DNA from: Dehalococcoidales bacterium
GTDB taxonomy: Bacteria > Chloroflexota > Dehalococcoidia > Dehalococcoidales > BS750m-G39
Length of the DNA stretch: 64,000 bases
Direction of reading: 5' to 3'
Assembly: GCA_034419075.1 (NCBI GenBank)
Contig: DAOULR010000022.1
Coordinates: 2,598 to 66,597, forward strand
The notes beneath the pieces were generated by a model, which made no database searches, had not been told where the DNA came from, and worked only from the letters and a program-made list of their open reading frames with translations. Below, piece after piece: positions 1 to 64,000 of the stretch. The first letter of the stretch is position 1, and every line of letters begins with the position of its first letter. The position numbers and the translations under genes are program-made.

Positions 1-1
1 C

Positions 2-502
2 GTATCCATGAAGCCCCATTACTGGACCGGCCTTCTTCTGGTAATTCTGGCGACTGCTACCGTATATTTTATAACCAGGTCCAGAATCGGGCTGGCTCTC
101 AGGGCTCTTGGGGAAGACGAGACGTCAGCCGCCTCACACGGAATTCATATCTTGCCGTACAAGGTCTTAGCTTTTGCCATCGGGTCTTTTATAATGGGGA
201 TTTGCGGCAGCCTGTATGTTTACTACCTGTTTTCTGTCCTACCTTGGTCCGTAATGCACCTTAACTGGCTATTTATCCCTATTCTTATATGCCTACTAGG
301 GGGCAATGGGACGATTTTTGGCCCTATCATAGGCTCTTTTATTGTAGCGGCGCTTTTTAGCTATGCAGACATTTATGTAGGGGAATACGCACCCATGCTA
401 TCAGGTGCACTTATTATCATCGTTATGAAGTACATGCCCACAGGCGTCATCGGGCTTGGGGACAGGAAACTGTTTCGTATTAGAGGTAGAGATGAAGGTT
501 AA
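2..502 (+). CDS. Branched-chain amino acid ABC transporter permease (LivM-like), C-terminal part; 5' end outside window
   Basis: Frame open from window edge to stop at 500-502. Polytopic hydrophobic sequence with LLGGNGTIFGPIIGSF segment typical of LivH/LivM permeases. Confidence 0.6.
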   Translation, partial: VSMKPHYWTGLLLVILATATVYFITRSRIGLALRALGEDETSAASHGIHILPYKVLAFAIGSFIMGICGSLYVYYLFSVLPWSVMHLNWLFIPILICLLGGNGTIFGPIIGSFIVAALFSYADIYVGEYAPMLSGALIIIVMKYMPTGVIGLGDRKLFRIRGRDEG

Positions 503-550
503 ACACTAGCCAACCAAAAACCCGTTAATAGGTTAAGGAGGTAAAGAAAC

Positions 551-1183
551 ATGGCTAAAGATCTGGTTAGCACATTAGCTGATTTAAAAGAAGAAGAGGT
601 TCTTAAGATTGTTAAACACAGGCTGGGGGCTGGTGAAGAGCCACTCAAGATCCTGGAAGACGCCAGAAAAGGTATGGAAATCGTGGGTAAGCGCTTTGCC
701 GATAGCGAATATTTCATACCCGACCTGCTCTATTCCGGGGAGATATTGAAGGCAATAACCGAGCTGGTCAAGCCCAGGTTAAACCAGGCAGCCGAGAGCA
801 AGAAACTGGGTAAGGTTGTTTTTGGTACGGTGGCTGGTGATATACACGATATCGGCAAGGACATCGTTGTCTTCATGCTAGATGTTAACGGCTTCGAGGT
901 TTACGACCTCGGCGTGGATGTGCCGGCACAGAAGTTCGTTGATAAGATAAAGGAAACCAATGCCTCTATTGTTGGCCTGAGCGGGTTCCTGTCGTTGGCC
1001 TTTGATTCGATGAAGGATACCGTAGAAGCCATAAAAGCCGCCAGCTTAAGAGACAAGGTAAAGATAATGATAGGCGGTGGTCAGATAACCGATAAGATAA
1101 ATAAGTACACCGGCGCCGATGCCCATGGCAAGGATGCCATGACCGGCGTTACCCTAGCCAAAAAATGGGTTGGGGCCAAGTAA
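551..1183 (+). CDS. Corrinoid (B12)-binding protein, methyltransferase cognate type
   Basis: 210 aa. DxHxxG B12-binding motif (GDIHDIGKDIV) after an N-terminal helical cap. aggagg SD upstream. Confidence 0.85.
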   Translation: MAKDLVSTLADLKEEEVLKIVKHRLGAGEEPLKILEDARKGMEIVGKRFADSEYFIPDLLYSGEILKAITELVKPRLNQAAESKKLGKVVFGTVAGDIHDIGKDIVVFMLDVNGFEVYDLGVDVPAQKFVDKIKETNASIVGLSGFLSLAFDSMKDTVEAIKAASLRDKVKIMIGGGQITDKINKYTGADAHGKDAMTGVTLAKKWVGAK

Positions 1184-1215
1184 TAATCCTCTAGAATTTT
1201 GCAGGAGGTAATAAA

Positions 1216-2553
1216 ATGGTAAAACAATGGGAAGAGATGACACCAGATGAAAAGCAGGAGGTGATGTTTCAAAAGTGGCTTTCGCCGGAGGGCGTGGAAT
1301 TTAAAAGCCCCGAAGCCGAGAAGGCGTACAAGGAAAGGGTAACCAGGATAAAAGATGCTGTACAACTCAAGAAAAAGCCGGATAGGGTGCCGGTCTTTCC
1401 ATTCGTTGGCTTTTTCGCCGCTTTTAATGCCGGGATGACCGCTGAAGAAGCGATGTATGACTTCGACAAGTTCTCCGAAGCAGCGAAGAGATATGTCTTG
1501 GACTTTGAACCGGATGCCCACGCCAGCTTATTTGTCCAGGGTCCGGGAAAGGTCTTTGATATTCTTGATTATAAATTATACGGCTGGCCCGGCCACGGGG
1601 TTTCCCCCAATCATGGCTACCAGTGCCTTGAAGCGGAATACATGAAGGCCGATGAATATGATGACCTCATTCAGGACCCTTCATATTTCTTTAACAGCAT
1701 CTACTTCCCGCGTATATTTGGAAAGCTGGAGCCCTTTAAGATGCTCGCTCCACTCACCGGCGTACTCGAGCTGCCATTCACCGGCCCGGTTCTCTATCCC
1801 TACGGTCTGCCCGAAGTTCAAGCCGCCTATAAGGCCCTCCTGGAAGCAGGCAGTGAATCCCTGAAATGGGTAGGATATCTCCTTGCCTACGAGAAGGGAA
1901 TGGCCGAATCAGGATTTCCCCTTTTCTACGGCTGGTTTACCAAGACACCTTTTGATGTCATTGGCGACACCCTCAGGGGCACTAGGGGGATAATGCTGGA
2001 TATGTACCGGCAACCTGATAAGCTCCTCCAAGCCTTGGAGGCAATAACCCCTTTAACGATTAAGCTGGGGGTAACCATGGCAAAGACGAACGGAAGGCCT
2101 TTAGTGTTAATACCGCTACATAAAGGTGCCGACGGCTTTATGTCCGATGAGCAGTTTAAGACCTTCTATTGGCCTACCTTTAGAAAGATGCTCATGGGCA
2201 TAATTGATGAGGGATGCGTACCATTTCTTTATGTTGAGGGGAGCTATAACTCGCGTCTGGAAATTATCAAGGATGTACCGAGAGGTAAGACGATATGGTC
2301 ATTCGACACGACAGATATGGCCAAAGCGAAGAAAATACTAGGTGATGTGGCCTGCATCGGCGGCAACATGCCAGTCTCACTATTGACCATAGGCACACCA
2401 CAAGAAGTGAAAGACTACACCAAGAAACTCATAGATACTGCTGGCAAAGACGGCGGTTATATAATGGTCAGTGGGGTGGTAATTGATGAGGCGAAGCCGG
2501 AAAACCTCAAGGCTATGATTGACGCCACCAAGGAATACGGCGTCTATAAATAG
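1216..2553 (+). CDS. Uroporphyrinogen-decarboxylase (URO-D/MtaA-CmuA) family protein, probable corrinoid-dependent methyltransferase
   Basis: 445 aa. Starts 32 nt after the corrinoid protein gene with a ggagg SD. Family call rests on overall resemblance and context only. Confidence 0.55.
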   Translation: MVKQWEEMTPDEKQEVMFQKWLSPEGVEFKSPEAEKAYKERVTRIKDAVQLKKKPDRVPVFPFVGFFAAFNAGMTAEEAMYDFDKFSEAAKRYVLDFEPDAHASLFVQGPGKVFDILDYKLYGWPGHGVSPNHGYQCLEAEYMKADEYDDLIQDPSYFFNSIYFPRIFGKLEPFKMLAPLTGVLELPFTGPVLYPYGLPEVQAAYKALLEAGSESLKWVGYLLAYEKGMAESGFPLFYGWFTKTPFDVIGDTLRGTRGIMLDMYRQPDKLLQALEAITPLTIKLGVTMAKTNGRPLVLIPLHKGADGFMSDEQFKTFYWPTFRKMLMGIIDEGCVPFLYVEGSYNSRLEIIKDVPRGKTIWSFDTTDMAKAKKILGDVACIGGNMPVSLLTIGTPQEVKDYTKKLIDTAGKDGGYIMVSGVVIDEAKPENLKAMIDATKEYGVYK

Positions 2554-2772
2554 ATGATTAATGGGCTAGTAAGAACCTGGGGATTCAGCCCGGATGTGTG
2601 GCCGACCGGTTCGGCTTCATTGAGGAAAATTCCTTGATAGTATAAGCCGTTTTTTCAATCGTAATAGTCATTTTTCAGCCTCGACTTATTTTCTTAACTA
2701 AACCTCTTGACTTAATACTCTAAGTTTTAAACTTCAATAAGGAAAATGATTCTTTAAAGGAGCCGGAGGAGA

Positions 2773-3147
2773 ATGACATTGAAAATAATCAACATGGAAA
2801 ATCTCGAAGTCGGGGATGTAACGGAGGTGCCTTTATTCACCGGGGGAAAGGTGTATACCCAGTCTGTACTTGAAGAAGATTTCGGTACAGGGAAAATTCA
2901 GATTGTTAACGTAAAATTCGCACCCGGCGCCCGCAATAAGTTCCATACACATTCCAGGGCGCAGATCCTGTACGTTACTGAAGGCAAGGGAATTATCGCC
3001 ACCAGGGATAAGCAACAAATAGTTGAACCAGGGACGACTATCTTCATCCCCGCAGGCGAGGAGCACTGGCACGGAGCATCAAACGACTCCTCTTTCGCCC
3101 ACCTTTCAATAATTGGAACGCCCCAGGAATTCAAGATAGTGGAATAA
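2773..3147 (+). CDS. Cupin domain protein
   Basis: 124 aa. Two cupin motifs (GARNKFHTH... and GTTIFIPAGEEHWHGASN). Confidence 0.75.
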   Translation: MTLKIINMENLEVGDVTEVPLFTGGKVYTQSVLEEDFGTGKIQIVNVKFAPGARNKFHTHSRAQILYVTEGKGIIATRDKQQIVEPGTTIFIPAGEEHWHGASNDSSFAHLSIIGTPQEFKIVE

Positions 3148-3280
3148 AGATCGATTCGAGCCAGTAAAACTCGAGGAGAAACAAAATCATAAAAGCGCTG
3201 GAGTTGTATCTTCCAGAGTTGATTTGTTCAAAAGAGACTAAGCATTGCATTAAAAGATTCCCACATGGAGGTAGTATAAG

Positions 3281-3400
3281 ATGGCAAACGAGATAGGCAA
3301 GAAGTACAGGTGTACCAAGTGCGGCTCAGAATTCATTGTTACCAGGGGAGGTGACGGCACCATTCACTGCTGTGGCCAACCCTTGGAAATGAGGAAGTAG
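3281..3400 (+). CDS. Desulforedoxin-like small metal-binding protein (39 aa)
   Basis: Not in ORF track (<60 aa). Translation MANEIGKKYRCTKCGSEFIVTRGGDGTIHCCGQPLEMRK has the CxxCG...CCG pattern and spacing of desulforedoxin. GGAGG 8 nt upstream. Confidence 0.7.
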   Translation: MANEIGKKYRCTKCGSEFIVTRGGDGTIHCCGQPLEMRK

Positions 3401-3431
3401 GACCAACTATTGGGCAGGAGGTGTTACTCAA

Positions 3432-3575
3432 GTGGCAAGTCAATTGGGTAAAAGGTACCGCTGCCTTAAGTGCGGTACTGAAATACTATGTACTAAAGCC
3501 GGCGAAGGCAAGCTGACCTGCTGCGGTCAGGAAATGGAAGTCCAGGAACCTAGACCTATTCCCTCTTCAGATTAA
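3432..3575 (+). CDS. Desulforedoxin-like small metal-binding protein (47 aa), tandem paralog
   Basis: Not in ORF track. GTG start after AGGAGG. Translation ..KRYRCLKCGTEILCTKAGEGKLTCCGQEMEV.. has the same CxxCG...CCG pattern. Confidence 0.65.
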   Translation: MASQLGKRYRCLKCGTEILCTKAGEGKLTCCGQEMEVQEPRPIPSSD

Positions 3576-3604
3576 AAAACGAAGATTGAAAAGGGAGTGA
3601 AAAG

Positions 3605-5173
3605 ATGGTTATAACCGAGTTTCTTGACCTTTCCGCCCTGCTCGTCCCCGAGAGGACGGTCATCGCCTTTGAGGGCAGGCGCTACAGCTACGCCCAGCTT
3701 AGGGAGAGGGTAAACCGCCTGGCCGATTCGCTAAATAAAATAGGCCTGGAAAAGGGAGACCGGGCAGCCATCCTGGAGGTCAACTGCAATGAATATGTGG
3801 AGGCCTGTTTTGGGGTGGTGAAGGCGGGTGGTATCTTTGTGCCCTTAAACTTCCGCATCAGGGAGGACGAGCTGATATATCTGGTCAATAAAGCCGAGCC
3901 CAAAATTCTCTTCGTCGGCAGCCGCTACGCTGATATGGTAAATAGCGTCTGTTCTAAACTGTCCTCGGTGGAGCATTTGGTTATCATCGGGGGCAAGCAT
4001 GAGGAAATATCAAGCTATGATGAGCTTATTGCCTCCGGTTCGGCGGAAGACAAGACCTTTGCCGAGCTAAAAGATGAGGATGTGGCCATGCTTATCTTCA
4101 CTGCCGGGACTACTGGCTTCCCCAAGGGAGTTCCCCAGGACCACAATGCCTACAGCACCTATGTACTGACCAATGTTGACCCCCCCGATATGGAGGCGCC
4201 GCCGGAAACCAACGTTCTGGTAATGCCCCTCTACCACGTGGCCGGGATGCAGGCACTGATGGCGGCTATCTATGGGGGCCGGACTATTGCTTTGATGCGG
4301 CAGTTTGACGAAAAAGAGTGGTTCGAGACAGTGCAGCGGGAGAAGGCCACCCGGGTGATGGTGGTGCCGACCATGCTCAAGCGCATCGTGGACTACCCCG
4401 ACTTGGCTAAATACGACTTCTCCAGCGTGCGGGTAATAACCTATGGCGCCGCCGCCTGTCCCTACGAGGTTTTAAAGAAGACTATTGAGCGCTTTCCGGG
4501 GCGGGCGCTGATAAACGCCTTCGGCGGGACGGAGACCTCTTCCACCATAGCCGCCCTGAGGGCCGAAGACCAGGTAATCACTGGGAAAGAGACCGAGGCG
4601 GGGAGAGAGAAGAAGCTAAAGCGTCTGGCGACTTCTATCGGCTTGCCAATGGATGACGTTGAAATCCAGGTCAGGGATGAAAAAGGCCAGGAATTGCCCC
4701 CTGAGCAGCTAGGGGAAATCGTGGTGCGGGGGCCGAGGATAATGAAGGGCTACTGGAAGGATGAGGAGAGGACGGAGAAGGCCTTTACCGCCGACGGCTG
4801 GTACCGCACCGGAGACATGGGCTATAAGGACGAGGAGGGTTATATCTACCTTGCCGGACGGGGTGACGACGTTATCGTTCGGGGTGGTGAGAACATCGGC
4901 CCCGACGAGGTGGAGAGCGTCCTCTCCACCCACCCCAAAATTGAGGAGGCGGCCGTAATCGGAGTCAAGGATGTGGAATGGGGCCAGCAAGTGCGGGCTG
5001 TGGTCCGGCTCAAAGAAGGACAGACCGCCAGTGAGCAGGAGATAATTGATTTCTGCCGTACCCACCTGGCCAGCTTCAAGCGGCCTACCTCGGTGGTTTT
5101 TATTACCGGGGAGTTGCCTAAGACTGCCACCGGCAAAACCCTGCGGCGCGAGCTGCGCGAGAAGTACGGGTAG
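3605..5173 (+). CDS. AMP-dependent acyl-CoA synthetase/ligase
   Basis: 522 aa. AMP-binding motifs FTAGTTGFPKGV, GWYRTGDMG, RGGENIGPDEVE and C-terminal GKTLRREL. Confidence 0.85.
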   Translation: MVITEFLDLSALLVPERTVIAFEGRRYSYAQLRERVNRLADSLNKIGLEKGDRAAILEVNCNEYVEACFGVVKAGGIFVPLNFRIREDELIYLVNKAEPKILFVGSRYADMVNSVCSKLSSVEHLVIIGGKHEEISSYDELIASGSAEDKTFAELKDEDVAMLIFTAGTTGFPKGVPQDHNAYSTYVLTNVDPPDMEAPPETNVLVMPLYHVAGMQALMAAIYGGRTIALMRQFDEKEWFETVQREKATRVMVVPTMLKRIVDYPDLAKYDFSSVRVITYGAAACPYEVLKKTIERFPGRALINAFGGTETSSTIAALRAEDQVITGKETEAGREKKLKRLATSIGLPMDDVEIQVRDEKGQELPPEQLGEIVVRGPRIMKGYWKDEERTEKAFTADGWYRTGDMGYKDEEGYIYLAGRGDDVIVRGGENIGPDEVESVLSTHPKIEEAAVIGVKDVEWGQQVRAVVRLKEGQTASEQEIIDFCRTHLASFKRPTSVVFITGELPKTATGKTLRRELREKYG

Positions 5174-5309
5174 GCTTAAATTTTGTTCGGGCAGGCGACG
5201 GAGCTCAAAGACCACCGGGTTTTGGGCATCGGGGTAGGCAACGGTGGTTAATTCTAGGAAGGAGCGGCTTCACCAAAGTCCAATAAATGGAAGTATGACG
5301 TCTGAATAG

Positions 5310-5543
5310 AGAACTGAAATCCGGAGCTTTGTAAGAGAGGTCAGGGTAACCGGTGACGAAGCGACCCTGACTTACTCAATGCCTCTCCTACCGGAAAAAG
5401 TGGCTATTGAAAAAGAGAGAGTTCTACCTACCGTACAGTATGGTGGGCCTTGGTTGACAGTTCCCGAACTTTTCTTCGAGAAAAAACAACTGATTCCAGC
5501 TCTACAGCAGCTGATTTTGTCCTATAGTAGACCCACTGGTTAA
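5310..5543 (+). pseudogene. 3'-terminal remnant of a serine-recombinase-type gene (no start codon, about 77 codons)
   Basis: Open frame after TAG at 5307-5309. Translation ..FVREVRVTGDEATLTYSMPLLPEK..ERVLPTVQYGGPW.. parallels the C-terminus of the intact recombinase at 52880-54391 (..LYVKEGKVTKVELNSPF..SESVLSGGRYRT). Both share the TGGTGGGC string at the GG codons. Confidence 0.45.
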
Positions 5544-5575
5544 CTTTAGTCCATCTAAAGCATTTAGTCAACAAC
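5439..5575. repeat. 137-bp direct repeat, copy A (left of Pho regulon)
   Basis: Hand alignment with 13083-13219: no indels, 19 mismatches, first 47 nt identical. Confidence 0.9.
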
Positions 5576-5675
5576 AAAAGATGGATTGTTTAAGTCACTT
5601 TGTGGCGGATTGTTATATTGCTTATCTCGACATTTGATAGACCGCGTCTTTGGCTTTATACTATCATTAGAGCTA

Positions 5676-6359
5676 ATGGCCAAAATTCTGATTGTCGAAG
5701 ACGACCGCAACCTGCTGGACACCCTCAAATACAATCTGCGTAAAGAGGGCTACAGCGTAGTCACGGCTGTTGACGGCGCCGAGGCTCTTGATGTCGCCCG
5801 CCGGGAGAAGCCCGACCTCATCGTCCTCGACGTGATGCTCCCCAAGCTGAGCGGCTTCGAGGTCTGCCGCATCCTGCGGAAGGAGATGACCGTCCCCATC
5901 CTGATGCTTACCGCCAAGGACGAGGAAGTCGACAAGATAGTCGGGCTGGAGATTGGCGCCGATGATTATATGACCAAGCCCTTCAGTATGCGGGAGCTGC
6001 TGGCCCGCTTAAGTGCCATGCTGCGCCGGGCCGACATGGCGGTCCCGCCAGCTGAGGCAGAGTCCCTTAAGGTCGGCGAGCTGGAGATTGACGTTGCCCG
6101 TCACCAGGCTTTCCTCCGGGGCCAGCCCCTGGAGCTCAGCCCCAAAGAATTCGAGCTGCTCCTCTTCCTAGCCCGAAACAAGGGGTTTGTCTTCAACCGC
6201 GAACAGCTCTTGGATAAGGTTTGGGGCTATGACTACGCTGGTGAGACGCGGACGGTGGACGTCCATATACGGTGGCTGAGACAGAAAATCGAAACCGACC
6301 CCGCCAAACCCCGGTACCTGCTTACGGTGAGGGGGGCGGGTTACAAGCTGGAAGGCTAA
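5676..6359 (+). CDS. phoB: OmpR-family response regulator, phosphate regulon (PhoB/PhoP-like)
   Basis: Start moved to ATG 5676 ([10 protein letters not shown]). Receiver domain plus winged-helix output. Abuts the kinase gene and the pst operon. Confidence 0.85.
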
Positions 6360-6360
6360 T

Positions 6361-8097
6361 ATGTTCCGTAGCATTCAATGGCGCCTTACCTTTTTCTTCG
6401 TTCTACTCATCGTGGTCAGTATGGGCGCTCTCGGCGTCTATCTGGTCAGCTCTACCCGCAACTCCCAGCTCGACAGCCTGCGCTCTCAATTGGAGAACGA
6501 AGCCAAAATCACCGCCGAGGCCAGCCTGCCTGGATTTCTCGGTCAGGATGAAGACGCCGACCTTGACGCTCTGGCTAAGAGGCTGGGAGAAGAGATTGAC
6601 GCCCGTGTCACTATCATTGCGGTGGACGGGGTGGTGTTGGGCGATTCCGAGGAGGACCCCGCTTTCATGGAAAACCACGCCAACCGCCCCGAAGTCATTG
6701 ACGCCCTGGCGACGGGCGTTGGCGAGAGCACTCGCTACAGCGTTACCCTGGGGCAAGAGATGATGTATCTGGCCGTGCCCATCTCCTACCAGGGCGAAAT
6801 CTTGGGCATAGCCCGCGTCTCGCTGGCGCTGACCACTGTGGAAAGCCTGGCCCACCGGGTGACGTTGAGCATTATCATCGCCATGGCGATAGCCGCCGTG
6901 CTGGTCATTCTGGCCGCCTGGATTATCGCCCGCATCACCACCGGGCCGATAAGGGATCTTACCGCCGCCTCAAAAAGAATCGGCTCCGGGGAGCTGGGGC
7001 GGAAGATAACCATAGCCGCCAAGGACGAGGTGGGGGAACTGGCCCACGCCTTCAACGAAATGTCGGCCAGGCTTAAGGAATCGGTGGAGGAAATCTCCAA
7101 AGACAGGGCCAGGCTGGCTACCATCCTGGACAACATGGCCGACGGCGTCATTATGACCGACACCGAGGGCAATGTCTCGCTGGCTAACCAGACGGCGGAG
7201 AAGCTTTTTAGGGTTAAGGAAGTAGAGAATAAGCCGCTCATCGAGGCGGTGCGTGACCACGAGGTCGACGAGTTACTGAGGCTTTGCCTGAAAACAGGCC
7301 AGACGCAGGCCGTTAACTACGAGTCGGGCACGTCGAAACGCTACCTGCGGGCTATCGCTATCCCCATCGCTCATAGCGGCGTCCTTCTCCTCTTCCAGGA
7401 CCTCACCGAGCTTATAAAGCTGCAGACGACCCGGCGCGAGCTTATCGGCAACATATCCCACGAGCTCAGAACGCCCCTGGCCGGTATCAAGGCCATGGTG
7501 GAAACACTGAGCGGCGGCGCTGTCGACGATAAAAAGGCAGCCCGCGACTTCCTTACCCGCATTGACGGCGAGGTGGAGCGTTTGACGCAGCTAGTGAGCG
7601 AGCTGACCGAGCTTTCCCGCATCGAGACGGGTAAAGCCGAGCTGAGGTTGGAACTGGTGAACCTGAACCAGCTAGCAGAGGAGGTTATCAGCCAGCTCAG
7701 CCCTCAGGCGGAGAGACAGAAGCTGACCCTAGGGAAAAAACTCGCCGCCAGGCTGCCCAAGGTCAACGCCGACCGGGCCCGGGTGCGTCAGGTAATCACC
7801 AACCTGGTGCACAACGCCATCAAGTTCACCCCCGAGGAAGGGAAGATAACCATTACCACCAGGGCGCTGGAAGGCACCGTCGGCGTTGACATCGCCGACA
7901 CCGGCATCGGCATCCCCGAAGCCGACCTGCCCCATGTCTTCGAGCGCTTCTATAAGGGGGACAGGGCCCGCTCGGGGGCGGGCACGGGCATGGGGCTGGC
8001 TATCGCCAAGCATGTCGTCGAGGCTCACGGCGGCAGAATTTGGGTGGAGAGCGAGGAGGGGAGGGGCTCTACCTTCAGCTTTAGCCTGCCGCTCTAA
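6361..8097 (+). CDS. phoR: Phosphate-sensing histidine kinase (PhoR-like)
   Basis: 578 aa. TM segments, HAMP/PAS-like region, H-box ISHELRTPL, HATPase G-boxes ([14 protein letters not shown]). Confidence 0.85.
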
Positions 8098-8191
8098 AAT
8101 TTTAACCAAAATTTAACAAGGCCTTAAACCGTCCTTAAAGTCCAGCCGCTAGACTGGTAATGGATGAATAGGACAACAGGTTTAAGGCTTT

Positions 8192-8659
8192 TTGTTAGTA
8201 AAGGAGGTGAAAGAAAGATTGAAGAAACTGACACTGGCACTGGTTGCCCACGACGCCAAGAAAGAGGCTATGGTGCGGCTGGTGAAGGCGCACCGGGAAG
8301 AGCTTTCGGGGCTGGAGCTTACGGCTACCCGAAGCACCGGCCGTCTCATCCAGGAGAGGACGGGGCTGAAGGTGCGGTTGCTGGAGAGCGGCTCTATGGG
8401 CGGCGACCAGCAGGTCGGCGCTCTGGTGGCTAACGAGACCATCAAGGCGGTGATTTTCCTGCGCGACCCGCTTACGGCGCACCCCCATGAACCGGACGTA
8501 TCGGCACTGTTGCGGGTCTGTGATGTGCACAACGTGCCCCTGGCCACCAACCTGACCACCGCCGAAGCCGTTCTTCACCTTATCGCCGAGCACTCCGAAG
8601 CCTTAGGCGAAAACAAAGCGGCAAGTCATATTGAAAAAATGACCGCCGCTAGAATATAG
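8192..8659 (+). CDS. mgsA: Methylglyoxal synthase
   Basis: LALVAHDAKK...GGDQQVGALV...FLRDPLTAHPHEPDVSALLRVCDVHNVPLATN matches the MGS-like domain. Start codon uncertain. Confidence 0.8.
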   Translation: MLVKEVKERLKKLTLALVAHDAKKEAMVRLVKAHREELSGLELTATRSTGRLIQERTGLKVRLLESGSMGGDQQVGALVANETIKAVIFLRDPLTAHPHEPDVSALLRVCDVHNVPLATNLTTAEAVLHLIAEHSEALGENKAASHIEKMTAARI

Positions 8660-8689
8660 ATTTCAGGATAATCAAAAGGAGGAAACAAT

Positions 8690-9598
8690 TTGTTTAGCAA
8701 GCCAGTCAAAAAGTGGTTCGTGTTACCGCTAGCGCTGGTGATGGTAGCTGCTATCGCCATGACCGGCTGCAATGGTAATAACGATTCGGGAAACGGGGAC
8801 GGGCTTTCAGGTTCGTTCAACATCGTCGGCTCCAACACGGTGGAGCCGCTGAGCGCGATCTGGGCGGAGGAATTTATGGCCATGCACCCCGGCGTGAGCA
8901 TCGCCGTCAGCGGGCCCGGCTCCGGGGTGGGCATTGCCTATCTGATTGACGGTACCACCGACATCGCTCAGGCATCGCGGCAGATAAAATCGGCCGAGAT
9001 TGAGGCGGCTCAGGCCAACGGGATAAACCCCTACGAAATCCAGGTCGCCACCGACGCCCTGTCCGTGATAGTGCACCCCTCTAATCCGGTTTCCGAGCTG
9101 ACCATAGCCCAGATTTCGGCTATCTTCACCAACCAGATAACCAACTGGAGCGAGGTCGGCGGCAACGACGCTGAAATCGTGGTCATCTCTCGCGACACCA
9201 ACTCGGGCACCCACGTCTTCTTCAAGGAGCACGTGGTGCAGATGGCGGGCCTGTCCACCGAGGATACCAGCCTTGAGTATGGCCCCGACGTGCTCTTCCT
9301 CCCCTCCACCAAGCAGGGGGTTGACGAAGTGGCTCAAAATCCCAACGCTATCTTCTATCCGGGGCTGGGCTACCTGACCGATGAGGTGAGGCCGCTGGCC
9401 ATCAAGCGGACGGCCAGTGACGCGGGCGTTCTGCCCAGCGTGCAAACTGCTTTAGACGGCACGTACCCCATCGCCCGACCATTGCTCTTCTACACCGACG
9501 GTGTACCCACTGGCGCCATCAAGGCTTTCATTGACTACTGCCTATCCGCCGAGGGTCAGGCCAAGGTAACCGAAGTCGGCTACGTACCGCTACAATAG
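8690..9598 (+). CDS. pstS: Phosphate ABC transporter substrate-binding protein
   Basis: 302 aa. Signal peptide with Cys (MTGCNG). GSGVG and RDTNSGT phosphate-binding motifs. Alternative (TTG) start. Confidence 0.85.
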   Translation: MFSKPVKKWFVLPLALVMVAAIAMTGCNGNNDSGNGDGLSGSFNIVGSNTVEPLSAIWAEEFMAMHPGVSIAVSGPGSGVGIAYLIDGTTDIAQASRQIKSAEIEAAQANGINPYEIQVATDALSVIVHPSNPVSELTIAQISAIFTNQITNWSEVGGNDAEIVVISRDTNSGTHVFFKEHVVQMAGLSTEDTSLEYGPDVLFLPSTKQGVDEVAQNPNAIFYPGLGYLTDEVRPLAIKRTASDAGVLPSVQTALDGTYPIARPLLFYTDGVPTGAIKAFIDYCLSAEGQAKVTEVGYVPLQ

Positions 9599-9641
9599 AA
9601 AACCCTATTTGAAATAAATAGGCGAAAGGAAAACTTGCCCC

Positions 9642-10574
9642 ATGCTGCAGCGGGGAACCATCGCCGAGGTTGACCTTGGAAAAGGTCTCCGGCGGCGGTG
9701 GCGTTTAGGTGAAAGGTTTATCGAGGGCTGGGTCTTTCTGACCGGCCTGCTGGCTATCGTCGTCCTCTTGGGCATCATCGCCCTCCTGCTCAAAGAGGGG
9801 CTGCCCGTTTTCTTTTACACGCCTCCCTGGGAGTTCTTCTTCGGTACCCAGTGGTACCCCGTCTCTGAGCCGCCCACCTTCGGCATCATGCCCTTCTTCG
9901 TTTCCACGCTCTGGATTACCCTAGTCGCCACCGCCATCTCGGTGCCCGTCGGCGTTGCCGTCGCCGCCTACCTGGCCGAGGTTGCTCCCGACAGAATAAG
10001 GGAGACGGTCAAGCCCATAATTGAGATACTGGCCGGCTTTCCCTCGGTGGTGATGGGCTTTTTGGGGCTAATGCTGCTCTCGCCGCTGGTGCAGAGCGCC
10101 TTTAACCTTAATACCGGCCTTTGCGGACTGACGGCGGGCATTATGCTCTCGCTGATGAGCCTGCCCATCATTATCAGCGTCTCCGAGGACGCCCTGCGGG
10201 CGGTACCCGACGAGTTCCGCCAGGCTTCCTACGCCCTGGGCGCCACCCGCTGGGAAACCATCAGGCACGTCTCCATCCCGGCGGCGCTTTCCGGAATCAC
10301 GGCGGCGGTTATGCTGGGGGTGGGGCGCGCCATCGGCGAGACGATGACGGTGCTCATGGTGGCCGGCGGCGCCCTGGCCGTACCCGTCTCTCCCACCGAG
10401 CCCATGATGCCGATGACGGCGGCTATCGCCTCCGGTATCGGTAACGCCGTGCGCGGCGGCCTGCAGTACCGGGCGCTTTTTGCCATCGGTCTGATTCTAT
10501 TCATTCTCACCCTGGGGGTTAATATCGTCGCCGACCGCGTCTTAGAGCGCCAGAAGAGGAAGTTCGCCCGATGA
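9642..10574 (+). CDS. pstC: Phosphate ABC transporter permease PstC
   Basis: 310 aa polytopic protein. EAA-type loop (ALGATRWETIRHVSIP). Confidence 0.85.
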   Translation: MLQRGTIAEVDLGKGLRRRWRLGERFIEGWVFLTGLLAIVVLLGIIALLLKEGLPVFFYTPPWEFFFGTQWYPVSEPPTFGIMPFFVSTLWITLVATAISVPVGVAVAAYLAEVAPDRIRETVKPIIEILAGFPSVVMGFLGLMLLSPLVQSAFNLNTGLCGLTAGIMLSLMSLPIIISVSEDALRAVPDEFRQASYALGATRWETIRHVSIPAALSGITAAVMLGVGRAIGETMTVLMVAGGALAVPVSPTEPMMPMTAAIASGIGNAVRGGLQYRALFAIGLILFILTLGVNIVADRVLERQKRKFAR

Positions 10575-11443
10575 GCATGAGAGCGGGAAGCATAGCCAGG
10601 CGACAGACATCACAGCGGGCCGCTTTCGGATTGCTGACGGCGGTCACGGCTATCGTGGTCATCGTCGTGCTGTCCATAATCGTAATCATGATTATCAGCG
10701 GCGGCGAAGCCATCAGCTGGGATTTCCTCACCCAGGCGCCGTCGCAGGCGGGGAAGGCGGGTGGCATCTTCCCAGCCATCGTCGGCACCTTCTACCTTAT
10801 GCTGGGCACGATAATCTTCGCCCTGCCCATAGGGGTGATGGCGGGGATATACCTCACCGAGTACGCCCGCGATAACTGGCTGACCCGTCTCATCAACCTG
10901 GCTATAGTCAACCTGGCCGGGGTGCCCAGCATCGTCTACGGCCTTTTCGGGCTGGGCATATTCGTCCTCGCCTTCAATTTCGGCATCTCGCTGCTTTCGG
11001 CTAGCCTGACCCTGGCCTGCCAGGCGCTGGCCATGACCATAACCACCTCAAGGGAAGCGATTTTATCCGTACCCAAGGAATACCGCGAGGGCAGCCTGGC
11101 CAGCGGCGCCACTAAATGGCAGACGGTCAGGCACATCGTCCTGCCTCAGGCTAGCCCTGGCATAATTACTGGGGCGGTTCTGGCCATGAGCCGCGCCGCG
11201 GGGGAAACGGCGCCGATACTGGTGGTGGGGGCGGCCTTTCTCCTGCCCGCGCTGCCTCATTCTCCCTTCGACCAGTTCATGGCGCTGCCCTATCATTTGT
11301 ACACGGTAGCGGCTCACGTCCCTGGCATTCCCGACAGCACAATGTGGGGTGTAGCCCTGGTGCTGATGGCGGTAGTCCTGTCCTTTAATATCCTGGCCAC
11401 CATCATCAGGCTGCGCGCCCGACAGCGGAGGTACAGCTCGTGA
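10571..11443 (+). CDS. pstA: Phosphate ABC transporter permease PstA
   Basis: 290 aa. [18 protein letters not shown] loop. 4-nt overlap with pstC. Confidence 0.85.
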
Positions 11444-12258
11444 ATATGAAATTAAGCACAGATTTGGTGGGCGAAGCGCCCGCATGCAAAAAGACCAGGT
11501 TGGGCGTCAGCCAGCTCAACCTCTTCTACGGCGATTTTCAGGCGCTGCGCAATATCACCCTGGATATACCCGAGTGCGCCATCACCGCCATCATCGGGCC
11601 TTCGGGGTGCGGCAAGTCTTCCTTTCTGCGCGTTTTCAACAGGATGAACGACCTCATCACTGGGGCCAGGGTGGAAGGGCGCATCGAGCTTGACGGCATC
11701 GATATCTACGCTAAAGATATTGACGTGGTCGAGCTGCGCAAGAGGGTAGGCATGGTCTTCCAGAAGCCCAACCCCTTCCCCATGTCCGTGTTCGAGAATG
11801 TGGCTTACGGCCCCCGACGGCATGGCCGCCATAACCGCGGCGAGCTTGAGGAAATCGTAGAAAAGAGTCTGCGGCAGGCAGCGCTGTGGGAGGAGGTCAA
11901 GGATAAGCTGGGGCAGTCGGCGCTGGCTCTGTCGGGAGGGCAGCAGCAAAGGCTCTGTATCGCCCGCGTATTAGCCGTTGGGCCTGAGGTCATCCTGATG
12001 GACGAGCCCTGCAGCGCCCTCGACCCTGTAGCCACCCTAAAAATCGAAGACCTGATGAGAAGCCTGGCCGATAACTACACCATCATCATCGTTACCCATA
12101 ATATGCAGCAGGCGGCACGGGTATCGGATATGGCCGCCTTCCTGATGATGAAGAAGGATAGAGCTGGCGTGCTGGTAGAATACGGCGCTACTTCCGATAT
12201 ATTTACCAACCCCAAGGATAAGCGTACCGAGGACTATATCACGGGGCGGTTCGGATAA
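11440..12258 (+). CDS. pstB: Phosphate ABC transporter ATP-binding protein PstB
   Basis: Walker [10 protein letters not shown], signature LSGGQQQRL, Walker B ILMDEP. Confidence 0.9.
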
Positions 12259-12277
12259 AAGCCAAGGAGGTGCCACA

Positions 12278-12946
12278 ATGGAGATAAGAACGACCTTCCA
12301 CAAGAAACTGAGGGAAATCCAGGACGACGTCCTGGCCATGGGGAGCATGGCCGAAAAGGCGGCGGCGGCTTCGGTCAAAGCCCTCAAGGAGAGGGACGTA
12401 GCTAAAGCCCGGCAGGTAGTTGCCGACGACCCTAAAATAAACAGGAAGCGCTTCGACATCGAGGAGAAGTGCGTCCAGCTTATCGCCACCCAGCAACCTA
12501 TGGCCAGCGACCTGCGCGCCATCATCTGCGTCCTCAATATCATCACCGACATCGAGCGCATCGGTGACCACGCCGAGGGTATCGCCAAGATTGTGGTTAT
12601 GATTGGTGACGAGCCACCGCTGAAACCGCTTATCGACATACCGCGCATGGCGGAAAAGGTAAACGACATGCTGCACCACAGCCTGGACGCCCTGATTAAC
12701 CGCGACGCCGCTGCCGCCCGCAAGATTGCCGCCGAGGACGACGAGGTCGACCAGCTCTACGACCAGGTCTTCCGCGAGCTGCTGACCTTCATGGCCGAAG
12801 ACCCGAAGACCATTACCCGCGCCACCCGCCTCATCTGGGTGGCGCACAACCTGGAGCGCAGCGCCGACCGCGTGACCAATATCTGCGAGCGGGTGGTCTA
12901 TATGGTGACGGGGAAGATGGAGGAGATAGGAGCCTCAAAGTACTAG
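12278..12946 (+). CDS. phoU: Phosphate uptake regulator PhoU
   Basis: 222 aa. Duplicated PhoU helical repeats with the E(R)IGDH / ERSADR motifs. Confidence 0.9.
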   Translation: MEIRTTFHKKLREIQDDVLAMGSMAEKAAAASVKALKERDVAKARQVVADDPKINRKRFDIEEKCVQLIATQQPMASDLRAIICVLNIITDIERIGDHAEGIAKIVVMIGDEPPLKPLIDIPRMAEKVNDMLHHSLDALINRDAAAARKIAAEDDEVDQLYDQVFRELLTFMAEDPKTITRATRLIWVAHNLERSADRVTNICERVVYMVTGKMEEIGASKY

Positions 12947-13082
12947 TCTGAAGAATGAGTTGCTCGTAAACTAGAATTAGTTTACTATCGGGTAATTAAA
13001 ATACCAACCAACAAGTAAGAATTACAGATTTTCAGACAAACAGAATACCTAATTAGCTTGGCAATTGGGTAATATTATTACC

Positions 13083-13219
13083 TATGGTGGGCCTTGGTTG
13101 ACAGTTCCCGAACTTTTCTTCGAGAAAAAGCAACTGGTTCCAGCTTTGCAGCAGCTGCTTTTGTCCTGTCAAAAACCCACTACTTAACTTTAATTCATCT
13201 GAAGAATTTCGTCAATGAC
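13083..13219. repeat. 137-bp direct repeat, copy B (right of Pho regulon)
   Basis: See copy A. Retains the same reading frame and the same TAA position as copy A. Confidence 0.9.
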
Positions 13220-13295
13220 AGGAGGAGGCGAGAGAAAACTCCTTTACCAAAGAACAGCTACTGACTTATAATGATGCCCGGAGGGATGGAGAGTA

Positions 13296-14852
13296 TTGGT
13301 GAAGCGGATAGCGGGAATCATTCTTATCCTTACTCTACTTTTATTACTAGGGGTGAGCTGTGATGGGAGTGAGTCTGAGCTCCCTTCTATTCCCGACACC
13401 ACGACCCCTGATACCACGGCTCCCGACACTACGGCACCCTCAATCACAAATGTCTCGGCAGAGAGTATTACCGAATTTACTGCCACCATCAGCTGGACAA
13501 CTGATGAGCCGGCCACCAGCCAGGTGGAGTACGGCACAACCACTGCTTATGGCCTGACTACTCCTTTAGACAGTGAATTGGTTACAAGCCATAGTATTAG
13601 CCTAACAGGGCTTGACCCGGGCAGCACTCATCACTTCATTGCGAAATCAGAAGACCTCGCTGGGAACGAAGCGATCTCAGACGACTATACCTTTATTACC
13701 ATTACAGGCGTGCTTGACCAGCTTGTGGTTCATTTCATTGATGTGGGCCAGGGCGATGCTATTCTAATCGACTACGGCACCAATGAAATGTTGATTGACG
13801 GCGGGAGATGGGGAGACTGTGCCGCCTATGTGCCGAGCTACATTGACGGCGCCCTGGAAGTGATGGTGGCCACTCACCCGGATGCGGACCATATAGGAGG
13901 TCTTGATGATATACTAGATATTTTCGACGTAGAGAATATATGGCTTAACGGAGACACAGCTTCCACTCAGACCTACACTGACTTCATGGCCAAAGTAAAT
14001 GCTGAGGGTGCACAGGTGCATCAGGCACAAAGAGGAGAGCAGATTAGCCTCGGCGACTTGACATTTGACGTTCTGTATCCCACGCTACCCTTGGGCTCCG
14101 ACAAAAATGAGAACTCTATAGTGCTGGAACTGGCCTTTGGCCAGATCGATTTCTTATTCACCGGCGATGTTGAAAGCGGTGGAGAAGCTAGTATGCTGGC
14201 AGCCGGTCTAATTGACGACATCGACATCCTGAAGGTGAGTCACCACGGCTCTAAGTACTGCTCAACCGCGAATTTTCTTGCCGCTGCACAGCCTGAAATA
14301 GCCATCTATTCTGCCGGAGCGAATAATACCTATGGGCATCCGGCTCCTGAGACGATCACGCGCTTATGCGATATTGGGGCAATCATCTATGGGACTGATG
14401 TCCATGGAACCATTGTGGTGACGACCAATGGAACAACTTACGATGTATATCCATCGAACGACGTGCCCCCGGTAGATTGCTCAATTTCGAGCGATATTAC
14501 TCATGACCCCACCATCAATGTTGGTAATAATGTGCAGATCACCAACATCTTCTATGACGGCCTCGTTTACCGCACAGAGTCCGATGAATATGTAGAGATC
14601 ACAAACCTCGGAAGCGAACCTCAGGACTTGGCTGGTTGGGTTTTAAAAGATATATCTGATGATGGTCCCTCATTTACCTTTCCCTCTTATGTCTTAGACC
14701 CGGGTGAAAAGACACGGGTTTACACGAATGAAATTCATGAAGGCTGCTTTAGTTTTGAGTATGGTCAAGCGATTTGGCAAAATGATCCCCCTCATGATGT
14801 CGCCGCACTATTTAATGAACATGGCATAGAAGTATCCAGAATGAGCTACTAG
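13296..14852 (+). CDS. Secreted FN3 / ComEC-type metallo-beta-lactamase / lamin-tail-domain protein (possible extracellular nuclease)
   Basis: 518 aa. Signal peptide, PDTT(T/A) repeat linker, FN3-like segment. MBL motifs DVGQGDAILI, HPDADHIGG, SHHGS. C-terminal LTD-like VEITNLGSEPQDLAGWVLKD. Confidence 0.7.
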   Translation: MVKRIAGIILILTLLLLLGVSCDGSESELPSIPDTTTPDTTAPDTTAPSITNVSAESITEFTATISWTTDEPATSQVEYGTTTAYGLTTPLDSELVTSHSISLTGLDPGSTHHFIAKSEDLAGNEAISDDYTFITITGVLDQLVVHFIDVGQGDAILIDYGTNEMLIDGGRWGDCAAYVPSYIDGALEVMVATHPDADHIGGLDDILDIFDVENIWLNGDTASTQTYTDFMAKVNAEGAQVHQAQRGEQISLGDLTFDVLYPTLPLGSDKNENSIVLELAFGQIDFLFTGDVESGGEASMLAAGLIDDIDILKVSHHGSKYCSTANFLAAAQPEIAIYSAGANNTYGHPAPETITRLCDIGAIIYGTDVHGTIVVTTNGTTYDVYPSNDVPPVDCSISSDITHDPTINVGNNVQITNIFYDGLVYRTESDEYVEITNLGSEPQDLAGWVLKDISDDGPSFTFPSYVLDPGEKTRVYTNEIHEGCFSFEYGQAIWQNDPPHDVAALFNEHGIEVSRMSY

Positions 14853-15054
14853 AAAACTCAATGCGGACTTTGCCTACCCGTTGACACCTCTCAGACTGCT
14901 GCCCTATTATTATCGAGAAGGCGCTGCCTTTTACAGCGGATTTTGCCTTGCCATTTGGCGAATTGTCCACTAAAGGTGGCGCCTTCGATTTCGGAAACAA
15001 AACCTGCAAAAAATGAGACTTGAAAAACCCGTGGAGGAATAATCCGTTGAGTTT

Positions 15055-15255
15055 TTAAGCTCCGAAACATTTGTCAAAGAGCGGGATAAATGTTGCCAAC
15101 CATAGAACACACGAAAAGCTAAAGAAAATCCAAGCAATAACTTTGAGACTGCTTCCAACTTCAGGAATGGTAATTAGCGTTAACCAGAAAGCAAAAAACA
15201 GAGTCCCCCATGAAAAAGGATTGAAGGTTAGTCTAGGCCTAATTGAGGTAACCAT
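15055..15255 (-). CDS. Small two-TM membrane protein (66 aa), hypothetical
   Basis: GGAGG 7 nt upstream of the ATG. Two clear hydrophobic helices. Same strand as, and downstream of, the ATP-grasp operon. Confidence 0.35.
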   Translation of the reverse strand: MVTSIRPRLTFNPFSWGTLFFAFWLTLITIPEVGSSLKVIAWIFFSFSCVLWLATFIPLFDKCFGA

Positions 15256-15324
15256 ATATAACCTCCATCTTTCTTAGTACTGAAGTCAAAATGGGGTATA
15301 AAAGACCGGCCAACATAACATACG

Positions 15325-15942
15325 CTATAAAACACTCACTGCGAATAGGACAAACATAATACCGAGTGATATTACGGCATAGAAAATACTGCGATAGGCG
15401 GAATACACATAATTATTACGAATAATATTTAGATACACATTTAATTCGGTATATAATGCTATCTTTTCGATCTTATCTTTTTCTGGTAATCGCATTTGTT
15501 TTGGAAACAACTGGTATACTTTATTTTTACTCCCCAATACTTCAAAAGACATGTAGCCCGCCATGATGAAGTAGCACAACGAGATAACACCAAAAGCAAT
15601 AACCCATGATTGTAACGGACTCACACTTAACTCTTCACTTACAAGTAAAGAACCTCCTAACCCGGTCATTAAAGAAACAGCAATTGTTAACCCGACTACA
15701 CTTATTCGTGCCTTACTTTCCAACGCTTTCATTTGTTCGACGGATTTATCATAGAATTCCTGGACTTCCCCAATTGTCAAGACATCCGATCCAGCCATAT
15801 ACCCAAATTTCATCTTTTGGTCTCCCAACAATTGCATCTTTTTCTCTACGAGATCATTCGCATGTCTGCAATTGAGAATTGGAAATAGGAAACAAGAAGT
15901 CATGAACACCATATTCCATGCCGATTTGATAAAGCTAGGCAT
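15325..15942 (-). CDS. Membrane protein (205 aa, 3-4 TM), hypothetical; translationally coupled to the ATP-grasp gene
   Basis: ATG overlaps the ATP-grasp stop by 8 nt. Hydrophobic helices at approximately residues 90-115, 120-150 and 180-205. Confidence 0.6.
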   Translation of the reverse strand: MPSFIKSAWNMVFMTSCFLFPILNCRHANDLVEKKMQLLGDQKMKFGYMAGSDVLTIGEVQEFYDKSVEQMKALESKARISVVGLTIAVSLMTGLGGSLLVSEELSVSPLQSWVIAFGVISLCYFIMAGYMSFEVLGSKNKVYQLFPKQMRLPEKDKIEKIALYTELNVYLNIIRNNYVYSAYRSIFYAVISLGIMFVLFAVSVL

Positions 15943-16915
15943 TTCCTAGCTCCAATAGATTACATAGTGTTTCGTGTAAAGGAATTCCGGCCGCATGGAC
16001 TAGCCAACCCCATTCTCCAGTAGGATTTATCTCAAGAAAATATATTTTATCGTCTGATTCTATCAAGTCGACAGCTCCGAAGGTTAATCCTAACGAATGT
16101 ACTAGGTTCACACATGCCTGAGATACTTCTTCAGGCAACGTGCATTCAATGAATTGGACCCCTTCTTTAATTCTTCTCCAGTCCCCTTCAACACCACTAC
16201 CATTTAATAGTATCTTTACAGGGAATATTGAATCTCCTATAACAGTAACCCTAATATCGGTCTTTGGGCGAAGATAATCCTGAATGATAACTGGCGCTAT
16301 CGACAATTCTGCAAGTTCCAGTTCGCTTCCTTTGACCACATTTGAATATACAAAGGCTTCCTTATCTTCAATCCTCAATACAGCTGTATCTATCGACTTG
16401 ATGATGTAAACTGAATCACTCTTGATATTCTCAGGGCATCTATTCGCTACAAGGGTCCTCGGTAATTGAAAACCAGCATTTTTGGCGTATTTTAGTTGTA
16501 GCAGCTTGTTTTCTGCTTTGAATGTAGCTATTGGATTATTGATCCATAGCGGATTTTCAAAGATTGCCAGGTTTCGGATAAAGGCAGCCCATTGTGTACG
16601 ATACAATTGTGTTTCTTCGGAAATATCAGGTTGATAAATGTCCCTCAGGTATATTGGAGCACGAAAATATATAGCTTTCAGATTCGGTTCTGAAAGGAAG
16701 AATCTCATATTGCTTTGTTCAATAAGTAGAGTTACGGAATCTATATCAAATGTCATCGAACATTCCGCAAACTTATCTCTATTAATCCTGAGGTAGTTTT
16801 GTTTTCGCTCACTGAGTTCAACGGTTATGTAGTCTGTGGTGTAATCTAGTGTGTCAGAAATAATTAATATCTCGGGCTCATTCACCTTTTCGATCTTCCC
16901 CTGTCTCAACATCAC
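15935..16915 (-). CDS. ATP-grasp peptide ligase, MdnC/MvdD (graspetide maturase)-like
   Basis: 326 aa. N-terminal ILIISDTLDYTTDY, KLLQLKYAKNAGFQLPRTL, DWRR, and C-terminal GLTFGAVDLI..IYFLEINPTGEWGWL closely follow my recollection of the microviridin ligase pattern. True start may be 16912 or GTG 16885. Confidence 0.8.
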   Translation of the reverse strand: MMLRQGKIEKVNEPEILIISDTLDYTTDYITVELSERKQNYLRINRDKFAECSMTFDIDSVTLLIEQSNMRFFLSEPNLKAIYFRAPIYLRDIYQPDISEETQLYRTQWAAFIRNLAIFENPLWINNPIATFKAENKLLQLKYAKNAGFQLPRTLVANRCPENIKSDSVYIIKSIDTAVLRIEDKEAFVYSNVVKGSELELAELSIAPVIIQDYLRPKTDIRVTVIGDSIFPVKILLNGSGVEGDWRRIKEGVQFIECTLPEEVSQACVNLVHSLGLTFGAVDLIESDDKIYFLEINPTGEWGWLVHAAGIPLHETLCNLLELGNA

Positions 16916-17084
16916 ATTTTTTCGTTTCCAGCTTAGGGTGGTCTTTTAATGTAACTAGTGGCTGTGCGTTTTTGTCAGAGACCCAAAATCCTTTATCGGT
17001 ATCGAAGGTGCATCCAAATGGAGGCGTTGGATCCTTAGGCAGAGGGTATATGTAAGCTTTCTCTAGGAGTAAATGATTATTCAT
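16878..17084 (-). CDS. 68-aa peptide, candidate ATP-grasp substrate (graspetide precursor or C-terminal-Glu carrier)
   Basis: GGGAGG SD. Sits immediately upstream of, and overlaps, the ligase gene. C-terminal KLETKKCDVETGEDRKGE is rich in Thr/Lys and Asp/Glu. Confidence 0.55.
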   Translation of the reverse strand: MNNHLLLEKAYIYPLPKDPTPPFGCTFDTDKGFWVSDKNAQPLVTLKDHPKLETKKCDVETGEDRKGE

Positions 17085-17146
17085 AATTCACCTCCCGGCA
17101 AATTTATAAAAATAATGATCGTCTCTCGTATTTTAACACTAATTCT

Positions 17147-17174
17147 ATTATAGTAGAACAAATGATAAATACAA
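17147..17174 (-). promoter_or_regulatory. Putative sigma70-type promoter of the peptide/ATP-grasp operon
   Basis: Minus strand reads TTGTAT-16 nt-TATAAT, about 60 nt upstream of ATG 17084, inside a 149-nt AT-rich gap. Confidence 0.35.
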
Positions 17175-17233
17175 CAAAGTGACGATTTGCGCACTCACAA
17201 CAGCAGTTAGCAACCATTGTAATGATAGACTTT

Positions 17234-18028
17234 CTACTCGAGTTCACTTTGACTTCGTATTTTCTTCATAATTGACCGTCGCCCCAAGTAAAAATTGGTA
17301 GCACTGCTGTCAGCATTCCGAGCTTTCTCAAGCACTTCTTGAATTTTTTGTTGGTCGGCTCCTTCCTTTTCCAGTCTATACGCCTCATGTAAGTAGGGCA
17401 GAGCCGGGCTCAATTCATCTGGAAAGGGAGTTTTAATTGAATCTTCGAATACTCTCTGCCAATCATGACGGGCGTAAGATCTGGTAACTTCACCGCCTTG
17501 TCGGTAATTAACTACGTCTCTGGAGGATTGTAGTCGCCTCCCTGCAGGTGAGCTAGGCCTATCTGAAGGTACTTCAACTGATTGTTCCAGAGTTGTGTTT
17601 TCTAGTTCCCCTTTTCCTTCAATTACCCAACCACTCGGAACATAATCGGGCGGTATTTGGTATGCCTCGTCAGAGATGCGAACCCACAACACCCTCGATA
17701 TTTTAAATGTTCTCTGCGCACTTCGATAGTGACAATAGGCATCAAAATATTCGCTCCCGAGACCGTAAATGTTGATATCCCTCACTTTTATCGCTGGTTC
17801 CCCAGGCATTGGGTTGCCAGTTTCATACTCCATCGTTACACGAAGCTTTCTTGTGTATCCTAATCGGAGTAACTCAATTGTTTTGCTCTTTGTAACCTGA
17901 GCTTTGCCGGAGAATTCGGCAGTAGTCAGGTGACGAGATGCGTTTTGAGAAGGTCTTCTTCTTTGACTAAGCCAAATCACTAGAGTTACGAGGGCAACTA
18001 ATAGAATGACAATCCAACCCATTTCCAA
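17234..18028 (-). CDS. Membrane-anchored WYL-like domain protein
   Basis: N-terminal TM helix (GWIVILLVALVTLVIWL). Core ..VRDINIYGLGSEYFDAYCHYRSAQRTFKISRVLWVRI.. resembles the WYL domain (aromatic-x-L...RxFrxxRI). Likely ATG start at 18022. Confidence 0.6.
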   Translation of the reverse strand: MEMGWIVILLVALVTLVIWLSQRRRPSQNASRHLTTAEFSGKAQVTKSKTIELLRLGYTRKLRVTMEYETGNPMPGEPAIKVRDINIYGLGSEYFDAYCHYRSAQRTFKISRVLWVRISDEAYQIPPDYVPSGWVIEGKGELENTTLEQSVEVPSDRPSSPAGRRLQSSRDVVNYRQGGEVTRSYARHDWQRVFEDSIKTPFPDELSPALPYLHEAYRLEKEGADQQKIQEVLEKARNADSSATNFYLGRRSIMKKIRSQSELE

Positions 18029-18042
18029 TTATCTCCATTGCC

Positions 18043-21000
18043 TCAAAGAGGGCGAGTGTACCGACATTGGTTCTCTGTGTCCTTGTATCCAGAGCACCCT
18101 AAAAATACTCCTCTTCGGCCCCACCTAATTTCCATCTCTCTTCCGCATTTCGGACAAATCGTAGCATCTGGAATTAGAGCTTGTTTAAGGTCTTCTCGCT
18201 TCACATTTGCAGTTGAATTACACCTTTCACACTTGTAGAATGGCCCAAATCTCCCTCGTGGTATAACCTTCATTTTATGGCCACAATTGCTGCACAATCT
18301 TGAGGGAACCTTGCTCGGATTGATAGCTGGGGATAAACTGTCACCAGCCTCCCCCGGCATTTGCAGCCCACACTCATCCATGACCTGTTTGGTGAAATCT
18401 TCATTCTCCAGACGAAACATAAGTTCCTGCGTGTTCTTGTGCGAGAGCGCGTTTAGGCTGCCGAACCAGACCAGTCGGCCATCTACGACTATCACCTTCT
18501 GGTGCATTGAGGATCGCTGAATTACTTTGGCTCCAATCTGTTCAAGGTAGTTGAGCATTTTCTGGATTTCGCCATGGTCTGCGGTCCCTTGTTGATGAGG
18601 CGGGCGTGTTACTAATTCCACATTGATGCCTTTCTCCACCTTTGCTCTGAGTAAATCAACATATGTGCTGAGGCGATTCTTTGTGATAAATGGGCTCATA
18701 ATAATGATATATCGCCCGGAATTTTCCAAATCGTATCGGAGCCCAGAATGAAAATCATCCTCTGTCCAAAACGAACTAACCGCGCTGCTCTTTTCTTTTA
18801 AAGGCCAGAGTGTTTCCCGTGCTTGCCGTACCGCTTGGTCAGCGTAACCTGGCACCAGTTGGTCAGCCGCAAATGTTGGAAGTGGGGTAGATTCATCGAA
18901 TAGCACCTTGCTTAGTGACCACTCCCTATTTAATCGGGATTGTAGAAATGACAGGTTAGCAATGATAGCCAGCTTCTTTTTAGCTCGGCTGCAAGCAACA
19001 TTGATTAGACGTGCACCTGCTGAATCATCGACGTCTTCGGAATCTATCTTACCTTTAAGGAGCTTACCTATACGAAGACCTGTGCTATCTACGAGGTCGC
19101 ATATTATTAGTTCACGTTCACTACCTTGGAAACGGTGGACATTTGAGACCGTTACTTTATCTTTCAGTAATGAATCAATTTCTACCAAGGCCTTTATTAG
19201 ACGTGTCTGGGCTTTGTAAGGCGTTATTATTCCGATATCGGTGAAATTTCGAATCGCACTTTGGCATAGTTTTACTGCCAGAACAGCGTGGTAAAGATTA
19301 AATCTCGAATAACTACTGGTCCAGCTGCACCACGGGTCTATTGCAGATGTATCATACACACCAACACATGTGCCAGGACAGGGTTGGTATGATCTTACTC
19401 TAGGTTCCCCAGAAATGCCGTCTCGTAACTTGTCATTATAGAAAACGCTACTCACTATGGCTCTTATCTCTGGCTGCATCCTATATTGAGTTCTTAGCAT
19501 TACCATCGGGGAGTTCCCCATCTGCTCAAGTTCCGATTCTTTATCTATGCCTGCAGCCACATATATATCTCTACGCAACCACTCTTTAACTCTGCTATCA
19601 TCGCTCAAGGCTATAGGTGCCAATTGGCGGAAGTCGCCAGCAATGGTGATAGACCTCGTGGCCAAACTACACACCCAGTAGAGTGCCGGTATCCCGGCCA
19701 TACTGGCCTCGTCACAAACAATGGTGTCAAATTGCCTACCATATACCTCGTTCATGGTGCATGTTCTGGCAAGCGTAGTTGCTATTAACACCGCCTCATC
19801 TATTATCTGCTGCCTCATTTCTTCGATTTGCCACTCCAACTCAGTTATTTGGGTACGCAAATCTTCAATTTTTGCCCGTATGCCGGCAATCTCGCCTTCG
19901 AGAGTATCAGGTAATAAGGATTCCTGCTTTAGCTTACCCTCAATTTCGTTTACTTCAACGCGAAGTCTATTCAGTTTGCTTGTTGATTCCTTGAGATTTC
20001 CCTCCACTTTAGATTTTTGTTCAATCAACTCATTACGTTTTACCGCTAGATTGGAAATAGAGTATTCTATTCTGCTAATCGACATTCCTCTAAGGAACCT
20101 CGCGATACCTGACATCGCCTTTGTTTTCTGAAGACGGTTTTCTTCCTGCTCAAACTTCCCCGTTACACCAGATATCTTATCTCGTAAAGCCTCTATGGAA
20201 CTTTCCAACTCAGTATGAGAAGCCTCTTCTTGAGCAATTAGCTTTTTCGATGCTTCCCATTTCTCCAGTTGGCTTCTGAGTGCCTGTAATGTCGTAAGTC
20301 TGGTCTCCGTGTCGGTCAATTGCGCACGTAACTCAGAAAGTTGCTCTCTTAAAGGCCCACTCTTTCGCTCCGTGATTTTATCAAGATTGAGATTATCATC
20401 ATCTCCAATTTCTGAGATTTGAGGCGTGCCGAGCCTTAGGATACGCCCTTCTCGATAATGTTCGGTTTCCTGCAGCGGCTTCAAACAAGCTATCAGTGCC
20501 TGATCGATGGCAACGTTGGTATTAGCAGTGAGCAAAACACTCCGTCCGCACTGTATCATGCTTGCTACAGCAACTCCTACAGTGGTAGTCTTTCCAGTGC
20601 CTGGAGGACCCCATATATAACAAATCTCGCTCCCCAGGGCTTGTCGAATGGCTTTTTGCTGGTCTTCATTTAGTTTACCCCATTGCTCTTGTAGGTTTTG
20701 CCCTGGAATGAAAGACTCATTGATTTGGTATTGGAATTGTTTGCGTCTCAAGCATTTTTCGGCGATTATACAAGAAGCATCCTGTAAGGTATCAAGGCGT
20801 TCCGACAAACGTTCGAGAAGGTAATATGGCTGTGCTAGTATACGAGCTGACGGGACATACTCTCCCAGATCACTTTCTATCGCAACTAATATCTGGTTTC
20901 CTGAAACTCCAACAATATGGCCAGATGCGTCTGAGCTCGCTGTACGTACTAATACCGGAGTTTCATCAAAGGCGCCTGATAGAGTTGGGTCATCTAAGAT

Positions 21001-21135
21001 GAAGCTATATACGTATAGCGGTCCCCTTACCTCGACAAGCCTCCCGGCACGTACATCCCACCTAGCGGCGCCCTTTTTCTTCTGTTCCTCTATTTCAACT
21101 GCAAGGGCGTTTTTAAATTCGTTGATTATGCTCAA
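18043..21135 (-). CDS. SF1 (Upf1/DNA2-like) helicase with coiled-coil insert, C-terminal PLD-family nuclease domain and two topoisomerase-type Zn ribbons
   Basis: 1030 aa. Walker A GPPGTGKTT, DEASM, ~200-aa heptad-rich insert, HQKVIVVD...GSLN (HxK-x4-D PLD motif), CxxC...CxxC ribbons at the C-terminus. Confidence 0.85.
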   Translation of the reverse strand: MSIINEFKNALAVEIEEQKKKGAARWDVRAGRLVEVRGPLYVYSFILDDPTLSGAFDETPVLVRTASSDASGHIVGVSGNQILVAIESDLGEYVPSARILAQPYYLLERLSERLDTLQDASCIIAEKCLRRKQFQYQINESFIPGQNLQEQWGKLNEDQQKAIRQALGSEICYIWGPPGTGKTTTVGVAVASMIQCGRSVLLTANTNVAIDQALIACLKPLQETEHYREGRILRLGTPQISEIGDDDNLNLDKITERKSGPLREQLSELRAQLTDTETRLTTLQALRSQLEKWEASKKLIAQEEASHTELESSIEALRDKISGVTGKFEQEENRLQKTKAMSGIARFLRGMSISRIEYSISNLAVKRNELIEQKSKVEGNLKESTSKLNRLRVEVNEIEGKLKQESLLPDTLEGEIAGIRAKIEDLRTQITELEWQIEEMRQQIIDEAVLIATTLARTCTMNEVYGRQFDTIVCDEASMAGIPALYWVCSLATRSITIAGDFRQLAPIALSDDSRVKEWLRRDIYVAAGIDKESELEQMGNSPMVMLRTQYRMQPEIRAIVSSVFYNDKLRDGISGEPRVRSYQPCPGTCVGVYDTSAIDPWCSWTSSYSRFNLYHAVLAVKLCQSAIRNFTDIGIITPYKAQTRLIKALVEIDSLLKDKVTVSNVHRFQGSERELIICDLVDSTGLRIGKLLKGKIDSEDVDDSAGARLINVACSRAKKKLAIIANLSFLQSRLNREWSLSKVLFDESTPLPTFAADQLVPGYADQAVRQARETLWPLKEKSSAVSSFWTEDDFHSGLRYDLENSGRYIIIMSPFITKNRLSTYVDLLRAKVEKGINVELVTRPPHQQGTADHGEIQKMLNYLEQIGAKVIQRSSMHQKVIVVDGRLVWFGSLNALSHKNTQELMFRLENEDFTKQVMDECGLQMPGEAGDSLSPAINPSKVPSRLCSNCGHKMKVIPRGRFGPFYKCERCNSTANVKREDLKQALIPDATICPKCGREMEIRWGRRGVFLGCSGYKDTENQCRYTRPL

Positions 21136-21141
21136 TGCTGA

Positions 21142-24100
21142 TTACTCCACCGGCCACCCCGGTATCAATTCGTCAATCTCCGTCATCAACCGGATGGTCT
21201 CCTTAAGCGCTACAATGACCTTCTGATAGTGTGCAGAGTCATCGTAGGTCAATATCCTGCCCTTGCGGTCTTTGAGCCATTTCTGAGCAACTTGGTAGCC
21301 GCCGACGTGGAAATCCCAAACTTCTGCCGGCACACCTTCGAAGTACTGTGACTTGTTGATATTGACACGCCGGTTGTTGTCATCGTAGCTTACCTTTTCA
21401 ACCTCGTCGGAGCCGGTGACAGGATAGCGCGTGATGGGCTCACCCAGCGCAGGCGATTCCATGAGGTGCAGGGCTACCAGCTCGGCGCCCTTTGCCGCCA
21501 GCGCCTTGAACAGTTTTTTATCCGAGGTGAGCGGCAAGCGCGGGAAGTCTATCTTTAGAAACTCTGCATACCGGCTGCGGTAGGTAGGCGAGTGGAAGAC
21601 GGCGTAGGCGTAGTTGAAGATATCTTCCGGGCCAAAGGTTTCCTTAAGGTCTCCCCGGCCATCTTCAACAAATTTCAACCCCAGCTTCTCTTGAACAGCC
21701 TTGATGAACTCCGGGTTTAGATTGGGACGGCGTTTACCGCCTTCAAACTGCATCTCGCCTTTGGTGGAGTAAAGGTATAGTGGAAAGAGATAATCTTGCC
21801 CCTTGTTACCGAGATAAAAGGTACCGTGACAATTAGGATGTTCAGAGACCCCGAAATACGAATATTCTCCGCCAACTGTCTGTCGCATGGTGATTAATCC
21901 AAGGTTTTCTCTATTAATAAAATGGGACATTATTTCTGAGCGTGGTCGCCCGAGAAATCCGCTGCTTTTGCCTGTAAAATACGTCCAGCGGAAATCGAAG
22001 GGTCGGTACAAAATAGGGACGACACTCTCTTGCTTAATACCAAAATTCTGGAGATCCCTTTTTGCACTATTGATAGTCCAACCTGAAGTGTCGGGACCGA
22101 GATCAAAGTGCTCACGCGCATCTTCACTATCAAGGTCTGAAAATTTCTTTACCACCTTCAGCATTGTGTCGGCATCATCTTGTATTGCTAACTTATCTTT
22201 TTTCGTTTGAATACCAGAACTATATTGGATGAATACCTTGTTGATTACCGGATAGTAATTATATTCATCGTGAGTTGTGTCATCCATAGGGCAGAAGTAG
22301 AAATATGGCGAATTAACGTTAAGAGCTTCCCATTCGGTGGATTGAATAGAATTTGACTCAAGATACTCATATTTTTCTTCTTTGGGCCCAAACAATTCAT
22401 AATATTTAACACTACAGTCTTTTTCGGATGCTCCGACACTATCGGTTTTCACCATCAATATTATTGTGACTCCCTGTTGGATTGCGAAAACATTTTCATC
22501 AGTGACGTCAGCGGGTACTGATCTAGATGCCATAGTACTTCCATGTAAATTAAGTATATAAATCGAATTAAACGTGTTATACAATGAATATCGCATAACC
22601 CTGCTTGCTATCCCGTCAAGGAAGGAATTATTAATAATAAATCCTATAATACCCTTCCCAGTTTTTTCTATACGCCAATCTGCAAATCTGAGGAATTTCC
22701 ATTCTTCTCTATTGAGGTCGAACTTCTTTTCAGTCAAACCTTCTTTATATTTTTCCAAGAGATCCATAATCCACGCGCCTTCAAAAATGGAGCTTGAATA
22801 CGGCGGGTTGCCCAGTACCACCATTATCGGCTCATCTTTCTTAATCCGGGCGGCGGCGTTGGATTCCTCGGTTATCCACTGGGCAAACAGAGTTTCGGAG
22901 TGCTTGATTGCCTCCTCTAGCGTGTTGGTAAGATAAATACCCAGGCGCTGGTCGCTCTGGAACTCGTAGCCCGTCTCCTGCAGCAAGAGCCCGAGCTTGA
23001 GGTGAGCCACGGCGTAAGGTGCCATAAGCAGCTCGAAGCCGAAGATGCGGGGCAGTAGCTTCTTGGCCACATAGTTATTCCACATCCCTTCCTGACCCGT
23101 GAAAGACTGACGAATCTCGTTAACTACCATGTACAGGAAGGTGGCCGTACCCACCGCCGGGTCAAGGATGAGCGCCTTATCATCAGCCAGCCCTTGCGGT
23201 TTGTTGAAGCGGGTCTTCAGTAGGTGGTCGATTGAGCGGACAATGTAGCTGACTACCGGCTCCGGCGTGTAGTAAACGCCGCGCATCTCCCGTACCTTGG
23301 AGTCATAAGCAGTCAGGAAGGTCTCGTAGAAATGCACCACCGGGTCTTCCTTGCCGCTGTGCTTGCCGAAGTCTTTAAGAACCGCCTCCATATTCGCCTG
23401 GTCTAATACCTGTGCTAGGTCGTCGACCAGCCAGGCGATGCGGTCATCAAGGTCAGGTCCGGCGATGTTATTGAAAAGCTTGCGCAGGAACGGGTTTGTC
23501 TTCGGCAGGAGATAGGCGGCATTCTGGCGGGTAAAGTTCTTTTCCTCCGGGTGCGTGCACCGGGCGGCAAACAGGCCGTAGACGATGGTCTGAGCATACA
23601 TGTCGGCAAACTGCCCTGCAGAGAGGTCGGGAATTAGGTTATCGCGAAATGCCGCTAGCTGCACATGGAGATTACCACTTTTCGGCTCTTTCTCAAAGGC
23701 GTTGACGATAAGCTCTCTAATCATGTGTGCCAGGCGAGCCATTCGTAGCGCCAGTTCTTTCGGTGTGCCAACAGCCTCGGCTTTGTGAGCGAGAAAATTA
23801 CCAAGCAGCTCGACAACTGACTGAGCTCCATTGCTGTCGCGCTTGACTTTGCCATCTTTAGTTAGCGTGCCCAAACGTGCCGAAAATCGACGTTTGCCGT
23901 CTACATACCAGCGGAATTCGAGGTAATCAGTCAAGATGAGGTTGGTGAGCGGAGCAAGGTAACGCTTGAATCTTTCCCCGTCCGGCCCTTTCCCGCGCTC
24001 AATATCGTCCAGGCTCTTACCAACATCCTTGGCCTCTATATAGCCAACTTTAAGAGCACCCTTGGTAACCAGAAAGTCAGGGGCACCACATGCAATTCGT

Positions 24101-24267
24101 CGAGGCTCGTTGGTGGCGGTGATTCCCTCAGCCAGACTCTCCACCAGAGCTTCCAGCGCAGAGCGGTGGGTATGCTCGGTAGAATCGCCGGTGGCGAGTT
24201 TCCTCTCAATGGAATGTATGTAGTTTTGCACTAGCTTCACGTTATTTGTTATTTCTTCTCGGTTCAT
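21142..24267 (-). CDS. Type IIG-like restriction-modification enzyme (PD-ExK nuclease + gamma-class N6-adenine methyltransferase + C-terminal specificity region)
   Basis: 1041 aa. N-terminal GAPDF..x12..GYIEAKD (PD...ExK), motif I LDPAVGTATFL, motif IV GNPPY. The C-terminal VWDFHVGGYQVAQKWLKDRKGR block is known from type ISP/YeeA-like enzymes. Confidence 0.8.
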   Translation of the reverse strand: MNREEITNNVKLVQNYIHSIERKLATGDSTEHTHRSALEALVESLAEGITATNEPRRIACGAPDFLVTKGALKVGYIEAKDVGKSLDDIERGKGPDGERFKRYLAPLTNLILTDYLEFRWYVDGKRRFSARLGTLTKDGKVKRDSNGAQSVVELLGNFLAHKAEAVGTPKELALRMARLAHMIRELIVNAFEKEPKSGNLHVQLAAFRDNLIPDLSAGQFADMYAQTIVYGLFAARCTHPEEKNFTRQNAAYLLPKTNPFLRKLFNNIAGPDLDDRIAWLVDDLAQVLDQANMEAVLKDFGKHSGKEDPVVHFYETFLTAYDSKVREMRGVYYTPEPVVSYIVRSIDHLLKTRFNKPQGLADDKALILDPAVGTATFLYMVVNEIRQSFTGQEGMWNNYVAKKLLPRIFGFELLMAPYAVAHLKLGLLLQETGYEFQSDQRLGIYLTNTLEEAIKHSETLFAQWITEESNAAARIKKDEPIMVVLGNPPYSSSIFEGAWIMDLLEKYKEGLTEKKFDLNREEWKFLRFADWRIEKTGKGIIGFIINNSFLDGIASRVMRYSLYNTFNSIYILNLHGSTMASRSVPADVTDENVFAIQQGVTIILMVKTDSVGASEKDCSVKYYELFGPKEEKYEYLESNSIQSTEWEALNVNSPYFYFCPMDDTTHDEYNYYPVINKVFIQYSSGIQTKKDKLAIQDDADTMLKVVKKFSDLDSEDAREHFDLGPDTSGWTINSAKRDLQNFGIKQESVVPILYRPFDFRWTYFTGKSSGFLGRPRSEIMSHFINRENLGLITMRQTVGGEYSYFGVSEHPNCHGTFYLGNKGQDYLFPLYLYSTKGEMQFEGGKRRPNLNPEFIKAVQEKLGLKFVEDGRGDLKETFGPEDIFNYAYAVFHSPTYRSRYAEFLKIDFPRLPLTSDKKLFKALAAKGAELVALHLMESPALGEPITRYPVTGSDEVEKVSYDDNNRRVNINKSQYFEGVPAEVWDFHVGGYQVAQKWLKDRKGRILTYDDSAHYQKVIVALKETIRLMTEIDELIPGWPVE

Positions 24268-24272
24268 ATAGA

Positions 24273-24713
24273 CTACTCACTAATACCTAAAATAGCGGCC
24301 GCTTTTTCTATGAACCTCTCCGCTGAAGCAATAACCGCCTTCGCTCCAGATTGAGAAAAATTAGCTTCGTAATCGGCCGCTTCACGAAGATTCATGGCAT
24401 TTAGGAAGTCACGAACTGACTGGGCTTCCATTGTGCCCTCGTCTACAAATAGCGCTCCCAAAGCTACCGCCAGACAGTAATGGCTCTTCTCGCGGTATCC
24501 CTGAGAATAAACAAGTGCTCTGGCGGCATGGAACATGGCATAGTAGGCTTGTATAGTCGACCACTTATAGCGTCCATTTTCATAGCCTGCTTTTGCATCC
24601 GACAGGTCACTTCTGGCTACTGACAACTCCTTCTTAACCAGGTTTTTACCCCTGGCGAAGGAAACTATCTTCTTATTCTCAAGACACTGCTTAAACTCTC
24701 GATTCACTGGCAA
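24273..24713 (-). CDS. HEPN domain protein (toxin-like partner of MNT)
   Basis: 146 aa helical protein. Overlaps the upstream nucleotidyltransferase gene by 23 nt, the classic MNT-HEPN arrangement. Confidence 0.7.
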   Translation of the reverse strand: MPVNREFKQCLENKKIVSFARGKNLVKKELSVARSDLSDAKAGYENGRYKWSTIQAYYAMFHAARALVYSQGYREKSHYCLAVALGALFVDEGTMEAQSVRDFLNAMNLREAADYEANFSQSGAKAVIASAERFIEKAAAILGISE

Positions 24714-25257
24714 CTCTTTCCCATAGCACGATGCCGCGTTCGACTTCTTCCATGAAAGCCCGTTCTGATTCCTCCCCCTCTAACAGCTCGACAGGCGTCT
24801 TAATTACTGATTGAATATGAATATCCTCGTATCCCCTCGGGAATTTGAACTTACTAATAGTATTTGACACGCTTTCCCTGTGGTTCGATACCACGAATAA
24901 ATCGAGATCACTCTCAGAGGTATCTGTCCCTAAGGCACAGCTGCCGTATAACACTATGCGGTTTGATATCTTCTTTAGCTCTTCTACCAATGGTTCAATA
25001 AGCATGAGGTTTATCATTTTCTTTAACTCGATGACAGCAGAAGCCGAGGAATCAATCGAATAGAAAAACATCTTGCCTTCCCGGCGGCGGGTGACAGCAC
25101 CGGTCGAATAAAGCTCATTCAGCGTCCGGTTTGCTGATCCTGAAGATATTCCAAGCTTACGAACCAATTCTCGTTCATAGAATTCTTGGTCTGAGAATTT
25201 CGCCAGCAGGCCCAGCACTTTCTGGTTGCTTGTAGCGATTAGATGTGGTTTCAACAT
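24691..25257 (-). CDS. Minimal nucleotidyltransferase (MNT) with N-terminal winged-helix domain
   Basis: 188 aa. LYGSCALGTDTSESDLDLFVV matches GSxxxGxxxxxSDxDL. Confidence 0.8.
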   Translation of the reverse strand: MLKPHLIATSNQKVLGLLAKFSDQEFYERELVRKLGISSGSANRTLNELYSTGAVTRRREGKMFFYSIDSSASAVIELKKMINLMLIEPLVEELKKISNRIVLYGSCALGTDTSESDLDLFVVSNHRESVSNTISKFKFPRGYEDIHIQSVIKTPVELLEGEESERAFMEEVERGIVLWERVASESRV

Positions 25258-25543
25258 GTGCCATTTGCTCCAAATATTGAGTATATGCTCATTGTAGTGA
25301 GCAATAGAAGGAAAGTCAAGACCCTGTATAGGATTATGGCAATGGCTTACTTATTGCACAAAACTGACTTTTGTTCAATCTCGCCGCGTTCAATAGAAAA
25401 TCATAAAATGGTATATCAAGAACGCACTAAATTATCGAACCTTTAACCTAGGGGAAATGAATCATAAAAGCTATAGTAGAGCCTACCCCCCGAGAGGTTT
25501 TACACTATCTGGAATCGCGTCGAGTTACTCTTGGAAGTGCCGT

Positions 25544-25600
25544 AATTCTTGATACTTTCTTGACCATCCCAACCAATTTCTTGACACCTCTTTGACTTCC
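25544..25600 (-). promoter_or_regulatory. Operator copy 1 (four TCAAGRA half-sites, spacing 11/21/11) upstream of usp
   Basis: Reverse complement GGAAGTCAAAGAGGTGTCAAGAAATTGGTTGGGATGGTCAAGAAAGTATCAAGAATT aligns with copies 2 and 3. Sits 130 nt from ATG 25730. Confidence 0.7.
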
Positions 25601-25729
25601 ATGAAGATAAAATCAGAAGGTGATATTCATAAATCCCCTGAACTGTCTGACCATACGGCTAGGCTGTTCCTAGGAGAACTGACTGGAGAAGAAAGGTCTA
25701 TGGCCGTAAATCTGTAGAAAGCGAGTAGA

Positions 25730-26200
25730 ATGCTAGAGAAAATTCTTGTATGTTTGGACGGTTCCGAGTTAGCCGAGGCGATTCTACCCCTAGTGACAGA
25801 TTTAGCTAAACGGCTCGGTAGCGAGATTGTGCTCCTTAGGGTGCTTGTTAAGCCGACTTGGCTTTCTGGTTTGGGAGAGACTGTAATTGAGCCTAAGCAA
25901 TCTACCGACATGTCAGAACAAGAGGTCAATATAGATGCATACTTGGAACGCGTGGCCAGGCTATTATGGGAAAAAGGATTGGATGTTGAATGCGAGACTA
26001 TAGAAGGCCCAATCGGTGAGTCCATCGTTACCTATGCCAAAACGAACGAAGTAAGCCTGATTGCTCTCGCAACTCACGGTCACGGTAGACTTAAAAAACT
26101 CGCCCTAGGTAGTATAACTGATTTTGTACTTAGAAAGTCCGGGATCCCTGTCATTTCGATTAGTCCGGTTAGTACGTCAGTCAGACATCCAACAGTCTAA
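25730..26200 (+). CDS. Universal stress protein (UspA family)
   Basis: 156 aa. ILVCLDGSELAE...ALATHGHGRLKKLALGSITDFVLRKSGIPV. Confidence 0.85.
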   Translation: MLEKILVCLDGSELAEAILPLVTDLAKRLGSEIVLLRVLVKPTWLSGLGETVIEPKQSTDMSEQEVNIDAYLERVARLLWEKGLDVECETIEGPIGESIVTYAKTNEVSLIALATHGHGRLKKLALGSITDFVLRKSGIPVISISPVSTSVRHPTV

Positions 26201-26212
26201 AGTGTCAAAGAA

Positions 26213-27697
26213 TTATTGCTTAACACTCCTCTCTCGGACTTTTTTCGGTAAGTGGGTTAGTGGCAAATTCCTCCAGCGCCGATAGGCAAAATATACTACT
26301 ATTCCTATGGCCATCCAGACGATCCCGACCCAACGGCTAAAAGGCTGAGTGAACACTACTACTACCCATATTCCAGATGTAGCAAGCAGACCAAGGATAG
26401 CAGTCAGCGGTAGCTCTCGGCCTTTGATAGCAATATTTAAGCCGAGTTTAAATGGGCGGGATAGCTCTGGTTTTTTGACTCTTAGCCCTAAGATTGAAGC
26501 ATGCGCCAAGGCGAAACATAGTAAAGAGCCGAAGACGTAGAGTGCACCCAGATCAGTGAAAAAGTCGGGGTTAAAGAAACCAGGCGATAACATGAATATA
26601 GCTACGAGGCAAAACAGGATAATAGCCACGTAAGGGGTTCTAAACCGATGGTGGATACGCCCGAAAGTTTCTGGCAGTTGACCATGCCTAGACAAGTTGA
26701 ACGCGAGTCGGGATATGCCCAGAAGCCCGGCATTCGTAGCTGTTAGCAGGATAGTCGCCGCGAGAATTGCAACCAGAGGGGAAAATATTGATTGTAACAT
26801 TGGGGATGGCAGATTAGCGGCTATACCAGCTACCGGGTCTCTTGCCCATCCATTGACCGGGTCGCCCAAGACCTGAGGAGTCATCGCTGACAGGGCGACA
26901 ATGGAAATGCCGGCAAATAAGACAAGAACCGCCACAATCATGAATATATAAGCCCTCGGTATTCTTTTGGCTGGCCGTCGGGTTTCTTCAGCCAACTGAG
27001 ATACGGTTTCCACACCGGTGAAACATAACGCGGCAATAGCGATGCCAAAAACCAAGTTCTCAGTGGTCGGCCAGTTGCCCTGACCGAACATATGCTCAAA
27101 TAGGATCGCCGGGTTTGGTCTCAGTATTAACAGAACGCCCAGAGTTACCAGCGTAAGTTGCGTAAGGATATCCACGGCAATGAAGAATATGTTCATCCCA
27201 GAAGATTCCCTCACTCCAATGACATTAATGAACATGAGAAACAAGATGATTCCCATGGAAACAGCGGCGTTGACGACGGGTTCGCTCATGATGGGCCAGA
27301 AGTAGGCAAGATATGGGGGGATGGTATAAGCCGATATTGCCATTGTGACAATGTAGCTCAGCATTAGTCCCCAACCAGCGATAAAGCCAGCTAGGTCATT
27401 AAGTCCATGCCGGGCGAAGCTGGCCGAACCACCGGCCTCCGGTATCATAGCACCTCCCTCAGCATAGGTAAGGGCATTGAAGATGTATATAATACCAGCC
27501 AGTGCCAGTACAATGGGCGTTGCGCCGAGGGCCACTATGGCTACGATACCCAGTGCATAGTAAATAGACGAGCCGACGTCTCCATATCCGGCACTGAACA
27601 GGGCAGGGATGCCGAGCACACGCTTGAGGTGGAATGTTTTTATTCGGCGTGGTCTAAATATTCTATCGCCTGGTTTTGGTTTCCAGTTGTCCTGCAT
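26213..27697 (-). CDS. APC-family amino acid/polyamine permease
   Basis: 494 aa, ~12 TM. N-terminal GYGDVGSSIYYALG-type motif. Confidence 0.8.
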   Translation of the reverse strand: MQDNWKPKPGDRIFRPRRIKTFHLKRVLGIPALFSAGYGDVGSSIYYALGIVAIVALGATPIVLALAGIIYIFNALTYAEGGAMIPEAGGSASFARHGLNDLAGFIAGWGLMLSYIVTMAISAYTIPPYLAYFWPIMSEPVVNAAVSMGIILFLMFINVIGVRESSGMNIFFIAVDILTQLTLVTLGVLLILRPNPAILFEHMFGQGNWPTTENLVFGIAIAALCFTGVETVSQLAEETRRPAKRIPRAYIFMIVAVLVLFAGISIVALSAMTPQVLGDPVNGWARDPVAGIAANLPSPMLQSIFSPLVAILAATILLTATNAGLLGISRLAFNLSRHGQLPETFGRIHHRFRTPYVAIILFCLVAIFMLSPGFFNPDFFTDLGALYVFGSLLCFALAHASILGLRVKKPELSRPFKLGLNIAIKGRELPLTAILGLLATSGIWVVVVFTQPFSRWVGIVWMAIGIVVYFAYRRWRNLPLTHLPKKVRERSVKQ

Positions 27698-27802
27698 GTC
27701 TCTTATTTGGTGCAGCGGATGGTTCTGTCGCAGACGCTATCATATCTAGTCAATCCTCTAGCGACAGTCTGCTCCTATGAGCATCTCTATGCTAGCTTCA
27801 TA

Positions 27803-27858
27803 AAGGTCAAGGAGGTGTCAAGAAAGAGGTTTTGTCTGTCAAGAAGTTATCAAGAACC
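27803..27858 (+). promoter_or_regulatory. Operator copy 2 upstream of the permease gene
   Basis: AAGGTCAAGGAGGTGTCAAGAAAGAGGTTTTGTCTGTCAAGAAGTTATCAAGAACC. Sits 106 nt from ATG 27697. Confidence 0.7.
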
Positions 27859-27920
27859 ATGAATGAGATCGTGAGTTATTGGAGTGATGCTTCTTATATG
27901 AGGGATTATGGGCGATCACA

Positions 27921-28628
27921 CTATTCGCTGATCTTCAGCCGATATCCCACCCCGGGCTCGGTAATGATTAAACGTGGGCGAGCTGGGTCCGGTTCAATCT
28001 TGCGACGTAAGTTGCTGATGTTTACGTGCAGCATATGAAGTTCATCACCATACTCAGCTCCCCAAACTTCACGTAGCAGGTAACGGTGAGTCAGTACCTT
28101 TCCGGCGTGAGTTACCAGCACCCGAAGTAGCCCATACTCATTGGGTGTTAGTTGCACCTCGTTATCTGAGACAGTAACCAGCCTTCGTGATAGGTCAACT
28201 TTCAGGCTTCCGATGGTGAAGATTGGCTCAGGGGTTAGTTGAGCAGCACGGCGTAACGCGGCACGAAGACGGGCTAGTAGCTCGCCCACGCTGAAGGGCT
28301 TGGTCAGGTAATCATCTGCCCCAGCATCAAGCGCCGCTATTTTATTGTTTTCTGCGCCTCGGACCGATAGTATGATTATTGGTATTTGTGTCCACTCTCG
28401 GAGTAGTCGTGTCACCTCAACCCCATCAATGTCGGGCAGCCCCAGGTCCAGAATTACAATATCCGGTTTGTCTTCGACAACACTTGACAGCGCATCCTTG
28501 CCCGAGGCTGCCTCTAGTACCATGTATGCCTGAGATATGAGCGTAACACGCAAGAATCGCCGGATAGAGTCTTCATCATCAACAACTAAGACCTTCATAT
28601 TACTCATCGCGTTTCTCCGTAGTGTCAA
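27921..28628 (-). CDS. OmpR-family response regulator, KdpE-like
   Basis: 235 aa. Receiver domain plus winged-helix output. Overlaps the kinase stop. Alternative start at 28607. Confidence 0.85.
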   Translation of the reverse strand: MTLRRNAMSNMKVLVVDDEDSIRRFLRVTLISQAYMVLEAASGKDALSSVVEDKPDIVILDLGLPDIDGVEVTRLLREWTQIPIIILSVRGAENNKIAALDAGADDYLTKPFSVGELLARLRAALRRAAQLTPEPIFTIGSLKVDLSRRLVTVSDNEVQLTPNEYGLLRVLVTHAGKVLTHRYLLREVWGAEYGDELHMLHVNISNLRRKIEPDPARPRLIITEPGVGYRLKISE

Positions 28629-30189
28629 GACCAGACTCGCCTATCGGTAACGTGAGCCTGATGATAGTACCACCGCTCGGATTATTCTCGGCTTCGATGT
28701 GACCGCCATGAGTTTCGACGATGCCCTTGCTGATGGATAATCCTAGTCCTGTCCCTGCTACGTTATCCGGACGCTTTATGCGATAGAACTTGTCAAAAAC
28801 GTGTGGTAAATCGTGCGGGGGAATACCAATTCCGTGATCAGCTATTTCGATATGCACTTCCTGGGCAACCTGTCGTCCTTTAATCTCAATCGGTGAGTCT
28901 AGTGGTGAGTATTTCATCGCGTTGTCCAGAATGTTGGCCAATGTCTGTACGATAAGGCCAAAATCTACCGAAATAAAGGATATCTCTGTGGGTATGTCCA
29001 TTTTAATTGAACGGGCACTAGCGCGAGTTCCAAGCTGCTCTAAAGCTGCTCCCACCAGGTCCTGTACTTCGGATGGTTGTCTGGATAGCGATAGAGCCCC
29101 AGCTGTAATTCTGGACTCGTCAAGCAGGTTGGTAATAAGATGGCTCAATCTGTCGGCTTCCTCCCGGGCAACCTGTATCAGGTTTTTCTTGGCGGTGTCA
29201 TCTAGACCCATCCCCTCTTCCTGTAGACTGCTCAGGGTACCGATAATGGACACTAAAGGTGTACGTAGGTCATGGGAAATCGCATTGAGAAGGGCGGTCT
29301 GCAGTTTCTCGGTAGCCTTTAACACCTGTGCCTCATGCAACTCGTCAGCCAACTGGATGCCTTCGATAGCCACTGCAACCAAATCAGAATAGGCTCTTAA
29401 GAGCCGCTGTTGCTCTATGGTCAAATCACCTGCGTTGCTAGTCGCTCTCAGTGCCATTACTCCTACGGCTCCCCTCACTGTAATCAGAGGCAGATAGCAT
29501 ACTTTTATATCGGACTTTGTATCAATTCCATACCCCGTTTTTTCTTGGTGCTGAAAAGACCAGATTGCTAAGGCGTATTCATTATCATCAATTGTAACGT
29601 CGCTATCGGTGCTATGTACTTCAAGTTTCCCTGGATTTTTAGTATTGGGAAGGAAGATTATGACTTCGCGTCCCAGTGCTTCTTTTATTCTCTTAGCTAT
29701 AGCCTTGATATAAGACTCAAGGTCACCAGAGATAGCCAGATCTCGCCCCAAAGCATAGAGGGTAGCCGTTTCTCGTTCGCGGAGCCTTGCTGCCTCAGTC
29801 TGCTGACGGATCCGTGAAGTTAAGTAGCTGATGGTTATGCCAACTAATAGTAATGCTATAAAGGTGAGAAAATACTGCGTGTCATCCACGGCAAAGGTAA
29901 AATAAGGGGTAATAAAGAAAAAATCAAAAGCCAGTACCCCCAGAATGGATACCAGAATGGATGGGCCTAGACCTCCGATAACAGCCGAGACCGTAACACA
30001 TAGTAGATAGATCATAATTATATTGGTCGGAGCGAAGAACGTATGAACCAATTGACCTAGAGCGGTGGCCAGTAATACCAGTCCCAAGCCTATAAGATAA
30101 CCCCGCCACTTAGAGGCCTCTCTAAGCAATATTCCCCCTTGATCCGCAAGTTTTTTATCAGGCTTGGGGCGGGTTTCTTGTAATGCCAT
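28600..30189 (-). CDS. Sensor histidine kinase, KdpD C-terminal-half type (DUF4118 membrane domain-GAF-like-HisKA-HATPase); lacks the KdpD N-terminal and Usp domains
   Basis: 529 aa. DUF4118-like 4-TM block (..AFDFFFITPYFTF..), H-box ISHDLRTPL, G-boxes DHGIGI and GTGLGLSI. Confidence 0.8.
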   Translation of the reverse strand: MALQETRPKPDKKLADQGGILLREASKWRGYLIGLGLVLLATALGQLVHTFFAPTNIIMIYLLCVTVSAVIGGLGPSILVSILGVLAFDFFFITPYFTFAVDDTQYFLTFIALLLVGITISYLTSRIRQQTEAARLRERETATLYALGRDLAISGDLESYIKAIAKRIKEALGREVIIFLPNTKNPGKLEVHSTDSDVTIDDNEYALAIWSFQHQEKTGYGIDTKSDIKVCYLPLITVRGAVGVMALRATSNAGDLTIEQQRLLRAYSDLVAVAIEGIQLADELHEAQVLKATEKLQTALLNAISHDLRTPLVSIIGTLSSLQEEGMGLDDTAKKNLIQVAREEADRLSHLITNLLDESRITAGALSLSRQPSEVQDLVGAALEQLGTRASARSIKMDIPTEISFISVDFGLIVQTLANILDNAMKYSPLDSPIEIKGRQVAQEVHIEIADHGIGIPPHDLPHVFDKFYRIKRPDNVAGTGLGLSISKGIVETHGGHIEAENNPSGGTIIRLTLPIGESGLDTTEKRDE

Positions 30190-30329
30190 GTAATTAATCT
30201 CCGAATCACATTCTATACTTTGTTTTATACTAAGTCTATTTCGGGCGGCAGGTAAGGTTGAAGATATAGAAGCTCGTATTAAAATCTCTCGTACAATAGA
30301 CTTTAACTATTTACTAATGTAGCAAGAGG

Positions 30330-30385
30330 AAGGTCAAGGAGGTATCAAGAAAGTCTTCTTGTCGGTCAAGAAAGTATCAAGAATT
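30330..30385 (+). promoter_or_regulatory. Operator copy 3 upstream of the kinase-regulator operon
   Basis: AAGGTCAAGGAGGTATCAAGAAAGTCTTCTTGTCGGTCAAGAAAGTATCAAGAATT. Sits 141 nt from ATG 30189. Confidence 0.7.
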
Positions 30386-30486
30386 AATACTTGATTCTAG
30401 CTACAAGTGGAGGCTAAGATAATTTAACAAAAACTCAGATTGTTGAGCCCGACTGCACAAGATAATGGTTCGTGCAGCACCGGAGA

Positions 30487-30524
30487 TTAAAAAAGAGGGC
30501 CGAGAATTCTCTCGACCCTCTTTA
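30487..30524 (-). terminator. Hairpin terminator after the last gene of the element (possibly bidirectional)
   Basis: AGAGGGCCGAGA-attc-TCTCGACCCTCT stem flanked by an A-run (T-run on the minus strand). Confidence 0.6.
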
Positions 30525-30536
30525 GCTTTAACGATG

Positions 30537-31022
30537 TTAGAACTCGAACAACGCCGGCTGCTCCGCTTTTCTCTTAGTTGCCTCCTCCTCTTTCTCCTGC
30601 CTTCTCTCGGCCTTCTCCCTCTCCAGCCTGGCCTGGGTTCTCTTACGATAGAGCCATTCCTTCAGCCGATTCAGTTCTGCCAGCTGGTAATCATTGATTG
30701 AGTCCACGACGATATCGCCGGGCATCTCACTCTTACCCCACCGGCGACAGGTCTTGGTGGCGATGTGGAGGTAGATTTGGGTCCAGTCGCTGTCTATTGG
30801 CTGTGCCAGAGAGACAGTCATAAGGTAGGCGCAGACTTCGGCGTCGGTGCCGGCAATCTCCTCACCCCTGATTGCCCTGATGTTTATCTCCAGCCTCTCC
30901 AAGGTGACGGCCGTTTTAAGCCACTCGGGCAGAGTGTCTCCCCAACCCCCGGGGAAAACGATGATGGGATCGGTCAGGCACCCCACCAGCTCGGAGATGC
31001 CCTGTTCCATAGTCTTATTCAA
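30537..31022 (-). CDS. Hypothetical protein (161 aa) with charged C-terminal helix
   Basis: ORF track. Last gene of the minus-strand block. No family recognised. Confidence 0.5.
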   Translation of the reverse strand: MNKTMEQGISELVGCLTDPIIVFPGGWGDTLPEWLKTAVTLERLEINIRAIRGEEIAGTDAEVCAYLMTVSLAQPIDSDWTQIYLHIATKTCRRWGKSEMPGDIVVDSINDYQLAELNRLKEWLYRKRTQARLEREKAERRQEKEEEATKRKAEQPALFEF

Positions 31023-31087
31023 TTGTCCTTCTCACCTCCCTTTTAGTCTGATTTTGGGCATAGTAACCCTTTCAATCCTTTGCAGCC

Positions 31088-31384
31088 TTAAATCATCGAC
31101 TGCTGGCTGCCGTACTCCATGACCTTGCGCTCCTCCTCCAACGCTTCCTTGGGTATGAGGTTGCGGATGCGCTCGACGTAGCCCTTCATGTAGGTGTTGA
31201 AGCTATCCACTTTGGAGGCCATAGTGGCCGCGGGCTGGTCGATATACCCCGGCAGATGGGGTATTCGCTTAAGCTCCTCGGCTTTCTCACGGATTAGCCA
31301 CAGAGTCGGCCTGATGGAACTCATAAGCTCCTCGACCTCATCGGCATTACGGCTCACGCTGACCGTGCTCCACTTTATAGGCAC
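31088..31384 (-). CDS. Hypothetical protein (98 aa)
   Basis: ORF track. Co-directional. No family recognised. Confidence 0.45.
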   Translation of the reverse strand: MPIKWSTVSVSRNADEVEELMSSIRPTLWLIREKAEELKRIPHLPGYIDQPAATMASKVDSFNTYMKGYVERIRNLIPKEALEEERKVMEYGSQQSMI

Positions 31385-31433
31385 AAAATCACCTCCTTTC
31401 TGGGCATAGTTGCCCGTCCGATTCCGTCCTTGT

Positions 31434-31643
31434 TTAGTTAGCCGAGGGCGACATCATCCGTTTCATCATGGCGTCGAGAGCCTGCTTGACCAGCCACTCG
31501 CCCAGGCACTTCTCGTCGCACCAGGCTCCCAGCGTTAGCGGGACTTGCTGGCGCTCGTCGGTCAGCACCATAGCATCACGCTTCATGAAGTTGTCCTCAG
31601 GCAGCTCCTGGTTACAGTTGAGACAGTGAAGCTCCTCCATCAC
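31434..31643 (-). CDS. Hypothetical small protein (69 aa) with CxxC
   Basis: ORF track. GGAGG upstream. CLNC...C..C cysteines. Confidence 0.4.
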   Translation of the reverse strand: MMEELHCLNCNQELPEDNFMKRDAMVLTDERQQVPLTLGAWCDEKCLGEWLVKQALDAMMKRMMSPSAN

Positions 31644-31811
31644 TCGACCTCCTTTCCAGGTATTTCTTGGCTCTGGCCACAGAGAGGTAATCAGGGCACT
31701 TCTGGGAGCACCGGTGGCTGTGCCCCTTAAGACACCCCCTACAGAGCCAGTAGCACTTTCGCCTGTTGGGGCGACGGTAATTCAAATTCACCCCCTTCCA
31801 GCCACAAAAGA

Positions 31812-31882
31812 GGGGGTATCACTCCCACGCTTGGGGAGCGATACCCCCTTAAAAAAGCAAAAAAGCGGGGTCTCCCCCGCCT
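31812..31882 (-). terminator. Two tandem hairpin terminators downstream of the clamp gene
   Basis: Minus strand has GCGGGGGAGACCCCGC followed by TTTTTTGCTTTTTT. It then has the GGGGGTATCGCTCCCC/GGGAGTGATACCCCC hairpin followed by TCTTTTG. Confidence 0.55.
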
Positions 31883-31917
31883 TTCTGCGTGGCTCTTTTG
31901 TTTGGGCTGTAAGCGTT

Positions 31918-33126
31918 CTATTTGGCTTTAACTGGCTGTTTGGCTCGTCTAGGCTTTGCTTTAGGCTTCTCGGCTACTGGCTCGGTAGCCTCTGGCTGAC
32001 TCTCGGCTGGCTCGGTGGCAACCTCGGCTTTGGCTTGTTCGGCTTTAGCCTTTACCTCTGCCTGCGCCTCTGGCGTCAGCATCGGCATTACCACCAGTTG
32101 ATAGCCGTCAACGGTAAAGAGCAGTGGCGATACGCCGTTGGTGAGCTTAAGCTCCACCATACCCCCACAAGCCTTGAGGGCGTCGGCAAGATACTTGCCG
32201 TCCACCCTTATTCTGACCGTCTCACCGAGGGTGTCGGCTGCTAGCTCGGCTTGACCCTTATCATCGGGGTTAGCCATCACCAGCCTGCCTTCGCCAGCGG
32301 TGAGGTCAATCGGGTAGGCTTTGCTGTCGGATATGGCTTTGAGCGAGCTAACCGCCTTGATTGCCTCTACCGTGTCAAAGTGAACGAAGGTGCTAAACTC
32401 GGTAGGTATCAGCTTCTCATAGTCGGGGAAGTTACCCTCAAGGCTAGCCCACTTGTAGCGGATTAGCTCGGTGTCTATGGTGAGCGTCTTGATGTCCTCA
32501 CCGTCAAAGCTAACCCTCGCCCGCTTGGCTCTCCGCAGGGCATTGGCTATGCCCTGAAGCTCGTCACGGCTTATCAGAGCTTGCCCCTCTCCATCCTCGT
32601 AGTCAAGGCTTGTTACCGCCAGCCTGAAGCCGTCGGCACTGACCAGAGTCAATTTACCGTCTTTAGCCACCAAGCTGACACAAGCTAAAACAGGTCTATC
32701 GTCATCGGTGGCGGTAAACGGCAATACCCTTGACAGCGCCTCTGATAGCTCTAGGCTGCCGATGTTGGGCTTGACCGAGTTGTTGGGGCTGACCCTGACC
32801 TCGCAGAGGCTCATCGGCGTCTTATCGCCAATCCATTCGCTATCGGCAAGTTGGCTGGTATTAGCTCCGCAGATTACCTTAAGCCTCTTGTGTCCGTTAG
32901 CCTGCGACCCGCTAGCACTACCGTTAGACGGTATCACCTTGACGATGTTACTACCGCCCAAAGCCTTAAGGTATCCGAGTAAGCCTTTGCGCCCTATGGT
33001 CAAGTCCATAAGCATTACCCTTTCGGCTAACGCTCTGGACAGAGCGCCTACCAGCACAGCCTTGTGAGCGACAAAGCCGTCGCCTGAACGCTTGCCCACG
33101 ATATTAAGTTGTTCTATTTTAATCAC
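31918..33126 (-). CDS. DNA polymerase III beta (DnaN)-like sliding clamp with Ala/Glu/Lys-rich C-terminal tail
   Basis: 402 aa. TDDDRPVLACVSLVAKDGKLTLVSADGFRLAV, GNFPDYEKLIP and YQLVVMPM match clamp domain II/III landmarks. The last ~50 aa are low-complexity. Confidence 0.7.
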   Translation of the reverse strand: MIKIEQLNIVGKRSGDGFVAHKAVLVGALSRALAERVMLMDLTIGRKGLLGYLKALGGSNIVKVIPSNGSASGSQANGHKRLKVICGANTSQLADSEWIGDKTPMSLCEVRVSPNNSVKPNIGSLELSEALSRVLPFTATDDDRPVLACVSLVAKDGKLTLVSADGFRLAVTSLDYEDGEGQALISRDELQGIANALRRAKRARVSFDGEDIKTLTIDTELIRYKWASLEGNFPDYEKLIPTEFSTFVHFDTVEAIKAVSSLKAISDSKAYPIDLTAGEGRLVMANPDDKGQAELAADTLGETVRIRVDGKYLADALKACGGMVELKLTNGVSPLLFTVDGYQLVVMPMLTPEAQAEVKAKAEQAKAEVATEPAESQPEATEPVAEKPKAKPRRAKQPVKAK

Positions 33127-33257
33127 CCCTTTGGCTATCCGATAGTGGGCAAGGCTATCGGCTTCGCCTAGTAGTAAGCTACCGTCTAGCTGCGACTCGC
33201 TAGCCTAAACGGTGCTTCCACTATATACAGGGCATCGGGAAGGTCAAAACCTTTCAC

Positions 33258-33716
33258 TTAAAATAACTCTTTTTGCTCTCTTTGCCTAAATCGGCAAAGG
33301 TAAATCATATCGGCATTGGTTAGCGGTATCCCCTTGAGCCTCTTACCCGCTATGACTATCAGCCTCATCGGGCAACCGAGTAAAAAGGTTCTGGCATCCA
33401 GCCAAGCGTCAAGGTCAATCGCCTTATCATCGGATAGAGTGTCTATCAGTTCAACGCCATCCCCATCGTTTAGCTCGGTATTTAGGCTCAAGATGGTCAA
33501 CAGCCTCTTTTGCTGTCGCCAATACTTCTGGCACTCGTAAGAGGCTACCCGCAGCATAGCTACATCGGACAATTGACCGCCACCGTTGTTATCTTTGGCT
33601 GTTTGGGCTTGGGCAAGGCTCAATACAATGGTATGATTTAAGTCCTCCGTGTCCTGCGCCTTCGCCTTGTATTGAAACCTGTCGGCTACTGCTATATACT
33701 TGCTCCAGTCTAGCAT
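33258..33716 (-). CDS. Hypothetical protein (152 aa), possible HTH at C-terminus
   Basis: ORF track. No confident family. Confidence 0.45.
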   Translation of the reverse strand: MLDWSKYIAVADRFQYKAKAQDTEDLNHTIVLSLAQAQTAKDNNGGGQLSDVAMLRVASYECQKYWRQQKRLLTILSLNTELNDGDGVELIDTLSDDKAIDLDAWLDARTFLLGCPMRLIVIAGKRLKGIPLTNADMIYLCRFRQREQKELF

Positions 33717-33999
33717 TGTGGTTCACCCCGCTTTGTTAGACTTGCCCTAGCTCGGCTAATCACTGGCTAGGGCATTTTGTTTGGGGCAAGCGTTCAGGTT
33801 GGGCTTTATTCGGTTGTTAAGGTTCAATTGCTTTAGCTTGATTATTGAACAAAAAGGTATAAAGTGAAATCAGTAAAAGCAATTGCATTATTCCCTCCCC
33901 CGAGGCGGAACCAGGGTTTTAGAGAAAAAGTAACTCTAAAGGCGGTTAAGGGGAAGACGAAGAGATATTGCTTGGAGGACTGGGCAGAAAGTCTCCCGG

Positions 34000-34566
34000 C
34001 TACCGTTTGCTGTAGTACTGGTGATGCCGGTTTTTCTCTTTGAAATATTCCTTGTCGAACTTGGGGTACAGCGTGCGGACAGGGTTGGATATCTCGGCCG
34101 GAGTCGCCTTCCAGCCGGCTTCGGTGAGGCGGTAGAACACCCGGGACGGGGCCGGCGGGTAATCGTCCTGGAGCCCCGAAGGCTCGGTTTTGCCGGTTTC
34201 CTCGAGCCAGCCGAGGCGCTTAAGGTGGCCGACGTAGCGGGTAAAGCTGGAATACCTCATGCGGGTGAACTTGTAGGGAATCCGACTGAAGTAATACTCC
34301 AGGCGCTCGGCGTATTCCTCCTCGGTGAATGAGCCGCGGCCTTTCTTAATGCGCTTTTCCTCTTCTCTCTCCACGGCGTCCCGGGCAAAGGCGCGTAATA
34401 AAGCAGACTTATATTCCGCCAGGATATCCACCATCGGCGCTCCCTCTTCGGGGTCTATGCGTTTGCGGCCCTCGGGGGCATTTCCCTTGAGGAACTCGAT
34501 GATAAACCAGGCGCAGCCAAACGGCCGAAGGAAACCGCCTTGCTCCGGTTTGATTGCTACTGCCAT
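34000..34566 (-). CDS. Hypothetical protein (188 aa) with winged-helix-like segment
   Basis: VFYRLTEAGWKA resembles the wing of PadR/MarR-type wHTH domains. Confidence 0.5.
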   Translation of the reverse strand: MAVAIKPEQGGFLRPFGCAWFIIEFLKGNAPEGRKRIDPEEGAPMVDILAEYKSALLRAFARDAVEREEEKRIKKGRGSFTEEEYAERLEYYFSRIPYKFTRMRYSSFTRYVGHLKRLGWLEETGKTEPSGLQDDYPPAPSRVFYRLTEAGWKATPAEISNPVRTLYPKFDKEYFKEKNRHHQYYSKR

Positions 34567-34721
34567 TCCACTACCTCATCGAACACGACCAGCGTAAAGG
34601 CTATCAGCATGGCGCCCATCACCGTGCCGGTGAGTTGCTGGGCGTACCATACGAGCTCCTCACCGGTGACCTTCCTGTCCTCTAAAACTTTTAGAGTAGG
34701 TAGGACAAAACCTGTAACCAC
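34557..34721 (-). CDS. Small membrane protein (54 aa), hypothetical
   Basis: Not in ORF track. GTG start overlaps the upstream stop by 1 nt. Its stop lies 8 nt inside the next gene. Has a TM helix (GAMLIAFTLVVF). Confidence 0.4.
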   Translation of the reverse strand: MVTGFVLPTLKVLEDRKVTGEELVWYAQQLTGTVMGAMLIAFTLVVFDEVVEWQ

Positions 34722-35242
34722 TATTCTGCCGTTCCTTTTCCGGTATCTTTGGCAGGAGCTTTTTCGCCTCCAGCTAATGCGGCAAGACCGCCGGCAACCC
34801 CTGCCACAACGGGGACTATTATCCCCGCCGTTACTAAAGCATTTACTACCGTCGGGCTTAGGGCTGATGGCATCTCGCCCTGTATTAGCACGTCGTCTCC
34901 GTCCTCTATCCCTTCTGCCTCGCCGGCGGTAACCTCGAGGAAGTATCGGGCTCCGGGGCTCGAAGTGTGGTCGAATATTACCTCCCTCTCGTTGGGCTGC
35001 ACCTGGTGCATCACGCCGACGACGCCCGCGGAGCTGCTGATGAAGATGATATCCAGGGCAAAGAGCATGCGGGACATATTGATTTGAACATGCCCCTGGT
35101 CGACGCCCATATCAAAGAGAATCCCGGTGCCGCTGGGAATACCAGATATCCCGCTGAGCCCCTGCGCCAGCTCGGCGTAGGTACTAGCCACCCCTACAAA
35201 CCATTGTCTATCTTTTACGGTTACGACTGCTTGTCCCGGCAT
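34721..35242 (-). CDS. DUF192-like protein with C-terminal hydrophobic/Gly-Ala tail
   Basis: GILFDM...MLFALDIIFISS...ARYFLEVTAGEAEGIEDGDDV follows the DUF192 pattern. Confidence 0.55.
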   Translation of the reverse strand: MPGQAVVTVKDRQWFVGVASTYAELAQGLSGISGIPSGTGILFDMGVDQGHVQINMSRMLFALDIIFISSSAGVVGVMHQVQPNEREVIFDHTSSPGARYFLEVTAGEAEGIEDGDDVLIQGEMPSALSPTVVNALVTAGIIVPVVAGVAGGLAALAGGEKAPAKDTGKGTAE

Positions 35243-35260
35243 ATTCTTTCCACACCTTGC

Positions 35261-35944
35261 TCATTCTTCCAGTATTTTCTGGAGCCACTCTCTGTGCTCC
35301 TTGCCGGATATTTTCCTGTATTTAGCCGTGGTGTTGAAGGAAGCGTGCCCCAGGTGCTCCTGCAGGAGCCTCAGGCCGTCACCGGAGTCGTCCTTCTTGA
35401 CCGCCATAATGGCGAAGGCGTCTCTCAACTTGTGAGGGCTGACATTATGGGCTCTGCCGGTTTCGGGGTTTACCAGCTTCCCCAAGCCCGCCCTCCGAGC
35501 GCATTCCTTCACTATCTGCCAAGCCCTGTGTCTATTGATGCCGAAGATGAGCCGTTTGCCGTTATGGGACACGGGCCCGCCACGGTCGATGTAGCTCTTG
35601 AACATATCCAGGGTGCCGTCGTCCACAGGCAGGGTTCTGACTCTGCGGTGCTGCCCCTCCGTAGCCACCGTTTTCTCCACCTTCACGCCGCAAGCTGGGC
35701 AGAACCGGGCCGTCTTGCTCAACCTGGCGCCGCAGTCGGGACAGGAAAGGTTAAGCCTCACCTTGAGGTGCTCGATGGTTACCGTGCCCTGCTCAAAGTC
35801 GATATCGCCCACGGCAATGCCGAGGGCCTCCGATATACGACAGCCCAGGTGGGCCAGCAGCCTGATAAGCAGCTTGTCGCGGAGGTATTCCCCTGCCTCT
35901 TCAAGCCGCTCCACTTCCTCCGGCTCAAGATACGTCTTGATCAC
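35261..35944 (-). CDS. Compact tyrosine recombinase (catalytic domain only) with an inserted Zn ribbon
   Basis: 227 aa. Catalytic landmarks GCRISE (R), HKLRDAF (HxxR), HLGHAS (H), TAKY (Y). Insert is CPDCGARLSKTARFCPACG. Confidence 0.8.
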   Translation of the reverse strand: MIKTYLEPEEVERLEEAGEYLRDKLLIRLLAHLGCRISEALGIAVGDIDFEQGTVTIEHLKVRLNLSCPDCGARLSKTARFCPACGVKVEKTVATEGQHRRVRTLPVDDGTLDMFKSYIDRGGPVSHNGKRLIFGINRHRAWQIVKECARRAGLGKLVNPETGRAHNVSPHKLRDAFAIMAVKKDDSGDGLRLLQEHLGHASFNTTAKYRKISGKEHREWLQKILEE

Positions 35945-36768
35945 TCTCTCACCCCGTAGTCGGTTATGGCGAAACTGCTCAACGTCGGCAGCACGGTAAA
36001 GCTTCCCATTATGCCGTCAACCTCCACCTGGTAGTTCCCGGCTTGCTGGGGAGTGAAGTAGAGGTAATAGCCTTCATATTGGCCAGGCATCCGGGTTACC
36101 GTCCTCGCGTCGATTATCTCTCCGTTGACAGTACACGTTACCGCCATAGATCCGGTTATTTCCCCCCTGTTGGCGACGATGATTAATATTTCGACGGGTT
36201 GGCCGACTCTGACCTCGGCGGGTTGAATCTGAACGCCGCTTATAAATAGATCCGGTGCCGGCGGCGGTGCCTCAACGACGTCTATGGTCAATCCTATATC
36301 CAAACCCTGCCACAGCCAGCGCAGTTCCCACTGTCCAGTACCCGGCATCGTCGGGTCCGGCACCCACTCTATGAGAACGCAGGAAGTTCTGATGGCGTAG
36401 GTTCCGAGAGGCAGATAAATATAGTGTGGCGGGGGACCGGTTACGCCGAAAGTGCGTATCGATGCCCCCACTTCGTAGAAGCCAGCCGGCTGGTCCCTGA
36501 CGCTGACGGCGTCGGCATAGGCGTCGCTGCCGATCCAGCTGTGGAACTGGTAGTACCTGCTGTCGGGGACGTATCCCCTGGCATCGAAGGGAGCGGCGTT
36601 ATGGCTGGACGACCGGCTTTGAAGCACGTAGGATTGGGGCAGGTAAGCCGAAACCAGGTAAGGCTTCCCGGGGTGCCTCGATTCCATATGAGCGATAAGC
36701 GACTCCTCCGTACCAAAGGTAGCACCGCAGTACGCGCAGGGGACTAGGATAGCTCCGTCCGACACCAT
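35941..36768 (-). CDS. C2H2 zinc-finger protein with C-terminal CARDB/Ig-like domain (275 aa)
   Basis: ATG overlaps the protease stop (TGATG). CAYCGATFGTEESLIAHMESRH is C-x2-C-x12-H-x4-H. C-terminal GQPVEILIIVANRGEITGSMAVTCTV. Upstream part of the 684-aa track ORF rejected. Confidence 0.65.
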   Translation of the reverse strand: MVSDGAILVPCAYCGATFGTEESLIAHMESRHPGKPYLVSAYLPQSYVLQSRSSSHNAAPFDARGYVPDSRYYQFHSWIGSDAYADAVSVRDQPAGFYEVGASIRTFGVTGPPPHYIYLPLGTYAIRTSCVLIEWVPDPTMPGTGQWELRWLWQGLDIGLTIDVVEAPPPAPDLFISGVQIQPAEVRVGQPVEILIIVANRGEITGSMAVTCTVNGEIIDARTVTRMPGQYEGYYLYFTPQQAGNYQVEVDGIMGSFTVLPTLSSFAITDYGVRE

Positions 36769-38048
36769 CAAACCCCCTTTATCATCATGCCCATCATCCC
36801 CACCACCATCACCATGGGCACCATAGTCTCCATCATCCCGGTGATTGGCGTCGTCGTCTTGACCAGCCTGTTCACCATTACTCCCACTGCCGGCAGCCCG
36901 TACCCGTAACTGTTGTCCTTGGCCACCTGAACCCCTTCCGGTTTCACGCAGTAGGCATAGGCGTACGGCATCCAGTCGTAATATGTAATCCTGACCTCCT
37001 GGCCGTAGACCCTCCTCGCCAGGTCCCAGAGCAGGCCGTCGACGCCGACAAGTATCGGCGCGGAGAAGGATGTACCCGACTTGACTTCGTAGTCGCTGTC
37101 GCCCTTGTGGCTGGCGAGCTCGATGGACTCGGCCCAGCAGACGAAATCGGGCTTGGTAGCTCCCTCGACGGTAGGGCCGCGGGAACTCTCCTCCCAGACC
37201 GTGAACTCCCAGGTCTTGATGCCGCCCACCGCCACCACCTTGGGCTCGCACGCCGGACACATCAGCGTGGTAAGCTTCGGCCCCTGGTTTCCCGCGGCGG
37301 CGATGATCTGGAGTCCGTATTGCTCGACCGCGGTTCGGCAGGCCACTCTCATCGGGTTGTCGAGGTCTCCGTCGTCCTCGCCGCCTACGCTGACGTTTAT
37401 GGTGTTGGGGTACATGGGGTCGGTGGCGGGAAGCCCCTGCTGGTTCGCCTGCTCGACCAGGCTGCACACCCGGTCGATGGCCTCCACCAGCATCTCGTCG
37501 GTGCCCTCGCCGCTGTCGTTGATGACCTTGAGGTTCATCAGGGATGCGCCGGGGGCTACTCCCGACCTCTGGCCGAACTCTCCGGCTATGACGTAGGCTA
37601 CACCCGTCCCGTGACCGAACACGTCGGTCGTGCTCTCCGATTCGGAGAAGTTGGCCCGGTAAACCACCTTGCCCTCCAGCGCCTCGTGAGTCTCCCTGAT
37701 GCCGCTGTCGCAGACCGCTACCGTGAGTCCTGTGCCGATAAGAGGCGGGGAATATGCCTGGCGCAACTCGTTGAATGTGTCGTAGAGGTTGAGACTGCTT
37801 ACGATGTCTTCGAGCTGCAGCGGCAGAGCGGGATTGGGGGCAGGGGCGAGCCTCTCCGTCGCCACCCTTTGAACCGGCTTCAGCTTGAGACCGGCGACGG
37901 AGGACAGCCTTTTCGCCTGCTCCTCGTCGAGGTCGCAGAATAGCTGCTTCGCCGCAGGCAGCGGTTTGATGTTCTTGGCCCCCACCCCCCTGCATTCCCG
38001 CTCCACCTGGTCTAAGGCAAGTTCCTTGGGGATTATTGCGTATCTCAT
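36768..38048 (-). CDS. Subtilisin-like (S8) serine protease with Met-rich hydrophobic C-terminal tail
   Basis: Catalytic triad contexts VAVCDSGI, HGTGVAYV, SGTSFSAP. Tail is GMMETMVPMVMVVGMMGMMIKGV. Confidence 0.85.
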   Translation of the reverse strand: MRYAIIPKELALDQVERECRGVGAKNIKPLPAAKQLFCDLDEEQAKRLSSVAGLKLKPVQRVATERLAPAPNPALPLQLEDIVSSLNLYDTFNELRQAYSPPLIGTGLTVAVCDSGIRETHEALEGKVVYRANFSESESTTDVFGHGTGVAYVIAGEFGQRSGVAPGASLMNLKVINDSGEGTDEMLVEAIDRVCSLVEQANQQGLPATDPMYPNTINVSVGGEDDGDLDNPMRVACRTAVEQYGLQIIAAAGNQGPKLTTLMCPACEPKVVAVGGIKTWEFTVWEESSRGPTVEGATKPDFVCWAESIELASHKGDSDYEVKSGTSFSAPILVGVDGLLWDLARRVYGQEVRITYYDWMPYAYAYCVKPEGVQVAKDNSYGYGLPAVGVMVNRLVKTTTPITGMMETMVPMVMVVGMMGMMIKGV

Positions 38049-38099
38049 TGGCCTTCTCCTCGCTCTCTTATCCCGGCCCAGGTTCTCCTGACACGCCCT

Positions 38100-38816
38100 T
38101 TACGCCGGATAGGTCAGCTGAACAGTGTAGGTTACCTTGAGCTGGCCGGTGTTGGGGACGGTTACAGTCGAAGACAGCTTGTCTCTAGCCATCAGAATAT
38201 ACATGGACGTGCTGTGAACAGTATTTCTAGCGGTTAAGCCAACTTCGTTAACATCTATGCTTCCCCCGCTGTTGTTGTTGAAATAACGAACCAGCTCGTC
38301 TTTCATAACCCTTGTTGCTGCTGTCCAAGTTACCTTATGTGTTTCGGCTGTAGCGTAGTTTAGTTCTCCTGCACCTGCTCCGTCGTTAATCAGCGTCTCC
38401 ATAACATAGTCGTCAAGGCTTTCCACGGTTGTTCCGCTACCGACTTGAATTCCTCTGGCATCGTCGCCACCACCGGCGATGTAACCATAAGTGGTGGGAA
38501 TGTCGTCCAAATCAGAGTCGCATATTCCAATACAGTGGTCATATCCGTAGATATTACCGTTTGTTTGCCTTAGGTTTAGATAACCATCGCCCCAATTTGG
38601 AGAGGGATCGTCTCCATTTTTAGTGGCTAGTTGACAAAACAATATGTTGTAAGCGTTTCTAACCCAGCTATGGCTTCTTTGTATATGAGTTTTAATTATC
38701 CCTCCGTCTTTATCCAGGACTTCCAGTTTCCAAAGAGCTTCTGGTATCGGGATATGCAAACGCTTTCCCATTTCTCTCAATCTGGCATATTCTCTTTCTT
38801 CGGCTGGGTTTAACAT
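38100..38816 (-). CDS. Hypothetical structural-module protein (238 aa)
   Basis: ORF track. GGAGG SD. No family recognised. Confidence 0.5.
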   Translation of the reverse strand: MLNPAEEREYARLREMGKRLHIPIPEALWKLEVLDKDGGIIKTHIQRSHSWVRNAYNILFCQLATKNGDDPSPNWGDGYLNLRQTNGNIYGYDHCIGICDSDLDDIPTTYGYIAGGGDDARGIQVGSGTTVESLDDYVMETLINDGAGAGELNYATAETHKVTWTAATRVMKDELVRYFNNNSGGSIDVNEVGLTARNTVHSTSMYILMARDKLSSTVTVPNTGQLKVTYTVQLTYPA

Positions 38817-38829
38817 TTTTACCTCCTTT

Positions 38830-39702
38830 TCACCATTTCCCTATCCAAGCCTGTGTTCCCAATGGTTGGGTGGTTACCGAGCTATAACTTGTTACCCTAC
38901 CTCTAATCCAATACAGCGTTGCGCCATCAACATCATGGTTTGCCCAATCATCGGGCCGGTTAAATTTGACGCTGTTCATGCCGGATGCCCTAAATCCGTT
39001 GCTGGTATCATGCACCCCTGGTAAAGCCGCCCAGGAGCTTCCATTCCAGTACTCCCAGGTTATAGTCCATGTACCGGCTCCGGCGGTGCCAATATTTAGG
39101 TTCAACCAATCCCACACCGAGGCATAGCCGAAGTAATAGGCGTCGTTTACCGCCGGCGTAGCCGGCAGCAGGGTCACATCGTTCGCATCAGCGTTGTTAA
39201 CCTCGGTGGTTTCATCGGTATACGTAGGTCCGCTGTGGTCATAAGCCCTGGCTCCGGCGACGGCATTCCCTCCGACCTGAGCGACTAATGCTTGGCTCAC
39301 GGCAGGCATGGGAACACTGAGCGTGTTCCCGGCTGCATGACCGCCGCCGGAGTGGTCTTCGACAACGGCCACGCCTACAGTTGGCGTGGGGATCTGCAGG
39401 GTTGGCAGGGCGATCATCCTGTTAACGGCGCCGGTTAAATAGGCGACTATGTCCTGGATGTCCATCCATTCCGGCATCAGAGCGCCCGTGTTTCGCATGT
39501 GGAGGAAGTTGTAGCCGACGCCGTACTCCCCTGCCAGCTTCTCCAGAACGTCCAGCCCCCGGTAGGCGATGTCGCCCTCGACCATACCGGCCACTATCGC
39601 CTTAAGGTTACGGATCTCCCTGGCCTGCCAGTTCTTGTCGGCGTCTATCTCGATTTCCGACAGCTTCGATATTCCTATTCCCGCCTTGGTCAGCCAGCTC
39701 AT
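38830..39702 (-). CDS. Hypothetical structural-module protein (290 aa)
   Basis: ORF track. Beta-rich C-terminal domain (..WTITWEYWNGSSWAALPG..). Confidence 0.5.
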   Translation of the reverse strand: MSWLTKAGIGISKLSEIEIDADKNWQAREIRNLKAIVAGMVEGDIAYRGLDVLEKLAGEYGVGYNFLHMRNTGALMPEWMDIQDIVAYLTGAVNRMIALPTLQIPTPTVGVAVVEDHSGGGHAAGNTLSVPMPAVSQALVAQVGGNAVAGARAYDHSGPTYTDETTEVNNADANDVTLLPATPAVNDAYYFGYASVWDWLNLNIGTAGAGTWTITWEYWNGSSWAALPGVHDTSNGFRASGMNSVKFNRPDDWANHDVDGATLYWIRGRVTSYSSVTTQPLGTQAWIGKW

Positions 39703-40178
39703 TCAAGCCTCCTCCATATGGCCTTATAGGGCACATCCACATTGGTATCAACTCCGTTGTCGGAGTGCATCTCCAGCCGTACCGGCTCATTGGCGCCGAA
39801 GTTCCCGTTGACCACCATCACCCCGTCGGGGTCGGCTCCCTTGGTAAACGCCTGGTTGTAAATCTCCTCCTCCGCGCCGGTCACATTCGTATAGGCTCTA
39901 ATGGTTACACCGGCACCGCCGGCGCAGTTCCTGATAGAGATAATGACGCACAGTACCTCTATTCTCCCCTCGGCCGGGATGGTCAGCACGTCAGCCCCCG
40001 GCTTGCCGCTGGACGCCGTTCCGCCGTTGAGATTCAGCCCTACAGCGGCGCCCTCGTCCTCTTCGGCTTCGACAAAGCGCAACAGCTTCTCGAAGAAGCC
40101 CGGGTAGTGCTCATCCAGGTAGATCGCTATCTCGGGCTTTATCTTCTGCTTGTATAGTTGGCCTGCGCTTCCGCTCAT
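39699..40178 (-). CDS. Hypothetical protein (159 aa)
   Basis: ORF track. 4-nt overlaps on both sides. Confidence 0.5.
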   Translation of the reverse strand: MSGSAGQLYKQKIKPEIAIYLDEHYPGFFEKLLRFVEAEEDEGAAVGLNLNGGTASSGKPGADVLTIPAEGRIEVLCVIISIRNCAGGAGVTIRAYTNVTGAEEEIYNQAFTKGADPDGVMVVNGNFGANEPVRLEMHSDNGVDTNVDVPYKAIWRRLE

Positions 40179-40666
40179 TCGGCTGCCCTCGTCATCATCG
40201 TTCCGATCATCATTACCATCATGAACATCATCAGCACGTTCATGATGTCACCCGTGTCGGAGGAGGTGGTCGGTATGCCCGGCAGCACGGGCAGGTTGGC
40301 GGTGCCAGCGCTTGTCAGTGCGGTGGAGACCGAGTCGGTAATTTCGTTCGTCTCCCTCTCGTAGAGGCTGATGGTCAAGGCGGCATCGGTATAGTCGAGC
40401 ACCAGAGCGCCGGGCAGGCTGACCACGTTGTTGGCCTCGACGGAAAACCAGGCCGCCTCGTCGACCTTTATCGGAAACTCGCTGACCACCTCGTCGTTCC
40501 TGGTGAGACGGGCCATCATCATGTACTCGCGGTCGACGCCGGTGGGGTTGGCCACGTAGATGCGACAGTGTATCTCGCTCCCGGCGACATAGGTCATCGA
40601 CGGAGACAGGTTCCAGAAGATGTCGCCGTATTCGCCGACCAGTTCCGCTTGCTGCGCTTCGATCAC
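40175..40666 (-). CDS. Ig/CARDB-like protein with Met-rich C-terminal module (163 aa)
   Basis: Tail is DIMNVLMMFMMVMMIGTMMTRAAE. Beta-rich body. Confidence 0.6.
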   Translation of the reverse strand: MIEAQQAELVGEYGDIFWNLSPSMTYVAGSEIHCRIYVANPTGVDREYMMMARLTRNDEVVSEFPIKVDEAAWFSVEANNVVSLPGALVLDYTDAALTISLYERETNEITDSVSTALTSAGTANLPVLPGIPTTSSDTGDIMNVLMMFMMVMMIGTMMTRAAE

Positions 40667-40671
40667 GCCCC

Positions 40672-41091
40672 CTAGACCTCCTCCATCATCGGCATCATCA
40701 TTCCCATCATCATTACCATCATGAGCATGGGTAGCATGTCCATAATGCCGGCCGACATACCGCTAATCACCACCGCATCGGGTATGGTCACCTCGTTGCC
40801 GTCGACCTCGACCTTCATCCAGTATGTGCCGTCGCTTTTACCGGACGCGGGTATGACTATCTCGGTAGTTCCCGACCAGGTTTTGGGGGTGAGGGTAGCC
40901 TCCAGACTGATTTCTTTGAAGCTCTCTATATCGCGGCCCACCCCCAGGCCGAGAGACGCCCAGAGAGTTACCGTGGCGCCCTGCGAGACGGTGTATTTGA
41001 AACTGACCTCAATCACCAGGGTATCGCCCGGTGCTAAAGGTATCAGCTTGCCGGCCGCCAGCACTGTCAGGTCGGTTATATTAGCCCCCAT
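40672..41091 (-). CDS. Ig/CARDB-like protein with Met-rich C-terminal module (139 aa)
   Basis: LAPGDTLVIEVSFKYTV core. Tail is GIMDMLPMLMMVMMMGMMMPMMEEV (13 Met in the last 25 residues). Confidence 0.6.
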   Translation of the reverse strand: MGANITDLTVLAAGKLIPLAPGDTLVIEVSFKYTVSQGATVTLWASLGLGVGRDIESFKEISLEATLTPKTWSGTTEIVIPASGKSDGTYWMKVEVDGNEVTIPDAVVISGMSAGIMDMLPMLMMVMMMGMMMPMMEEV

Positions 41092-41094
41092 TAG

Positions 41095-41640
41095 CTACTC
41101 CTTCTTGTAGTAGTCGACCACGGTAAACTCCGAGAAATCTACCTCCAGGCCGACGATATTCAGAGCCCCCAGGTACCTCAGGCCAAGCTCCTCGCCCCCG
41201 CCGGACACCTTGCACTCGATATCGTCCCAATCGCTCACCGTATTTGTCGGGAGGACGATGTCGAGGTTGCCCGTGTATAGCGTGGGAGTGGTGGTCTGGG
41301 GAAGGCTCCGGCTCCTGCTCTTGCTGACCTTCTCGTCGTAAATGTGGGTGACCGAGCCGTAGACGCCTACCGAGGCGTACTCGATAACGGTTACCGCCGG
41401 CCCGCTGTATCTGTAGCTGTACTCAATCCTCAGAGTATCGCCCGGCGCGATATCCACCGTCTTGGGCGCGGTCTCGCTGGCTATTGATAGCGGAACGAGC
41501 AGGCCAGCGGTGTGTATGTACCACTGCTTGACCGAGGCGTCGTAATAGTAGTACTCCCCGGTGTTGGGATCGCGATACCATCCCGTCTGGTACTGCGACG
41601 GGGTGATAACCCCCAGGTCCAGCTGCAATGTTTTCACCAT
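41095..41640 (-). CDS. Ig/CARDB-like paralog (181 aa)
   Basis: IAPGDTLRIEYSYRYSG core parallels the 40672-41091 product. Confidence 0.55.
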   Translation of the reverse strand: MVKTLQLDLGVITPSQYQTGWYRDPNTGEYYYYDASVKQWYIHTAGLLVPLSIASETAPKTVDIAPGDTLRIEYSYRYSGPAVTVIEYASVGVYGSVTHIYDEKVSKSRSRSLPQTTTPTLYTGNLDIVLPTNTVSDWDDIECKVSGGGEELGLRYLGALNIVGLEVDFSEFTVVDYYKKE

Positions 41641-41643
41641 CTC

Positions 41644-42030
41644 CTACCTCCTGCTGTAGTTTGATATTTCGAACTGGCTGAACTCCGGCACCAGTTCAGC
41701 CACGTCGATGTCCTTCGTTTTCTCGTCGTCAAAATGCCAGGCGCCGTCGCTGCCGTACCAGTAGCTGTAGGCGTGTATGGTCACGTCGCTGTCCGGCATG
41801 GTGAAGTGCCCGTAAAAGGTATGGGTCGCCCCGGCGGCAACATTGGCCTGATAGCTCGGGTAGTCGATGGTCGGCCAGGGCGTAACCCCGTACTCGAGAG
41901 CCCCTCCCGCCATGATGCCGATGGAGGCTGAGTAGGTGTTTTTTATCCTGACCTCTATGTCGACCCTCTGGCCGGCAACAGCGCCGCTCGGAGCGACTAT
42001 TCCCACAATTTCGGTATACTTGCCCGCCAT
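41644..42030 (-). CDS. Ig/CARDB-like paralog (128 aa)
   Basis: AVAGQRVDIEVRIKNTYS core. Confidence 0.55.
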   Translation of the reverse strand: MAGKYTEIVGIVAPSGAVAGQRVDIEVRIKNTYSASIGIMAGGALEYGVTPWPTIDYPSYQANVAAGATHTFYGHFTMPDSDVTIHAYSYWYGSDGAWHFDDEKTKDIDVAELVPEFSQFEISNYSRR

Positions 42031-42218
42031 CAGCTGCCTCCTATCAGCGGTATCTCGACCTTCTCTCCCTTCCAGGCCTTCTTGGCTACCGAGAACGCCC
42101 AGGACAGGAGGGCTATCAGGATAGCGATGTCGATCATCACCGCGACAAGTTCTGGCCAGAACACGGGCTGGACCTGACCCGCCGCCACCGAAGTCTGGGG
42201 TTGAACGCCGCTTGTCAT
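42030..42218 (-). CDS. Small single-TM protein (62 aa)
   Basis: ORF track. TM helix LVAVMIDIAILIALLSWAF. Overlaps both neighbouring genes. Confidence 0.45.
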   Translation of the reverse strand: MTSGVQPQTSVAAGQVQPVFWPELVAVMIDIAILIALLSWAFSVAKKAWKGEKVEIPLIGGS

Positions 42219-42673
42219 TTCTTCTCCGTAGCTCCGGACATGAACTTCATCATGAGCACCATCACGCCCACCATGACCATCATGTTAATCATGGCTTTAA
42301 TATCCTCGGGGAGAATCCACCAGACAAAGGCCCCGATCAGCACCGGCAAGACTATGAGGACCAGCATGCCGATTATTACCGACATCCAGGCGAACCCCTT
42401 GACCCAGCAAAGGTAAACCGTGGGCTGGCTGGAATCGGCGTAGGCGACCTGACTGTAGCCCGGCCAGGGCGGCACGCCCGCCTGATCGAGCTTCTGGTTG
42501 AGCTCGGCAATTACCTCGGCCGAGGGGAAGTCCGCAAAGTTGAGCTGCATCAGCATCAGCGTCCCCTCGGCTGCGCCCTCTTCGAGCGGGCTGATACTAT
42601 GCAGCCCGTCCAGGGTATCGGATGTACCCAGGAGATACGCCTTGTAACCGTATGGCACCATTTTCCCCTCCAT
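42215..42673 (-). CDS. Membrane protein with Met-rich C-terminal module (152 aa)
   Basis: TM helix plus tail AMINMMVMVGVMVLMMKFMSGATEKK. Confidence 0.55.
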   Translation of the reverse strand: MEGKMVPYGYKAYLLGTSDTLDGLHSISPLEEGAAEGTLMLMQLNFADFPSAEVIAELNQKLDQAGVPPWPGYSQVAYADSSQPTVYLCWVKGFAWMSVIIGMLVLIVLPVLIGAFVWWILPEDIKAMINMMVMVGVMVLMMKFMSGATEKK

Positions 42674-42874
42674 AGCGATGAAGGGCTTGCCAGCTGGTAT
42701 TCCCGCATGGCAAGCCCTTCTCTATAGCTACCGTCTGATTGATAGCCGTTTCAGGCAGCAATCCGCCTGCACGAGATGCTGTATCGCTTCCCGGTCCCTA
42801 GCATGACCGGGCCTTATTCCGGCCCTCCGCATCGGCGGGTTGCCCCCTGGCTATCGAGCCCCGATGCGGGAACC

Positions 42875-43669
42875 TTAGCTGACGAGTAGCTTGCCCGCGC
42901 GGCCCCAGACGCGAAGGTAGGCATCGACCGCAGCGCCGGCTACGGCGGCGGTGGCCACGGTTACCACCAGGGTAAGCTTGTCGCCGCCGACCAATCTCAG
43001 CTCGTTGTTGAGCTCATCGGCCTCTCTGAAGTCCCGCATGACCTCCTGAAGCTGCTGCTCTACGGTGGAGGTGACGTCGCCGCTGGTCTGGTCTATGTTG
43101 GTGATCTTCTGATACAGACCGGCCACAAGCAGCTTGTGGTCATAGATGGCGCCGGCCGCAATCTCGGCCTGGGTGGCGGCCAGCCCTCCCCCGGATACCT
43201 TCGCCCCCCCGGTGGTGAGATACTGCTTGGCGCTGCCGTCGTAGTAGAGCTTGTCGGCATCATCGACCTTGGGGAACGAGGATACCCTGAAGTTGACGGA
43301 GATGTCGCCGGCGGTCAGGCCGCTCGCCTGGGGAATCTGGATCTTGTGGCCGCAGAGATACCAGACCTCGCCAGCCGGTACCTCGATCTCGCCGCTTTTG
43401 GACTGGCCGACGGCCGTGCCGATGGGAACCGTAACCTTGACCTCGCCGTTCCTGGTGTCGACTATGTCGTTAGTCCACTGCTTCTCGGCCAGGATCAGGG
43501 GCTGGACGACGGCCAGGTCCAGGTTCCAGAACCTCGCCTCGCCCTTGTAGTAGCCGATGGGCAGGATGCCGAGTGAGCCGCGGTATCTGCGTTCGGTAGC
43601 CAGCAGCGGCGTAATCGAGGCGAGCTGCTGCGGGGTAATGCTCTTGTCTTTTATCCTTCTCTGGCTCAT
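42875..43669 (-). CDS. Hypothetical protein (264 aa), candidate major structural protein
   Basis: ORF track. Largest soluble beta-rich protein at the head of the module. No fold recognised by eye. Confidence 0.5.
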   Translation of the reverse strand: MSQRRIKDKSITPQQLASITPLLATERRYRGSLGILPIGYYKGEARFWNLDLAVVQPLILAEKQWTNDIVDTRNGEVKVTVPIGTAVGQSKSGEIEVPAGEVWYLCGHKIQIPQASGLTAGDISVNFRVSSFPKVDDADKLYYDGSAKQYLTTGGAKVSGGGLAATQAEIAAGAIYDHKLLVAGLYQKITNIDQTSGDVTSTVEQQLQEVMRDFREADELNNELRLVGGDKLTLVVTVATAAVAGAAVDAYLRVWGRAGKLLVS

Positions 43670-43687
43670 TCCATACCTTCCTTTCGA

Positions 43688-43816
43688 TTAAACCTTCTCG
43701 GTTGCTTTACCCATCATCTTCATCATCATGACCACTATCATCACCATGATGAGCATGTTCATGATGGAGTTGATGTCGAGGCCGTTTTGTTGTCCGGTAA
43801 TAAGCCCTGTAGTCAT
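43688..43816 (-). CDS. 42-aa Met-rich mini-protein
   Basis: Not in ORF track. GAGGAGG SD. Translation MTTGLITGQQNGLDINSIMNMLIMVMIVVMMMKMMGKATEKV. Confidence 0.55.
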   Translation of the reverse strand: MTTGLITGQQNGLDINSIMNMLIMVMIVVMMMKMMGKATEKV

Positions 43817-43849
43817 CTGCTATACCTCCTCTAGTTTTGTCGCCCCGGC

Positions 43850-44047
43850 CTAGATTTTCTCGGTCGCCGACGTCATCATCTTCATCATCATGACGACCAC
43901 CATCAGCATGATCATCATGTTCATGATTGAGTTGATGTCGAGCTGGGTCGTTGTGGTGGTGGCCGGGAGCGTTCCCGCCTGCAACGCGACGGTAGGTGCC
44001 TGTTGACCCGTGACCGGCACCGAGCCTGCTTGCTGTACTCTAGTCAT
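43850..44047 (-). CDS. 65-aa Met-rich mini-protein (paralog of the 42-aa ORF)
   Basis: Internal ATG 44047 preceded by AGGAGGGA and overlapping the upstream stop (ATGA). Ends ..QLDINSIMNMMIMLMVVVMMMKMMTSATEKI. Confidence 0.55.
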   Translation of the reverse strand: MTRVQQAGSVPVTGQQAPTVALQAGTLPATTTTTQLDINSIMNMMIMLMVVVMMMKMMTSATEKI

Positions 44048-44301
44048 AGTTCCCTCCTGTGTCTGTAGACTTCTACCAGTCTCTTTGCCTCCCTCTCCAC
44101 GCAGGCTACGTCGTTCTCCGGACAGAAAGCCTCCGCCCGGTTCACCGCCCATAGCCCGTACCTCTCGATCAGCGGTTGCTTCGCCTCCCAGGGAATAGAG
44201 TGGTGACCGATTGCCCTGCTTGCCACAACTGCCACCCCAGTTATCATGAAGGCCGATAGCGCCAGGTTAACGACATACTCAAGCTGCTGAGAGACAGGCA
44301 T
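44044..44301 (-). CDS. Small membrane protein (85 aa), hypothetical
   Basis: ORF track. One TM helix (LALSAFMITGVAVVA). Confidence 0.45.
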   Translation of the reverse strand: MPVSQQLEYVVNLALSAFMITGVAVVASRAIGHHSIPWEAKQPLIERYGLWAVNRAEAFCPENDVACVEREAKRLVEVYRHRREL

Positions 44302-44316
44302 AGAAACAGAGGCGGC

Positions 44317-44529
44317 CTATTTATAGGCTGCCTTCATGTTTTCGTAGCACTTTTCGAACAGGTCACTGGCCGCCTTGGTCATCAGGTCCTTCCAGGCCTT
44401 GACCGGCGCCGAGCCCTCGTCTACCTTGACACCGAGGTACTCTGAGAGCTTGCCGGTCATCTTGGTGACGGCTAGCGGGCTGGTGACGCTGTTGATGAAC
44501 TTCTCCTTGGCTGATGCCTTTGTCGCCAT
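44317..44529 (-). CDS. 70-aa Lys-rich helical protein, first gene of the late module
   Basis: Internal ATG 44529 preceded by GGGAGG. The upstream extension in the ORF track covers hairpin sequence. Confidence 0.5.
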   Translation of the reverse strand: MATKASAKEKFINSVTSPLAVTKMTGKLSEYLGVKVDEGSAPVKAWKDLMTKAASDLFEKCYENMKAAYK

Positions 44530-44613
44530 GTTGCAAACCTCCCAATTTCGTTTTCTCGGGCTTTGGCCGGGCAGGGTGGCGCCCGGCTTCTGTCCCCTGG
44601 GAGTTGCAACCCC

Positions 44614-44672
44614 GGCCGAAAGGAAAAGGGACGTTGCCTCCAACCTTACCGCCGAAGGTTGCAACGTCCCTT
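44614..44672 (-). other. Long compound hairpin in the leader of the late module (terminator or attenuator)
   Basis: AAGGGACGTTGC..AACCTT..AAGGTT..GCAACGTCCCTT (12-bp outer and 6-bp inner stems), followed on the minus strand by TTTTCCTTTC. Confidence 0.5.
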
Positions 44673-44690
44673 TGGTTAGCCTCGGAGCTG

Positions 44691-44746
44691 CCGATAAAAG
44701 AAAGTAAGCCCTGTGAGCCGACTTTCATCGGCAAACTCACAGGGCT
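44691..44746 (-). terminator. Rho-independent terminator
   Basis: AGCCCTGTGAG...CTCACAGGGCT stem followed on the minus strand by TTACTTTCTTTTAT. Confidence 0.6.
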
Positions 44747-44779
44747 ACATATTTAGGCTACATCAGGCATCGGCCTTTG

Positions 44780-44992
44780 TCAAGACTTGTAGGCTGCCTG
44801 AATGTGCTCGCCGTAGCGCAAAATCCCTTCCTGGAGTCGCACCGGCAGCGCCAGGAACCTCCTCACCCGGGCCGCCTCGGCCCGTCTCTCCTCGCCGGGT
44901 GCATCGCTCGCGGGAACGGCCGGCGGCACGCCGGTCAAGGCCTCGATAACCCTGGCGGCTTCGGCCACGCGGGACGCGCCTGCAGCCGCCAC
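44780..44992 (-). CDS. Hypothetical protein (70 aa)
   Basis: ORF track. Abuts the upstream gene. Confidence 0.4.
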   Translation of the reverse strand: MAAAGASRVAEAARVIEALTGVPPAVPASDAPGEERRAEAARVRRFLALPVRLQEGILRYGEHIQAAYKS

Positions 44993-45234
44993 TAGGTCCT
45001 CTCGCCTTCCATGTTGAATAGCTGGTAGAGCATCTGCGTTACGCTGGTCACGATCCCCTCCTGCAACTGGGGTACGAGCTTGGCTGCCTCCGGGTCGTCC
45101 GTCTTGAGGGTGACTTCCACGAGGTTATCTCCGGTGTGGATTACGTAGCCGATCTTTTTCGTCAGCGCCTGCATGCTCGCCAGCTGCTCCCGCTGCTGCG
45201 GGGTGGCAAACGCCATTGGATTGAATACCATCAT
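44992..45234 (-). CDS. Hypothetical protein (80 aa)
   Basis: ORF track. 4-nt overlap with the upstream gene. Confidence 0.45.
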   Translation of the reverse strand: MMVFNPMAFATPQQREQLASMQALTKKIGYVIHTGDNLVEVTLKTDDPEAAKLVPQLQEGIVTSVTQMLYQLFNMEGERT

Positions 45235-45971
45235 TCACCTCCTTGTTCTCGTTTATCAACTAAACCCGGTGTGGGGCCGACCTTTCCGCCGAACAGTTGC
45301 CCGGTAATCTGGTTGATAACCGTCTCCATCGTCCTGGCGATAAGGCCCTTCATCGGGTCTTTAGCCTGGGCGATGTCCGGCTTCTGCTGCTGCATCTGGT
45401 TGAATTTCTCCTCCATCCAGCCTACGGCCTGCCCGCCGACCTCGGCGGCCGCCCGGGTGGCTATCTCTACGTTCGACTCCTTGGCCCGCTGCGCCGCGGC
45501 GTCCATGTCTTCCCTGGCCTTCTCCATGATATCGAGGATGGGCTTCATCGCCTTCGCCTGGGCCTCGGCCTGGCCTTTCATTATCTCGACGTCGCTCATT
45601 ACCGCCATCTGGGCTGCCCGGTAGAGCATGAAGCCTTTCAGCATCCAGGTGCCGGCATCGCCGTCGGAGAGCAGGTAGCCCTCCAGTATCGCCTCGGGGG
45701 AGATGACCTCCTGCCCGCCGCCAGCCTTGAGCACCATCGGCAGCTTCGGCATTTCCACCCCCTCATCCCCCGGCTTGCCCTTGGGGGCTATCCTTTTTTT
45801 CGCTACCTGTCTTACCGTGGAGTGGGCGTATCCCCACTCCTTCTCTATCTGCACCGGGGTGTAGCCCTCGTCGAGCAGCTTCTCTATCCTCTTTCGCTGG
45901 GTGTCCTCGCCCACCGGCTCGACGTCAGCCTTAGTGGTCGGTTTCTCCTGTCCCTTTTTCCTGGCTGCCAT
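45231..45971 (-). CDS. HTH-containing protein (246 aa), function unknown
   Basis: N-terminal LLDEGYTPVQIEKEWGYAHSTVRQV helix-turn-helix. Helical C-terminal region. Confidence 0.5.
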   Translation of the reverse strand: MAARKKGQEKPTTKADVEPVGEDTQRKRIEKLLDEGYTPVQIEKEWGYAHSTVRQVAKKRIAPKGKPGDEGVEMPKLPMVLKAGGGQEVISPEAILEGYLLSDGDAGTWMLKGFMLYRAAQMAVMSDVEIMKGQAEAQAKAMKPILDIMEKAREDMDAAAQRAKESNVEIATRAAAEVGGQAVGWMEEKFNQMQQQKPDIAQAKDPMKGLIARTMETVINQITGQLFGGKVGPTPGLVDKREQGGE

Positions 45972-45983
45972 AATCTCACTCTG

Positions 45984-46036
45984 CCCAAATAAATAAGCCC
46001 TGCGAGCCGACTTTCGTCGGCGGGCTCGCAGGGCTT
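45984..46036 (-). terminator. Rho-independent terminator (sequence-related to 44691-44746)
   Basis: AAGCCCTGCGAGCC...GGCTCGCAGGGCTT stem followed on the minus strand by ATTTATTT. Confidence 0.6.
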
Positions 46037-46165
46037 TTCTTCAAAATACCACCCCGCGTCGTAGCTGTCAATAGAAAAGGTCGTATCTCACCCCAAACTC
46101 GGGTCGCACCTGTAGCTACGATCCGCCCAGCTACGACCTCCCGCCGACCAAACCCAACTATAGCG

Positions 46166-47092
46166 TCAAGGGATACCCCCTCCCCCCTCCGGCAACAACA
46201 GCTCAATCGCCCTCTGGACGCCCAGGTCGGGGGCGAGCCGGGCTACCCTCACGGCGTCCCTGACATCCTGTGACCGGCCGTCGAGCCGCTCGGCTATCTC
46301 CTCGGCGACCGGAGGCGGGAGCCCTTCCCGGCGAACCAGCACGCCCCTCACCACGGTCCTGAACTCGTCCCTGCCGTAGGCGCCGAGCCTCCGGATGGCG
46401 AAGCGCGACCTGAGCTCCGGGGAGAGCCTGTCCTCGACGTTGGTGGCGGCCACGACCTTCAGCTCCAGGCTGGTATTGAGTTCCCGCCCCTTCTTCGCCC
46501 TGACCATGCGCCCGCCCTCCATGATGCTGAGGAGGGCCGCGGTATCGGCGGCGTTCACCTTGTCCAGCTCGTCCACCAGCAGTACCTCCGGCCGCCTCTC
46601 CGCTACCAGGTCCCACAGCCCCGCCTTCGATATCGCCGAGCCGACCAGCCAGACCGTCTTCTCCCCGCCGGCTCTCTCGATATCCCATAGGAACAGGGTC
46701 TTGGCCAGCGCCGGCGGGCCGGTCAGCAGCACGTGAACCGCCTTTTCCGCCAGCAGGCAGGCCCTGAGCAGCTCCTTTACGTCGTCATGGCCGATAATAT
46801 CCTGGAAGATGTCCTCGGGAACCCCTAGTTTTCGATTCTGCTTCGTCTCAGCACGGTTGGGCGCGCCGTCGAGGAGCACGGCCCGGGCCTCGGGTGTCAG
46901 CCTGTAACCGTGGTACGAGTTGGACTCGTAGACGTCCTCGACGAGCCCCTCCATCCGCAGCTTCGTCAAGGCGCCCGGCCACACCCCGACGTCGCGGGAG
47001 CGCCAGCCCAGCTTGGCGGGCAGGCTCTCCGGGTCGAAGCCGTCCTCGGCCTCGGCTATGCGGCGGAGCAGCTCGACGTCGGTTTCTTTCAC
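46166..47092 (-). CDS. AAA+ ATPase with N-terminal winged-helix-like domain and deviant Walker A
   Basis: 308 aa. Walker A GPPALAKT (Ala where Gly is canonical), Walker B LLVDELD, sensor-1 VVAATN. Confidence 0.75.
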   Translation of the reverse strand: MKETDVELLRRIAEAEDGFDPESLPAKLGWRSRDVGVWPGALTKLRMEGLVEDVYESNSYHGYRLTPEARAVLLDGAPNRAETKQNRKLGVPEDIFQDIIGHDDVKELLRACLLAEKAVHVLLTGPPALAKTLFLWDIERAGGEKTVWLVGSAISKAGLWDLVAERRPEVLLVDELDKVNAADTAALLSIMEGGRMVRAKKGRELNTSLELKVVAATNVEDRLSPELRSRFAIRRLGAYGRDEFRTVVRGVLVRREGLPPPVAEEIAERLDGRSQDVRDAVRVARLAPDLGVQRAIELLLPEGGGGIP

Positions 47093-47463
47093 TGTAATCC
47101 CCTTTGCCTCTTGATCATCTCGTAGGCGGCCAGCACTATCTGCAGCAGGAAGCCGGTACCCGGCGTGCCCGACTTGTCCGGGTGGAGCCTGTTCACCAGC
47201 TCCCGGTACCGCTCCTTCAGCTCATCGTCGGAGGCGGACTTGTCCAGCCCCAGAATCTGATAGGGGTCGAATAACGGTTGCTGCCCCGCCAGCCCGGGCA
47301 GACGGGAAAAATCCACCCCCATCTGCCTCATAAGATCCATGAGCTTCGCCGGGTCCAGGGCGCCTCTCAGGAAGCCGTCCGTCCAGCCACGTATCTCTTC
47401 CTGGAAGACCCTCATCCACCGGCGGCAGATCCTTGCCAGGAGTTCCCTGCTGTTGGCTGTCAT
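47089..47463 (-). CDS. J-domain (DnaJ-like) protein
   Basis: DPYQILGLDKSASDDELKERYRELVNRLHPDK, with the HPD tripeptide. Confidence 0.75.
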   Translation of the reverse strand: MTANSRELLARICRRWMRVFQEEIRGWTDGFLRGALDPAKLMDLMRQMGVDFSRLPGLAGQQPLFDPYQILGLDKSASDDELKERYRELVNRLHPDKSGTPGTGFLLQIVLAAYEMIKRQRGLQ

Positions 47464-47466
47464 GCC

Positions 47467-47730
47467 TTACCTCCAATCGTTGTCGAAGTCCTTGCAGCCG
47501 CGGCACGGCGCCACCAGCCGGGCCACCCGCACCACCCCGTTGTAGGTGAGCCGGCGCCTGTGCCGGTCATATTCGGCCGTCATCGGGTGTCCCTTCCGGC
47601 AGCGCACGTATATTCCCTCGTCGGGCGCCAGGCAGTGGCGGCAGTTCCTGGTGCTCACCTCGCCGGTGGGCCACGGCTTAACGACCGCGAACCGCTTCGG
47701 CGGCTTTCTCAACTTGGTTTCTACTGTCAT
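47467..47730 (-). CDS. Small Cys-rich (Zn-ribbon-like) protein (87 aa)
   Basis: CRHC...CRKGH...CRGC. Confidence 0.45.
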   Translation of the reverse strand: MTVETKLRKPPKRFAVVKPWPTGEVSTRNCRHCLAPDEGIYVRCRKGHPMTAEYDRHRRRLTYNGVVRVARLVAPCRGCKDFDNDWR

Positions 47731-48128
47731 CCCGTTGCTCCTTCTCTTTCCCGCTTCTCAACGCCGGTGACCGTGGCCCCGGCCAGCTTCTTGGCCTCGT
47801 GAATCAGCTTCAAGGTGCTGTCGTCAACCTCGAGGAGATACTCCAGCTCCTGCTCGAGATACGTGGGATAGCCGGCGGGAAAGCCGCCGACGAGCTCGTC
47901 TCTCAGGACGACTACCACCTCGTCGCCCAGGGCGCGGCAACGCCAGAGGCACCAGCCCCTTGTTGCCAGCAGCTCGCTTGTGCTAGCCTTCTCCTGCGCC
48001 CGGCGCAGCTCCTCCTCAAGCCCGGCCAGCTCCTCTTCCCACGAGTCAGTAGCCATCCCCTTCGCCCTGGCCAGGGCTATGGCCCTCCTGCCCCTCTCTA
48101 TGCGCGAGTTAATGTCCCGACTCTTCAC
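47727..48128 (-). CDS. Hypothetical protein (~133 aa)
   Basis: GTG 48128 chosen. The longer track ORF (to 48419) overlaps the primase-helicase gene in another frame. Confidence 0.4.
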   Translation of the reverse strand: MKSRDINSRIERGRRAIALARAKGMATDSWEEELAGLEEELRRAQEKASTSELLATRGWCLWRCRALGDEVVVVLRDELVGGFPAGYPTYLEQELEYLLEVDDSTLKLIHEAKKLAGATVTGVEKREREGATG

Positions 48129-50325
48129 TTGCCACCTCGTCGAGAAAGTCGTCCCAGGGGTCTTTTGCTTCCCTATCCCCGGGAAGTCCGTCATTACCGT
48201 CACAACCGCCACCGCCAGATATGGAGCCAGCTTGTGACGGTTTTTCCGGGCTCTCCAAACCGTCACCCTCTTCCCTGTCTGGCAGTGACAGTAATGACGG
48301 TTGTGACGGTTTCTCCTGGGATAGAGGGGTTTGCGCCAGCCCGTAAAGAGAGGCCAGCTGCCTGACCCGGTTCTCGTCCCAGCGGATAAACCTCGACTTC
48401 GAGGTCCGCTCCTTTCCAAAACCCAGCTTCTTGGTCATCCAGCCCACCTTCTCCGAGGTCAGCGCCGGGGCGTCGTTATCCATCTCATTGACCTTGTCGG
48501 TTATATTCCTTATGGTGAGCTCGGCGCCCTCGCCGTGCAGCTCGATAATGGCCGCCAGCACCCTGCCCAAGGCGCTCTCGCGGCGCCTTGAGAAAAGCGT
48601 CTCCTGGAGCCGGTGGATGAAGGCGCTGAGGCTCTCGGCCATGGCCCGGTCGCCGTTGACCATCGCCTTGAGCGGAATCAGGATCTCCTGCAGCCTGGGC
48701 TGGAGGTTCGGCTCGAGAAGGTCGTTGCCGAAGGTCCTGCCCTTGAGCTTGAGCAGGTTGGCCAGCCTGAAGGTGAGCAGCTTCGAGCGCAGCTGTTTGA
48801 CCTCGGTGTCAAACGACGGCGGCAGCACCCTGGGGATGTCCGGCCTGGTCAAGGGCATCATCTCGGCGGTGAGGCACCGGCTCTCCAGGGCTTCGTCCTT
48901 GAAGGTGGAGCGCGTGGCGATGAGCTTGGGGCCGAAGACCTGGTAGCCGTGGGGGTACCACTTGCCGTCCTCCTTGTCCGACCTTAGCACGGGGAAGTTG
49001 GGGCGGTAGCCGTTGTTCAGTATCTTGACCATCTCTACCCAGGCCGAGGAGTCCTTGAAGTCGGCCTCGTCGAGGACCAGCGTCCCCTGGAACTTGTCCA
49101 GGATGCGGAAGATGGGAGACGGGGTAGTTGCCCCCGAGGCGAAGATGGGTCGAAAGCAAACTCTTCCCACGACGTCCAGAAACCTGGTCTTGCCGGAGCC
49201 CCAGTCGCCGATGACCCTCAGGTAGGGAATGGAGGGGGCAAACTCGTAGACCCAGGTCAGCAGCACGTACAGGGCGGCGATGTCCTCGAAATCGGCAGGG
49301 AGCTCAATATACTGGTGGATGAAAGCCTTGGCCTCACCGAACAGGGTGGCCTGGGAGTCGTAGGGCGCGGCGGTGGCGGCGAAATGCACCACCTGGCCCA
49401 CCAGGGGGTCGCCTGTTGGTATATAGGTAACCCTGCCGGTCTGGTACTGAAGCACCTTCCTCACCGACCCGCCCACCAGCACGATGAATGACCGTTCCCC
49501 GGCGTCGCTCACTATCATCTCGCCCACAGTTCCGTCAGGAAGAATAAAGCCCGATACGCTCCGCTCAATGGTCCGGCTCTCCTCGCCGTCAAGCTCCCCC
49601 GCCAGCTGCCGGGCGTCCTCCAAGGAATGCTCCAGGAGGTAATCGTCGATGCCCACCTTCCGGTCGCCCGGCTGGGGAAGACGAATCGCCAGGACGTTCG
49701 CCTCTCTGCGCCGGAGGTGCTCTGCAATGCGTCCGAGAGCTTTCCTGACCGGCTCCTTGGTGACGACATCCGAGTCGAAGGAAAGGTAAACGACGCGCTC
49801 CTTGAGGGCGATGTAGTCCCAGTCGGCAAGCAGGGTAACGCCGCCGAGCTCGTTTTTACCCTTGAACCCCCAGACGCCGGTGAGAGAAACGGAGCAGGCC
49901 CCGTGCGACGCCAGAGAGTCTGCCTTCTTGCTGCCCTCGGTCACCCACAGCGGAACTCTCGGGTCGCTGAGCATCTTCCGGCAGCGTGGAGGGCAGTCAA
50001 GCCTGTTGGCCGAACCCCTGGGAGACTCGTATTTCACCGGCCTGCCCCTGGCGTCAACCCGGGGATTATCGGGCCGGTATTGATAGCCAGCCTCCTTGCC
50101 GTCAACTCCCCAGAGAGGAATGAGGATGCCCGGGGTGCGCTGCTGCGCCGGGGTAAAGCCCAGCTCCTTGATCTCAGCTTTGCCCAGGAGACTCCGGTAA
50201 CCCCGCTCCCTGATCGCGTCGGCGCTTACGCCGCTTCCCTCCTGAAGGTGCCTCATGTGGCTTTCCAGGAGCTCAGGGATATCCTTTGAGAAAACATGGC
50301 CGGCTTCCTTTGACTCGGTGCTCAT
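48109..50325 (-). CDS. Primase-helicase-like replication protein (Toprim/DUF3854-like N-terminus + P-loop NTPase)
   Basis: 738 aa. PLWVTEGSKKADSL acidic Toprim-like segment, Walker A GDWGSGKT, Walker B LVLDEAD. Confidence 0.7.
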   Translation of the reverse strand: MSTESKEAGHVFSKDIPELLESHMRHLQEGSGVSADAIRERGYRSLLGKAEIKELGFTPAQQRTPGILIPLWGVDGKEAGYQYRPDNPRVDARGRPVKYESPRGSANRLDCPPRCRKMLSDPRVPLWVTEGSKKADSLASHGACSVSLTGVWGFKGKNELGGVTLLADWDYIALKERVVYLSFDSDVVTKEPVRKALGRIAEHLRRREANVLAIRLPQPGDRKVGIDDYLLEHSLEDARQLAGELDGEESRTIERSVSGFILPDGTVGEMIVSDAGERSFIVLVGGSVRKVLQYQTGRVTYIPTGDPLVGQVVHFAATAAPYDSQATLFGEAKAFIHQYIELPADFEDIAALYVLLTWVYEFAPSIPYLRVIGDWGSGKTRFLDVVGRVCFRPIFASGATTPSPIFRILDKFQGTLVLDEADFKDSSAWVEMVKILNNGYRPNFPVLRSDKEDGKWYPHGYQVFGPKLIATRSTFKDEALESRCLTAEMMPLTRPDIPRVLPPSFDTEVKQLRSKLLTFRLANLLKLKGRTFGNDLLEPNLQPRLQEILIPLKAMVNGDRAMAESLSAFIHRLQETLFSRRRESALGRVLAAIIELHGEGAELTIRNITDKVNEMDNDAPALTSEKVGWMTKKLGFGKERTSKSRFIRWDENRVRQLASLYGLAQTPLSQEKPSQPSLLSLPDREEGDGLESPEKPSQAGSISGGGGCDGNDGLPGDREAKDPWDDFLDEVASEESGH

Positions 50326-50357
50326 TGCTCTCCTGATGTCGTCGAATCAGGGACGGC

Positions 50358-51338
50358 CTACGTGCTCGAGGAGTAGCGCTCCACAGCCCTCAGAAAATGA
50401 GCCAGCTGCTCGGCAGTCAGGTTGGCCGGCGGCGATACCGACTCAAAGTCCTTGAGCCTGACGCTGATGCGATAGTTTCTCTCGAACCAGTCGGATATCT
50501 GCCAGTCCTGAACGTTGAGATGCCAGACCCTGGTCTTCGCCGTGTCCCACAGTCGGGCCAGCTCCTCGTCCTGGGGCGAAGACTGGCCTGTTTCGCCCTC
50601 CGCCAGTGTCTCCTCGGGGAAAAGGTCGTCCGGCGCCTCGCTGTCGGGCGGCGGCAGGATTAAGGCTTTCGCCGGCGGTATCTGGGCGTACCTCTGTATT
50701 TCAGACAGGGAATAGGGACAGGTCAGGCTGAGGACGTAAACCTTTTTCCTTCTGCCGTCGGGCTGAACTTCCTTCTCGACCAGCTTCAGCGAAAGCGGTA
50801 TCATTGATACCCGCTGGCAAATGCTCTTTATCAGCGCCAGCTCCGAGTTAACGCTCAACATCGAGTGGTAAGAGGTCGTGTCGAGCTGGTAAACGCCAAA
50901 GCCCGGGCAGTCGGGTATGAGAAACTGCAGGTTCATCACCCTCCGGCACTGCCCCCGCCGGTGGTAAGCGCAGCTATCCGGGCTGCAAACGATCTCTCTT
51001 AACTCGGTCGCCGCCGCATCCATGGCGGCTATCTCGCCCGTCTTGACGTCGACCCTGGCCACCGCCGTCTCGCCGTCGCCGCGGCAAATCAGGACCCGCG
51101 TTGCCGAGTAGCACCGGAGATACTGGCTGGCCCATTGCTCGCTGTCCTCGGTAGGAAACATGATCCGCAGCTCTTTCGGCTTTTCCCCGAAGACCTTCCT
51201 GACCTCCTGGGGGCAGACAAAATAGTCGGTCGGCGTGGGGTAGCTCACCCCGCCGTCGGCGCTTTTCTTCACTCCCAACCTTATCCTGCCCAGCCGAGGC
51301 AGCCTGACAATTTCAGATATTCCCTTTATCGGCGACAT
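50358..51338 (-). CDS. Hypothetical early protein (326 aa)
   Basis: ATG 51338 preceded by AAGGAGG. No family recognised. Confidence 0.5.
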   Translation of the reverse strand: MSPIKGISEIVRLPRLGRIRLGVKKSADGGVSYPTPTDYFVCPQEVRKVFGEKPKELRIMFPTEDSEQWASQYLRCYSATRVLICRGDGETAVARVDVKTGEIAAMDAAATELREIVCSPDSCAYHRRGQCRRVMNLQFLIPDCPGFGVYQLDTTSYHSMLSVNSELALIKSICQRVSMIPLSLKLVEKEVQPDGRRKKVYVLSLTCPYSLSEIQRYAQIPPAKALILPPPDSEAPDDLFPEETLAEGETGQSSPQDEELARLWDTAKTRVWHLNVQDWQISDWFERNYRISVRLKDFESVSPPANLTAEQLAHFLRAVERYSSST

Positions 51339-51542
51339 GCGAACCTCCTTCTGTATCCACCATGCACGGGCTTTTATGGTCGCCCAGCAACCCTTCCCTA
51401 CGACCGATGGTGACCGCCAGATCAAGGAGAGTGCGGAGCCTCTGCTCCACTACCCTCGGCTTACGCTCCGATGACGTATGAATCTCAACCTGATCCGCCT
51501 GACTTATCACCATGACCATAAAGATCCCCTATCGTATTCCTG

Positions 51543-51755
51543 TTACTGCTGATGCTGAACGGTATGGTTGTTATCGGATATGAAATAATGCCGGGCCACC
51601 GCTCTCCTCACCAGGGTGCTGATGTCGGTCCTCTCCAGCTCGGCTATCCTCTCCAGTTCGTCATAGTCCTCCTGGGAAAAGAGCACCCGGAGGGACACCT
51701 TGTTCTTGCCAACCACGCTCGGTCTACCTTTGCTCATCTCATCCTCCAGCGGCAT
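51543..51755 (-). CDS. Ribbon-helix-helix (CopG/Arc-like) protein, Cro-position regulator
   Basis: KVSLRVLFSQEDYDELERIAELERTDISTLVRRAVARHY. Divergent from the repressor gene. Confidence 0.7.
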   Translation of the reverse strand: MPLEDEMSKGRPSVVGKNKVSLRVLFSQEDYDELERIAELERTDISTLVRRAVARHYFISDNNHTVQHQQ

Positions 51756-51766
51756 AAATCGTAATA

Positions 51767-51795
51767 ATATTACTATGGTTATATAATGCTGTCAA
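51767..51795 (-). promoter_or_regulatory. Leftward consensus promoter (TTGACA-17-TAATAT) with overlapping GTAATAATATTAC operator
   Basis: The minus strand reads cTTGACAgcattatataaccatagTAATATtattac. Confidence 0.6.
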
Positions 51796-51888
51796 GAGGC
51801 TTTTGTCGTCATTATATTACCTAAATACCCGCTGTTTTATGCCTGATATTGCTCTAAACGACGGCTGTGACACGGCGACAGGAGGGGC

Positions 51889-51920
51889 TTGACAACCTGC
51901 AATAATGGTAGTAATATTAC
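51889..51920 (+). promoter_or_regulatory. Rightward consensus promoter (TTGACA-17-TAATAT) with overlapping palindromic GTAATATTAC operator
   Basis: TTGACA at 51889-51894, TAATAT at 51912-51917, palindrome at 51911-51920. Confidence 0.6.
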
Positions 51921-51953
51921 CATATATTACTAATTTCATATGGGAGAAAAATC

Positions 51954-52370
51954 ATGCCTATTGCTTTGGCACAACTGATCAGGGAGGCGCGAGCACGTCT
52001 CGGCCCCATGACTCAAGGAGAGCTGGGCAAGCTGGCCGGGACCAGCCTCGAGAACATCACCGCCATAGAGAACGGGCGTAACCGGCAGCCAAAACCGGAG
52101 CTCATCGCCGGCCTGTCACGCGCCCTGAACCTGAGGATTGAAGACATATACGCGTCCATCACCGGTAACCTGAACCGGTTCCCCTGGGACAGGGTGAGCG
52201 ACCTCGACCTGAAAGACGCCGAGCTGGAGCTCATGTTTCGCCAGGTCGATAGCCTGCTGGAAGGCGAGGCCAGGGATCGGGTTAAAGCGTTCATACGTTT
52301 CACCCTTGATGAAGAGAGGCGGAAACTGGCAAAGGAGAAGGAAGCGCAGGAACGAGACAAACCGACGTGA
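51954..52370 (+). CDS. XRE/cI-like HTH repressor
   Basis: MTQGELGKLAGTSLENITAIENGRNRQP helix-turn-helix. First gene of the lysogeny module. Confidence 0.8.
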   Translation: MPIALAQLIREARARLGPMTQGELGKLAGTSLENITAIENGRNRQPKPELIAGLSRALNLRIEDIYASITGNLNRFPWDRVSDLDLKDAELELMFRQVDSLLEGEARDRVKAFIRFTLDEERRKLAKEKEAQERDKPT

Positions 52371-52392
52371 CTTTGTTTATGAGGAGCGAGCT

Positions 52393-52878
52393 ATGGTCAG
52401 TATGGCGGTTAAGAAGGCGGAGGAGCTGCACCGCAGGCATCCGGGAATCACCTTCCCCCTGGACATGGAATCGGTAGCTACCACCGAGGGTTGCGAGTTG
52501 GTGACCTGGCCCTTCCTCAGGCCGGTCAAAGAGGTAAAGCGGGGGCGCTGGATCGGCCTGGCCGAGGGACTGGAAGATAGAGAGCGCCGCCATCTGATCG
52601 CCCACGCCCTCGCGCATCACCTCTTGCACCGCGGGAACCAGCTCGCCTTCCACGAGCTGCAAAGGATAAACCTTTACAAGCAGGAAAGAGAGGCCGAGGA
52701 GTGCGCCGCCCACATCCTGATGCCGGAGTCAGAGCTGGCTAGGCTCGGCCGTATAACTACCTGGGAAATGTCGGATTACTTCGGGATCCCCGAGGAGCTG
52801 GCGAGGAAAAGGGTAAGCGATTTCGCTACCGACGAAGAGCGGGTACGCTGGGAAAAGTTGAGTCTTTGGGAGGACTAA
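52393..52878 (+). CDS. ImmA/IrrE-like protein with altered metal motif (HALAH instead of HExxH)
   Basis: ATG 52393 after GAGGAG. RRHLIAHALAHHLLH aligns to the M78 peptidase xxAHElgHxxlH. Confidence 0.65.
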   Translation: MVSMAVKKAEELHRRHPGITFPLDMESVATTEGCELVTWPFLRPVKEVKRGRWIGLAEGLEDRERRHLIAHALAHHLLHRGNQLAFHELQRINLYKQEREAEECAAHILMPESELARLGRITTWEMSDYFGIPEELARKRVSDFATDEERVRWEKLSLWED

Positions 52879-52879
52879 G

Positions 52880-54391
52880 ATGGTCAAGGAACTAGAAAAC
52901 AGACCGGCAAGGTGCTGCATCTACGCCCGGGTCTCAACCGATGAACAGGCCGAGCGGGACCTCTCAATCCCCTTTCAGCTGGAGAGGTGCCGCTACCATG
53001 CCCAGGGCAACAGCTGGGAAATCGTTGCCGAGTTCGTCGACGCCGGCGAAAGCGCCCGCACCGACAAGCGCCCCGAGTTTCAGAAGATGATCGCCTCGGC
53101 CAGGGCCAAAGACTTCGACGTTATTCTGGTGCACAAGTTCGACCGATTCGCCAGAAACGACTACGACTTCGTCGTCTACGAGAAAGAGCTGGAAGACTTG
53201 GGCATAACGGTGGAGAGCGTGAGCGAGCCCGGCGACGCTTCTACTCCAGCCGGCTATATCGGCCGACGGATGATGCAGGTCATCAGCACCTGGTACTCCA
53301 AGAACCTGGCCATCGAAGTGAAGAAGGGAATGCAGAAGGCCGTTGAAAACGGCGGCTGGCCCAAGAAAGCACCCTTCGGTTATTTGAACAAGCACGACAA
53401 GAACTCGGCGTGGGTCGAGGTCGACCCGAAGAACGGGCCGTTCGTCACCCAGGCTTTCCAAGAGATGGCTACCGGCCGCTGGACGCTCGAGGAGTGGGCG
53501 GACCAGGCCTATTCTTTAGGCTATACCAGCCGAAACGGTAACCGAGTAGTCAAACAGGCATGGAGCGCCATATTTCACAACCGGTTTTACCTTGGTGAGA
53601 CCTGGCTTAAAGACGGGGATACGCCCATCAAGGGGAAACACCAACCGCTGGTGGATGAAAATGTCTTTTTCCAGGTGCAGGACGTCCTGAGGCAGCACGA
53701 CAAGTATAAGCAACGCACCCAGCGCCACAAGTACCTGCTGCGCGGGCTGCTCTACTCCCTCGACGCCGACAGCTCGTGCTGGGCCGAGACGCACGTCAGA
53801 AAACGGATAAGCTACTACCGCACCCGCGCTAAAGCGGATGAGGGCCATGTGTTCTACAATACCAAGGACATTGAGGCACAGCTTCCCGACATCTTCAGAA
53901 GCGTGACCATTAGCCAGGATACCCGACAGCAATTGAGGCAGGAGCTGGCGGACTGGTTCGGGACTGAGGCTGGCAGTAACGAAGACCTGAAAAAAGCGGA
54001 GGCCCGGCTGACCAAGTTGGAAAAAATGGAGAAAAACCTCCAGCGGCTGGTTATCGAGGAGGAGATATCCTTTAAGGACTTCAAGGAACACCGGTCACGC
54101 ATCGAAGCGGAGAGGAGCCGACTGAGGAATACCGTAGACGCAATAAGGCAACGCCAGCATCTTGTCAAAGCTGATTTTGAGATAGCCCTTCAATTGGCCA
54201 CTGAGCTGGATTTCCTTTTTGACAAGGGTAACTTCGATGAGAGACGATTGCTCTGCGAAACGGTGCTCAAACGCCTGTATGTAAAAGAAGGCAAGGTTAC
54301 TAAGGTGGAGCTTAACTCGCCGTTCGCCCTTATCGCATCAAGGGCGGATGGTTCGGAATCTGTCTTGAGTGGTGGGCGGTACAGGACTTGA
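52880..54391 (+). CDS. Large serine recombinase (integrase)
   Basis: 503 aa. Resolvase catalytic N-terminus (CCIYARVSTDEQ), recombinase domain, coiled-coil C-terminal region. Its last codons contain a copy of the tRNA-Val 3' end. Confidence 0.9.
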   Translation: MVKELENRPARCCIYARVSTDEQAERDLSIPFQLERCRYHAQGNSWEIVAEFVDAGESARTDKRPEFQKMIASARAKDFDVILVHKFDRFARNDYDFVVYEKELEDLGITVESVSEPGDASTPAGYIGRRMMQVISTWYSKNLAIEVKKGMQKAVENGGWPKKAPFGYLNKHDKNSAWVEVDPKNGPFVTQAFQEMATGRWTLEEWADQAYSLGYTSRNGNRVVKQAWSAIFHNRFYLGETWLKDGDTPIKGKHQPLVDENVFFQVQDVLRQHDKYKQRTQRHKYLLRGLLYSLDADSSCWAETHVRKRISYYRTRAKADEGHVFYNTKDIEAQLPDIFRSVTISQDTRQQLRQELADWFGTEAGSNEDLKKAEARLTKLEKMEKNLQRLVIEEEISFKDFKEHRSRIEAERSRLRNTVDAIRQRQHLVKADFEIALQLATELDFLFDKGNFDERRLLCETVLKRLYVKEGKVTKVELNSPFALIASRADGSESVLSGGRYRT

Positions 54392-54393
54392 AC
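54369..54393. repeat. 25-nt duplicate of the tRNA-Val 3' end (att-like direct repeat) inside the integrase 3' end
   Basis: GTGGTGGGCGGTACAGGACTTGAAC recurs at 54446-54470 within the tRNA. Confidence 0.9.
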
Positions 54394-54446
54394 TTCTGGA
54401 GGTGCGGAGGGAGTAGGTGGTAGAAGTCAAGGCCGGGGAGGGGCGG

Positions 54447-54522
54447 TGGTGGGCGGTACAGGACTTGAACCTGTCACCTCTTGCGTGTGAAGCAAGCGCT
54501 CTAACCACTGAGCTAACCGCCC
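54447..54522 (-). tRNA. tRNA-Val (anticodon CAC), CCA encoded
   Basis: Hand-folded cloverleaf. Acceptor GGGCGGT/ACCGCCC, D arm GCTC-AGTGGTTA-GAGC, anticodon arm CTTGC-TTCACAC-GCAAG, variable AGGTG, T arm ACAGG-TTCAAGT-CCTGT, then A-CCA. 76 nt. Confidence 0.9.
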
Positions 54523-54610
54523 CGAACCTGTCTATTTTAACCCCAAAAATCGGCTTTGTAAACTTCAAATCCCAGCAGCCATCAGCTACGTGCGGCAAAT
54601 CCAAGTCTTC

Positions 54611-54670
54611 TGCATTCATATGCATAATTAGTGCATAGCTATTGCATACTTAATGCATTAATGGTATAAT
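54611..54670 (+). promoter_or_regulatory. Five phased TGCAT repeats followed by an extended -10 promoter (TGGTATAAT)
   Basis: TGCAT starts at 54611, 54621, 54632, 54643 and 54654 (spacing 10/11/11/11). TGGTATAAT at 54662-54670, 19 nt before ATG 54689. Confidence 0.5.
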
Positions 54671-54688
54671 ACCGAAACATATCTCTAT

Positions 54689-54901
54689 ATGAAGATGAAC
54701 GGAAACCTAGAGCAGCTCAGGAGAACGCGGGTCCTATCCCGCAAGGAGCTGTCGCGGCGCTCTGACGTTGACGAAAGCACCATCTATCGGGCGGAGCGCG
54801 GCCAGACCAAGCTCAGGCCGAGCACAGTCAGGAAACTGGCTCAGGCGCTCGGCGTACCCCCCGATCAGCTAATCAGTGAACAAGGGAGGTTCAGCCTGTG
54901 A
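54689..54901 (+). CDS. XRE-family HTH regulator (70 aa)
   Basis: LSRKELSRRSDVDESTIYRAERGQTKLRPSTVRKLAQALG. Confidence 0.75.
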   Translation: MKMNGNLEQLRRTRVLSRKELSRRSDVDESTIYRAERGQTKLRPSTVRKLAQALGVPPDQLISEQGRFSL

Positions 54902-55683
54902 CCATTACCTCGGAGATAAAACAAAGCACCCACCACCCCAAAGGGGCCGAAGTGAAGCTCTGCGTTATCTTTCCCGCCCGCAACGAGGCCGAAACTGTGG
55001 CCCGTTGCGTCAAAACCGCCCAGAAAAGCAGATACGAACCGGACATCCTGGTCATCGACGGCAACTCCTCGGACAAGACCAAGGCCAAGGCCAAGAGTGC
55101 CGGCGCCACCGTGGTCAAGCAGAGCCGTAACCTCTTCCCGGCTAAAGGCGTGGCCATGAAGGACGGGGTCAGGGAGGCATTAAGTCGGGGGGCGGACTAC
55201 ATCATGTTTCTCGACGCCGACATCGCCAACCTCACCACCAAATGGGTCGACCTTCTGGCCGAGTCGGTGATAGAAAAAGCCTGTGATATGTCCCGCGGCT
55301 ACTACCAGCGAGCCGACTATGATGGCGCCGTCACCAAGCTGGTGGCCAAACCGCTTTCCGGGGTCTTCTTCCCTGAGATTGCCCACTTCAACCAGCCCCT
55401 CTCCGGCGAAATATGCGCCACCGCCGAACTCTTCCAAGAACTCTCCAAAAGCCGGGATTGGCCCGATGGCTGGGGAGTAGACATATGGTTGCTCATCGAA
55501 TCGGCCATGAACGACTATCGTATCACCGAGGTCTACCTGGGAAACAAGGTACATACCTCCCGAAACGGCTACGAGAAAGACGTCAGCAGTCTGAGCAAGA
55601 TGGCGGAACAGGTCTCACTGACCACCTTCAAGGAGGCCATAAAATTCAAGCGAGTCGATAACCTCAAGAGGGTACACCTCTAA
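54898..55683 (+). CDS. Family 2 glycosyltransferase (glucosyl-3-phosphoglycerate synthase-like)
   Basis: 261 aa. VIFPARNEAETV and FLDADI (DxD) motifs. GTG start overlaps the XRE stop. Confidence 0.7.
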   Translation: MTITSEIKQSTHHPKGAEVKLCVIFPARNEAETVARCVKTAQKSRYEPDILVIDGNSSDKTKAKAKSAGATVVKQSRNLFPAKGVAMKDGVREALSRGADYIMFLDADIANLTTKWVDLLAESVIEKACDMSRGYYQRADYDGAVTKLVAKPLSGVFFPEIAHFNQPLSGEICATAELFQELSKSRDWPDGWGVDIWLLIESAMNDYRITEVYLGNKVHTSRNGYEKDVSSLSKMAEQVSLTTFKEAIKFKRVDNLKRVHL

Positions 55684-55771
55684 CCCGGGCTATACCCCCC
55701 GAACAGGCGATTGACAGTCAGTATAGCGAAGCCTATTATTAAAAAACTGGGTAAAGCCCCGGTTACTAAAA

Positions 55772-57424
55772 ATGAAAGTCAGCAGAATCAGCCGCATTCT
55801 GGCGTTGAGCGTTATCCTCGCCCTGCTCATACCCCTTCTCCCCACCCCAGTTCACGCCGCCGAATACCTTTTCGTTTCCCCCCGGGAAGGCAGAATCGGT
55901 GACCGTATTGAAATCAACGGCGCCGGTTTCAAAGAAGATGACAGCGTCTTTATCTATTTCTCCAGCCAGAAAGCCGAACTAGGCGATTTAATCGATACCG
56001 ATGTCACCGCCTACGAGCACCTATTTGTAGTCACTACCGATGAAGGCGGCAGTTTCGAGCGCGTTTACGCCTTCTTTCTACCCGATGCCCTCACCGACGG
56101 CGAAGACGTAGAAGACGTCCATGACGGTATTTACTACATCTACGCCGTTTACTTCCGCAGCTATCAGATAGTCGCCAGTGCCGTCTTGTTCGTTCTCGAC
56201 GGTGAAATCAGCCTAGACATCGAAGAGGGCGTCGTCGGCACCGAGGTCGAAATCAGCGGCGTAGGGCTCCGTCCCGAACAGTCAATCACCATCCAGTACG
56301 ATGAGGCCGACATCACTACATCGGGCGGCGACAGCCAGAGCGATAAAAACGGCGACTTCACCTGCACCATTGTCATTCCCGAAAGCTCGGCGGGCCGTCA
56401 TGTCATAACCGCCGTCGACGAAACAGGCAACACTCCTGATACCGAATTCACGGTAACACCCATGATAACCGTTGACCCCACCGAACAGCTAACCGGTAGC
56501 GAGGTACAGGTCATAGGCACGGGCTTTGCCGCGAGGGGAGATATAACCATCACTCTCGACGGCGAGGAGGTTACCACCACCCCCCTCCCCTTAAGTGCCA
56601 ACCACTACGGCAGCTTCGAGGGCAGCTTCCTGGTGCCTACCAGCGGTAGCTTCGGTGATAGGACAGTGGAAGCCCGTGATGATAGTTCTAACAAAGCCCA
56701 GGCGCAGCTGGCCATCCAGGGCGGTATAATGGTAAGTCCCACCACCAGCCTTACCTCCCCTGGCTACGCGGGAATGGAGCTTATCATCCGAGGTTCCGGT
56801 TTCAACATCGGCTCTACGGTCACCATAACCTACAGCGATAACGGCGAGGATACTCCGGTAACTACCGTCACCACCGATGACGGAGACTTTCGGGTGGAAT
56901 TCATCGTCCCTCCCAGCGCCGCCGGCAGCCATAATATAACCGCCGACGATGGCACCAGCACGGTAACCGCTATTTTTATTATGGAGGCAAAATCCCCACC
57001 CACCCCCATCCCGCTGTTACCGGAAGTCGCCGCCACCACGGGGGCAAGGGCACACTTCGACTGGACTGACGTTAGCGATGACAGTGGTATCAGCTATACC
57101 CTACAGGTCGCTGTTGATACCAACTTCAACGCCATCCTGCTGAACAGGGCAGGTCTGGAAACTTCAGAATACACGCTTACCGAGGAGGAAAAGCTGGCCT
57201 CATCTCAAGAAGACGCCCCCTACTATTGGAGGGTAAAAGCGGTCGACGGCGCCCTTAATGACAGCGGGTGGACATATCCACGGCTATTCTATATCGGCTT
57301 TTCTTGGTCAGCACTACCGGTCTGGGCGTGGTATGTCCTGGGGATTATCGTCGCCGCGGTGCTCGGCATACTCGGATATTGGCTATGGACAAAGAGGGCT
57401 AGAGGCAAAGCCAGGACCATCTGA
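55772..57424 (+). CDS. Cell-surface protein with four IPT/TIG-like repeats, FN3-like domain and C-terminal TM anchor
   Basis: Signal peptide. Repeated G(D/T/S)x(I/V)xIxGxGF blocks. C-terminal helix VLGIIVAAVLGILGYWLW followed by KRARGKAR. Confidence 0.7.
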   Translation: MKVSRISRILALSVILALLIPLLPTPVHAAEYLFVSPREGRIGDRIEINGAGFKEDDSVFIYFSSQKAELGDLIDTDVTAYEHLFVVTTDEGGSFERVYAFFLPDALTDGEDVEDVHDGIYYIYAVYFRSYQIVASAVLFVLDGEISLDIEEGVVGTEVEISGVGLRPEQSITIQYDEADITTSGGDSQSDKNGDFTCTIVIPESSAGRHVITAVDETGNTPDTEFTVTPMITVDPTEQLTGSEVQVIGTGFAARGDITITLDGEEVTTTPLPLSANHYGSFEGSFLVPTSGSFGDRTVEARDDSSNKAQAQLAIQGGIMVSPTTSLTSPGYAGMELIIRGSGFNIGSTVTITYSDNGEDTPVTTVTTDDGDFRVEFIVPPSAAGSHNITADDGTSTVTAIFIMEAKSPPTPIPLLPEVAATTGARAHFDWTDVSDDSGISYTLQVAVDTNFNAILLNRAGLETSEYTLTEEEKLASSQEDAPYYWRVKAVDGALNDSGWTYPRLFYIGFSWSALPVWAWYVLGIIVAAVLGILGYWLWTKRARGKARTI

Positions 57425-57433
57425 AGCGGGCGT

Positions 57434-57850
57434 CTACCCCGCCTTCAGTCTGACCTCGATCTGATCACCCTTTCCCGTCACCTCTTCGACAACAGGGATT
57501 CCTCTGAGGATATTAATCAAAGGTAGCGGCTCTTCAGCGGAGATGAAAACTCGGCTGCCCTCGCCCACCGCCCCACTCACCATCACCACCCTCAGGTCTT
57601 CGACCTTGAACAAAGCCTGCTTCAGGATATCCAGCTGAGCAAAACCCACCGGTGACGCTATATTCAGCACCACCATTCCCCGGTAAAGCCCGACGCCCTC
57701 CGCCGATTCAGTCGCCTTCTTCGCCTCAACCTTAGCCGGTTTGGCTTTCTCGGCCTTCTTCGGCTTCTCCTTGGTCGGTTTGGCTTTCTTCGCTTCTTTG
57801 GTCTTCAGCTTGGCACGCTTTTCGGCTTCCTTAGCCTTCTTCTCCTCCAT
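57434..57850 (-). CDS. Hypothetical protein with Lys/Ala/Glu-rich N-terminal tail (138 aa)
   Basis: ORF track. Histone-H1-like KAKEAEKRAKLK.. low-complexity region plus a small globular domain. Confidence 0.5.
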   Translation of the reverse strand: MEEKKAKEAEKRAKLKTKEAKKAKPTKEKPKKAEKAKPAKVEAKKATESAEGVGLYRGMVVLNIASPVGFAQLDILKQALFKVEDLRVVMVSGAVGEGSRVFISAEEPLPLINILRGIPVVEEVTGKGDQIEVRLKAG

Positions 57851-58079
57851 AGCCTGCCTCCTCGCCTCAAAATCATGGCTTTAGCCAGCGTCGATATCCC
57901 AATATAAGAGACGATTAAAAAACTTGTCAATCTAGGACTTTTTTCCTATGACTATTCGCTCCCCTAATTAACCCATTTGGGTGATTGTGGTATGTGGTAT
58001 GATAAGATATAGTAGTTGGTGTAAGGTTAAGGTAGTCTAGGAGAGGAAGAGGATATAACCTAAGGGAGGAGGCGAAATT

Positions 58080-58343
58080 ATGGCTAACTCTAGACGAATA
58101 GAGCCTATGCTGACGACAAGCGACGTTGCTCGTCTGCTCAACGTACACATAAACACCGTGAGACGCTGGAGCAACCAGGGAACGCTAAAGACCTACCGCA
58201 TCGGTGCCAGGGGTGACCGCCGGTTCCGACGGGAGGATATTGCTAGCTTTCTCTCACCAGAAGCGAGCGCCGCTGGAGGCAATGGGGAGAACACCGGAAA
58301 AGAGAGCCCCATAAATGGCAACAAAGTACTAGCTAACTACTAA
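58080..58343 (+). CDS. Excisionase/MerR-type HTH DNA-binding protein
   Basis: MLTTSDVARLLNVHINTVRRWSNQGTLKTYRIG..RRFRREDI. Confidence 0.75.
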   Translation: MANSRRIEPMLTTSDVARLLNVHINTVRRWSNQGTLKTYRIGARGDRRFRREDIASFLSPEASAAGGNGENTGKESPINGNKVLANY

Positions 58344-58374
58344 ATTCTAAGGCTTAAGAAGAGGAGGCGAGCGA

Positions 58375-59055
58375 GTGGATAAAACCAAGGTAATGGTCAT
58401 CGACGAGCAGGAGTTCTTTCGGGCTGGCGTGCGCCAGTTGCTTTCTCAGCAACCCGACCTGGATGTAGTTGAATACGACCCTTCCAAAGACCCGTTCGAG
58501 GCAATTGAGACCAGTCTCCCCGATGTCGCCCTACTGGGCTCCGACTTAGCCACCTTAAGCGGGCTGGAACTGGGCCGGAAAATCACCCGGCTTTACCCCA
58601 ATACCAAGGTAATAATGTTGAGCCCCAACCCCAATGACGAGGAGCTCTTCGAGATTATCAAGACCGCCGCCGTGGCCTGCCTCAACAAAAAGGCTTCGGC
58701 CGAAGAGCTGGTGAGCACCATACGCCGGGCCAAGAACGGTGAATACCCTATTAATGAGAGCCTGGGGCGTCCCACGGTGGCTAAACAGGTGCTAAAGCAG
58801 TTCCAGGACATAGCCTCGATAGGCAAGGCGATGGAAGCTGTAGCCGCACCCCTCACCAAAAGAGAGGCACAGATTCTGAACTACATTGCCCAGGGCAACT
58901 CCAACAAGCAAATCGCTTACATACTCGACATCAGCGAGCAGACCATCAAGAACCACGTCAGCTCCATACTGCGCAAACTGAACGCCAACGACCGTGCCCA
59001 TGCGGTTGCCCTGGCCATGCGCAACGGCTGGCTAATGGCCGAGGATAAATCGTAA
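58375..59055 (+). CDS. NarL/LuxR-family response regulator
   Basis: Receiver domain plus C-terminal LuxR HTH (LTKREAQILNYIAQGNSNKQIAYILDISEQTIKNHVSSILRKL). Confidence 0.8.
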   Translation: MDKTKVMVIDEQEFFRAGVRQLLSQQPDLDVVEYDPSKDPFEAIETSLPDVALLGSDLATLSGLELGRKITRLYPNTKVIMLSPNPNDEELFEIIKTAAVACLNKKASAEELVSTIRRAKNGEYPINESLGRPTVAKQVLKQFQDIASIGKAMEAVAAPLTKREAQILNYIAQGNSNKQIAYILDISEQTIKNHVSSILRKLNANDRAHAVALAMRNGWLMAEDKS

Positions 59056-59092
59056 ACTCCCCAGCCGTTCCTTTAGTTCAAGGGGGAACAAA

Positions 59093-60988
59093 ATGCGCCA
59101 ATCAACTATAAGCCCAACATTGAAGTCCCAGCTCAAAGCGTATCTGGAAAAGCAGGGATACGAAATAAACGAAGGAGCTAAACTCCCGGGAAAATCAGGG
59201 ATAGAACATGCCTTTGATATACTGGCCTACACCGAAACCAACGGGGCCAAGCGCTCCCTGGGCATAGACTTTATGGCAGGCGAAAAAGAGATAAGCCTGG
59301 AACAGGTTGTCGTCTTCGACAGCAAAGCCTACGAAACCGGCATTGACGATAAGGTCATCGTGGTATCGCCGGGAATCAGCGGCAAAGCGCAGAAATTCGC
59401 CCAGCAGCAGGGAATAAAGGTCGTCGATGGCACTCAAAAAGACTCGGTTAAGGCTGTGCTGACCAAGGAAGAGCCCGAGGCTACCCAAGCCAAGTCCGAT
59501 AAAAAAGCGCTGAGCCAGAACATTCAACCCGAAGCCATGCAGTTGATACCCGAGGTGATGGCGCGAAGGTATAACGCCATGCCCATGGCTATATCGGGCA
59601 AAACGCTGGAAGTAGCCATGGCCGACCCCACCGACATCTTTGCCCTCGAAGCCTTCACCGCCCTCTGCAAGATGAGGATTAAACCCGTAGCCGCCGACGC
59701 CACCGAAATCAGGGAAGCCATCGACTTCAACTACAAAGGCTACAGCGAGATTGAAAAACAGATTTCCCTGGTCACCATACCCAGTGATGTTACTGAGGAG
59801 AGGCTGGCCATTACCGCCGATACCGACGCCCCTCTGGCACAAGCCCTCAACCTCATCGTCGAAGAGGCGGTCAAAGCCCGCGCCTCCGATATTCACATCG
59901 AACCCGAAGAAGACAGACTAAGGGTGCGCTACCGCATCGACGGCACCCTTCAAGATATGATGTCCCTACCGCTTAACATACACCTGGCCCTCGTTTCCCG
60001 AATTAAAATCCTCTCCGAGCTGAATATTGCCGACCGCCACCGCCCCCAGGACGGACAGTTCACCGCCAAGGCCAAAGGGCGGGACATAGACATCAGGGTA
60101 GCCACCGCCCCCACCGTTCACGGCGAGATGGCCGAACTGCGACTCCTGGACAAATCGGTGGCCACGCTGGGACTATCCGAGCTCGGCATGCTACCCGACA
60201 GCCTAGAAAGGTACGAGAATATGCTCAAGGTTCCCTACGGCATGATTATAACCAGCGGCCCCACCGGCGCTGGTAAAACCACCACCATGTATGCTTCAAT
60301 CAACTCCCTTGACTGCCTGGAAAGGAACATTATTACTATTGAAGACCCCGCGGAATACCGCTTTAAGGATATCAACCAGATTCAGGTCAATCCCCAGGCC
60401 GGCATTACCTTTGCCACGGGACTACGGAGCATACTCCGTTTAGACCCCGACGTAATCATGGTCGGCGAGATACGCGATTCCGAAACCGCCAACATAGCCG
60501 TCCAGGCGGCGCTGACTGGCCACCTGATGCTATCATCACTCCATGCCAGCGACTCCACCGGTGTTCTCTCCCGGCTCACCGACCTGGGCATAGAGCCCTT
60601 CCTCATTGCCTCAGCCGTTATCGGCGTCGTCGCCCAGCGGATGGTGCGTCGCATCTGCCCCGACTGCGCCCACCATATCGAGGCTCCGGTGGTGGAACAG
60701 ATAGCCTACGCCAAAGAAACCGGCGAGAAAAAGACCGAGTTCCTCTACGGCACGGGCTGCAAGTCATGCGCCTACACCGGTTATCGGGGCCGAATCGGCA
60801 TCTTTGAGATTCTAACCATGAGCGATGAAATCAGGATGATGGTAGTCAACCGCGCCAGCAGCAGCCAGATTCGGGCTCAGGCGCTTAAAGAAGGCATGGT
60901 GACTATGATGAACGATGGCATGCGCAAAGTGAAGGCGGGAGTCACCACTCCCTCCGAGGTGCTGCGCAATGCTTACTCTACAGGCTAG
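59093..60988 (+). CDS. pilB: Type IV pilus/T2SS assembly ATPase (PilB/GspE) with an extra N-terminal domain
   Basis: 631 aa. GspE_N-like region, Walker A GPTGAGKTT, Asp/His boxes, tetracysteine CPDC...CKSC. The first ~110 aa look like a restriction-endonuclease-like fold. Confidence 0.85.
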   Translation: MRQSTISPTLKSQLKAYLEKQGYEINEGAKLPGKSGIEHAFDILAYTETNGAKRSLGIDFMAGEKEISLEQVVVFDSKAYETGIDDKVIVVSPGISGKAQKFAQQQGIKVVDGTQKDSVKAVLTKEEPEATQAKSDKKALSQNIQPEAMQLIPEVMARRYNAMPMAISGKTLEVAMADPTDIFALEAFTALCKMRIKPVAADATEIREAIDFNYKGYSEIEKQISLVTIPSDVTEERLAITADTDAPLAQALNLIVEEAVKARASDIHIEPEEDRLRVRYRIDGTLQDMMSLPLNIHLALVSRIKILSELNIADRHRPQDGQFTAKAKGRDIDIRVATAPTVHGEMAELRLLDKSVATLGLSELGMLPDSLERYENMLKVPYGMIITSGPTGAGKTTTMYASINSLDCLERNIITIEDPAEYRFKDINQIQVNPQAGITFATGLRSILRLDPDVIMVGEIRDSETANIAVQAALTGHLMLSSLHASDSTGVLSRLTDLGIEPFLIASAVIGVVAQRMVRRICPDCAHHIEAPVVEQIAYAKETGEKKTEFLYGTGCKSCAYTGYRGRIGIFEILTMSDEIRMMVVNRASSSQIRAQALKEGMVTMMNDGMRKVKAGVTTPSEVLRNAYSTG

Positions 60989-61002
60989 TGGGGAGATAAA
61001 AA

Positions 61003-62214
61003 ATGGAGTTTCAATATGTAGCCTATACTGAAGATAAAAGGCTGGTCAAAGGCAAAGTTTCGGCTAACAATGAAGAAGCCGCGCTCAACCTGCTCGGCTA
61101 CGGCGGCTACCAGACGGTCAGTCTCAAGGAAATAGTCCCCTTCTTCAACCTGCAGAAGATAATGGCCCGCTTCAGCCGGGTAAAGCCGAGAGAGATAATA
61201 ATGTTCTCCCGCCAGCTGGCCCTGCTCCTGGAATCGGGCACCGACATCGTCACCTCCCTGGAACTCCTACAAAGCCAGGTAACCAACCGCACCCTGCAGG
61301 TAACGCTGGGTGATGTCGCCGCCGATATCCGCGGGGGCAGCTCGCTATCAGCCGCCTTAAGCAAACACCCGCGGGCTTTCCCCGAACTATATGCCCGCAC
61401 CCTGGCCGCGGGCGAACAGGCGGGCAACCTGGAGATAGTGCTCCGGCAGATGGCCGACTACCTGGAGAGAAGCGCGACGACAGAGAAGAAGATTAAGAAC
61501 GCCCTCACCTACCCCGTCATCGTGGCTATTGTCGCTTTTATCGTCATCGCCGTGCTTGTTACCTTTGTCCTTCCCGCCTTTACCGGCCTCTACCGCACCC
61601 TTGGCGCCGACCTGCCGGCAACAACGCAAATGCTCATCTCTTTATCAGATTGGCTTATAGACTACGGCGTCTTTCTCCTGCTGGGGATAGTAGCCGTGGC
61701 TATCATCGGCTTCTTATATATAAGAACGCCCACCGGCAAATACCAGTTCGATAAGCTGATGTTAAGCGTGCCCGTAATCGGGCGGATTAACCTCTTAAGC
61801 CAGCTCGCGCGCTGTTGCCGCACCATAGCCCTGCTTTTTAAGGTCGGCTTACCTCTACCCGAGGTAATGTCGCAGGCTATCCACGGAACCAACAACAAGG
61901 TTCTCATTCAAGCTCTAACCGAGGTCCAGCAGGAACTTATCAGAGGCGAAGGCCTATCCAAACCGATGGCCAAGAGAAGCGTATTCCTACCCCTCATGGT
62001 ACAGATGACCAGCGTCGGCGAGGAAACCGGTCACCTTGACACCACGCTATCCACGGTGGCCCAGACCTATGAAGTTGAAGCCGACGACAGGACCAGCTCG
62101 GCGGTGGGGCTCATCCAGCCCGCCATAACCATTATCATCGGCGTCGTCATTGCCTTCATCGCCATATCAATGGTCTCAGCCATGTATTCCATCTACGGGC
62201 AGGTAGGTGCATAA
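61003..62214 (+). CDS. pilC: Type IV pilus/T2SS platform protein (PilC/GspF)
   Basis: 403 aa. Duplicated GspF domains with three TM segments. Confidence 0.85.
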   Translation: MEFQYVAYTEDKRLVKGKVSANNEEAALNLLGYGGYQTVSLKEIVPFFNLQKIMARFSRVKPREIIMFSRQLALLLESGTDIVTSLELLQSQVTNRTLQVTLGDVAADIRGGSSLSAALSKHPRAFPELYARTLAAGEQAGNLEIVLRQMADYLERSATTEKKIKNALTYPVIVAIVAFIVIAVLVTFVLPAFTGLYRTLGADLPATTQMLISLSDWLIDYGVFLLLGIVAVAIIGFLYIRTPTGKYQFDKLMLSVPVIGRINLLSQLARCCRTIALLFKVGLPLPEVMSQAIHGTNNKVLIQALTEVQQELIRGEGLSKPMAKRSVFLPLMVQMTSVGEETGHLDTTLSTVAQTYEVEADDRTSSAVGLIQPAITIIIGVVIAFIAISMVSAMYSIYGQVGA

Positions 62215-62679
62215 ATGAGAAGACTGAGAAAATTGCAAGGAAGCCAAAGAGGCTTCGGCCTAATCGAGGTCATAATAGCCCTAGCCTTGCTGGGCGTAGT
62301 CGGCATCGCCTTCCTGGGCGCACTGGCGACGGCATCCAGCGGCATTGCCGTATCCGACAAGAGGGCAACCGCCGAAAGTCTGGCCAGGAGCGAAATGGAA
62401 TACGCCAAGAGCCACTACTACAGCAGCGCCCCCTGGTCTTACGAAGTGCCCCTGCCTCCCGGCTGGCCCGAAGAGTCCCTGCCCGACTGGTGGGATACAG
62501 AAAACCCCCACACCCTCCCCGATGGCTATGAAAACTATACCGCCACCGTCGTGGCCAGCCGTCTCGACCCCGAGGGTGACGGCCTCGGCAACGACGATGG
62601 ACTGCAAAAGATAACCATAACCATAACCTTCCTTGAAGAGGGTACGGTAACCGTACTGGAGGGATATAAGACAGGCTGA
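62215..62679 (+). CDS. Prepilin-type N-terminal cleavage/methylation domain protein (pilin-like)
   Basis: QRG|FGLIEVIIALALLG class III signal with Glu at +5. Confidence 0.7.
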   Translation: MRRLRKLQGSQRGFGLIEVIIALALLGVVGIAFLGALATASSGIAVSDKRATAESLARSEMEYAKSHYYSSAPWSYEVPLPPGWPEESLPDWWDTENPHTLPDGYENYTATVVASRLDPEGDGLGNDDGLQKITITITFLEEGTVTVLEGYKTG

Positions 62680-63224
62680 TGATACAACGGCTGAAGAAAA
62701 TAATCAGAAACCAGGTGGGGCTAACCCTCATCGAGTTGATAATAGCTCTGGCTATCACCGGTATCGTCACGGGCGCCACCACCTATATTGTCTTCCAGGT
62801 GTTTGACGGAGAAGCCCGTTCCAACAATCATATGGACGCCATAAGCCGGGTGCAAAACGTGGGACGTGAGGTCAGCCGCGATGCGGGCATGGCTCAAATC
62901 GTGTCGCTCACCGATGATGAGGACGGCTTCCCCCTCACCCTAGTCTGGAGCGAGTGGGAGGACAATGATACCCACCAGGTCGTTTACACAATAGAAGACA
63001 ACAACCTCAAGCGAGTACACACCATTAACGGCAGTCCGAGTGAAACCTATACCTTCGAATACATTATCGGCAACGACCCCGATAGCGGGGCGCTGGTCAC
63101 CTATTGTGAACGCGATCCCGCCACCAACCAGCTTGTCTTCACCCTGACCGCCACCGCTGGATTCGGCTCGCAACGGATAAGCGAAACCAGGGTATACCAA
63201 ACTGCGCCCCGGCCCAGTATGTAA
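62679..63224 (+). CDS. Prepilin-type N-terminal cleavage/methylation domain protein (minor pilin-like)
   Basis: QVG|LTLIELIIALAITG class III signal with Glu at +5. Confidence 0.7.
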   Translation: MIQRLKKIIRNQVGLTLIELIIALAITGIVTGATTYIVFQVFDGEARSNNHMDAISRVQNVGREVSRDAGMAQIVSLTDDEDGFPLTLVWSEWEDNDTHQVVYTIEDNNLKRVHTINGSPSETYTFEYIIGNDPDSGALVTYCERDPATNQLVFTLTATAGFGSQRISETRVYQTAPRPSM

Positions 63225-63246
63225 TAGATAAACGGTAATGACCAAG

Positions 63247-64000
63247 ATGATTAAGAAACTGCTAAGAAAGCTAATAAGAACCGAGATAGGGCAGTCACTG
63301 CCGATGGTCCTTATCCTGATGGCGGTGGGCGGCCTTATCGTCGCCCCCCTCCTCTCCTATACCAGCTCGGGTCTTAAAGTCGGCAAAGCCTACGAGAAGA
63401 TGGCTGACGAATTCTATGCCGCCGACGCTGGCATTGAAGACGGCCTGTGGCAGATAAAATACAACAACCTCGACGAGCTGTTCACTAACTACGAACGCTA
63501 TAACTACAGCGCCGAATACGTATATCCCGTATCCTATCCCGTGGAGGTAAACGGCCTTGATGTCGACGTTACTATTGAGAACGTCTGGATTCCCAAGGAT
63601 ATATCCGCCCCCACCTCCGCCGCAGCTGAAGCCCTCATCGGGGCGGGCAAACTGATAATTGCCGGCGGCGTCTCCGCCGAGCTGACCCAGCAGGTCAAGA
63701 TATACTATTACAAAGAAGCGGGCGACCCTGACCTCTATGTCAACAAAATCGGAATATGGATGCCGCCCGGCATTAGCTATAATACGGAGGGCGAATGCAC
63801 CCTGGAAACCCACCTCGATGACGAGCTTGGCGTAACCTACACACGGCAGATCACCCCCCACCAGGGCGGTGAAGCCGTTGTCTGGACTCTCACCGAACCC
63901 GTCCTCTTTACCGACCTCCCTGGGGTCAGCATCGTGGACACCCCGATGACGTCTACCTTCACCTTCCTCTTTACTCTTGATGACCCCGAATCGGAGCGAG
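63247..64000 (+). CDS. Pilus-associated protein with N-terminal membrane anchor (PilX/TadG-like), 3' end outside window
   Basis: Not in ORF track because no stop is reached. I read the frame from ATG 63247 to the window end without a stop. N-terminal GQSLPMVLILMAVGGLIVAPLL. Confidence 0.5.
   Translation, partial: MIKKLLRKLIRTEIGQSLPMVLILMAVGGLIVAPLLSYTSSGLKVGKAYEKMADEFYAADAGIEDGLWQIKYNNLDELFTNYERYNYSAEYVYPVSYPVEVNGLDVDVTIENVWIPKDISAPTSAAAEALIGAGKLIIAGGVSAELTQQVKIYYYKEAGDPDLYVNKIGIWMPPGISYNTEGECTLETHLDDELGVTYTRQITPHQGGEAVVWTLTEPVLFTDLPGVSIVDTPMTSTFTFLFTLDDPESER

Follow-up and report, generated by a model that had tools for sequence, protein, structure and literature searches.

A helicase-PLD nuclease with a coiled-coil insertion and a linked WYL partner: a candidate two-gene defence module related to Mokosh

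Is the 1030-aa helicase-nuclease encoded in the 64,000-nucleotide stretch of DNA analysed here (the window) a type II Mokosh protein, as a sequence-only reading had proposed, or does it belong to a different family? Mokosh is among the commoner anti-phage systems found recently, and domain homology links it to MOV10L1/Zucchini, a piRNA pair of animals. Its type II form, MkoC, has been described (Millman et al. 2022, as cited in PMC10952713; Cury et al., bioRxiv 10.1101/2022.12.12.520048), behaved as a monomer in mass photometry, and gave protection in one screen against an ssDNA phage only (both bioRxiv 10.1101/2025.07.10.664194). No mechanistic study of Mokosh was found in the literature searched.

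The open reading frame that had been reported at 18043-21135 exists and is coded on the minus strand, the plus-strand frame being riddled with stops. It has a TTG start with GGAG 9 nt upstream, and an identical 1030-aa product is already recorded in the protein collection. The sequence-only reading had given neither the strand nor the WYL partner gene, nor the flanking restriction-modification and HEPN/MNT genes. The gene and its domains are laid out as follows:

18043..21135, minus strand: full gene for the 1030-aa protein (helicase, coiled coil, PLD, zinc ribbons), from its TTG start to its TGA stop
20686..21135, minus strand: residues 1-150, a helix at the N-terminus, a beta-barrel (24-101) and some short helices (model and family alignment)
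20401..20685, minus strand: residues 151-245, beginning of RecA1, including Walker A GPPGTGKT at 176-183 (Pfam, motifs, model)
19789..20400, minus strand: residues 246-449, antiparallel coiled-coil hairpin between Walker A and Walker B (AlphaFold2 model, family alignment)
18931..19788, minus strand: residues 450-735, remaining RecA1 (Walker B DEAS 475-478, Q504) and RecA2 (QYRM 550-553, R717)
18373..18777, minus strand: residues 787-921, PLD nuclease domain, which has one HKD motif (H878, K880, D885, GSLN 892-895)
18046..18300, minus strand: residues 946-1030, two C4 zinc ribbons (C948/951/969/972; C994/997/1014/1024)

A Upf1/DNA2-like helicase had been called from the motifs GPPGTGKTT and DEASM, which lie at residues 176-184 and 475-479 of the translation, and Pfam agreed (AAA_11, 3e-30; AAA_12, 5e-31). 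The PLD nuclease domain was likewise borne out (PLDc_2, 2.9e-11): HQKVIVVD at 878-885 followed by GSLN at 892-895 makes up the full HxKx4Dx6GSxN motif (H878-Q-K880-VIVV-D885-GRLVWF-GSLN). The same domain also matched the PADLOC profile of DrmC (7.7e-11). The HKD motif is present in one copy per chain, and in PLD/HKD nucleases of the Nuc, BfiI and Zucchini type, which carry one HKD per chain, the active site needs two chains. Two C4 ribbons are present at the C-terminus, as had been stated, but only the second (993-1029) significantly matched the topoisomerase I ribbon family to which both had been assigned (Pfam Zn_ribbon_Top1, 1.2e-8, 35 bits against a cutoff of 32); it also matched E. coli TopA in the PDB (7.8e-6). 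The first is a generic C4 ribbon. Residues 1-150 had no Pfam or PADLOC match; within them, G31, Y43, F45 and L110 are invariant across the family.

In the AlphaFold2 model of the protein (pLDDT 87), the ~200-aa insertion that had been noticed within the helicase is predicted to form an antiparallel helical hairpin, with H260-340 against H353-404 plus H409-447, and the coiled-coil families SMC, Rad50, LmuB and JetC matched this stretch. At the hairpin apex (341-356), R346 is kept in 39 of 40 relatives (97%). Of the 36 members measured, 32 have Walker A and Walker B 297-310 aa apart; four further members had no exact DEAS match. The predicted helicase fold is Upf1/senataxin/Dna2-like: the best Foldseek matches for the model were senataxin, Dna2, Upf1 and Ighmbp2 (E 1e-27 to 1e-31), and Upf1 was also matched in the PDB by sequence (1.7e-19). 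The defining features of Upf1-like SF1B helicases were all found, namely Walker A, a Walker B DExx, the motif III Q, the motif VI R and a Upf1/Sen1/Dna2-like RecA1/RecA2 fold.

The predicted catalytic residues of the ATPase and of the HKD nuclease are intact and conserved across the family. Across 40 relatives with 28-86% identity, K182, D475, E476, Q504, R717, K880 and D885 never vary; H878 is kept in 39 of these 40. All of the best 120 matches (120/120) carry AAA_11/AAA_12 plus PLDc_2; 116 of them are 934-1159 aa long and the four shorter ones are probably partial. The PLD plus ribbon module was matched by 774 clusters at 50% identity (E<=1e-10), and one match, with the annotation Bathyarchaeota (archaea), shares 62% identity with the 1030-aa protein. 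The protein belongs to a large unnamed family that occurs in both bacteria and archaea, most of its members coming from uncultured lineages. When the full protein was searched against phage and plasmid collections, no full-length relative came up; a single-protein scan of genome contigs gave one irrelevant partial match only, and a literature search for the NCBIfam name 'PLuB system' returned nothing.

A failure to score with Mokosh profiles had been named beforehand among the outcomes that could refute the type II assignment, and the PADLOC profiles do match (MkoA, 1.2e-55; MkoC, 1.4e-42; MkoB, 1.9e-11). As reference MkoC we took full-length proteins from Arsenophonus and Vibrio plasmids, located by tblastn against plasmids, plus the E. 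coli YjhR fragment; all proteins listed by a homologue search seeded with this fragment were partial (<=588 aa). Those yjhR loci of E. coli that were inspected are truncated pseudogenes. In all these references the helicase precedes the PLD domain, as it does in the 1030-aa protein; this domain order had been left unverified. The simplest reading, that the protein is plain type II Mokosh, a stand-alone single-gene defence protein for which both the WYL gene and the ribbons are incidental extras, draws on this order, on the MkoC profile match and on the many family members that are stand-alone genes. Profile-profile alignment (hhalign) to MkoC, which begins shortly ahead of Walker B and reaches the PLD domain with 99.8% probability and 21% identity over ~390 columns, also speaks for it. 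However, the protein scored only 144 bits with the MkoC profile (PADLOC PDLC03924), ten-fold below the 1387 and 1414 bits of the genuine MkoC proteins. Whereas the latter match profile positions 1-1135, the 1030-aa protein matches only ~249-291 and 859-1115 of 1136 plus a 15-bit coiled-coil match, that is ~22% of the profile for the best single stretch and ~26% for all matched stretches. Neither its N-terminal domain nor its inter-Walker region is alignable to MkoC, and its helicase core is nearer to MkoA, the best of the PADLOC models (187 bits, positions 609-1093 of 1112, coverage ~44%). Coverages of ~22% for MkoC and ~44% for MkoA are below or near the usual DefenseFinder/PADLOC cut-offs. 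In addition, the WYL partner is conserved in three clades and partly fused in a fourth lineage, as described below. We therefore regard plain type II Mokosh as unlikely. Judged by its profile matches, the protein is not a member of the MkoC family; the helicase-PLD family is homologous to MkoA and MkoC over the part that extends roughly from Walker B through the PLD, yet separate from both.

The partner is encoded directly downstream:

17234..18022, minus strand: partner gene, 262 aa, membrane-anchored WYL protein (ATG 20 nt past the helicase stop, GGAG upstream)

The partner consists of an N-terminal TM helix (2-21), an RRR stretch, a WYL domain (~41-135), a disordered linker and a C-terminal helical bundle (181-261). 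The WYL domain scored weakly with Pfam (0.0068) and better with PADLOC (9.7e-6), and its modelled fold matched PafBC, CapW, BrxR and DriD with an rmsd of 2.2-3.1 A over 80-91 residues (Foldseek). The matched DriD and CapW structures are ssDNA complexes. No HTH was found in the partner by Pfam or in the model, where the TM helix leads through a disordered linker into the WYL domain; having neither HTH nor WCX domains, it is therefore not a transcription factor of the BrxR/CapW/DriD/PafBC type.

The partner is genetically linked to the helicase-PLD family. In three helicase clades that share only ~30% identity with one another, its gene comes immediately downstream of the helicase-PLD gene, with a gap of ~20-30 nt in most loci, and the partner WYL domains are 50-55% identical across these clades. 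In a fourth lineage (P0021) the C-terminal tail of the partner is fused onto the C-terminus of the helicase. The partner family comprises 61 clusters, and a helicase-PLD gene adjoins in every informative context. The TM anchor is a single helix in the locus studied here and two helices in another (L104). Since TM+WYL-only and TM+tail-only variants both occur, the partner can do without either one of the WYL domain and the tail, and because many members of the helicase-PLD family have no WYL partner, the partner is not essential to the enzyme.

In the window, the gene sits in a low-GC island that also includes a Type IIG restriction-modification enzyme along with a HEPN/MNT pair. Scans of the island for promoters, terminators and repeats stayed at chance level, except for a weak 17-nt repeat that brackets it. 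Neighbours in the relatives include AbiEii, Mrr, DUF499/DUF1156, AAA_15+DUF4276 and ThiF/E2/multi-ubiquitin genes, as well as MTase+MutH, EVE, SLFN and recombinases. A housekeeping role, in which a helicase-nuclease analogous to Dna2 would serve DNA repair or RNA turnover and would not be an immune gene, is consistent with Dna2, senataxin and Upf1 as the nearest solved folds, with the ordinary metabolic genes around some relatives (loci L007 and L097), and with the place of the WYL proteins PafBC and DriD in DNA-damage responses. The location in a low-GC island, the highly variable neighbourhoods that are often rich in defence genes or recombinases, the close archaeal match and the tiny partner family all argue against such a role, and we consider it quite improbable.

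The nearest upstream neighbour on the same strand is a methyltransferase gene only 6 nt away, whose stop codon falls between the RBS and the start codon of the helicase. Linkage of this gene to the helicase-PLD family was rejected: phmmer found no methyltransferase homologue in ~100 related loci, and none occurred in curated contexts. This gene, which encodes the Type IIG restriction-modification enzyme of the island, is not conserved as a neighbour. That the helicase-PLD protein could be the motor/nuclease subunit of a restriction-modification-like system with this Type IIG/ISP-type methyltransferase, comparable to DISARM or a split Type ISP enzyme, is accordingly very improbable despite the tight gene spacing, the lack of minus-strand terminator-like sites between 25257 and 17234 and the DrmC match, the more so as the methyltransferase needs no extra nuclease, because it has its own PD-(D/E)xK motif and matched complete Type IIG enzymes at 923 bits.

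The reading we favour, and hold to be probable, is that the locus is a two-gene nucleic-acid-degrading module of a defence island, in which a Upf1-like (SF1B) helicase-PLD/HKD nuclease is controlled or localised by its WYL partner. The zinc ribbons and the helicase would load on single-stranded nucleic acid, most likely ssDNA, with translocation in the 5'->3' direction; the substrate could be RNA instead, since Upf1-like helicases act on both. With a single HKD half-site, the nuclease would be inactive in the monomer and become active once two chains meet, and this pairing may be supplied by the coiled-coil tip, by the partner, or by both. The related WYL regulators PafBC, BrxR, CapW and DriD are known to act as dimers. 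The WYL domain of the partner would face the cytoplasm, because the positive charges come after the TM helix, and, at the inner membrane, might sense a nucleic-acid ligand. In this way the partner could tether or activate the nuclease-helicase near the site of foreign DNA entry or packaging.

A bolder version of this two-gene module is possible though doubtful: it would be an undescribed immune module in which an HTH-less membrane WYL sensor detects single-stranded nucleic acid at the inner membrane and recruits and pairs two copies of the helicase-PLD protein, the coiled-coil arm controlling assembly of the split HKD site, so that the family would form a third branch of Mokosh-like immunity, related to the piRNA pathway and distributed over bacteria and archaea. 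In this version the arm is topologically like the arm of SMC/Rad50, and its tip is conserved.

The locus points to a large unnamed sister family of Mokosh that standard Mokosh profiles cover only partially; if its function is confirmed, defence-annotation tools will need a new model. Several features offer experimental handles: the coiled-coil arm in an SF1 helicase, with its near-fixed spacing from Walker A to Walker B and almost invariant tip arginine; the predicted topoisomerase-type ssDNA-binding ribbon; and the linked membrane-anchored WYL protein, which could reveal how such helicase-nucleases are triggered or positioned.

Among known systems, MkoC of Mokosh type II has the same one-chain order, an SF1 Upf1-like helicase followed by a C-terminal single-HKD PLD domain, and E. 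coli YjhR (MkoC) is 24% identical to the 1030-aa protein. MkoC has a ~260-aa N-terminal domain before Walker A, in place of which the 1030-aa protein has the 150-aa helix-plus-barrel domain, and it ends ~35-45 aa past the HKD motif without zinc ribbons, whereas the 1030-aa protein adds ~110 aa of ribbons. The guess of a distinct subtype was right. Neither the helix-plus-barrel domain nor the ribbons are MkoC features. The coiled coil is not an add-on to an MkoC scaffold: MkoC has its own large stretch of 399 aa at the same position between Walker A and Walker B, which does not align with the hairpin region. The family further differs from MkoC in that its inter-Walker region is predicted to be a clean coiled-coil hairpin with nearly fixed spacing (~300 aa), and in having a conserved WYL partner gene in several clades. 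In Mokosh type I, the MkoA helicase and the MkoB PLD nuclease are separate genes, while both activities are fused in the 1030-aa protein; the ~600-residue N-terminal part of MkoA is missing from it, and its PLD domain matches MkoB over only about a quarter of the MkoB profile.

Upf1, senataxin/Sen1, Ighmbp2 and Dna2 share the helicase fold at only 15-18% identity. Accessory elements are likewise inserted into, or precede, RecA1 in the eukaryotic Upf1-like helicases, but their insertion is a small 1C or 'prong' domain, in contrast to the helical hairpin of ~80-90 residues per arm predicted here. Dna2 also combines helicase and nuclease in one chain, although its nuclease is of the PD-(D/E)xK type and N-terminal, whereas that of the 1030-aa protein is PLD-type and C-terminal. 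The MOV10L1 and Zucchini/PLD6 pair similarly combines a Upf1-like helicase with an HKD nuclease. Finally, the partner shares the WYL beta-barrel fold of BrxR, CapW, DriD and PafBC and, like WYL regulators of defence and damage responses, is encoded beside a defence-type effector; unlike these four, it has no HTH or WCX domain and instead carries an N-terminal TM anchor and an optional C-terminal helical tail.

The reading frame at 18043..21135 that the sequence-only reading had assigned to a 1030-aa protein was present. It is encoded on the minus strand, the plus strand giving many stops on translation, and starts with TTG, with a GGAG upstream at 9-nt spacing; a public protein collection holds an identical product. 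Translation and Pfam (AAA_11, 3e-30; AAA_12, 5e-31; PLDc_2, 2.9e-11) both bore out the proposed helicase and PLD motifs. Two C4 ribbons of topoisomerase I type had also been claimed: both ribbons were found, the second being of that type (Zn_ribbon_Top1 on residues 993-1029; 1.2e-8, 35 bits vs a cutoff of 32) and the first a generic C4 cluster. The PDB sequences matching the zinc ribbon were the E. coli TopA ribbons. An AlphaFold2 model built from a 40-sequence alignment was confident (mean pLDDT 87, pTM 0.70). Motifs read from the translation and domains seen in the model are listed by residue.

24-101, beta-barrel following an N-terminal helix (model)
176-184, Walker A, GPPGTGKTT (translation)
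260-340, returning as 353-404 and 409-447, antiparallel helical hairpin splitting RecA1 (model)
475-479, Walker B, DEASM (translation)
after the hairpin-split RecA1, RecA2 (model)
787-921, PLD domain (model)
H878-x-K880-x4-D885-x6-GSLN, full PLD motif (translation)
C948/951/969/972, first C4 cluster (translation)
C994/997/1014/1024, second C4 cluster (translation)
C-terminal end, two small three-stranded ribbons (model)

The coiled-coil insert noticed in the sequence was recovered on modelling as the hairpin inside RecA1, and its 81-residue helix implies a predicted arm of about 120 Å. Since the best Foldseek matches of the model in the PDB were senataxin, Dna2, Upf1, Ighmbp2 and Sen1 (E 1e-31 to 1e-24), the motor is a Upf1-like SF1B helicase; no Mokosh-labelled protein was among the matches of either PDB search, by sequence or by structure. 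In 32 of the 36 measurable family members, Walker A and Walker B stood 297-310 aa apart. The arms of the coiled coil were weakly conserved (mean 0.30), whereas its tip formed a conservation island (0.48) with R346 kept in 39 of 40 relatives. The steady distance and conserved tip thus mark the coiled coil as a constrained, family-wide element. Across the same 40 relatives (28-86% identity), K182, D475, E476, Q504, R717, K880 and D885 were invariant and H878 was found in 39.

At E<=1e-10, more than 1800 homologues were retrieved. Each of the best 120 carried AAA_11/AAA_12 and PLDc_2, about 95 had Zn_ribbon_Top1, and 116 were 934-1159 aa long, the other four being shorter and probably partial. 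Source names included Bathyarchaeota, Armatimonadota, Nitrospirae, Desulfosoma, Chloroflexota, Gracilibacteria and Bacteroidales. When the PLD and ribbon module alone was searched against 1.84 billion representatives, 774 clusters matched at E<=1e-10, and the module was C-terminal in most of the full-length matches listed (~1000-1250 aa). No full-length relative was found in the plasmid and phage collections searched.

The protein had been read as type II Mokosh-like. PADLOC matched it to MkoA (the type I helicase; 1.2e-55, 187 bits, helicase part only), MkoC (the fused type II protein; 1.4e-42, 144 bits), MkoB (the type I PLD nuclease; 1.9e-11) and DrmC (7.7e-11). Cury et al. (bioRxiv 10.1101/2022.12.12.520048) describe E. 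coli yjhR as a fused Mokosh; in the E. coli genomes inspected, the gene was truncated to a pseudogene. For reference, genuine full-length MkoC proteins were therefore taken from plasmids of Arsenophonus (1162 aa) and Vibrio (1172 aa); they scored 1387 and 1414 bits across profile positions 1-1135. Both begin with an N-terminal domain, followed by Walker A (292), Walker B (~691-695), AAA_12 and a PLD domain whose HKD lies at ~1105; the chain ends ~35-45 aa after GSxN without a zinc ribbon. This layout, helicase then PLD, confirms the domain order that the sequence-only reading had left unverified. Our protein matched the MkoC profile only in parts, as follows by profile position.

~249-291, Walker A patch
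398-575, coiled-coil insert (15-bit match)
859-967, RecA2, motifs V/VI
986-1115, PLD segment

Residues 1-150 and the zinc ribbons had no match among the PADLOC profiles. Profile-profile comparison with MkoC gave 99.8% at 21% identity, the alignment beginning shortly ahead of Walker B and reaching no further than the PLD domain. By segment, MkoA outscored MkoC on RecA2 (118 vs 63 bits) and Walker A (53 vs 22.5 bits), and the PLD segment was marginally nearer MkoC; on these scores the helicase core is nearer MkoA than MkoC. Four further family members behaved in the same way. Judged by profile, this is a homologue of Mokosh proteins with the fusion order of MkoC, and it lies outside the MkoC family as profiled. 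The type II reading held for homology, fusion order and Mokosh profile matches, and failed for MkoC membership (144 vs ~1400 bits).

The GC content around the gene is low (0.41-0.48 vs 0.52-0.61). From translations only, one flank carries phosphate-transport (pstB-like) and phoU-like ORFs, and the other two ORFs resembling the response regulator and the sensor kinase of a two-component system. From 25257 to 17234, five tightly packed, co-oriented genes encode MNT, HEPN, Type IIG, helicase-PLD and a WYL partner; the sole promoter-like site upstream is at 25319-25291, and no terminator-like site occurs on the minus strand between 25257 and 17234. The neighbours of the helicase-PLD gene in this string are listed.

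17234-18022 (-), WYL partner, 262 aa, ATG at 18022 with its own GGAG
21142-24267 (-), Type IIG restriction-modification enzyme, 1041 aa, complete single chain
24273-25257 (-), overlapping MNT (with N-terminal MarR-like HTH) and HEPN genes, PADLOC candidate system PDC-M05A/B

From its N-terminus on, the Type IIG enzyme combines a PD..EAK nuclease motif, N6_Mtase and a C-terminal Type_ISP_C specificity domain (6e-93); its score on the PADLOC REase_MTase_IIG model was 923 bits. The helicase-PLD start follows the stop codon of this gene by 6 nt; despite this gap the enzyme was ruled out as a conserved neighbour, as no methyltransferase homologue was present in ~100 related loci. The neighbours of relatives included AbiEii, Mrr, DUF499/DUF1156/GIY-YIG, AAA_15 with DUF4276, ThiF/E2/multi-ubiquitin genes, MTase with MutH, EVE/NucS, SLFN and recombinases, and were metabolic in a few cases.

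Several other features of the window were recorded. A 17-nt imperfect direct repeat (TTGACACCTCTCAGACT / TTGACACCTCTTTGACT, at 14881-14897 and 25581-25597) flanks the low-GC defence island and may be either the scar of an insertion or a coincidence. At the island edge, 13296-14852 (+) encodes a metallo-beta-lactamase domain (ComEC-type) with a C-terminal lamin-tail domain, and its product looks secreted or lipid-anchored. At 15325-16915 (-), an ATP-grasp enzyme resembling graspetide/microviridin maturases (TIGR04187, 2e-46, below the curated cutoff) overlaps by 8 nt the gene of a 205-aa multi-pass membrane protein, for which no family match was found. The region ~30500-54522 is probably an integrated mobile element, with the following genes.

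31918-33126, divergent sliding clamp
48109-50325, DUF3854 protein
50358-51425, Gp3-like recombination directionality factor
52880-54391, large serine recombinase, abutting tRNA-Val (54447-54522)

The WYL partner begins 20 nt after the helicase stop, and the gap is ~20-30 nt in most loci. Homologues lie directly downstream of helicases 86%, 70% and 62% identical to ours, in a second clade at 30% (L016, L095, L099) and in a third at 31% (P0030, locus L104). Partner WYL domains are 50-55% identical across these clades, and the accompanying helicases ~30%. In P0021, a relative of 1145 aa (36% identical; L007), the helicase ends in a fused copy of the 60-residue tail that forms the C-terminus of the partner (E 8e-12). 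With 61 clusters, the partner family is small, and a helicase-PLD gene stands immediately upstream in every context with enough flanking DNA; many helicase-PLD family members have no partner. In L095/L096 (3998-6979), a Dehalococcoidia-type contig with an adjoining tyrosine integrase and topA opposite, the helicase-PLD gene is split into 620- and 319-aa ORFs by a frameshift or assembly error, and the partner is intact. The structure model of the partner gave the following parts.

2-21, TM helix, then RRR
41-120, helix and five-stranded barrel, with disordered linkers on both sides
181-261, helical bundle

Basic residues follow the TM helix and so imply an N-out, C-in topology, which would put the WYL domain on the cytoplasmic side. 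By Foldseek, the barrel matched WYL domains of PafBC, CapW, BrxR and DriD (rmsd 2.2-3.1 Å over 80-91 residues), several matched entries being ssDNA complexes; no HTH was found in the partner. The family is modular, with TM+WYL+tail, TM+WYL, TM+tail and one two-TM form (loci including L007, L099, L104 and L003): P0181 (L099), P0165 and P0173 lack the WYL domain, and the P0014 locus and L104, the latter with two TM helices, lack the tail.

The locus encodes a Upf1-like motor and a single-HKD nuclease, both intact, together with a ribbon of topoisomerase type, a constrained coiled-coil arm and a genetically linked membrane WYL protein. Two-chain HKD sites are established for Nuc, BfiI and Zucchini, and the lone half-site here would likewise need two chains. 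The zinc ribbons and motor may engage single-stranded nucleic acid; ssDNA is favoured because of the TopA-type ribbon, the ssDNA-binding WYL relatives and the protection by Mokosh II, in one screen, against ssDNA phage only (bioRxiv 10.1101/2025.07.10.664194). As Mokosh II was a monomer by mass photometry in the same study, activation would probably consist of induced pairing, which might proceed via the coiled-coil tip, the WYL partner or both, at the inner membrane. We consider it somewhat probable that the protein is a defence nuclease-helicase related to Mokosh, with the WYL protein as its accessory; the specific model of a membrane sensor and induced dimerisation seems unlikely.

The family is well defined, widespread and apparently unnamed, with testable features, and would not startle a defence-systems specialist. 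Its coiled-coil arm is topologically reminiscent of SMC and Rad50, whose arms are likewise inserted between Walker A and Walker B. The guess that the additions mark a distinct subtype was upheld: as a sister family to MkoC and MkoA, it has an N-terminal domain, a coiled-coil arm and zinc ribbons of its own, joined in several clades by the membrane WYL partner.

Follow-up and report, generated by a model that had tools for sequence, protein, structure and literature searches.

Distribution and promoter context of a putative KdpE-type activator box upstream of kdpD-kdpE, usp and permease genes in a Dehalococcoidales genome and other Chloroflexota

Background

At pho-box promoters about 10 bp separate the end of the PhoB site from the -10 hexamer downstream; the site takes the place of a -35 element, and the regulator recruits sigma-70. 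KdpE activates kdpFABC in E. coli (PMC3264566) and in M. smegmatis (PMC5401905). In E. coli, footprinting placed the kdpFABC site, TTTATACTTTTTTTACA, at -72 to -50 (Sugiura 1992; Narayanan 2012, PMC3264566), and residue R193 of the E. coli protein is needed for DNA binding (Narayanan 2012, PMC3264566). The M. smegmatis protein has a 22-bp footprinted site, GGCCTTGATGGTTTCTTTACGG (PMC5401905). Split KdpD systems have been described in Deinococcus-Thermus and cyanobacteria, in which the kinase corresponds to the C-terminal half of KdpD, the N-terminal part (KdpD-N) has a gene of its own and the kdp pump genes are kept (PMC5716572).

Chloroflexota is a phylum with few cultivable members and almost no experimentally defined regulons, and our literature search found nothing specific on a KdpE box or KdpE regulon in Chloroflexi or Dehalococcoides. 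Here we surveyed a composite box which occurs three times in a 64-kb stretch of a Dehalococcoidales genome (the whole stretch analyzed, called the window below) and followed its distribution through other genomes and metagenomes, whose stretches are cited by L numbers. The three repeats are almost certainly binding sites of the neighbouring KdpE-type regulator, as judged from sequence and context, and they would provide a precise, testable model of operator and promoter in a two-component system of Dehalococcoidia/Chloroflexota.

Three boxes in the window

The window carries exactly three copies of a composite box of about 54 nt, each of which is made of a distal and a proximal pair of half-sites. 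The copies and their half-site pairs are as follows.

25546-25596, + strand (the gene orientation): copy 1, usp box
25546-25564, + strand: distal pair of the usp box, TTCTTGATACTTTCTTGAC, predicted at about -74 to -56
25578-25596, + strand: proximal pair of the usp box, TTCTTGACACCTCTTTGAC, predicted at about -42 to -24, over the -35 position
27806-27856, - strand: copy 2, permease box
27806-27824, - strand: proximal pair of the permease box, TTCTTGACACCTCCTTGAC on the - strand
27838-27856, - strand: distal pair of the permease box, TTCTTGATAACTTCTTGAC on the - strand
30333-30383, - strand: copy 3, kinase box
30333-30351, - strand: proximal pair of the kinase box, TTCTTGATACCTCCTTGAC on the - strand
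30365-30383, - strand: distal pair of the kinase box, TTCTTGATACTTTCTTGAC on the - strand

Read in gene orientation, all three copies have the form TTCTTGATAnTTTCTTGAC-N13-TTCTTGACACCTCCTTGAC, with the half-site TTCTTGAYA at offsets 0, 11, 32 and 43, and the same arrangement is found in 36 foreign sites. The initial annotation had reported three copies, TCAAG starts at these four offsets in each of them, one common orientation relative to the downstream gene and a distance of 106-141 nt to the start codon; all of this was recovered here, the distance from box end to start being 130 nt for usp, 106 nt for the permease and 141 nt for the kinase. Its description of the half-sites as direct repeats phased at 11 bp, of the OmpR/PhoB/KdpE type, is borne out by the offsets in the copies and in the foreign sites. 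Two details had to be corrected: the second consensus, given as 18 nt, has no match and should read GTCAAGAARKTATCAAGAA, which is 19 nt, and the spacer between the two blocks, given as N10-11, is 11 nt in all three copies. The GTCAAG form used there is the reverse complement of the gene-orientation reading of copy 1.

Where 3 to 6 matches were observed, dinucleotide shuffles led to an expectation of 0.00 to 0.26. A position matrix (maximum 84 bits) whose 76 training sites all came from other genomes and metagenomes gave the three window sites 68-75 bits, and the runner-up in the 64 kb had a score of -18. Chance is excluded for the three copies because of this low shuffle expectation together with the gap in matrix score. 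The best further single-dimer match, at 2252-2275 inside a URO-D-like ORF, reached 9.2 bits against up to 4.2 in shuffles and was taken as a chance match.

Genes of the cassette

The boxes are associated with the following genes.

25730-26200, + strand: usp, stand-alone universal stress protein, 156 aa (Pfam Usp 1.6e-24)
26213-27697, - strand: APC-superfamily permease, 494 aa (Pfam AA_permease_2 2.8e-42)
27921-28607, - strand: kdpE-type response regulator, 228 aa, with receiver and winged-helix Trans_reg_C domains
28600-30189, - strand: short KdpD histidine kinase, 529 aa, with DUF4118 membrane domain, GAF, HisKA and HATPase

Homologues of the regulator start at the position of ATG 28607; the mechanical ORF begins at TTG 28628. 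The suggestion that the co-encoded regulator is KdpE-like can be sharpened to KdpE orthology: the best PDB match is E. coli KdpE (4KNY, 3e-69; next OmpR-family protein 4e-44), the top NCBIfam model is KdpE at 250 bits, below the equivalog cut-off of 325, and the protein is 80-84% identical to homologues in kdpA-kdpB-kdpC-kdpD-kdpE operons of Dehalococcoidia (L002/L003, L005), which have the same four-half-site box upstream of kdpF/kdpA. Its recognition helix, HMLHVNISNLRRKIE, is identical in the L005 regulator and has one residue changed in L002; the equivalent of E. coli R193 is His. A kdpE orthologue adjoins the box in L002, L005, L006, L008, L010, L018, L019, L021, L026, L028 and L031.

On the E. 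coli KdpD model the kinase covers residues 373-884, and it shares 68% identity with the C-terminal half of KdpD from L002, a full-length protein. Its KdpD_N and Usp domains are absent, so that the architecture is not that of a full KdpD, and no KdpD_N coding sequence was found within the 64 kb. Since it is without these N-terminal domains, the kinase may sense another signal. The truncated form is conserved at 513-529 aa in L006, L010 and L018, and because a conserved lineage works without it, this offers a natural experiment on the role of the N-terminal half of KdpD. The stand-alone Usp was considered as the detached Usp domain of KdpD and rejected, the similarity being generic (22% identity, E = 7e-5).

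Promoter geometry and proposed mechanism

The predicted promoter elements and a nearby hairpin are listed below.

25608-25613, + strand: TAAAAT, predicted as -10 hexamer for usp; it begins 16 nt downstream of the T in the last TTGAC
27789-27794, - strand: TAGCAT, predicted as -10 hexamer for the permease gene
30316-30321, - strand: TACATT, predicted as -10 hexamer for kdpD-kdpE
30492-30523, - strand: intrinsic-terminator-like hairpin of 14 pairs followed by a T run, also an inverted repeat, which ends the upstream gene

Across 36 distinct sites the fourth half-site is conserved together with a gcTAnaaT -10 at a constant offset of 16 nt, neither of them having been imposed by the search pattern; conservation in these sites is limited to the half-site positions and the spacer varies. 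The proximal pair ends 10-11 bp before TAnnnT and occupies the place of the -35, and a consensus scan found no canonical sigma-70 -35/-10 pair at the box positions. The third and fourth TTGAC(A) were tried as ordinary -35 elements and discarded, their spacers to the conserved -10 being 21 and 10 nt. With the proximal pair standing in place of the -35, the promoters themselves would lack a usable -35, and the box resembles an activator site and not a classical operator. By geometry it looks like a class II (pho-box-like) activator-dependent promoter, with -10 and transcription start being predicted. The hairpin at 30492-30523 would insulate the kdpD promoter from the upstream gene. Rfam at gathering thresholds found one tRNA in the whole window and nothing else, including no c-di-AMP (ydaO/kimA) riboswitch, and an RNA element in the leaders was dismissed, as folding of the three predicted leaders is no better than that of shuffles (z = -0.6, -1.7 and +0.9).

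From these data we infer a mechanism which, taken as a whole, is very likely: each box would be a double site for KdpE~P, through which kdpD-kdpE, usp and the permease gene are activated. One head-to-tail KdpE dimer would bind the distal pair TTCTTGATAnTTTCTTGAC at about -74 to -56 and a second one, three helical turns downstream, the proximal pair TTCTTGACACCTCCTTGAC at about -42 to -24. Firing of the promoters is predicted to depend entirely on recruitment of RNA polymerase by KdpE~P, in the manner of PhoB at pho boxes. Phosphorylation of KdpE is presumably the work of the short kinase, in response to K+ limitation or to some related ionic or osmotic cue, and KdpE~P would then switch on its own kdpD-kdpE operon (positive autoregulation) as well as the usp gene and the permease gene.

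Distribution across genomes

Scanning of 185,579 species genomes with the exact pattern gave 24 stretches, all from Chloroflexota, and a metagenome scan gave 49 further stretches. Among distinct sites the first downstream gene on the same strand is kdpA in 27, usp in 12, the permease type of the window in 9, short kdpD in 8, trkH in 4, a kimA-like gene in 4 and a distant APC/KimA-like gene in 2, while 8 have a gene without assignment and 8 lie on contigs that are too short; from these last groups L039 was later identified as trkH followed by short kdpD, and L081 as a second kimA-like gene. Every site with an identifiable downstream gene faces a K+-transport or cassette gene (kdpA, trkH, kimA, short kdpD, usp or permease), and orientation to the gene and distance to the -10 are fixed in more than 60 independent sites. 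A motif that is frequent in genomes and has no bias towards promoters, which the initial annotation had named as the outcome that would speak against it, is not what was observed.

One downstream gene encodes a full-length KimA orthologue (1e-143 against PDB 6S3K), and KimA orthologues follow the same box in Anaerolineae (L026, L031, L081). Orthologous usp genes stand behind it in L006, L008, L010, L024, L028 and L032. In one genome the arrangement box-kdpFABC-kdpD (full length)-kdpE-box-usp is contiguous, together with a convergent box-permease unit. The regulon is thus probably not private to the window locus, and the co-occurrence of box and K+-uptake genes points to a phylum-wide KdpE regulon in Chloroflexota, which would depart from the pattern of one regulator and one operon by joining Kdp, Trk and KimA promoters with Usp and an APC permease.

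The kdpD-kdpE genes have a box of their own in the window and in L018, L021, L030, L060, L077 and L078. No box precedes short kdpD in L008 and L010, and autoregulation is therefore not universal. None of kdpA, kdpB and kdpC was found within the 64-kb window, boxed kdp promoters occurring in the relatives alone, and so the K+ link of this locus is one of homology and context only.

The usp and permease genes

The permease matches the APC-superfamily models over its full length (PF13520 2.8e-42, PF00324 3.3e-38). It falls below every NCBIfam equivalog cut-off, and therefore no substrate can be assigned; we know of no member of this permease family with a demonstrated substrate. An alignment of the window permease with 36 of its closest non-redundant relatives showed one or two C-terminal Usp domains fused in 23 of the 37 sequences.

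The KUP family has the signature IYGDIGTSPLY, and the permease, with GYGDVGSSIYY in TM1, was considered as a KUP-family transporter. Membership of the KUP/KimA K+ transporters, judged by sequence and by the K+-binding Asp (KimA D36 / Kup D23), was not found. There is no Pfam K_trans match even at E = 10; the Asp of GYGDVGSS, near the D36 position, alternates with Asn among close relatives (46-55% identical); and hhalign places permease Pro31 opposite KimA D36, with no aligned acidic partner. Against the KimA profile the permease scores 1e-14 and keeps equivalents of Y43, T121, S125, T230, E233 and Y377; in the PDB ranking amino-acid transporters (5e-29) stand ahead of KimA (8e-11). The KUP reading is now a minority hypothesis. 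The idea that usp and permease together form a split KimA was also rejected, as the window Usp has no similarity to the KimA cytoplasmic domain (probability 0.15%).

The N-terminal peptide of the permease is WKPKPGDRIFRPRR, and a peptide W(K/Q)PKPGDRxFRPRR is common to the APC-fold permease and to the unrelated TrkH proteins which take the same slot of the cassette. One speculative possibility, to which we give rather little weight, is that the permease and its partner Usp are an unrecognised uptake system induced by K+ starvation (for K+, or for an ion or osmolyte standing in), interchangeable with TrkHA, and that the N-terminal peptide is a common docking or regulatory tag, e.g. for Usp. If so, two unrelated transporter folds would be under one post-translational control besides sharing the KdpE box. 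The box context is the first functional clue for a permease family which is very abundant in Dehalococcoidia metagenomes, and it points to K+/osmotic homeostasis, against the JGI label of basic amino acid/polyamine antiporter.

Alternative explanations

It may be asked whether the regulator of the cassette is the one that reads the boxes, as a paralogous KdpE of a canonical kdpFABC-kdpD-kdpE operon elsewhere in the genome could do so for the most part, the cassette pair being redundant or a second input. Regulators linked to kdp operons and to cassettes have essentially the same recognition helix and wing and are therefore indistinguishable at the DNA level, and canonical operons share the box with the usp/permease pair, contiguously in one genome. 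However, the 64 kb hold no second kdpE and no kdpFABC, the only other OmpR-type pair (5586-8097) being 40% identical, and the box before the cassette's own kdpD-kdpE genes, in the window and the six loci named above, fits a self-contained circuit; cross-regulation by a paralogue is held to be improbable. A repressor operator, in which the regulator on the proximal pair blocks RNA polymerase and the genes are off when the kinase is active, would agree with the overlap of this pair with the polymerase footprint, but the polymerase would find no unaided -35 here (neither TTGACA nor TTGAC is suitably spaced), kdpFABC is driven by an identical box, KdpE being an activator of that operon in both E. 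coli and M. smegmatis, and the geometry equals that of PhoB-activated promoters. Repression is accordingly given slightly less credence still.

Repeats of a non-regulatory kind, either left over from a mobile element or serving to invert the usp-permease segment by site-specific or homologous recombination, would account for several features of the locus: the usp-permease pair is enclosed by boxes 1 and 2 as an inverted repeat (64 nt, 78%), its orientation to kdpDE in the window is opposite to that in L006/L028, and the locus lies within a low-GC island. Yet the box also precedes single genes and operons that have no partner copy (kdpA, kimA), it keeps its distance to the -10 and its gene orientation in the independent sites counted above, conservation is confined to the half-sites and leaves out the spacer, and a side effect of two inverted promoters is the better explanation for the inversion. 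This origin appears extremely improbable, and activation by the KdpE-type regulator of the cassette is the reading preferred here.

Comparison with known systems

Compared by eye, the E. coli site and the distal pair of the window, TTGATACTTTCTTGAC(A/C), agree at 14 of 17 positions in the same 11-bp register. Both consist of two direct-repeat half-sites at 11-bp spacing (TTTATA-CTTTT-TTTACA in E. coli, TTGATA-CTTTC-TTGAC(A/C) here) and they are placed alike in the promoter, at -72 to -50 in E. coli and at about -74 to -56 here. Position 3 of the half-site is G here and T in E. coli, a conserved TTC precedes it here, and the window has a second dimer site 32 bp downstream which replaces the -35. 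Helix residues Y191, R193 and H198 of E. coli KdpE are M, H and N in the window regulator, whose targets are not kdpFABC. The M. smegmatis site, read on the other strand as CCTTGATGGTTTCTTTAC, is a CTTGAT/CTTxAC repeat in the same register with 14 of 19 positions matching by eye. Long 5′ UTRs occur in both (120 nt there, about 85-120 nt predicted here), but M. smegmatis has a single pair where the window box has two, and its KdpE was not seen to bind the kdpDE promoter (PMC5401905), whereas kdpDE of the window has its own box. Like the window boxes, the PhoB pho-box is built of tandem 11-bp direct-repeat units, often in multiples; it differs in regulator and consensus (CTGTCAT) and in having contiguous units, while one 11-bp unit is skipped here between the pairs.

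The split KdpD systems (PMC5716572) and the window are alike in encoding the C-terminal half of KdpD beside the regulator; the window differs in having no KdpD-N gene in 64 kb, in the presence of a stand-alone Usp and in a non-Kdp transporter that replaces the pump. KimA (PDB 6S3K; PMC6994465) is a K+/H+ symporter of the KUP family with the APC fold, from which the window permease differs by having neither the C-terminal domain nor an acidic equivalent of the essential D36. Next to the fusion proteins of APC permease and Usp, the neighbouring usp and permease genes of the window look like a split form, although here they are separate and convergent, each with its own KdpE box. As far as can be read from sequence, the locus would thus depart from textbook Kdp in its two dimer sites, its half-KdpD kinase and its set of targets without the Kdp pump.

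The boxes and their probable regulator

Three copies of a composite site of about 54 nt, called here the box, stand before usp, a permease gene and kdpD-kdpE. By the repeat finder, the copies at 27803-27856 and 30330-30383 form a 54-nt direct repeat with 85% identity and the copy at 25543-25609 is inverted relative to both. These were the sole matches in mismatch-tolerant pattern searches of the 64 kb (0.00 to 0.26 expected by chance from shuffles), and a matrix trained on 76 sites, exclusively from other genomes, scored them at 68-75 bits out of a maximum of 84, the next best position in the window being at -18. The three-copy repeat reported in the initial annotation is thus borne out by all of these searches. 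Read in the direction of its downstream gene, each copy follows TTCTTGATAnTTTCTTGAC-N13-TTCTTGAYACCTCyTTGAC and has the four direct half-sites at the offsets 0, 11, 32 and 43 which had been claimed for it. The spacer between the two blocks, given there as 10-11 nt, is 11 nt in all copies, and the second consensus of that annotation matches nothing because one base is missing; its correct form is GTCAAGAARKTATCAAGAA.

Genes following the boxes and their predicted -10 hexamers
25730-26200 (+), usp (Pfam Usp)
26213-27697 (-), APC-superfamily permease, convergent with usp
27921-28607 (-), OmpR-family response regulator, KdpE-type
28600-30189 (-), histidine kinase (short kdpD), 8-nt overlap with the regulator gene
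25608-25613 (+), predicted -10 of usp, TAAAAT
27794-27789 (-), predicted -10 of the permease gene, TAGCAT
30321-30316 (-), predicted -10 of kdpD-kdpE, TACATT

A weak single-pair match, CATCCTTGATAATTTCCAGACGCG, was also seen at 2252-2275 (-) with 9.2 bits (up to 4.2 in shuffles); it sits within a URO-D-like ORF (1216-2553) and is probably due to chance.

The co-encoded regulator had been proposed to be KdpE-like, and its matches agree: the nearest solved structure is E. coli KdpE (4KNY, 3e-69; next OmpR-family protein 4e-44) and the top NCBIfam model is KdpE, with a score under the equivalog cut-off. Its close homologues in the database number in the thousands and come from Dehalococcoidia. 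Among several whose surrounding DNA was compared, homologues with 80-84% identity end kdpA-kdpB-kdpC-kdpD-kdpE operons in stretches of other genomes (L002/L003 and L005), where KdpD is full-length (899-900 aa) and the promoters have the same four-half-site box, e.g. TTCTTGATAGTTTCTTGATTAGCTACACCTCTTTCTTGACACATCCTTGAC. The recognition helix and wing (HMLHVNISNLRRKIE ... ITEPGVGYRL) are exactly those of the L005 KdpE and are one helix residue off in L002. The helix residues proposed for base reading in E. coli KdpE, Y191, R193 and H198 (PMC3264566), are replaced by M, H and N, and R200 and T215, which make backbone and wing contacts there, are retained; this pattern fits a shifted but related half-site. 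A second OmpR-family regulator and histidine kinase pair at 5586-8097 (+), whose regulator is 40% identical to the KdpE-type one, has no box nearby.

Promoter geometry and distribution across genomes

Across 36 distinct aligned sites, conservation extends to the fourth half-site (TTGAc) and to a gcTAnaaT hexamer, neither of which was forced by the search pattern; the TA of the hexamer begins exactly 16 nt past the T of the final TTGAC. If TAnnnT is the -10, the pairs span about -42 to -24 (proximal) and about -74 to -56 (distal). TTGACA and TTGAC are 21 and 10 nt from the predicted -10, so neither is usable as a -35, and a consensus sigma-70 scan gave no promoter at the box positions. The predicted leaders are about 85-120 nt long, and a strong terminator-like hairpin (30492-30523) stands between the upstream gene and the kdpD promoter.

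The exact pattern TTCTTGAYA-N2-TTCTTGA-N14-TTNTTGAYA was searched in one genome per species for 185,579 species and found in 24 stretches, all of them from Chloroflexota (Dehalococcoidia, Anaerolineae and Caldilineaceae); a metagenome collection gave 49 further stretches. The DNA downstream of every site was compared with reference proteins and the first same-strand gene was counted over distinct sites.

First gene downstream of the box, distinct sites
kdpA, 27
usp, 12
window-type permease, 9
short kdpD (then kdpE), 8
trkH (then trkA), 4
kimA-like, 4
distant APC/KimA-like, 2
unidentified, 8
contig ends too early to assign, 8

Three of the sites left unassigned in the count were placed later, those of L039 (trkH then short kdpD), L081 (a second kimA-like gene) and L045 (an APC permease with two Usp domains fused to it). 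One box-linked kimA-like gene encodes a full-length orthologue of KimA, the K+/H+ symporter of B. subtilis (1e-143 vs 6S3K). Two adjacent 8-kb blocks of CAVZKR010000002.1 (L023 and L028) hold a continuous box-kdpFABC-kdpD(full length)-kdpE-box-usp with a convergent box-permease, so the KdpE regulon includes usp and the permease even alongside the pump. The literature searched yielded no account of a KdpE box or regulon in Chloroflexota.

Some further genes behind boxes may possibly be regulon members: at L011 6487-7741 paralogous proteins of 111 and 218 aa and at L040 13523-13884 a protein of 88 aa, all with no K+ link and no Pfam match, and at L080 278-1103 a MarR/HTH-type regulator gene with two divergent boxes on its 5' side. 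In the kdp operons of Chloroflexota a conserved hydrophobic small ORF of 30 codons was observed after the KdpE-box promoter and ahead of kdpF; it could encode an additional small membrane peptide for the Kdp system.

Carriers of the 30-codon ORF
L002 2617-2709, MNDLTFLAIVLLFFLVTWGLIFVCQRLMRP
L005 about 2601-2693, MNDLASLVLLILFFLITFGLVLICKRLMKS
L014, L022, L023, L029, L033 and L038, other carriers

The boxes are, with high confidence, KdpE-type activator sites. The initial annotation had held that a motif frequent genome-wide and with no bias toward promoters would speak against an operator; the rarity of the pattern and the census of downstream genes show the opposite. A non-regulatory repeat is a less likely reading. 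Reading mainly by a paralogous KdpE is also less likely, since no second kdpE lies within the 64 kb and the cassette has its own box before kdpD-kdpE, although the helix and wing of the window regulator recur in the KdpE of a boxed kdp operon. An action in repression is likewise less likely than activation, there being no -35 that RNA polymerase could use unaided.

The sites, their geometry, the orthology and the regulon context come directly from the sequence comparisons; for binding, sign of regulation and signal we infer the following as the best-supported model. When K+ is limiting, or on a related osmotic or ionic signal (from orthology), the short KdpD would phosphorylate KdpE, and two KdpE~P dimers would occupy the distal and proximal pairs on one helix face. 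The proximal dimer would stand in for the -35 and bring in RNA polymerase, leading to induction of usp, the permease and kdpDE itself.

Kinase, cassette and neighbourhood

Of KdpD the kinase has just the C-terminal half (DUF4118-GAF-HisKA-HATPase, covering positions 373-884 of the KdpD model). It shares 68% identity with the corresponding part of a full-length KdpD from Dehalococcoidia, and its size of 513-529 aa is kept in several relatives. The window has no KdpD-N remnant, and no kdp, trk or kimA genes lie within the 64 kb. Short kdpD-kdpE-usp with a convergent transporter form a recurring cassette, in which the transporter slot is taken by the window-type permease in the window, L006/L007, L012, L024, L028 and L032 and by TrkH-TrkA in L008-L010. 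The L023 and L028 arrangement suggests that the window cassette derives from one like it in which kdpFABC and the 5' half of kdpD were lost. The neighbours of the cassette differ in L006, L008 and L010, hence it may move as a module.

The usp-permease segment (window 25546-27856; compared with L006 10702-12926 and L028 3952-6208) is flanked by two inverted boxes (64 nt, 78% complementary), and its orientation relative to kdpD-kdpE varies: the gene after kdpE is the permease gene in the window and L018, and usp in L006, L024 and L028. This is consistent with an inversion in which the two promoters recombined. A low-GC island (14000-33000; 41-52% GC vs 55-65% in the flanks) with many defence-type genes surrounds the cassette. 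At the island edge, 31918-33126 (-) encodes a 402-aa protein with weak matches only, to three DNA polymerase III beta-clamp domains, which may be an orphan or divergent sliding-clamp-like gene.

Defence-type genes in the island
18043-21135 (-), SF1 helicase-PLD nuclease-zinc ribbon protein
21142-24267 (-), Type ISP restriction-modification enzyme
24273-24713 (-), HEPN, paired with the nucleotidyltransferase
24691-25257 (-), nucleotidyltransferase, paired with HEPN

Permease and usp

The stop codons of usp and the permease gene are 12 nt apart. By sequence the permease is of the APC superfamily and under every NCBIfam substrate cut-off. In PDB, amino-acid transporters match it best (5e-29; KimA 8e-11); even so, it lies much nearer to a KimA profile (1e-14, 98% probability) than does a canonical APC-Usp protein (8e-6, 84%). 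The equivalents of KimA Y43, T121, S125, T230, E233 and Y377 are retained, no acidic residue of the permease aligns with the essential KimA D36, and the Asp of its TM1 motif GYGDVGSS is Asn in relatives with 46-55% identity. That it transports K+ is a minority view, and a substrate such as an amino acid or osmolyte with a link to K+ homeostasis has at least equal probability. When the permease was aligned with 36 non-redundant sequences from among its closest relatives, fused C-terminal Usp domains were seen in 23 of the 37 proteins, and one such fusion (L045 3367-5685) is also behind a KdpE box; judged by these fusions, usp and the neighbouring permease gene look like the separated, functionally linked halves of a Rosetta-stone pair.

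An N-terminal cytoplasmic peptide, W(K/Q)PKPGDR(I/T)FRPRR, is common to the APC-fold permease and the unrelated TrkH of the same cassette slot (52% identity over 27 aa, E = 1.5e-5). In the wider permease family it occurs in 3 of 11 unfused proteins (the window protein, P0241 and P0272) and in none of 26 Usp-fused ones, and it may be a regulatory or docking tag.

Locations of the N-terminal peptide
Window 27617-27697 (-), permease
L008 about 13330-13461 (-), TrkH
L010 and L075 N-termini, TrkH

Comparison with known systems

The regulon opens a way into K+ homeostasis and into an orphan permease family that is very abundant in Dehalococcoidia. KdpE boxes and OmpR/PhoB direct-repeat operators are already well known. 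Pho-box promoters are built of 11-bp repeat units located about 10 bp from the -10 in place of a -35, where PhoB recruits sigma-70, and the boxes share this layout of 11-bp units standing in for the -35. The E. coli KdpE footprint, CATTTTTATACTTTTTTTACACC at -72 to -50, has the half-sites TTTATA and TTTACA 11 bp apart (PMC3264566); aligned with it in register, the distal pair of the Chloroflexota box, TTGATA-CTTTC-TTGAC(A/C), agrees at 14 of 17 positions, and the predicted position of this pair coincides with the footprint. The footprinted M. smegmatis site, CCTTGATGGTTTCTTTAC on the opposite strand (PMC5401905), matches the box at 14 of 19 positions. Both of these have a single pair, whereas here each promoter has two predicted dimer sites three helical turns apart. 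Split KdpDs are known from Deinococcus-Thermus and cyanobacteria (PMC5716572), but there a separate KdpD-N gene and the pump are present, unlike in the window. What is new is the combination of a double-site class II layout, a truncated kinase and a regulon spanning Kdp, Trk, KimA, Usp and an uncharacterised permease.

Follow-up and report, generated by a model that had tools for sequence, protein, structure and literature searches.

A 23.9-kb integrated element of Dehalococcoidia as a probable provirus of a tail-less, membrane-containing virus lineage

In the 64,000-nt window (the whole stretch of DNA analysed) from an uncultured Dehalococcoidia host, an element of ~23,908 bp (30466-54373) lies beside a tRNA-Val gene. 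We take it, at a probability of roughly 0.6, for an integrated provirus, probably intact, from a so far undescribed group of dsDNA viruses that infect Dehalococcoidia and have a membrane but no tail. The jelly-roll-like fold predicted for a 264-aa late protein, together with the many tail-anchored membrane proteins, favours a membrane-containing non-tailed virus, and from these we infer that this branch of an earlier sequence-only reading, which had also allowed a new kind of integrative element, is the better supported one.

A discrete insertion with a phiC31-style recombination pair

The element forms a discrete insertion of 23.9 kb in a site derived from tRNA-Val, bounded by the following features.

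30455..30475, no strand: left junction (attL), where the relatives' homology stops when the window is aligned with L016 and L017; position inferred, accurate to about ±10 nt
54369..54393, no strand: right junction (attR), where 25 nt of the tRNA-Val 3′ end are repeated as a pseudo-tRNA fragment
54447..54522, minus strand: intact host tRNA-Val(cac), 52 nt past the right junction

The 'TGGT' at 30466-30469 corresponds to the 'TGGT' of the right junction, and the element, at 58.0% GC, is richer in GC than either flank (left 45.8%, right 54.9%). Aligning the junctions with relatives shifted the boundaries first proposed, 30487 and 54393, to ~30466 and 54373. The possibility that the region is fixed core genome was also checked and does not hold, as near-identical integrases occupy three different tRNA genes (in L014 and L015, integrases at least 94% identical are joined to tRNA-Ile(gat) and tRNA-Val(tac), respectively, with the fusion at one and the same nucleotide) and the left flanks differ in the close relatives L016 and L017. 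The predicted attP junction was absent from the metagenomes searched, the sole match being due to chance, and no contig was demonstrably circular.

Genes for integration, excision and the lysogenic switch were located as follows.

52880..54391, plus strand: large serine integrase (Pfam Resolvase 1.4e-32 plus Recombinase; PHROG 2.4e-78)
52393..52878, plus strand: ImmA/IrrE-type M78 metallopeptidase, an anti-repressor protease (Pfam 5.9e-11)
51543..52370, no strand: genetic switch region, comprising the next three features
51954-52370, plus strand: cI-like HTH gene (Pfam)
51765-51808 / 51876-51919: 44-nt inverted repeat between the cI-like and RHH genes
51543-51755, minus strand: RHH repressor-like gene (Pfam below threshold; PHROG repressor 2e-5)
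50358..51425, likely start 51341, minus strand: phiC31 Gp3-like recombination directionality factor, RDF (Pfam PF18897 1.1e-48)
35261..35944, minus strand: short tyrosine recombinase (Pfam Phage_integrase 8e-20 plus Zn_Ribbon)

The profile matches thus bear out the serine integrase, cI-like, ImmA-like and divergent RHH genes read by eye, the last through its PHROG match; the Gp3-like RDF, the internal tyrosine recombinase, and the DUF192 and beta-clamp genes described below had gone unmentioned. The large serine integrase and the Gp3-like RDF form a complete phiC31-style integration/excision pair. The last seven integrase codons come from tRNA-derived sequence and its C-terminus varies among relatives, while genes called at 161 aa in L014 and L015 support the M78 start at ~52393. 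The tyrosine recombinase, a family core gene with 65-68% identity, consists of no more than the catalytic domain, into which a zinc ribbon is inserted, and we propose that it may resolve dimers of the circular replicon.

Likeness to temperate actinophages of the phiC31/phiBT1 type is confined to this integration and early module, namely the pairing of a large serine integrase and a Gp3-family RDF, the cI/ImmA-type switch and a primase domain sharing 26-31% identity with primases of Streptomyces and Actinoplanes phages. Unlike the integrases of those phages, that of the element targets the 3′ end of tRNA genes; moreover, those phages, as siphoviruses, carry terminase, portal, HK97 capsid and tail genes, all of which the element lacks.

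Replication genes and the accessory left arm

The element carries its own replication set, comprising a primase-helicase, a clamp-loader-like AAA+ ATPase, a beta-clamp and a J-domain protein.

48109..50325, minus strand: primase-helicase (DUF3854/Toprim-type primase plus P-loop GDWGSGKT)
47089..48110, minus strand: J-domain gene plus two small ORFs
47089-47463, minus strand: J-domain protein (Pfam DnaJ 1.9e-11)
46166..47092, minus strand: AAA+ ATPase (Pfam; PDB RuvB 1e-8; PHROG clamp loader 9e-8)
34721..35242, minus strand: DUF192 protein (Pfam 1.9e-16), two hydrophobic segments by hydropathy
30537..34721, minus strand: accessory left arm, with ORFs of 161, 98 and 69 aa, the beta-clamp, and ORFs of 152, 188 and 54 aa
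31918-33126, minus strand: beta-clamp (DNA polymerase III) homologue (Pfam DNA_pol3_beta_2/3; PHROG processivity factor 1.3e-34)
30494..30525, minus strand: terminator-like hairpin after the left arm's last gene, kept in L016 and L017

The primase-helicase, AAA+ ATPase and J-domain protein were found by Pfam where the sequence-only reading had placed them. With 62-71% identity, the primase-helicase is the most conserved gene of the family; DUF192 is also a core gene (40-46% identity in distant relatives), and the left arm is restricted to the close relatives L016 and L017. Among real genes, Walker A motifs were found in the primase-helicase and, as a deviant copy (GPPALAKT), in the AAA+ protein only, the latter being RuvB/clamp-loader-like with a winged-helix-like N-terminal region. 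A packaging role for this ATPase was set aside in favour of replication on the basis of its RuvB and clamp-loader matches.

The late block and its candidate virion proteins

Late genes occupy ~10 kb on the minus strand, preceded by regulatory features.

45991..46071, minus strand: sigma-70-like promoter (46071-46043) with, directly after it, hairpin copy 2 (46035-45991)
44780..45971, minus strand: first genes of the late unit, a 246-aa protein, then 80-aa and 70-aa ORFs
44702..44746, minus strand: copy 1 of the conserved terminator-like hairpin, before the structural genes
44044..44529, minus strand: 85-aa protein (N-terminal transmembrane segment) and 70-aa soluble protein
43693..44050, minus strand: tandem genes for two small hydrophobic paralogues (42 aa, 66 aa) that end in a Met-rich transmembrane segment followed by ATEK
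42875..43669, minus strand: 264-aa core protein (AlphaFold2 pLDDT 79.6, pTM 0.70)
39699..42673, minus strand: chain of seven small late genes lacking Pfam/PHROG matches, of 159, 163 (Met tail), 139 (Met tail), 181, 128, 62 (transmembrane) and 152 aa (transmembrane plus Met tail)
38830..39702, minus strand: 290-aa core protein, all-beta (AlphaFold2 pLDDT 77)
38100..38816, minus strand: 238-aa core protein without annotated relatives
36768..38048, minus strand: subtilisin-like S8 protease (Pfam 1.7e-27; PHROG 2.2e-40)
35941..36771, minus strand: 276-aa protein, N-terminal C2H2 zinc finger and C-terminal CARDB/filamin-like Ig domain (Pfam, just below the gathering score)

The terminator-like hairpin before the structural genes is kept, with covariation, in all relatives tested, and the sequence at 45991..46071 suggests a candidate late promoter with an antitermination checkpoint. 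The 246-aa core protein has an N-terminal HTH, a helical C-terminal part and weak PHROG matches to DNA-binding proteins.

The dense chain of small overlapping genes noted by eye was borne out, with measured overlaps of 1-10 nt, as was the absence of tailed-phage and conjugation genes: neither Pfam nor PHROGs linked any late ORF to a family of terminase, portal, HK97 capsid, tail, lysin or conjugation proteins, and a check for a hidden terminase, portal or HK97 capsid was negative both by profile (Pfam, PHROGs, PDB) and in two AlphaFold2 models. Neither was a Zot, FtsK or HerA ATPase matched in the late block by Pfam or PHROG, and a packaging ATPase was not found in the element. The largest late ORF is the S8 protease (426 aa), as had been stated, followed by the all-beta 290-aa and 264-aa proteins. 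The claimed richness in membrane proteins also holds. Seven late proteins are hydrophobic, and six of the seven, including the protease, bear a C-terminal Met-rich transmembrane tail, which recurs across relatives. Of the claimed Ig/CARDB-like paralogues, a paralogous pair exists in the 139-aa and 181-aa chain proteins (hhalign 99.6%), whereas CARDB came down to one sub-threshold match, in the 276-aa protein. The Met-tail proteins inspected have no N-terminal signal peptide, judged by reading the sequences rather than by a predictor; with a C-terminal anchor only, the bulk of these proteins would face the cytoplasm and not the cell surface.

The AlphaFold2 model of the 264-aa protein is all-beta and jelly-roll-like, with a disordered basic N-terminal arm. 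Its Foldseek lists for PDB and BFVD contained mostly single jelly-roll capsid proteins, including weak matches to VP16 (3zn4) and an SPV1 protein (6oj0_Z); 43 BFVD matches reached E <= 1e-3 at TM 0.2-0.35, and PDB E-values were 5e-3 or worse. With a family of 108 clusters at 50% identity, this protein is a candidate major capsid protein, on fold matches that are weak (TM as above). Beta-sandwiches are common in adhesins and tail proteins as well, which counts against a jelly-roll capsid assignment.

In all relatives whose sequence covers the place, the 264-aa gene is directly preceded by the 42/66-aa pair, and both proteins of the pair are candidate major virion membrane proteins. In the modelled 290-aa protein, the C-terminal beta-sandwich (residues 150-290) is well predicted; its best BFVD match (2.7e-10, TMt 0.78) was to terminal domains of large viral proteins, and a PDB profile match (4e-7) was to orf18, part of the portal-tail complex of Legionella phage LME-1, suggesting a candidate spike or host-recognition protein. 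Its gene and that of the 238-aa protein, which had no Pfam, PHROG, PDB or phage match except a weak one to BclA_C (0.026), form a mobile pair that recurs in the unrelated element L022/L023. The S8 protease, a family core gene with the Met-rich tail and no signal peptide, is a candidate maturation protease.

Relatives' hosts are almost all Dehalococcoidia/Chloroflexota, and IMG/VR held a single relative, the only one recognised by virus-prediction pipelines.

Known viruses, rival readings and a proposed life cycle

Like the virus proposed here, Portogloboviridae (SPV1) and Sphaerolipoviridae/Matshushitaviridae (P23-77, IN93) have a dsDNA genome (theirs of ~17-20 kb), a lipid membrane, small membrane proteins and single jelly-roll capsid proteins; IN93 is temperate and, to our knowledge, SPV1 has no packaging ATPase. 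Sequence homology between these viruses and the element is undetectable, the sphaerolipoviruses have an FtsK/HerA-type ATPase that the element lacks, and the host of SPV1, unlike that of the element, is archaeal. Pleolipoviridae and Plasmaviridae are pleomorphic, enveloped viruses of hosts without peptidoglycan, some of them temperate, with virions mainly of membrane proteins and spikes; they are not known to have capsid-type packaging machinery or a lysin. The element resembles them in the wall-less host and in the missing lysin and packaging machinery, and the proposed virus would also share their temperate lifestyle and a virion chiefly of membrane proteins and spikes. It differs by a protease and a candidate capsid protein of jelly-roll-like fold, and neither PHROG nor tblastn searches showed similarity to them.

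The strongest competitor, to which we give clearly less weight, is a non-viral integrative element or a helper-dependent satellite. A non-viral element would combine phage-like excision and replication with adhesins, Ig-domain proteins and a surface protease in a late block for cell-surface or vesicle structures, and would spread through vesicles or cell contact, if at all. The missing packaging ATPase, a capsid unrecognisable by sequence and the many membrane-bound or Ig/CARDB-like late proteins agree with this, and IME1 elements were themselves initially taken for satellites or PICI-like elements (bioRxiv 10.64898/2026.09.15.751708). Against it stand the predicted cytoplasmic orientation of the Met-tail proteins, the resemblance of the widely conserved 264-aa protein to capsid jelly-rolls, the lack of conjugation genes, and the conservation of the ~10-kb late module across distant relatives while early modules differ (L024, L027), as is usual for viral morphogenesis modules. 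Known satellites, moreover, are unlike a 24-kb element with a full late block of its own.

It is improbable that the element is a divergent member of IME1, a lineage of Dehalococcoides dsDNA viruses proposed to be filamentous or to bud (Nesbo et al. 2026). Both share the host class, integration by a tRNA or pseudo-tRNA, size (~23 kb, against ~21-28 kb by description), a primase-helicase, Cro/C1 repressors, tyrosine and serine recombinases, small hydrophobic and CARDB proteins, and the absence of tailed-phage hallmark genes; homologues labelled Omnitrophica and Phycisphaerae also echo mis-binned IME1-like contigs (bioRxiv 10.64898/2026.09.15.751708). However, a pI/Zot-like ATPase is the conserved marker that places IME1 among filamentous viruses (bioRxiv 10.64898/2026.09.15.751708), and the element lacks one, its only ATPases being the RuvB-like protein and the primase-helicase. 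Its terminal gene is the large serine integrase with a Gp3-like RDF, rather than XerCD, its GC is above that of the host where that of IME1 is below, it has neither a metallophosphoesterase-like large CDS nor an opposite-strand repressor within the structural block, and none of its small proteins hits the SSV1 VP1 PHROG. The main text of the IME1 preprint mentions neither an AAA+/beta-clamp pair nor an S8 protease, J-domain or jelly-roll (bioRxiv 10.64898/2026.09.15.751708). Judged by description rather than by sequence comparison, the element lacks the features that define IME1.

A tailed prophage so decayed or diverged that its head and tail genes are gone or unrecognisable is very unlikely: the actinophage-like switch, integrase, RDF and primase, and the occurrence of the 290-aa C-terminal domain in a podovirus portal-tail complex protein, would suit it, but the gene set persists with intact ORFs at 31-71% identity in many distant relatives, which is not decay, no ORF has the length or the P-loop of a large terminase, and an all-beta fold, hence not an HK97-like one, is predicted for both of the largest unknown late proteins.

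Under the preferred reading, a tail-less membrane-containing provirus, ImmA would inactivate the repressor, and the RDF and integrase would then excise a circle by crossover in TGGT at the tRNA 3′ end, with replicon dimers resolved by the tyrosine recombinase. Late transcription may start at the promoter near 46071 and proceed by antitermination through the conserved hairpins. The 264-aa protein would form a shell or nucleoprotein layer, a lipid layer would be taken from the host membrane and built by the tail-anchored Met-rich proteins, the membrane-anchored S8 protease would mature both the 264-aa and the Met-rich membrane components, and the 290-aa and 238-aa proteins may serve as host-recognition spikes. 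Neither a packaging ATPase nor a lysin would be used, which agrees with assembly by budding or condensation in a host without peptidoglycan; Dehalococcoides has no peptidoglycan wall. Non-tailed viruses have a precedent in these bacteria: IME1, a different non-tailed lineage, dominates Dehalococcoides viromes (bioRxiv 10.64898/2026.09.15.751708).

Gene layout, ends and integration site of the element

Apart from three plus-strand genes that form one arm, almost every gene in the interval of roughly 30.5-54.4 kb is on the minus strand, and the GC content of the element is 58.0% compared with 45.8% and 54.9% in its left and right flanks. Pfam and PHROG matches across the element bore out the gene classes named in the sequence-only reading. 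The element proposed there was likewise recovered, with its ends moved slightly to about 30466 and 54373 (23,908 bp, with a putative exact crossover point).

Features of the element and its integration site
31918-33126, minus strand, beta-clamp (Pfam E 4e-9)
34721-35242, minus strand, DUF192 protein (Pfam E 1.9e-16)
35261-35944, minus strand, short tyrosine recombinase with zinc ribbon (Pfam E 8e-20)
35941-36771, minus strand, C2H2 zinc finger and CARDB protein (Pfam sub-threshold)
36768-38048, minus strand, S8 protease (Pfam E 1.7e-27)
46166-47092, minus strand, AAA+ ATPase (Pfam E 2.2e-7)
47089-47463, minus strand, J-domain protein (Pfam E 1.9e-11)
48109-50325, minus strand, DUF3854 primase with P-loop (Pfam E 1.6e-20)
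50358-51425, minus strand, phiC31 Gp3-like recombination directionality factor, RDF (Pfam E 1.1e-48)
51954-52370, plus strand, cI-like HTH gene of the plus-strand arm
52393-52878, plus strand, ImmA/M78 peptidase of the plus-strand arm
52880-54391, plus strand, large serine integrase, 503 aa, where the arm abuts tRNA-Val(cac)
54447-54522, minus strand, tRNA-Val(cac), intact host gene adjoining the integrase arm
36772-36833, 40176-40261, 40667-40752, 42222-42307, 43695-43780 and 43857-43942, minus strand, methionine-rich tail segments
Predicted attP junction, ...GAATCTGTCTTGAGTGGTTCGTGCAGCACCGGAG...
Predicted empty attB, ...CACAAGATAATGGTGGGCGGTACAGG...

A 684-aa ORF at 35941-37995, which overlaps the S8 protease gene in another frame, was rejected as a high-GC artefact because its translation is Arg/Gly-rich. 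Elsewhere in the window, GC content is very uneven over positions 1-30000 (about 60% at 6-12 kb, 38-50% at 15-23 kb), and further islands may lie there.

At the right end, the integrase reading frame closes with seven codons that lie in a 25-nt duplicate of the 3′ end of tRNA-Val (54369-54393). This pseudo-tRNA fragment matches the tRNA-Val(cac) 3′ end exactly, recurs 77 nt onward within the intact gene and is separated from that gene by 52 nt. The true junction with the integrase gene is this fragment, whereas in relatives the integrase is fused straight to an intact tRNA. This difference suggests that an earlier integration or a deletion took place here; the fragment, probably its remnant, was the integration target in the window. 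Integrases of the same 90% cluster have C-terminal ends that diverge right after ...SVL(S/N)GG, and on two contigs with such integrases the gene continues directly into intact tRNA-Ile(gat) (L014) or into tRNA-Val(tac) (L015), with a common break point at ...CTTGA(G/A)TGGTGGG. At the left end, two closely related elements of a single metagenome (L016 and L017, 81-97% protein identity) retain homology through the final left gene and its terminator hairpin, beyond which they split into different host genes. This end of homology lies near TGGT at 30466-30469, and we infer that this tetranucleotide, found identically at the right junction, is the att core.

No repeat longer than 12 nt joins the two ends of the element, as expected of a serine integrase. 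The recombination module corresponds to a phiC31-type system, in that a large serine recombinase (Resolvase 1.4e-32, Recombinase 2.3e-7) is accompanied by a Gp3-family RDF (1.1e-48) and the putative att sites have a short shared core without long direct repeats. For the tyrosine recombinase, no candidate inverted repeats were found as substrates, and its matches in IMG/VR were confined to the zinc ribbon. When metagenomes were scanned for the predicted attP junction CTGTCTTGARTGGTTCGTGCA, the single contig recovered, L021, was discarded as a chance match because nothing else in it resembles the element. Just outside the left end, a 54-nt direct repeat (85% identity; 27803-27856 and 30330-30383), rich in GTCAAGAA and TATCAAGAA units, stands upstream of two host operons beside a KdpD-like kinase gene and is probably the binding site of a host regulator; position 30383 would thus still be host DNA.

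Proteins and regulation of the late block

The sixteen ORFs at 38.1-46.0 kb gave zero significant Pfam or PHROG matches, and among all late proteins only the S8 protease and the tyrosine recombinase had significant matches in PHROGs. Apart from the S8 protease, the CARDB/zinc-finger protein and two proteins of 264 and 290 aa, all late ORFs encode at most 246 aa. The "Ig/CARDB paralogs" of the sequence-only reading stood in part: the 181-aa and 139-aa proteins are the sole demonstrable paralogue pair, and the remainder was overstated, with CARDB sub-threshold in the 35941-36771 protein.

The 264-aa protein (42875-43669) has more than 190 homologues, every one from Dehalococcoidia/Chloroflexota or derived from metagenomes, and its family forms 108 clusters at 50% identity among 1.84 billion representatives. 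Its AlphaFold2 model is all-beta (pLDDT 79.6, pTM 0.70). Fold matches in the PDB were weak, with a list consisting mostly of single jelly-roll capsids (gemini-, nano-, noda- and circoviruses, STNV, P23-77 VP16 and SPV1), and the 43 matches at E ≤ 1e-3 in BFVD were chiefly capsids of CRESS-DNA viruses. Because TM scores to jelly-roll capsid folds reach only 0.2-0.35, the modelled resemblance is a lead, not proof, that this candidate is a jelly-roll capsid protein. Profile searches of the PDB with the families of the 264-aa and 238-aa proteins gave nothing useful; tblastn found no match to either protein in 50,697 phage records, nor to the 264-aa protein in 72,556 plasmids.

In the 290-aa protein, AlphaFold2 confidently predicted a C-terminal beta-sandwich. 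Its fold corresponds to domains at the termini of large viral proteins (2.7e-10, TMt 0.78), and its sequence profile to orf18 of the portal-tail complex of Legionella phage LME-1 (4e-7). The gene for this protein is paired with that for the 238-aa protein, and the pair is duplicated in some relatives and has homologues in a quite different element, behaviour expected of an exchangeable host-recognition module. This second, wholly unannotated element type (L022 1-17040, and L023, ENA k141_585533, Logan SRR9617644_8321) carries the pair together with the hairpin described below, and is without methionine-rich tails, S8 protease, Pfam or PHROG matches; since PHROG scans of L022 were empty, that context does not help with the function of the pair.

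The S8 protease, the 163-, 139- and 152-aa proteins, and two small proteins encoded in tandem just upstream of the 264-aa gene, six late proteins in all, have a C-terminal transmembrane tail rich in methionine. As many as 14 of the last 30 residues are methionine, the tails are alike even at the DNA level, and they recur in the relatives covering these genes, distant ones included. When the sequences were read by eye, no evident N-terminal signal peptide was found in these proteins, and the tail may act in membrane targeting or sorting, as a signal not recognised before. Three late proteins without the tail (128, 181 and 276 aa) share a similar C-terminal motif, (D/E)FSxFx(I/V)xDY (41644-41690, 41095-41140 and 35941-35990), for which hhalign support was weak.

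Two copies of a 40-nt hairpin (AGCCCUGNGAG...CUCNCAGGGCU), each with a U-rich tail after it, are present in the element, one directly after a sigma-70-like promoter and upstream of the first late gene (45991-46035), and one upstream of the structural genes (44702-44746). The hairpin is present once per locus in ten related loci (8972-9010 in L001, D. mccartyi CP177166.1; 8975-9012 in L003, the IMG/VR relative; 4573-4612 in L022; and seven others), across which eleven stem pairs are invariant and two covary, and it had no match in Rfam. The hairpin may serve as a termination/antitermination checkpoint for the late genes. The RHH-cI intergenic switch region contains a 44-nt inverted repeat.

The element family and its relation to known viruses

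Sixteen genes, from the RDF through the DUF192 gene, are common at 31-71% identity to several elements, including those in D. mccartyi (L001), several Dehalococcoidia MAGs, L003 and an Omnitrophica-labelled contig (L020). L003 is the only relative in IMG/VR. In two further relatives (L024 and L027), different early genes accompany the same structural block, which runs from the small Met-rich proteins and the jelly-roll-like protein onward to the S8 protease; a viral morphogenesis module would be expected to behave in this way. Family members also occur in MAGs labelled as other phyla (L020, JAQUPM010000001.1, Omnitrophica; P0296, Phycisphaerae), and a host range wider than Dehalococcoidia/Chloroflexota is conceivable; similar cases were ascribed to mis-binning in a preprint on IME1, a non-tailed element family of Dehalococcoides (Nesbo et al., 2026; bioRxiv 10.64898/2026.09.15.751708).

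In our reading, with a probability of about 0.6, the element is a provirus that is still intact and belongs to a tail-less, membrane-containing lineage of viruses not described before. The earlier view of a non-tailed virus or a new kind of element stands, no tailed-phage structural genes having been found by profile search and near-identical integrases lying at different tRNA genes in L014 and L015. The main rival, a non-viral or helper-dependent integrative element, seems unlikely. No FtsK/HerA-type packaging ATPase, as used by icosahedral viruses with an internal membrane (Tectiviridae, Corticoviridae, Sphaerolipoviridae), was found by Pfam or PHROGs. Such viruses also carry one or more vertical jelly-roll major capsid proteins; the 264-aa model does match jelly-roll capsids, but with TM scores no higher than 0.2-0.35. 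Phage satellites (PICI/P4-like) span about 8-15 kb, have few or no structural genes and use a helper's capsid, whereas the element spans 23.9 kb with a conserved late module of ~10 kb.

Membership of IME1 was judged from the text of the preprint and is thus a description-based, not a sequence-based, comparison. IME1, which has 14 conserved HOGs, comprises non-tailed elements of 21-28 kb that dominate viromes and that the authors propose to be dsDNA viruses, either filamentous or budding (bioRxiv 10.64898/2026.09.15.751708, September 2026 preprint). The element resembles them in host class, tRNA/pseudo-tRNA integration site, size (about 23 ± 2 kb for IME1), primase-helicase (DUF3854 in the element), repressors, both recombinase types, small hydrophobic proteins and a CARDB protein. 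However, IME1 has a pI/Zot-like (FtsK-family) assembly ATPase in its central module, while the element has no Zot, FtsK or HerA match in Pfam/PHROGs; its first CDS is a XerCD-type tyrosine recombinase, while in the element a large serine integrase is nearest the right end and the tyrosine recombinase is internal (35261-35944); and it has a large CDS with a putative metallophosphoesterase domain, with no such Pfam match among the ORFs scanned here, and an opposite-strand repressor inside the structural block, which the element lacks. Conversely, the S8 protease, J-domain protein and jelly-roll-like protein are absent from the main text of the preprint. By IME1's description, therefore, the element fails its defining features.

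An inovirus does not fit, as Inoviridae have genomes under about 12 kb and an ssDNA Rep, whereas the 23.9-kb element has a primase-helicase and no Zot/pI or rolling-circle Rep match. The Dehalococcoides prophage known before is Siphoviridae-like. In the element, Pfam and PHROGs gave no large terminase (ATPase and nuclease, usually over 400 aa), the late block had no HMM match to portal or HK97-fold capsid, and tail tube, tape measure and baseplate genes had no matches. The AlphaFold2 models of the two largest late proteins of no assigned function (264 and 290 aa) are all-beta, incompatible with HK97 or portal folds. The claim of the sequence-only reading that tailed-phage structural genes are missing agrees with these models and with the HMM results. 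Among real genes, Walker A is canonical only in the primase-helicase. The AAA+ ATPase (46166-47092) has a deviant GPPALAKT in place of GPPGxGKT, yet a normal Walker B (LLVDELD); where an FtsK-HerA fold had been considered, it proved closest to RuvB in the PDB (1e-8) and to phage clamp loaders in PHROGs, which together with the element's own beta-clamp argues for replication, not packaging. The sole tailed-phage link is the 290-aa beta-sandwich domain shared with LME-1 orf18. At the sequence level, the HMM nulls, the Walker A survey and the AAA+ assignment agree that no tailed phage is hidden in the element.

Implications of a proposed tail-less virus lineage in Dehalococcoidia

For a tail-less provirus of this kind, we take the closest functional analogues to be membrane-containing tail-less viruses such as Portogloboviridae, Sphaerolipoviridae, Pleolipoviridae and Plasmaviridae, likened by function rather than by demonstrated homology. 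Portogloboviridae have jelly-roll capsid proteins and are not known to have a packaging ATPase. A more specific proposal is tentative and somewhat doubtful: the family may be a new lineage of bacterial viruses, at family level or above and separate from IME1. Its members would be temperate dsDNA viruses without a packaging ATPase, in which a capsid protein of single jelly-roll type is combined with a virion-associated subtilase and a membrane taken from the host and set with Met-rich tail-anchored proteins. If true, the family would parallel, in bacteria, the portoglobo- or pleolipo-like viruses of archaea, and the envelope of Dehalococcoidia, archaeon-like and free of peptidoglycan, would be what allows it.

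Collections contain few non-tailed temperate viruses of bacteria, and standard pipelines all but miss this family, since IMG/VR has one relative and PHROGs are near-blank for its late proteins. Its features that invite study are a candidate jelly-roll capsid protein, a Met-rich membrane-anchor signal and a late-gene RNA hairpin, the last two conserved. The subsurface is rich in Dehalococcoidia, among which are key organohalide-respiring organisms of bioremediation, and to our knowledge no genetic tool exists for them at present; the serine integrase, which comes with a recognisable RDF and inserts at the 3′ ends of several tRNA genes, could become one. If the proposal holds, Dehalococcoidia would host at least two independent groups of non-tailed viruses missed by current virus-detection pipelines, and the existence of a second tail-less virus-like lineage beside IME1 would point to wall-less bacterial envelopes as favourable to archaeal-virus-like morphotypes.
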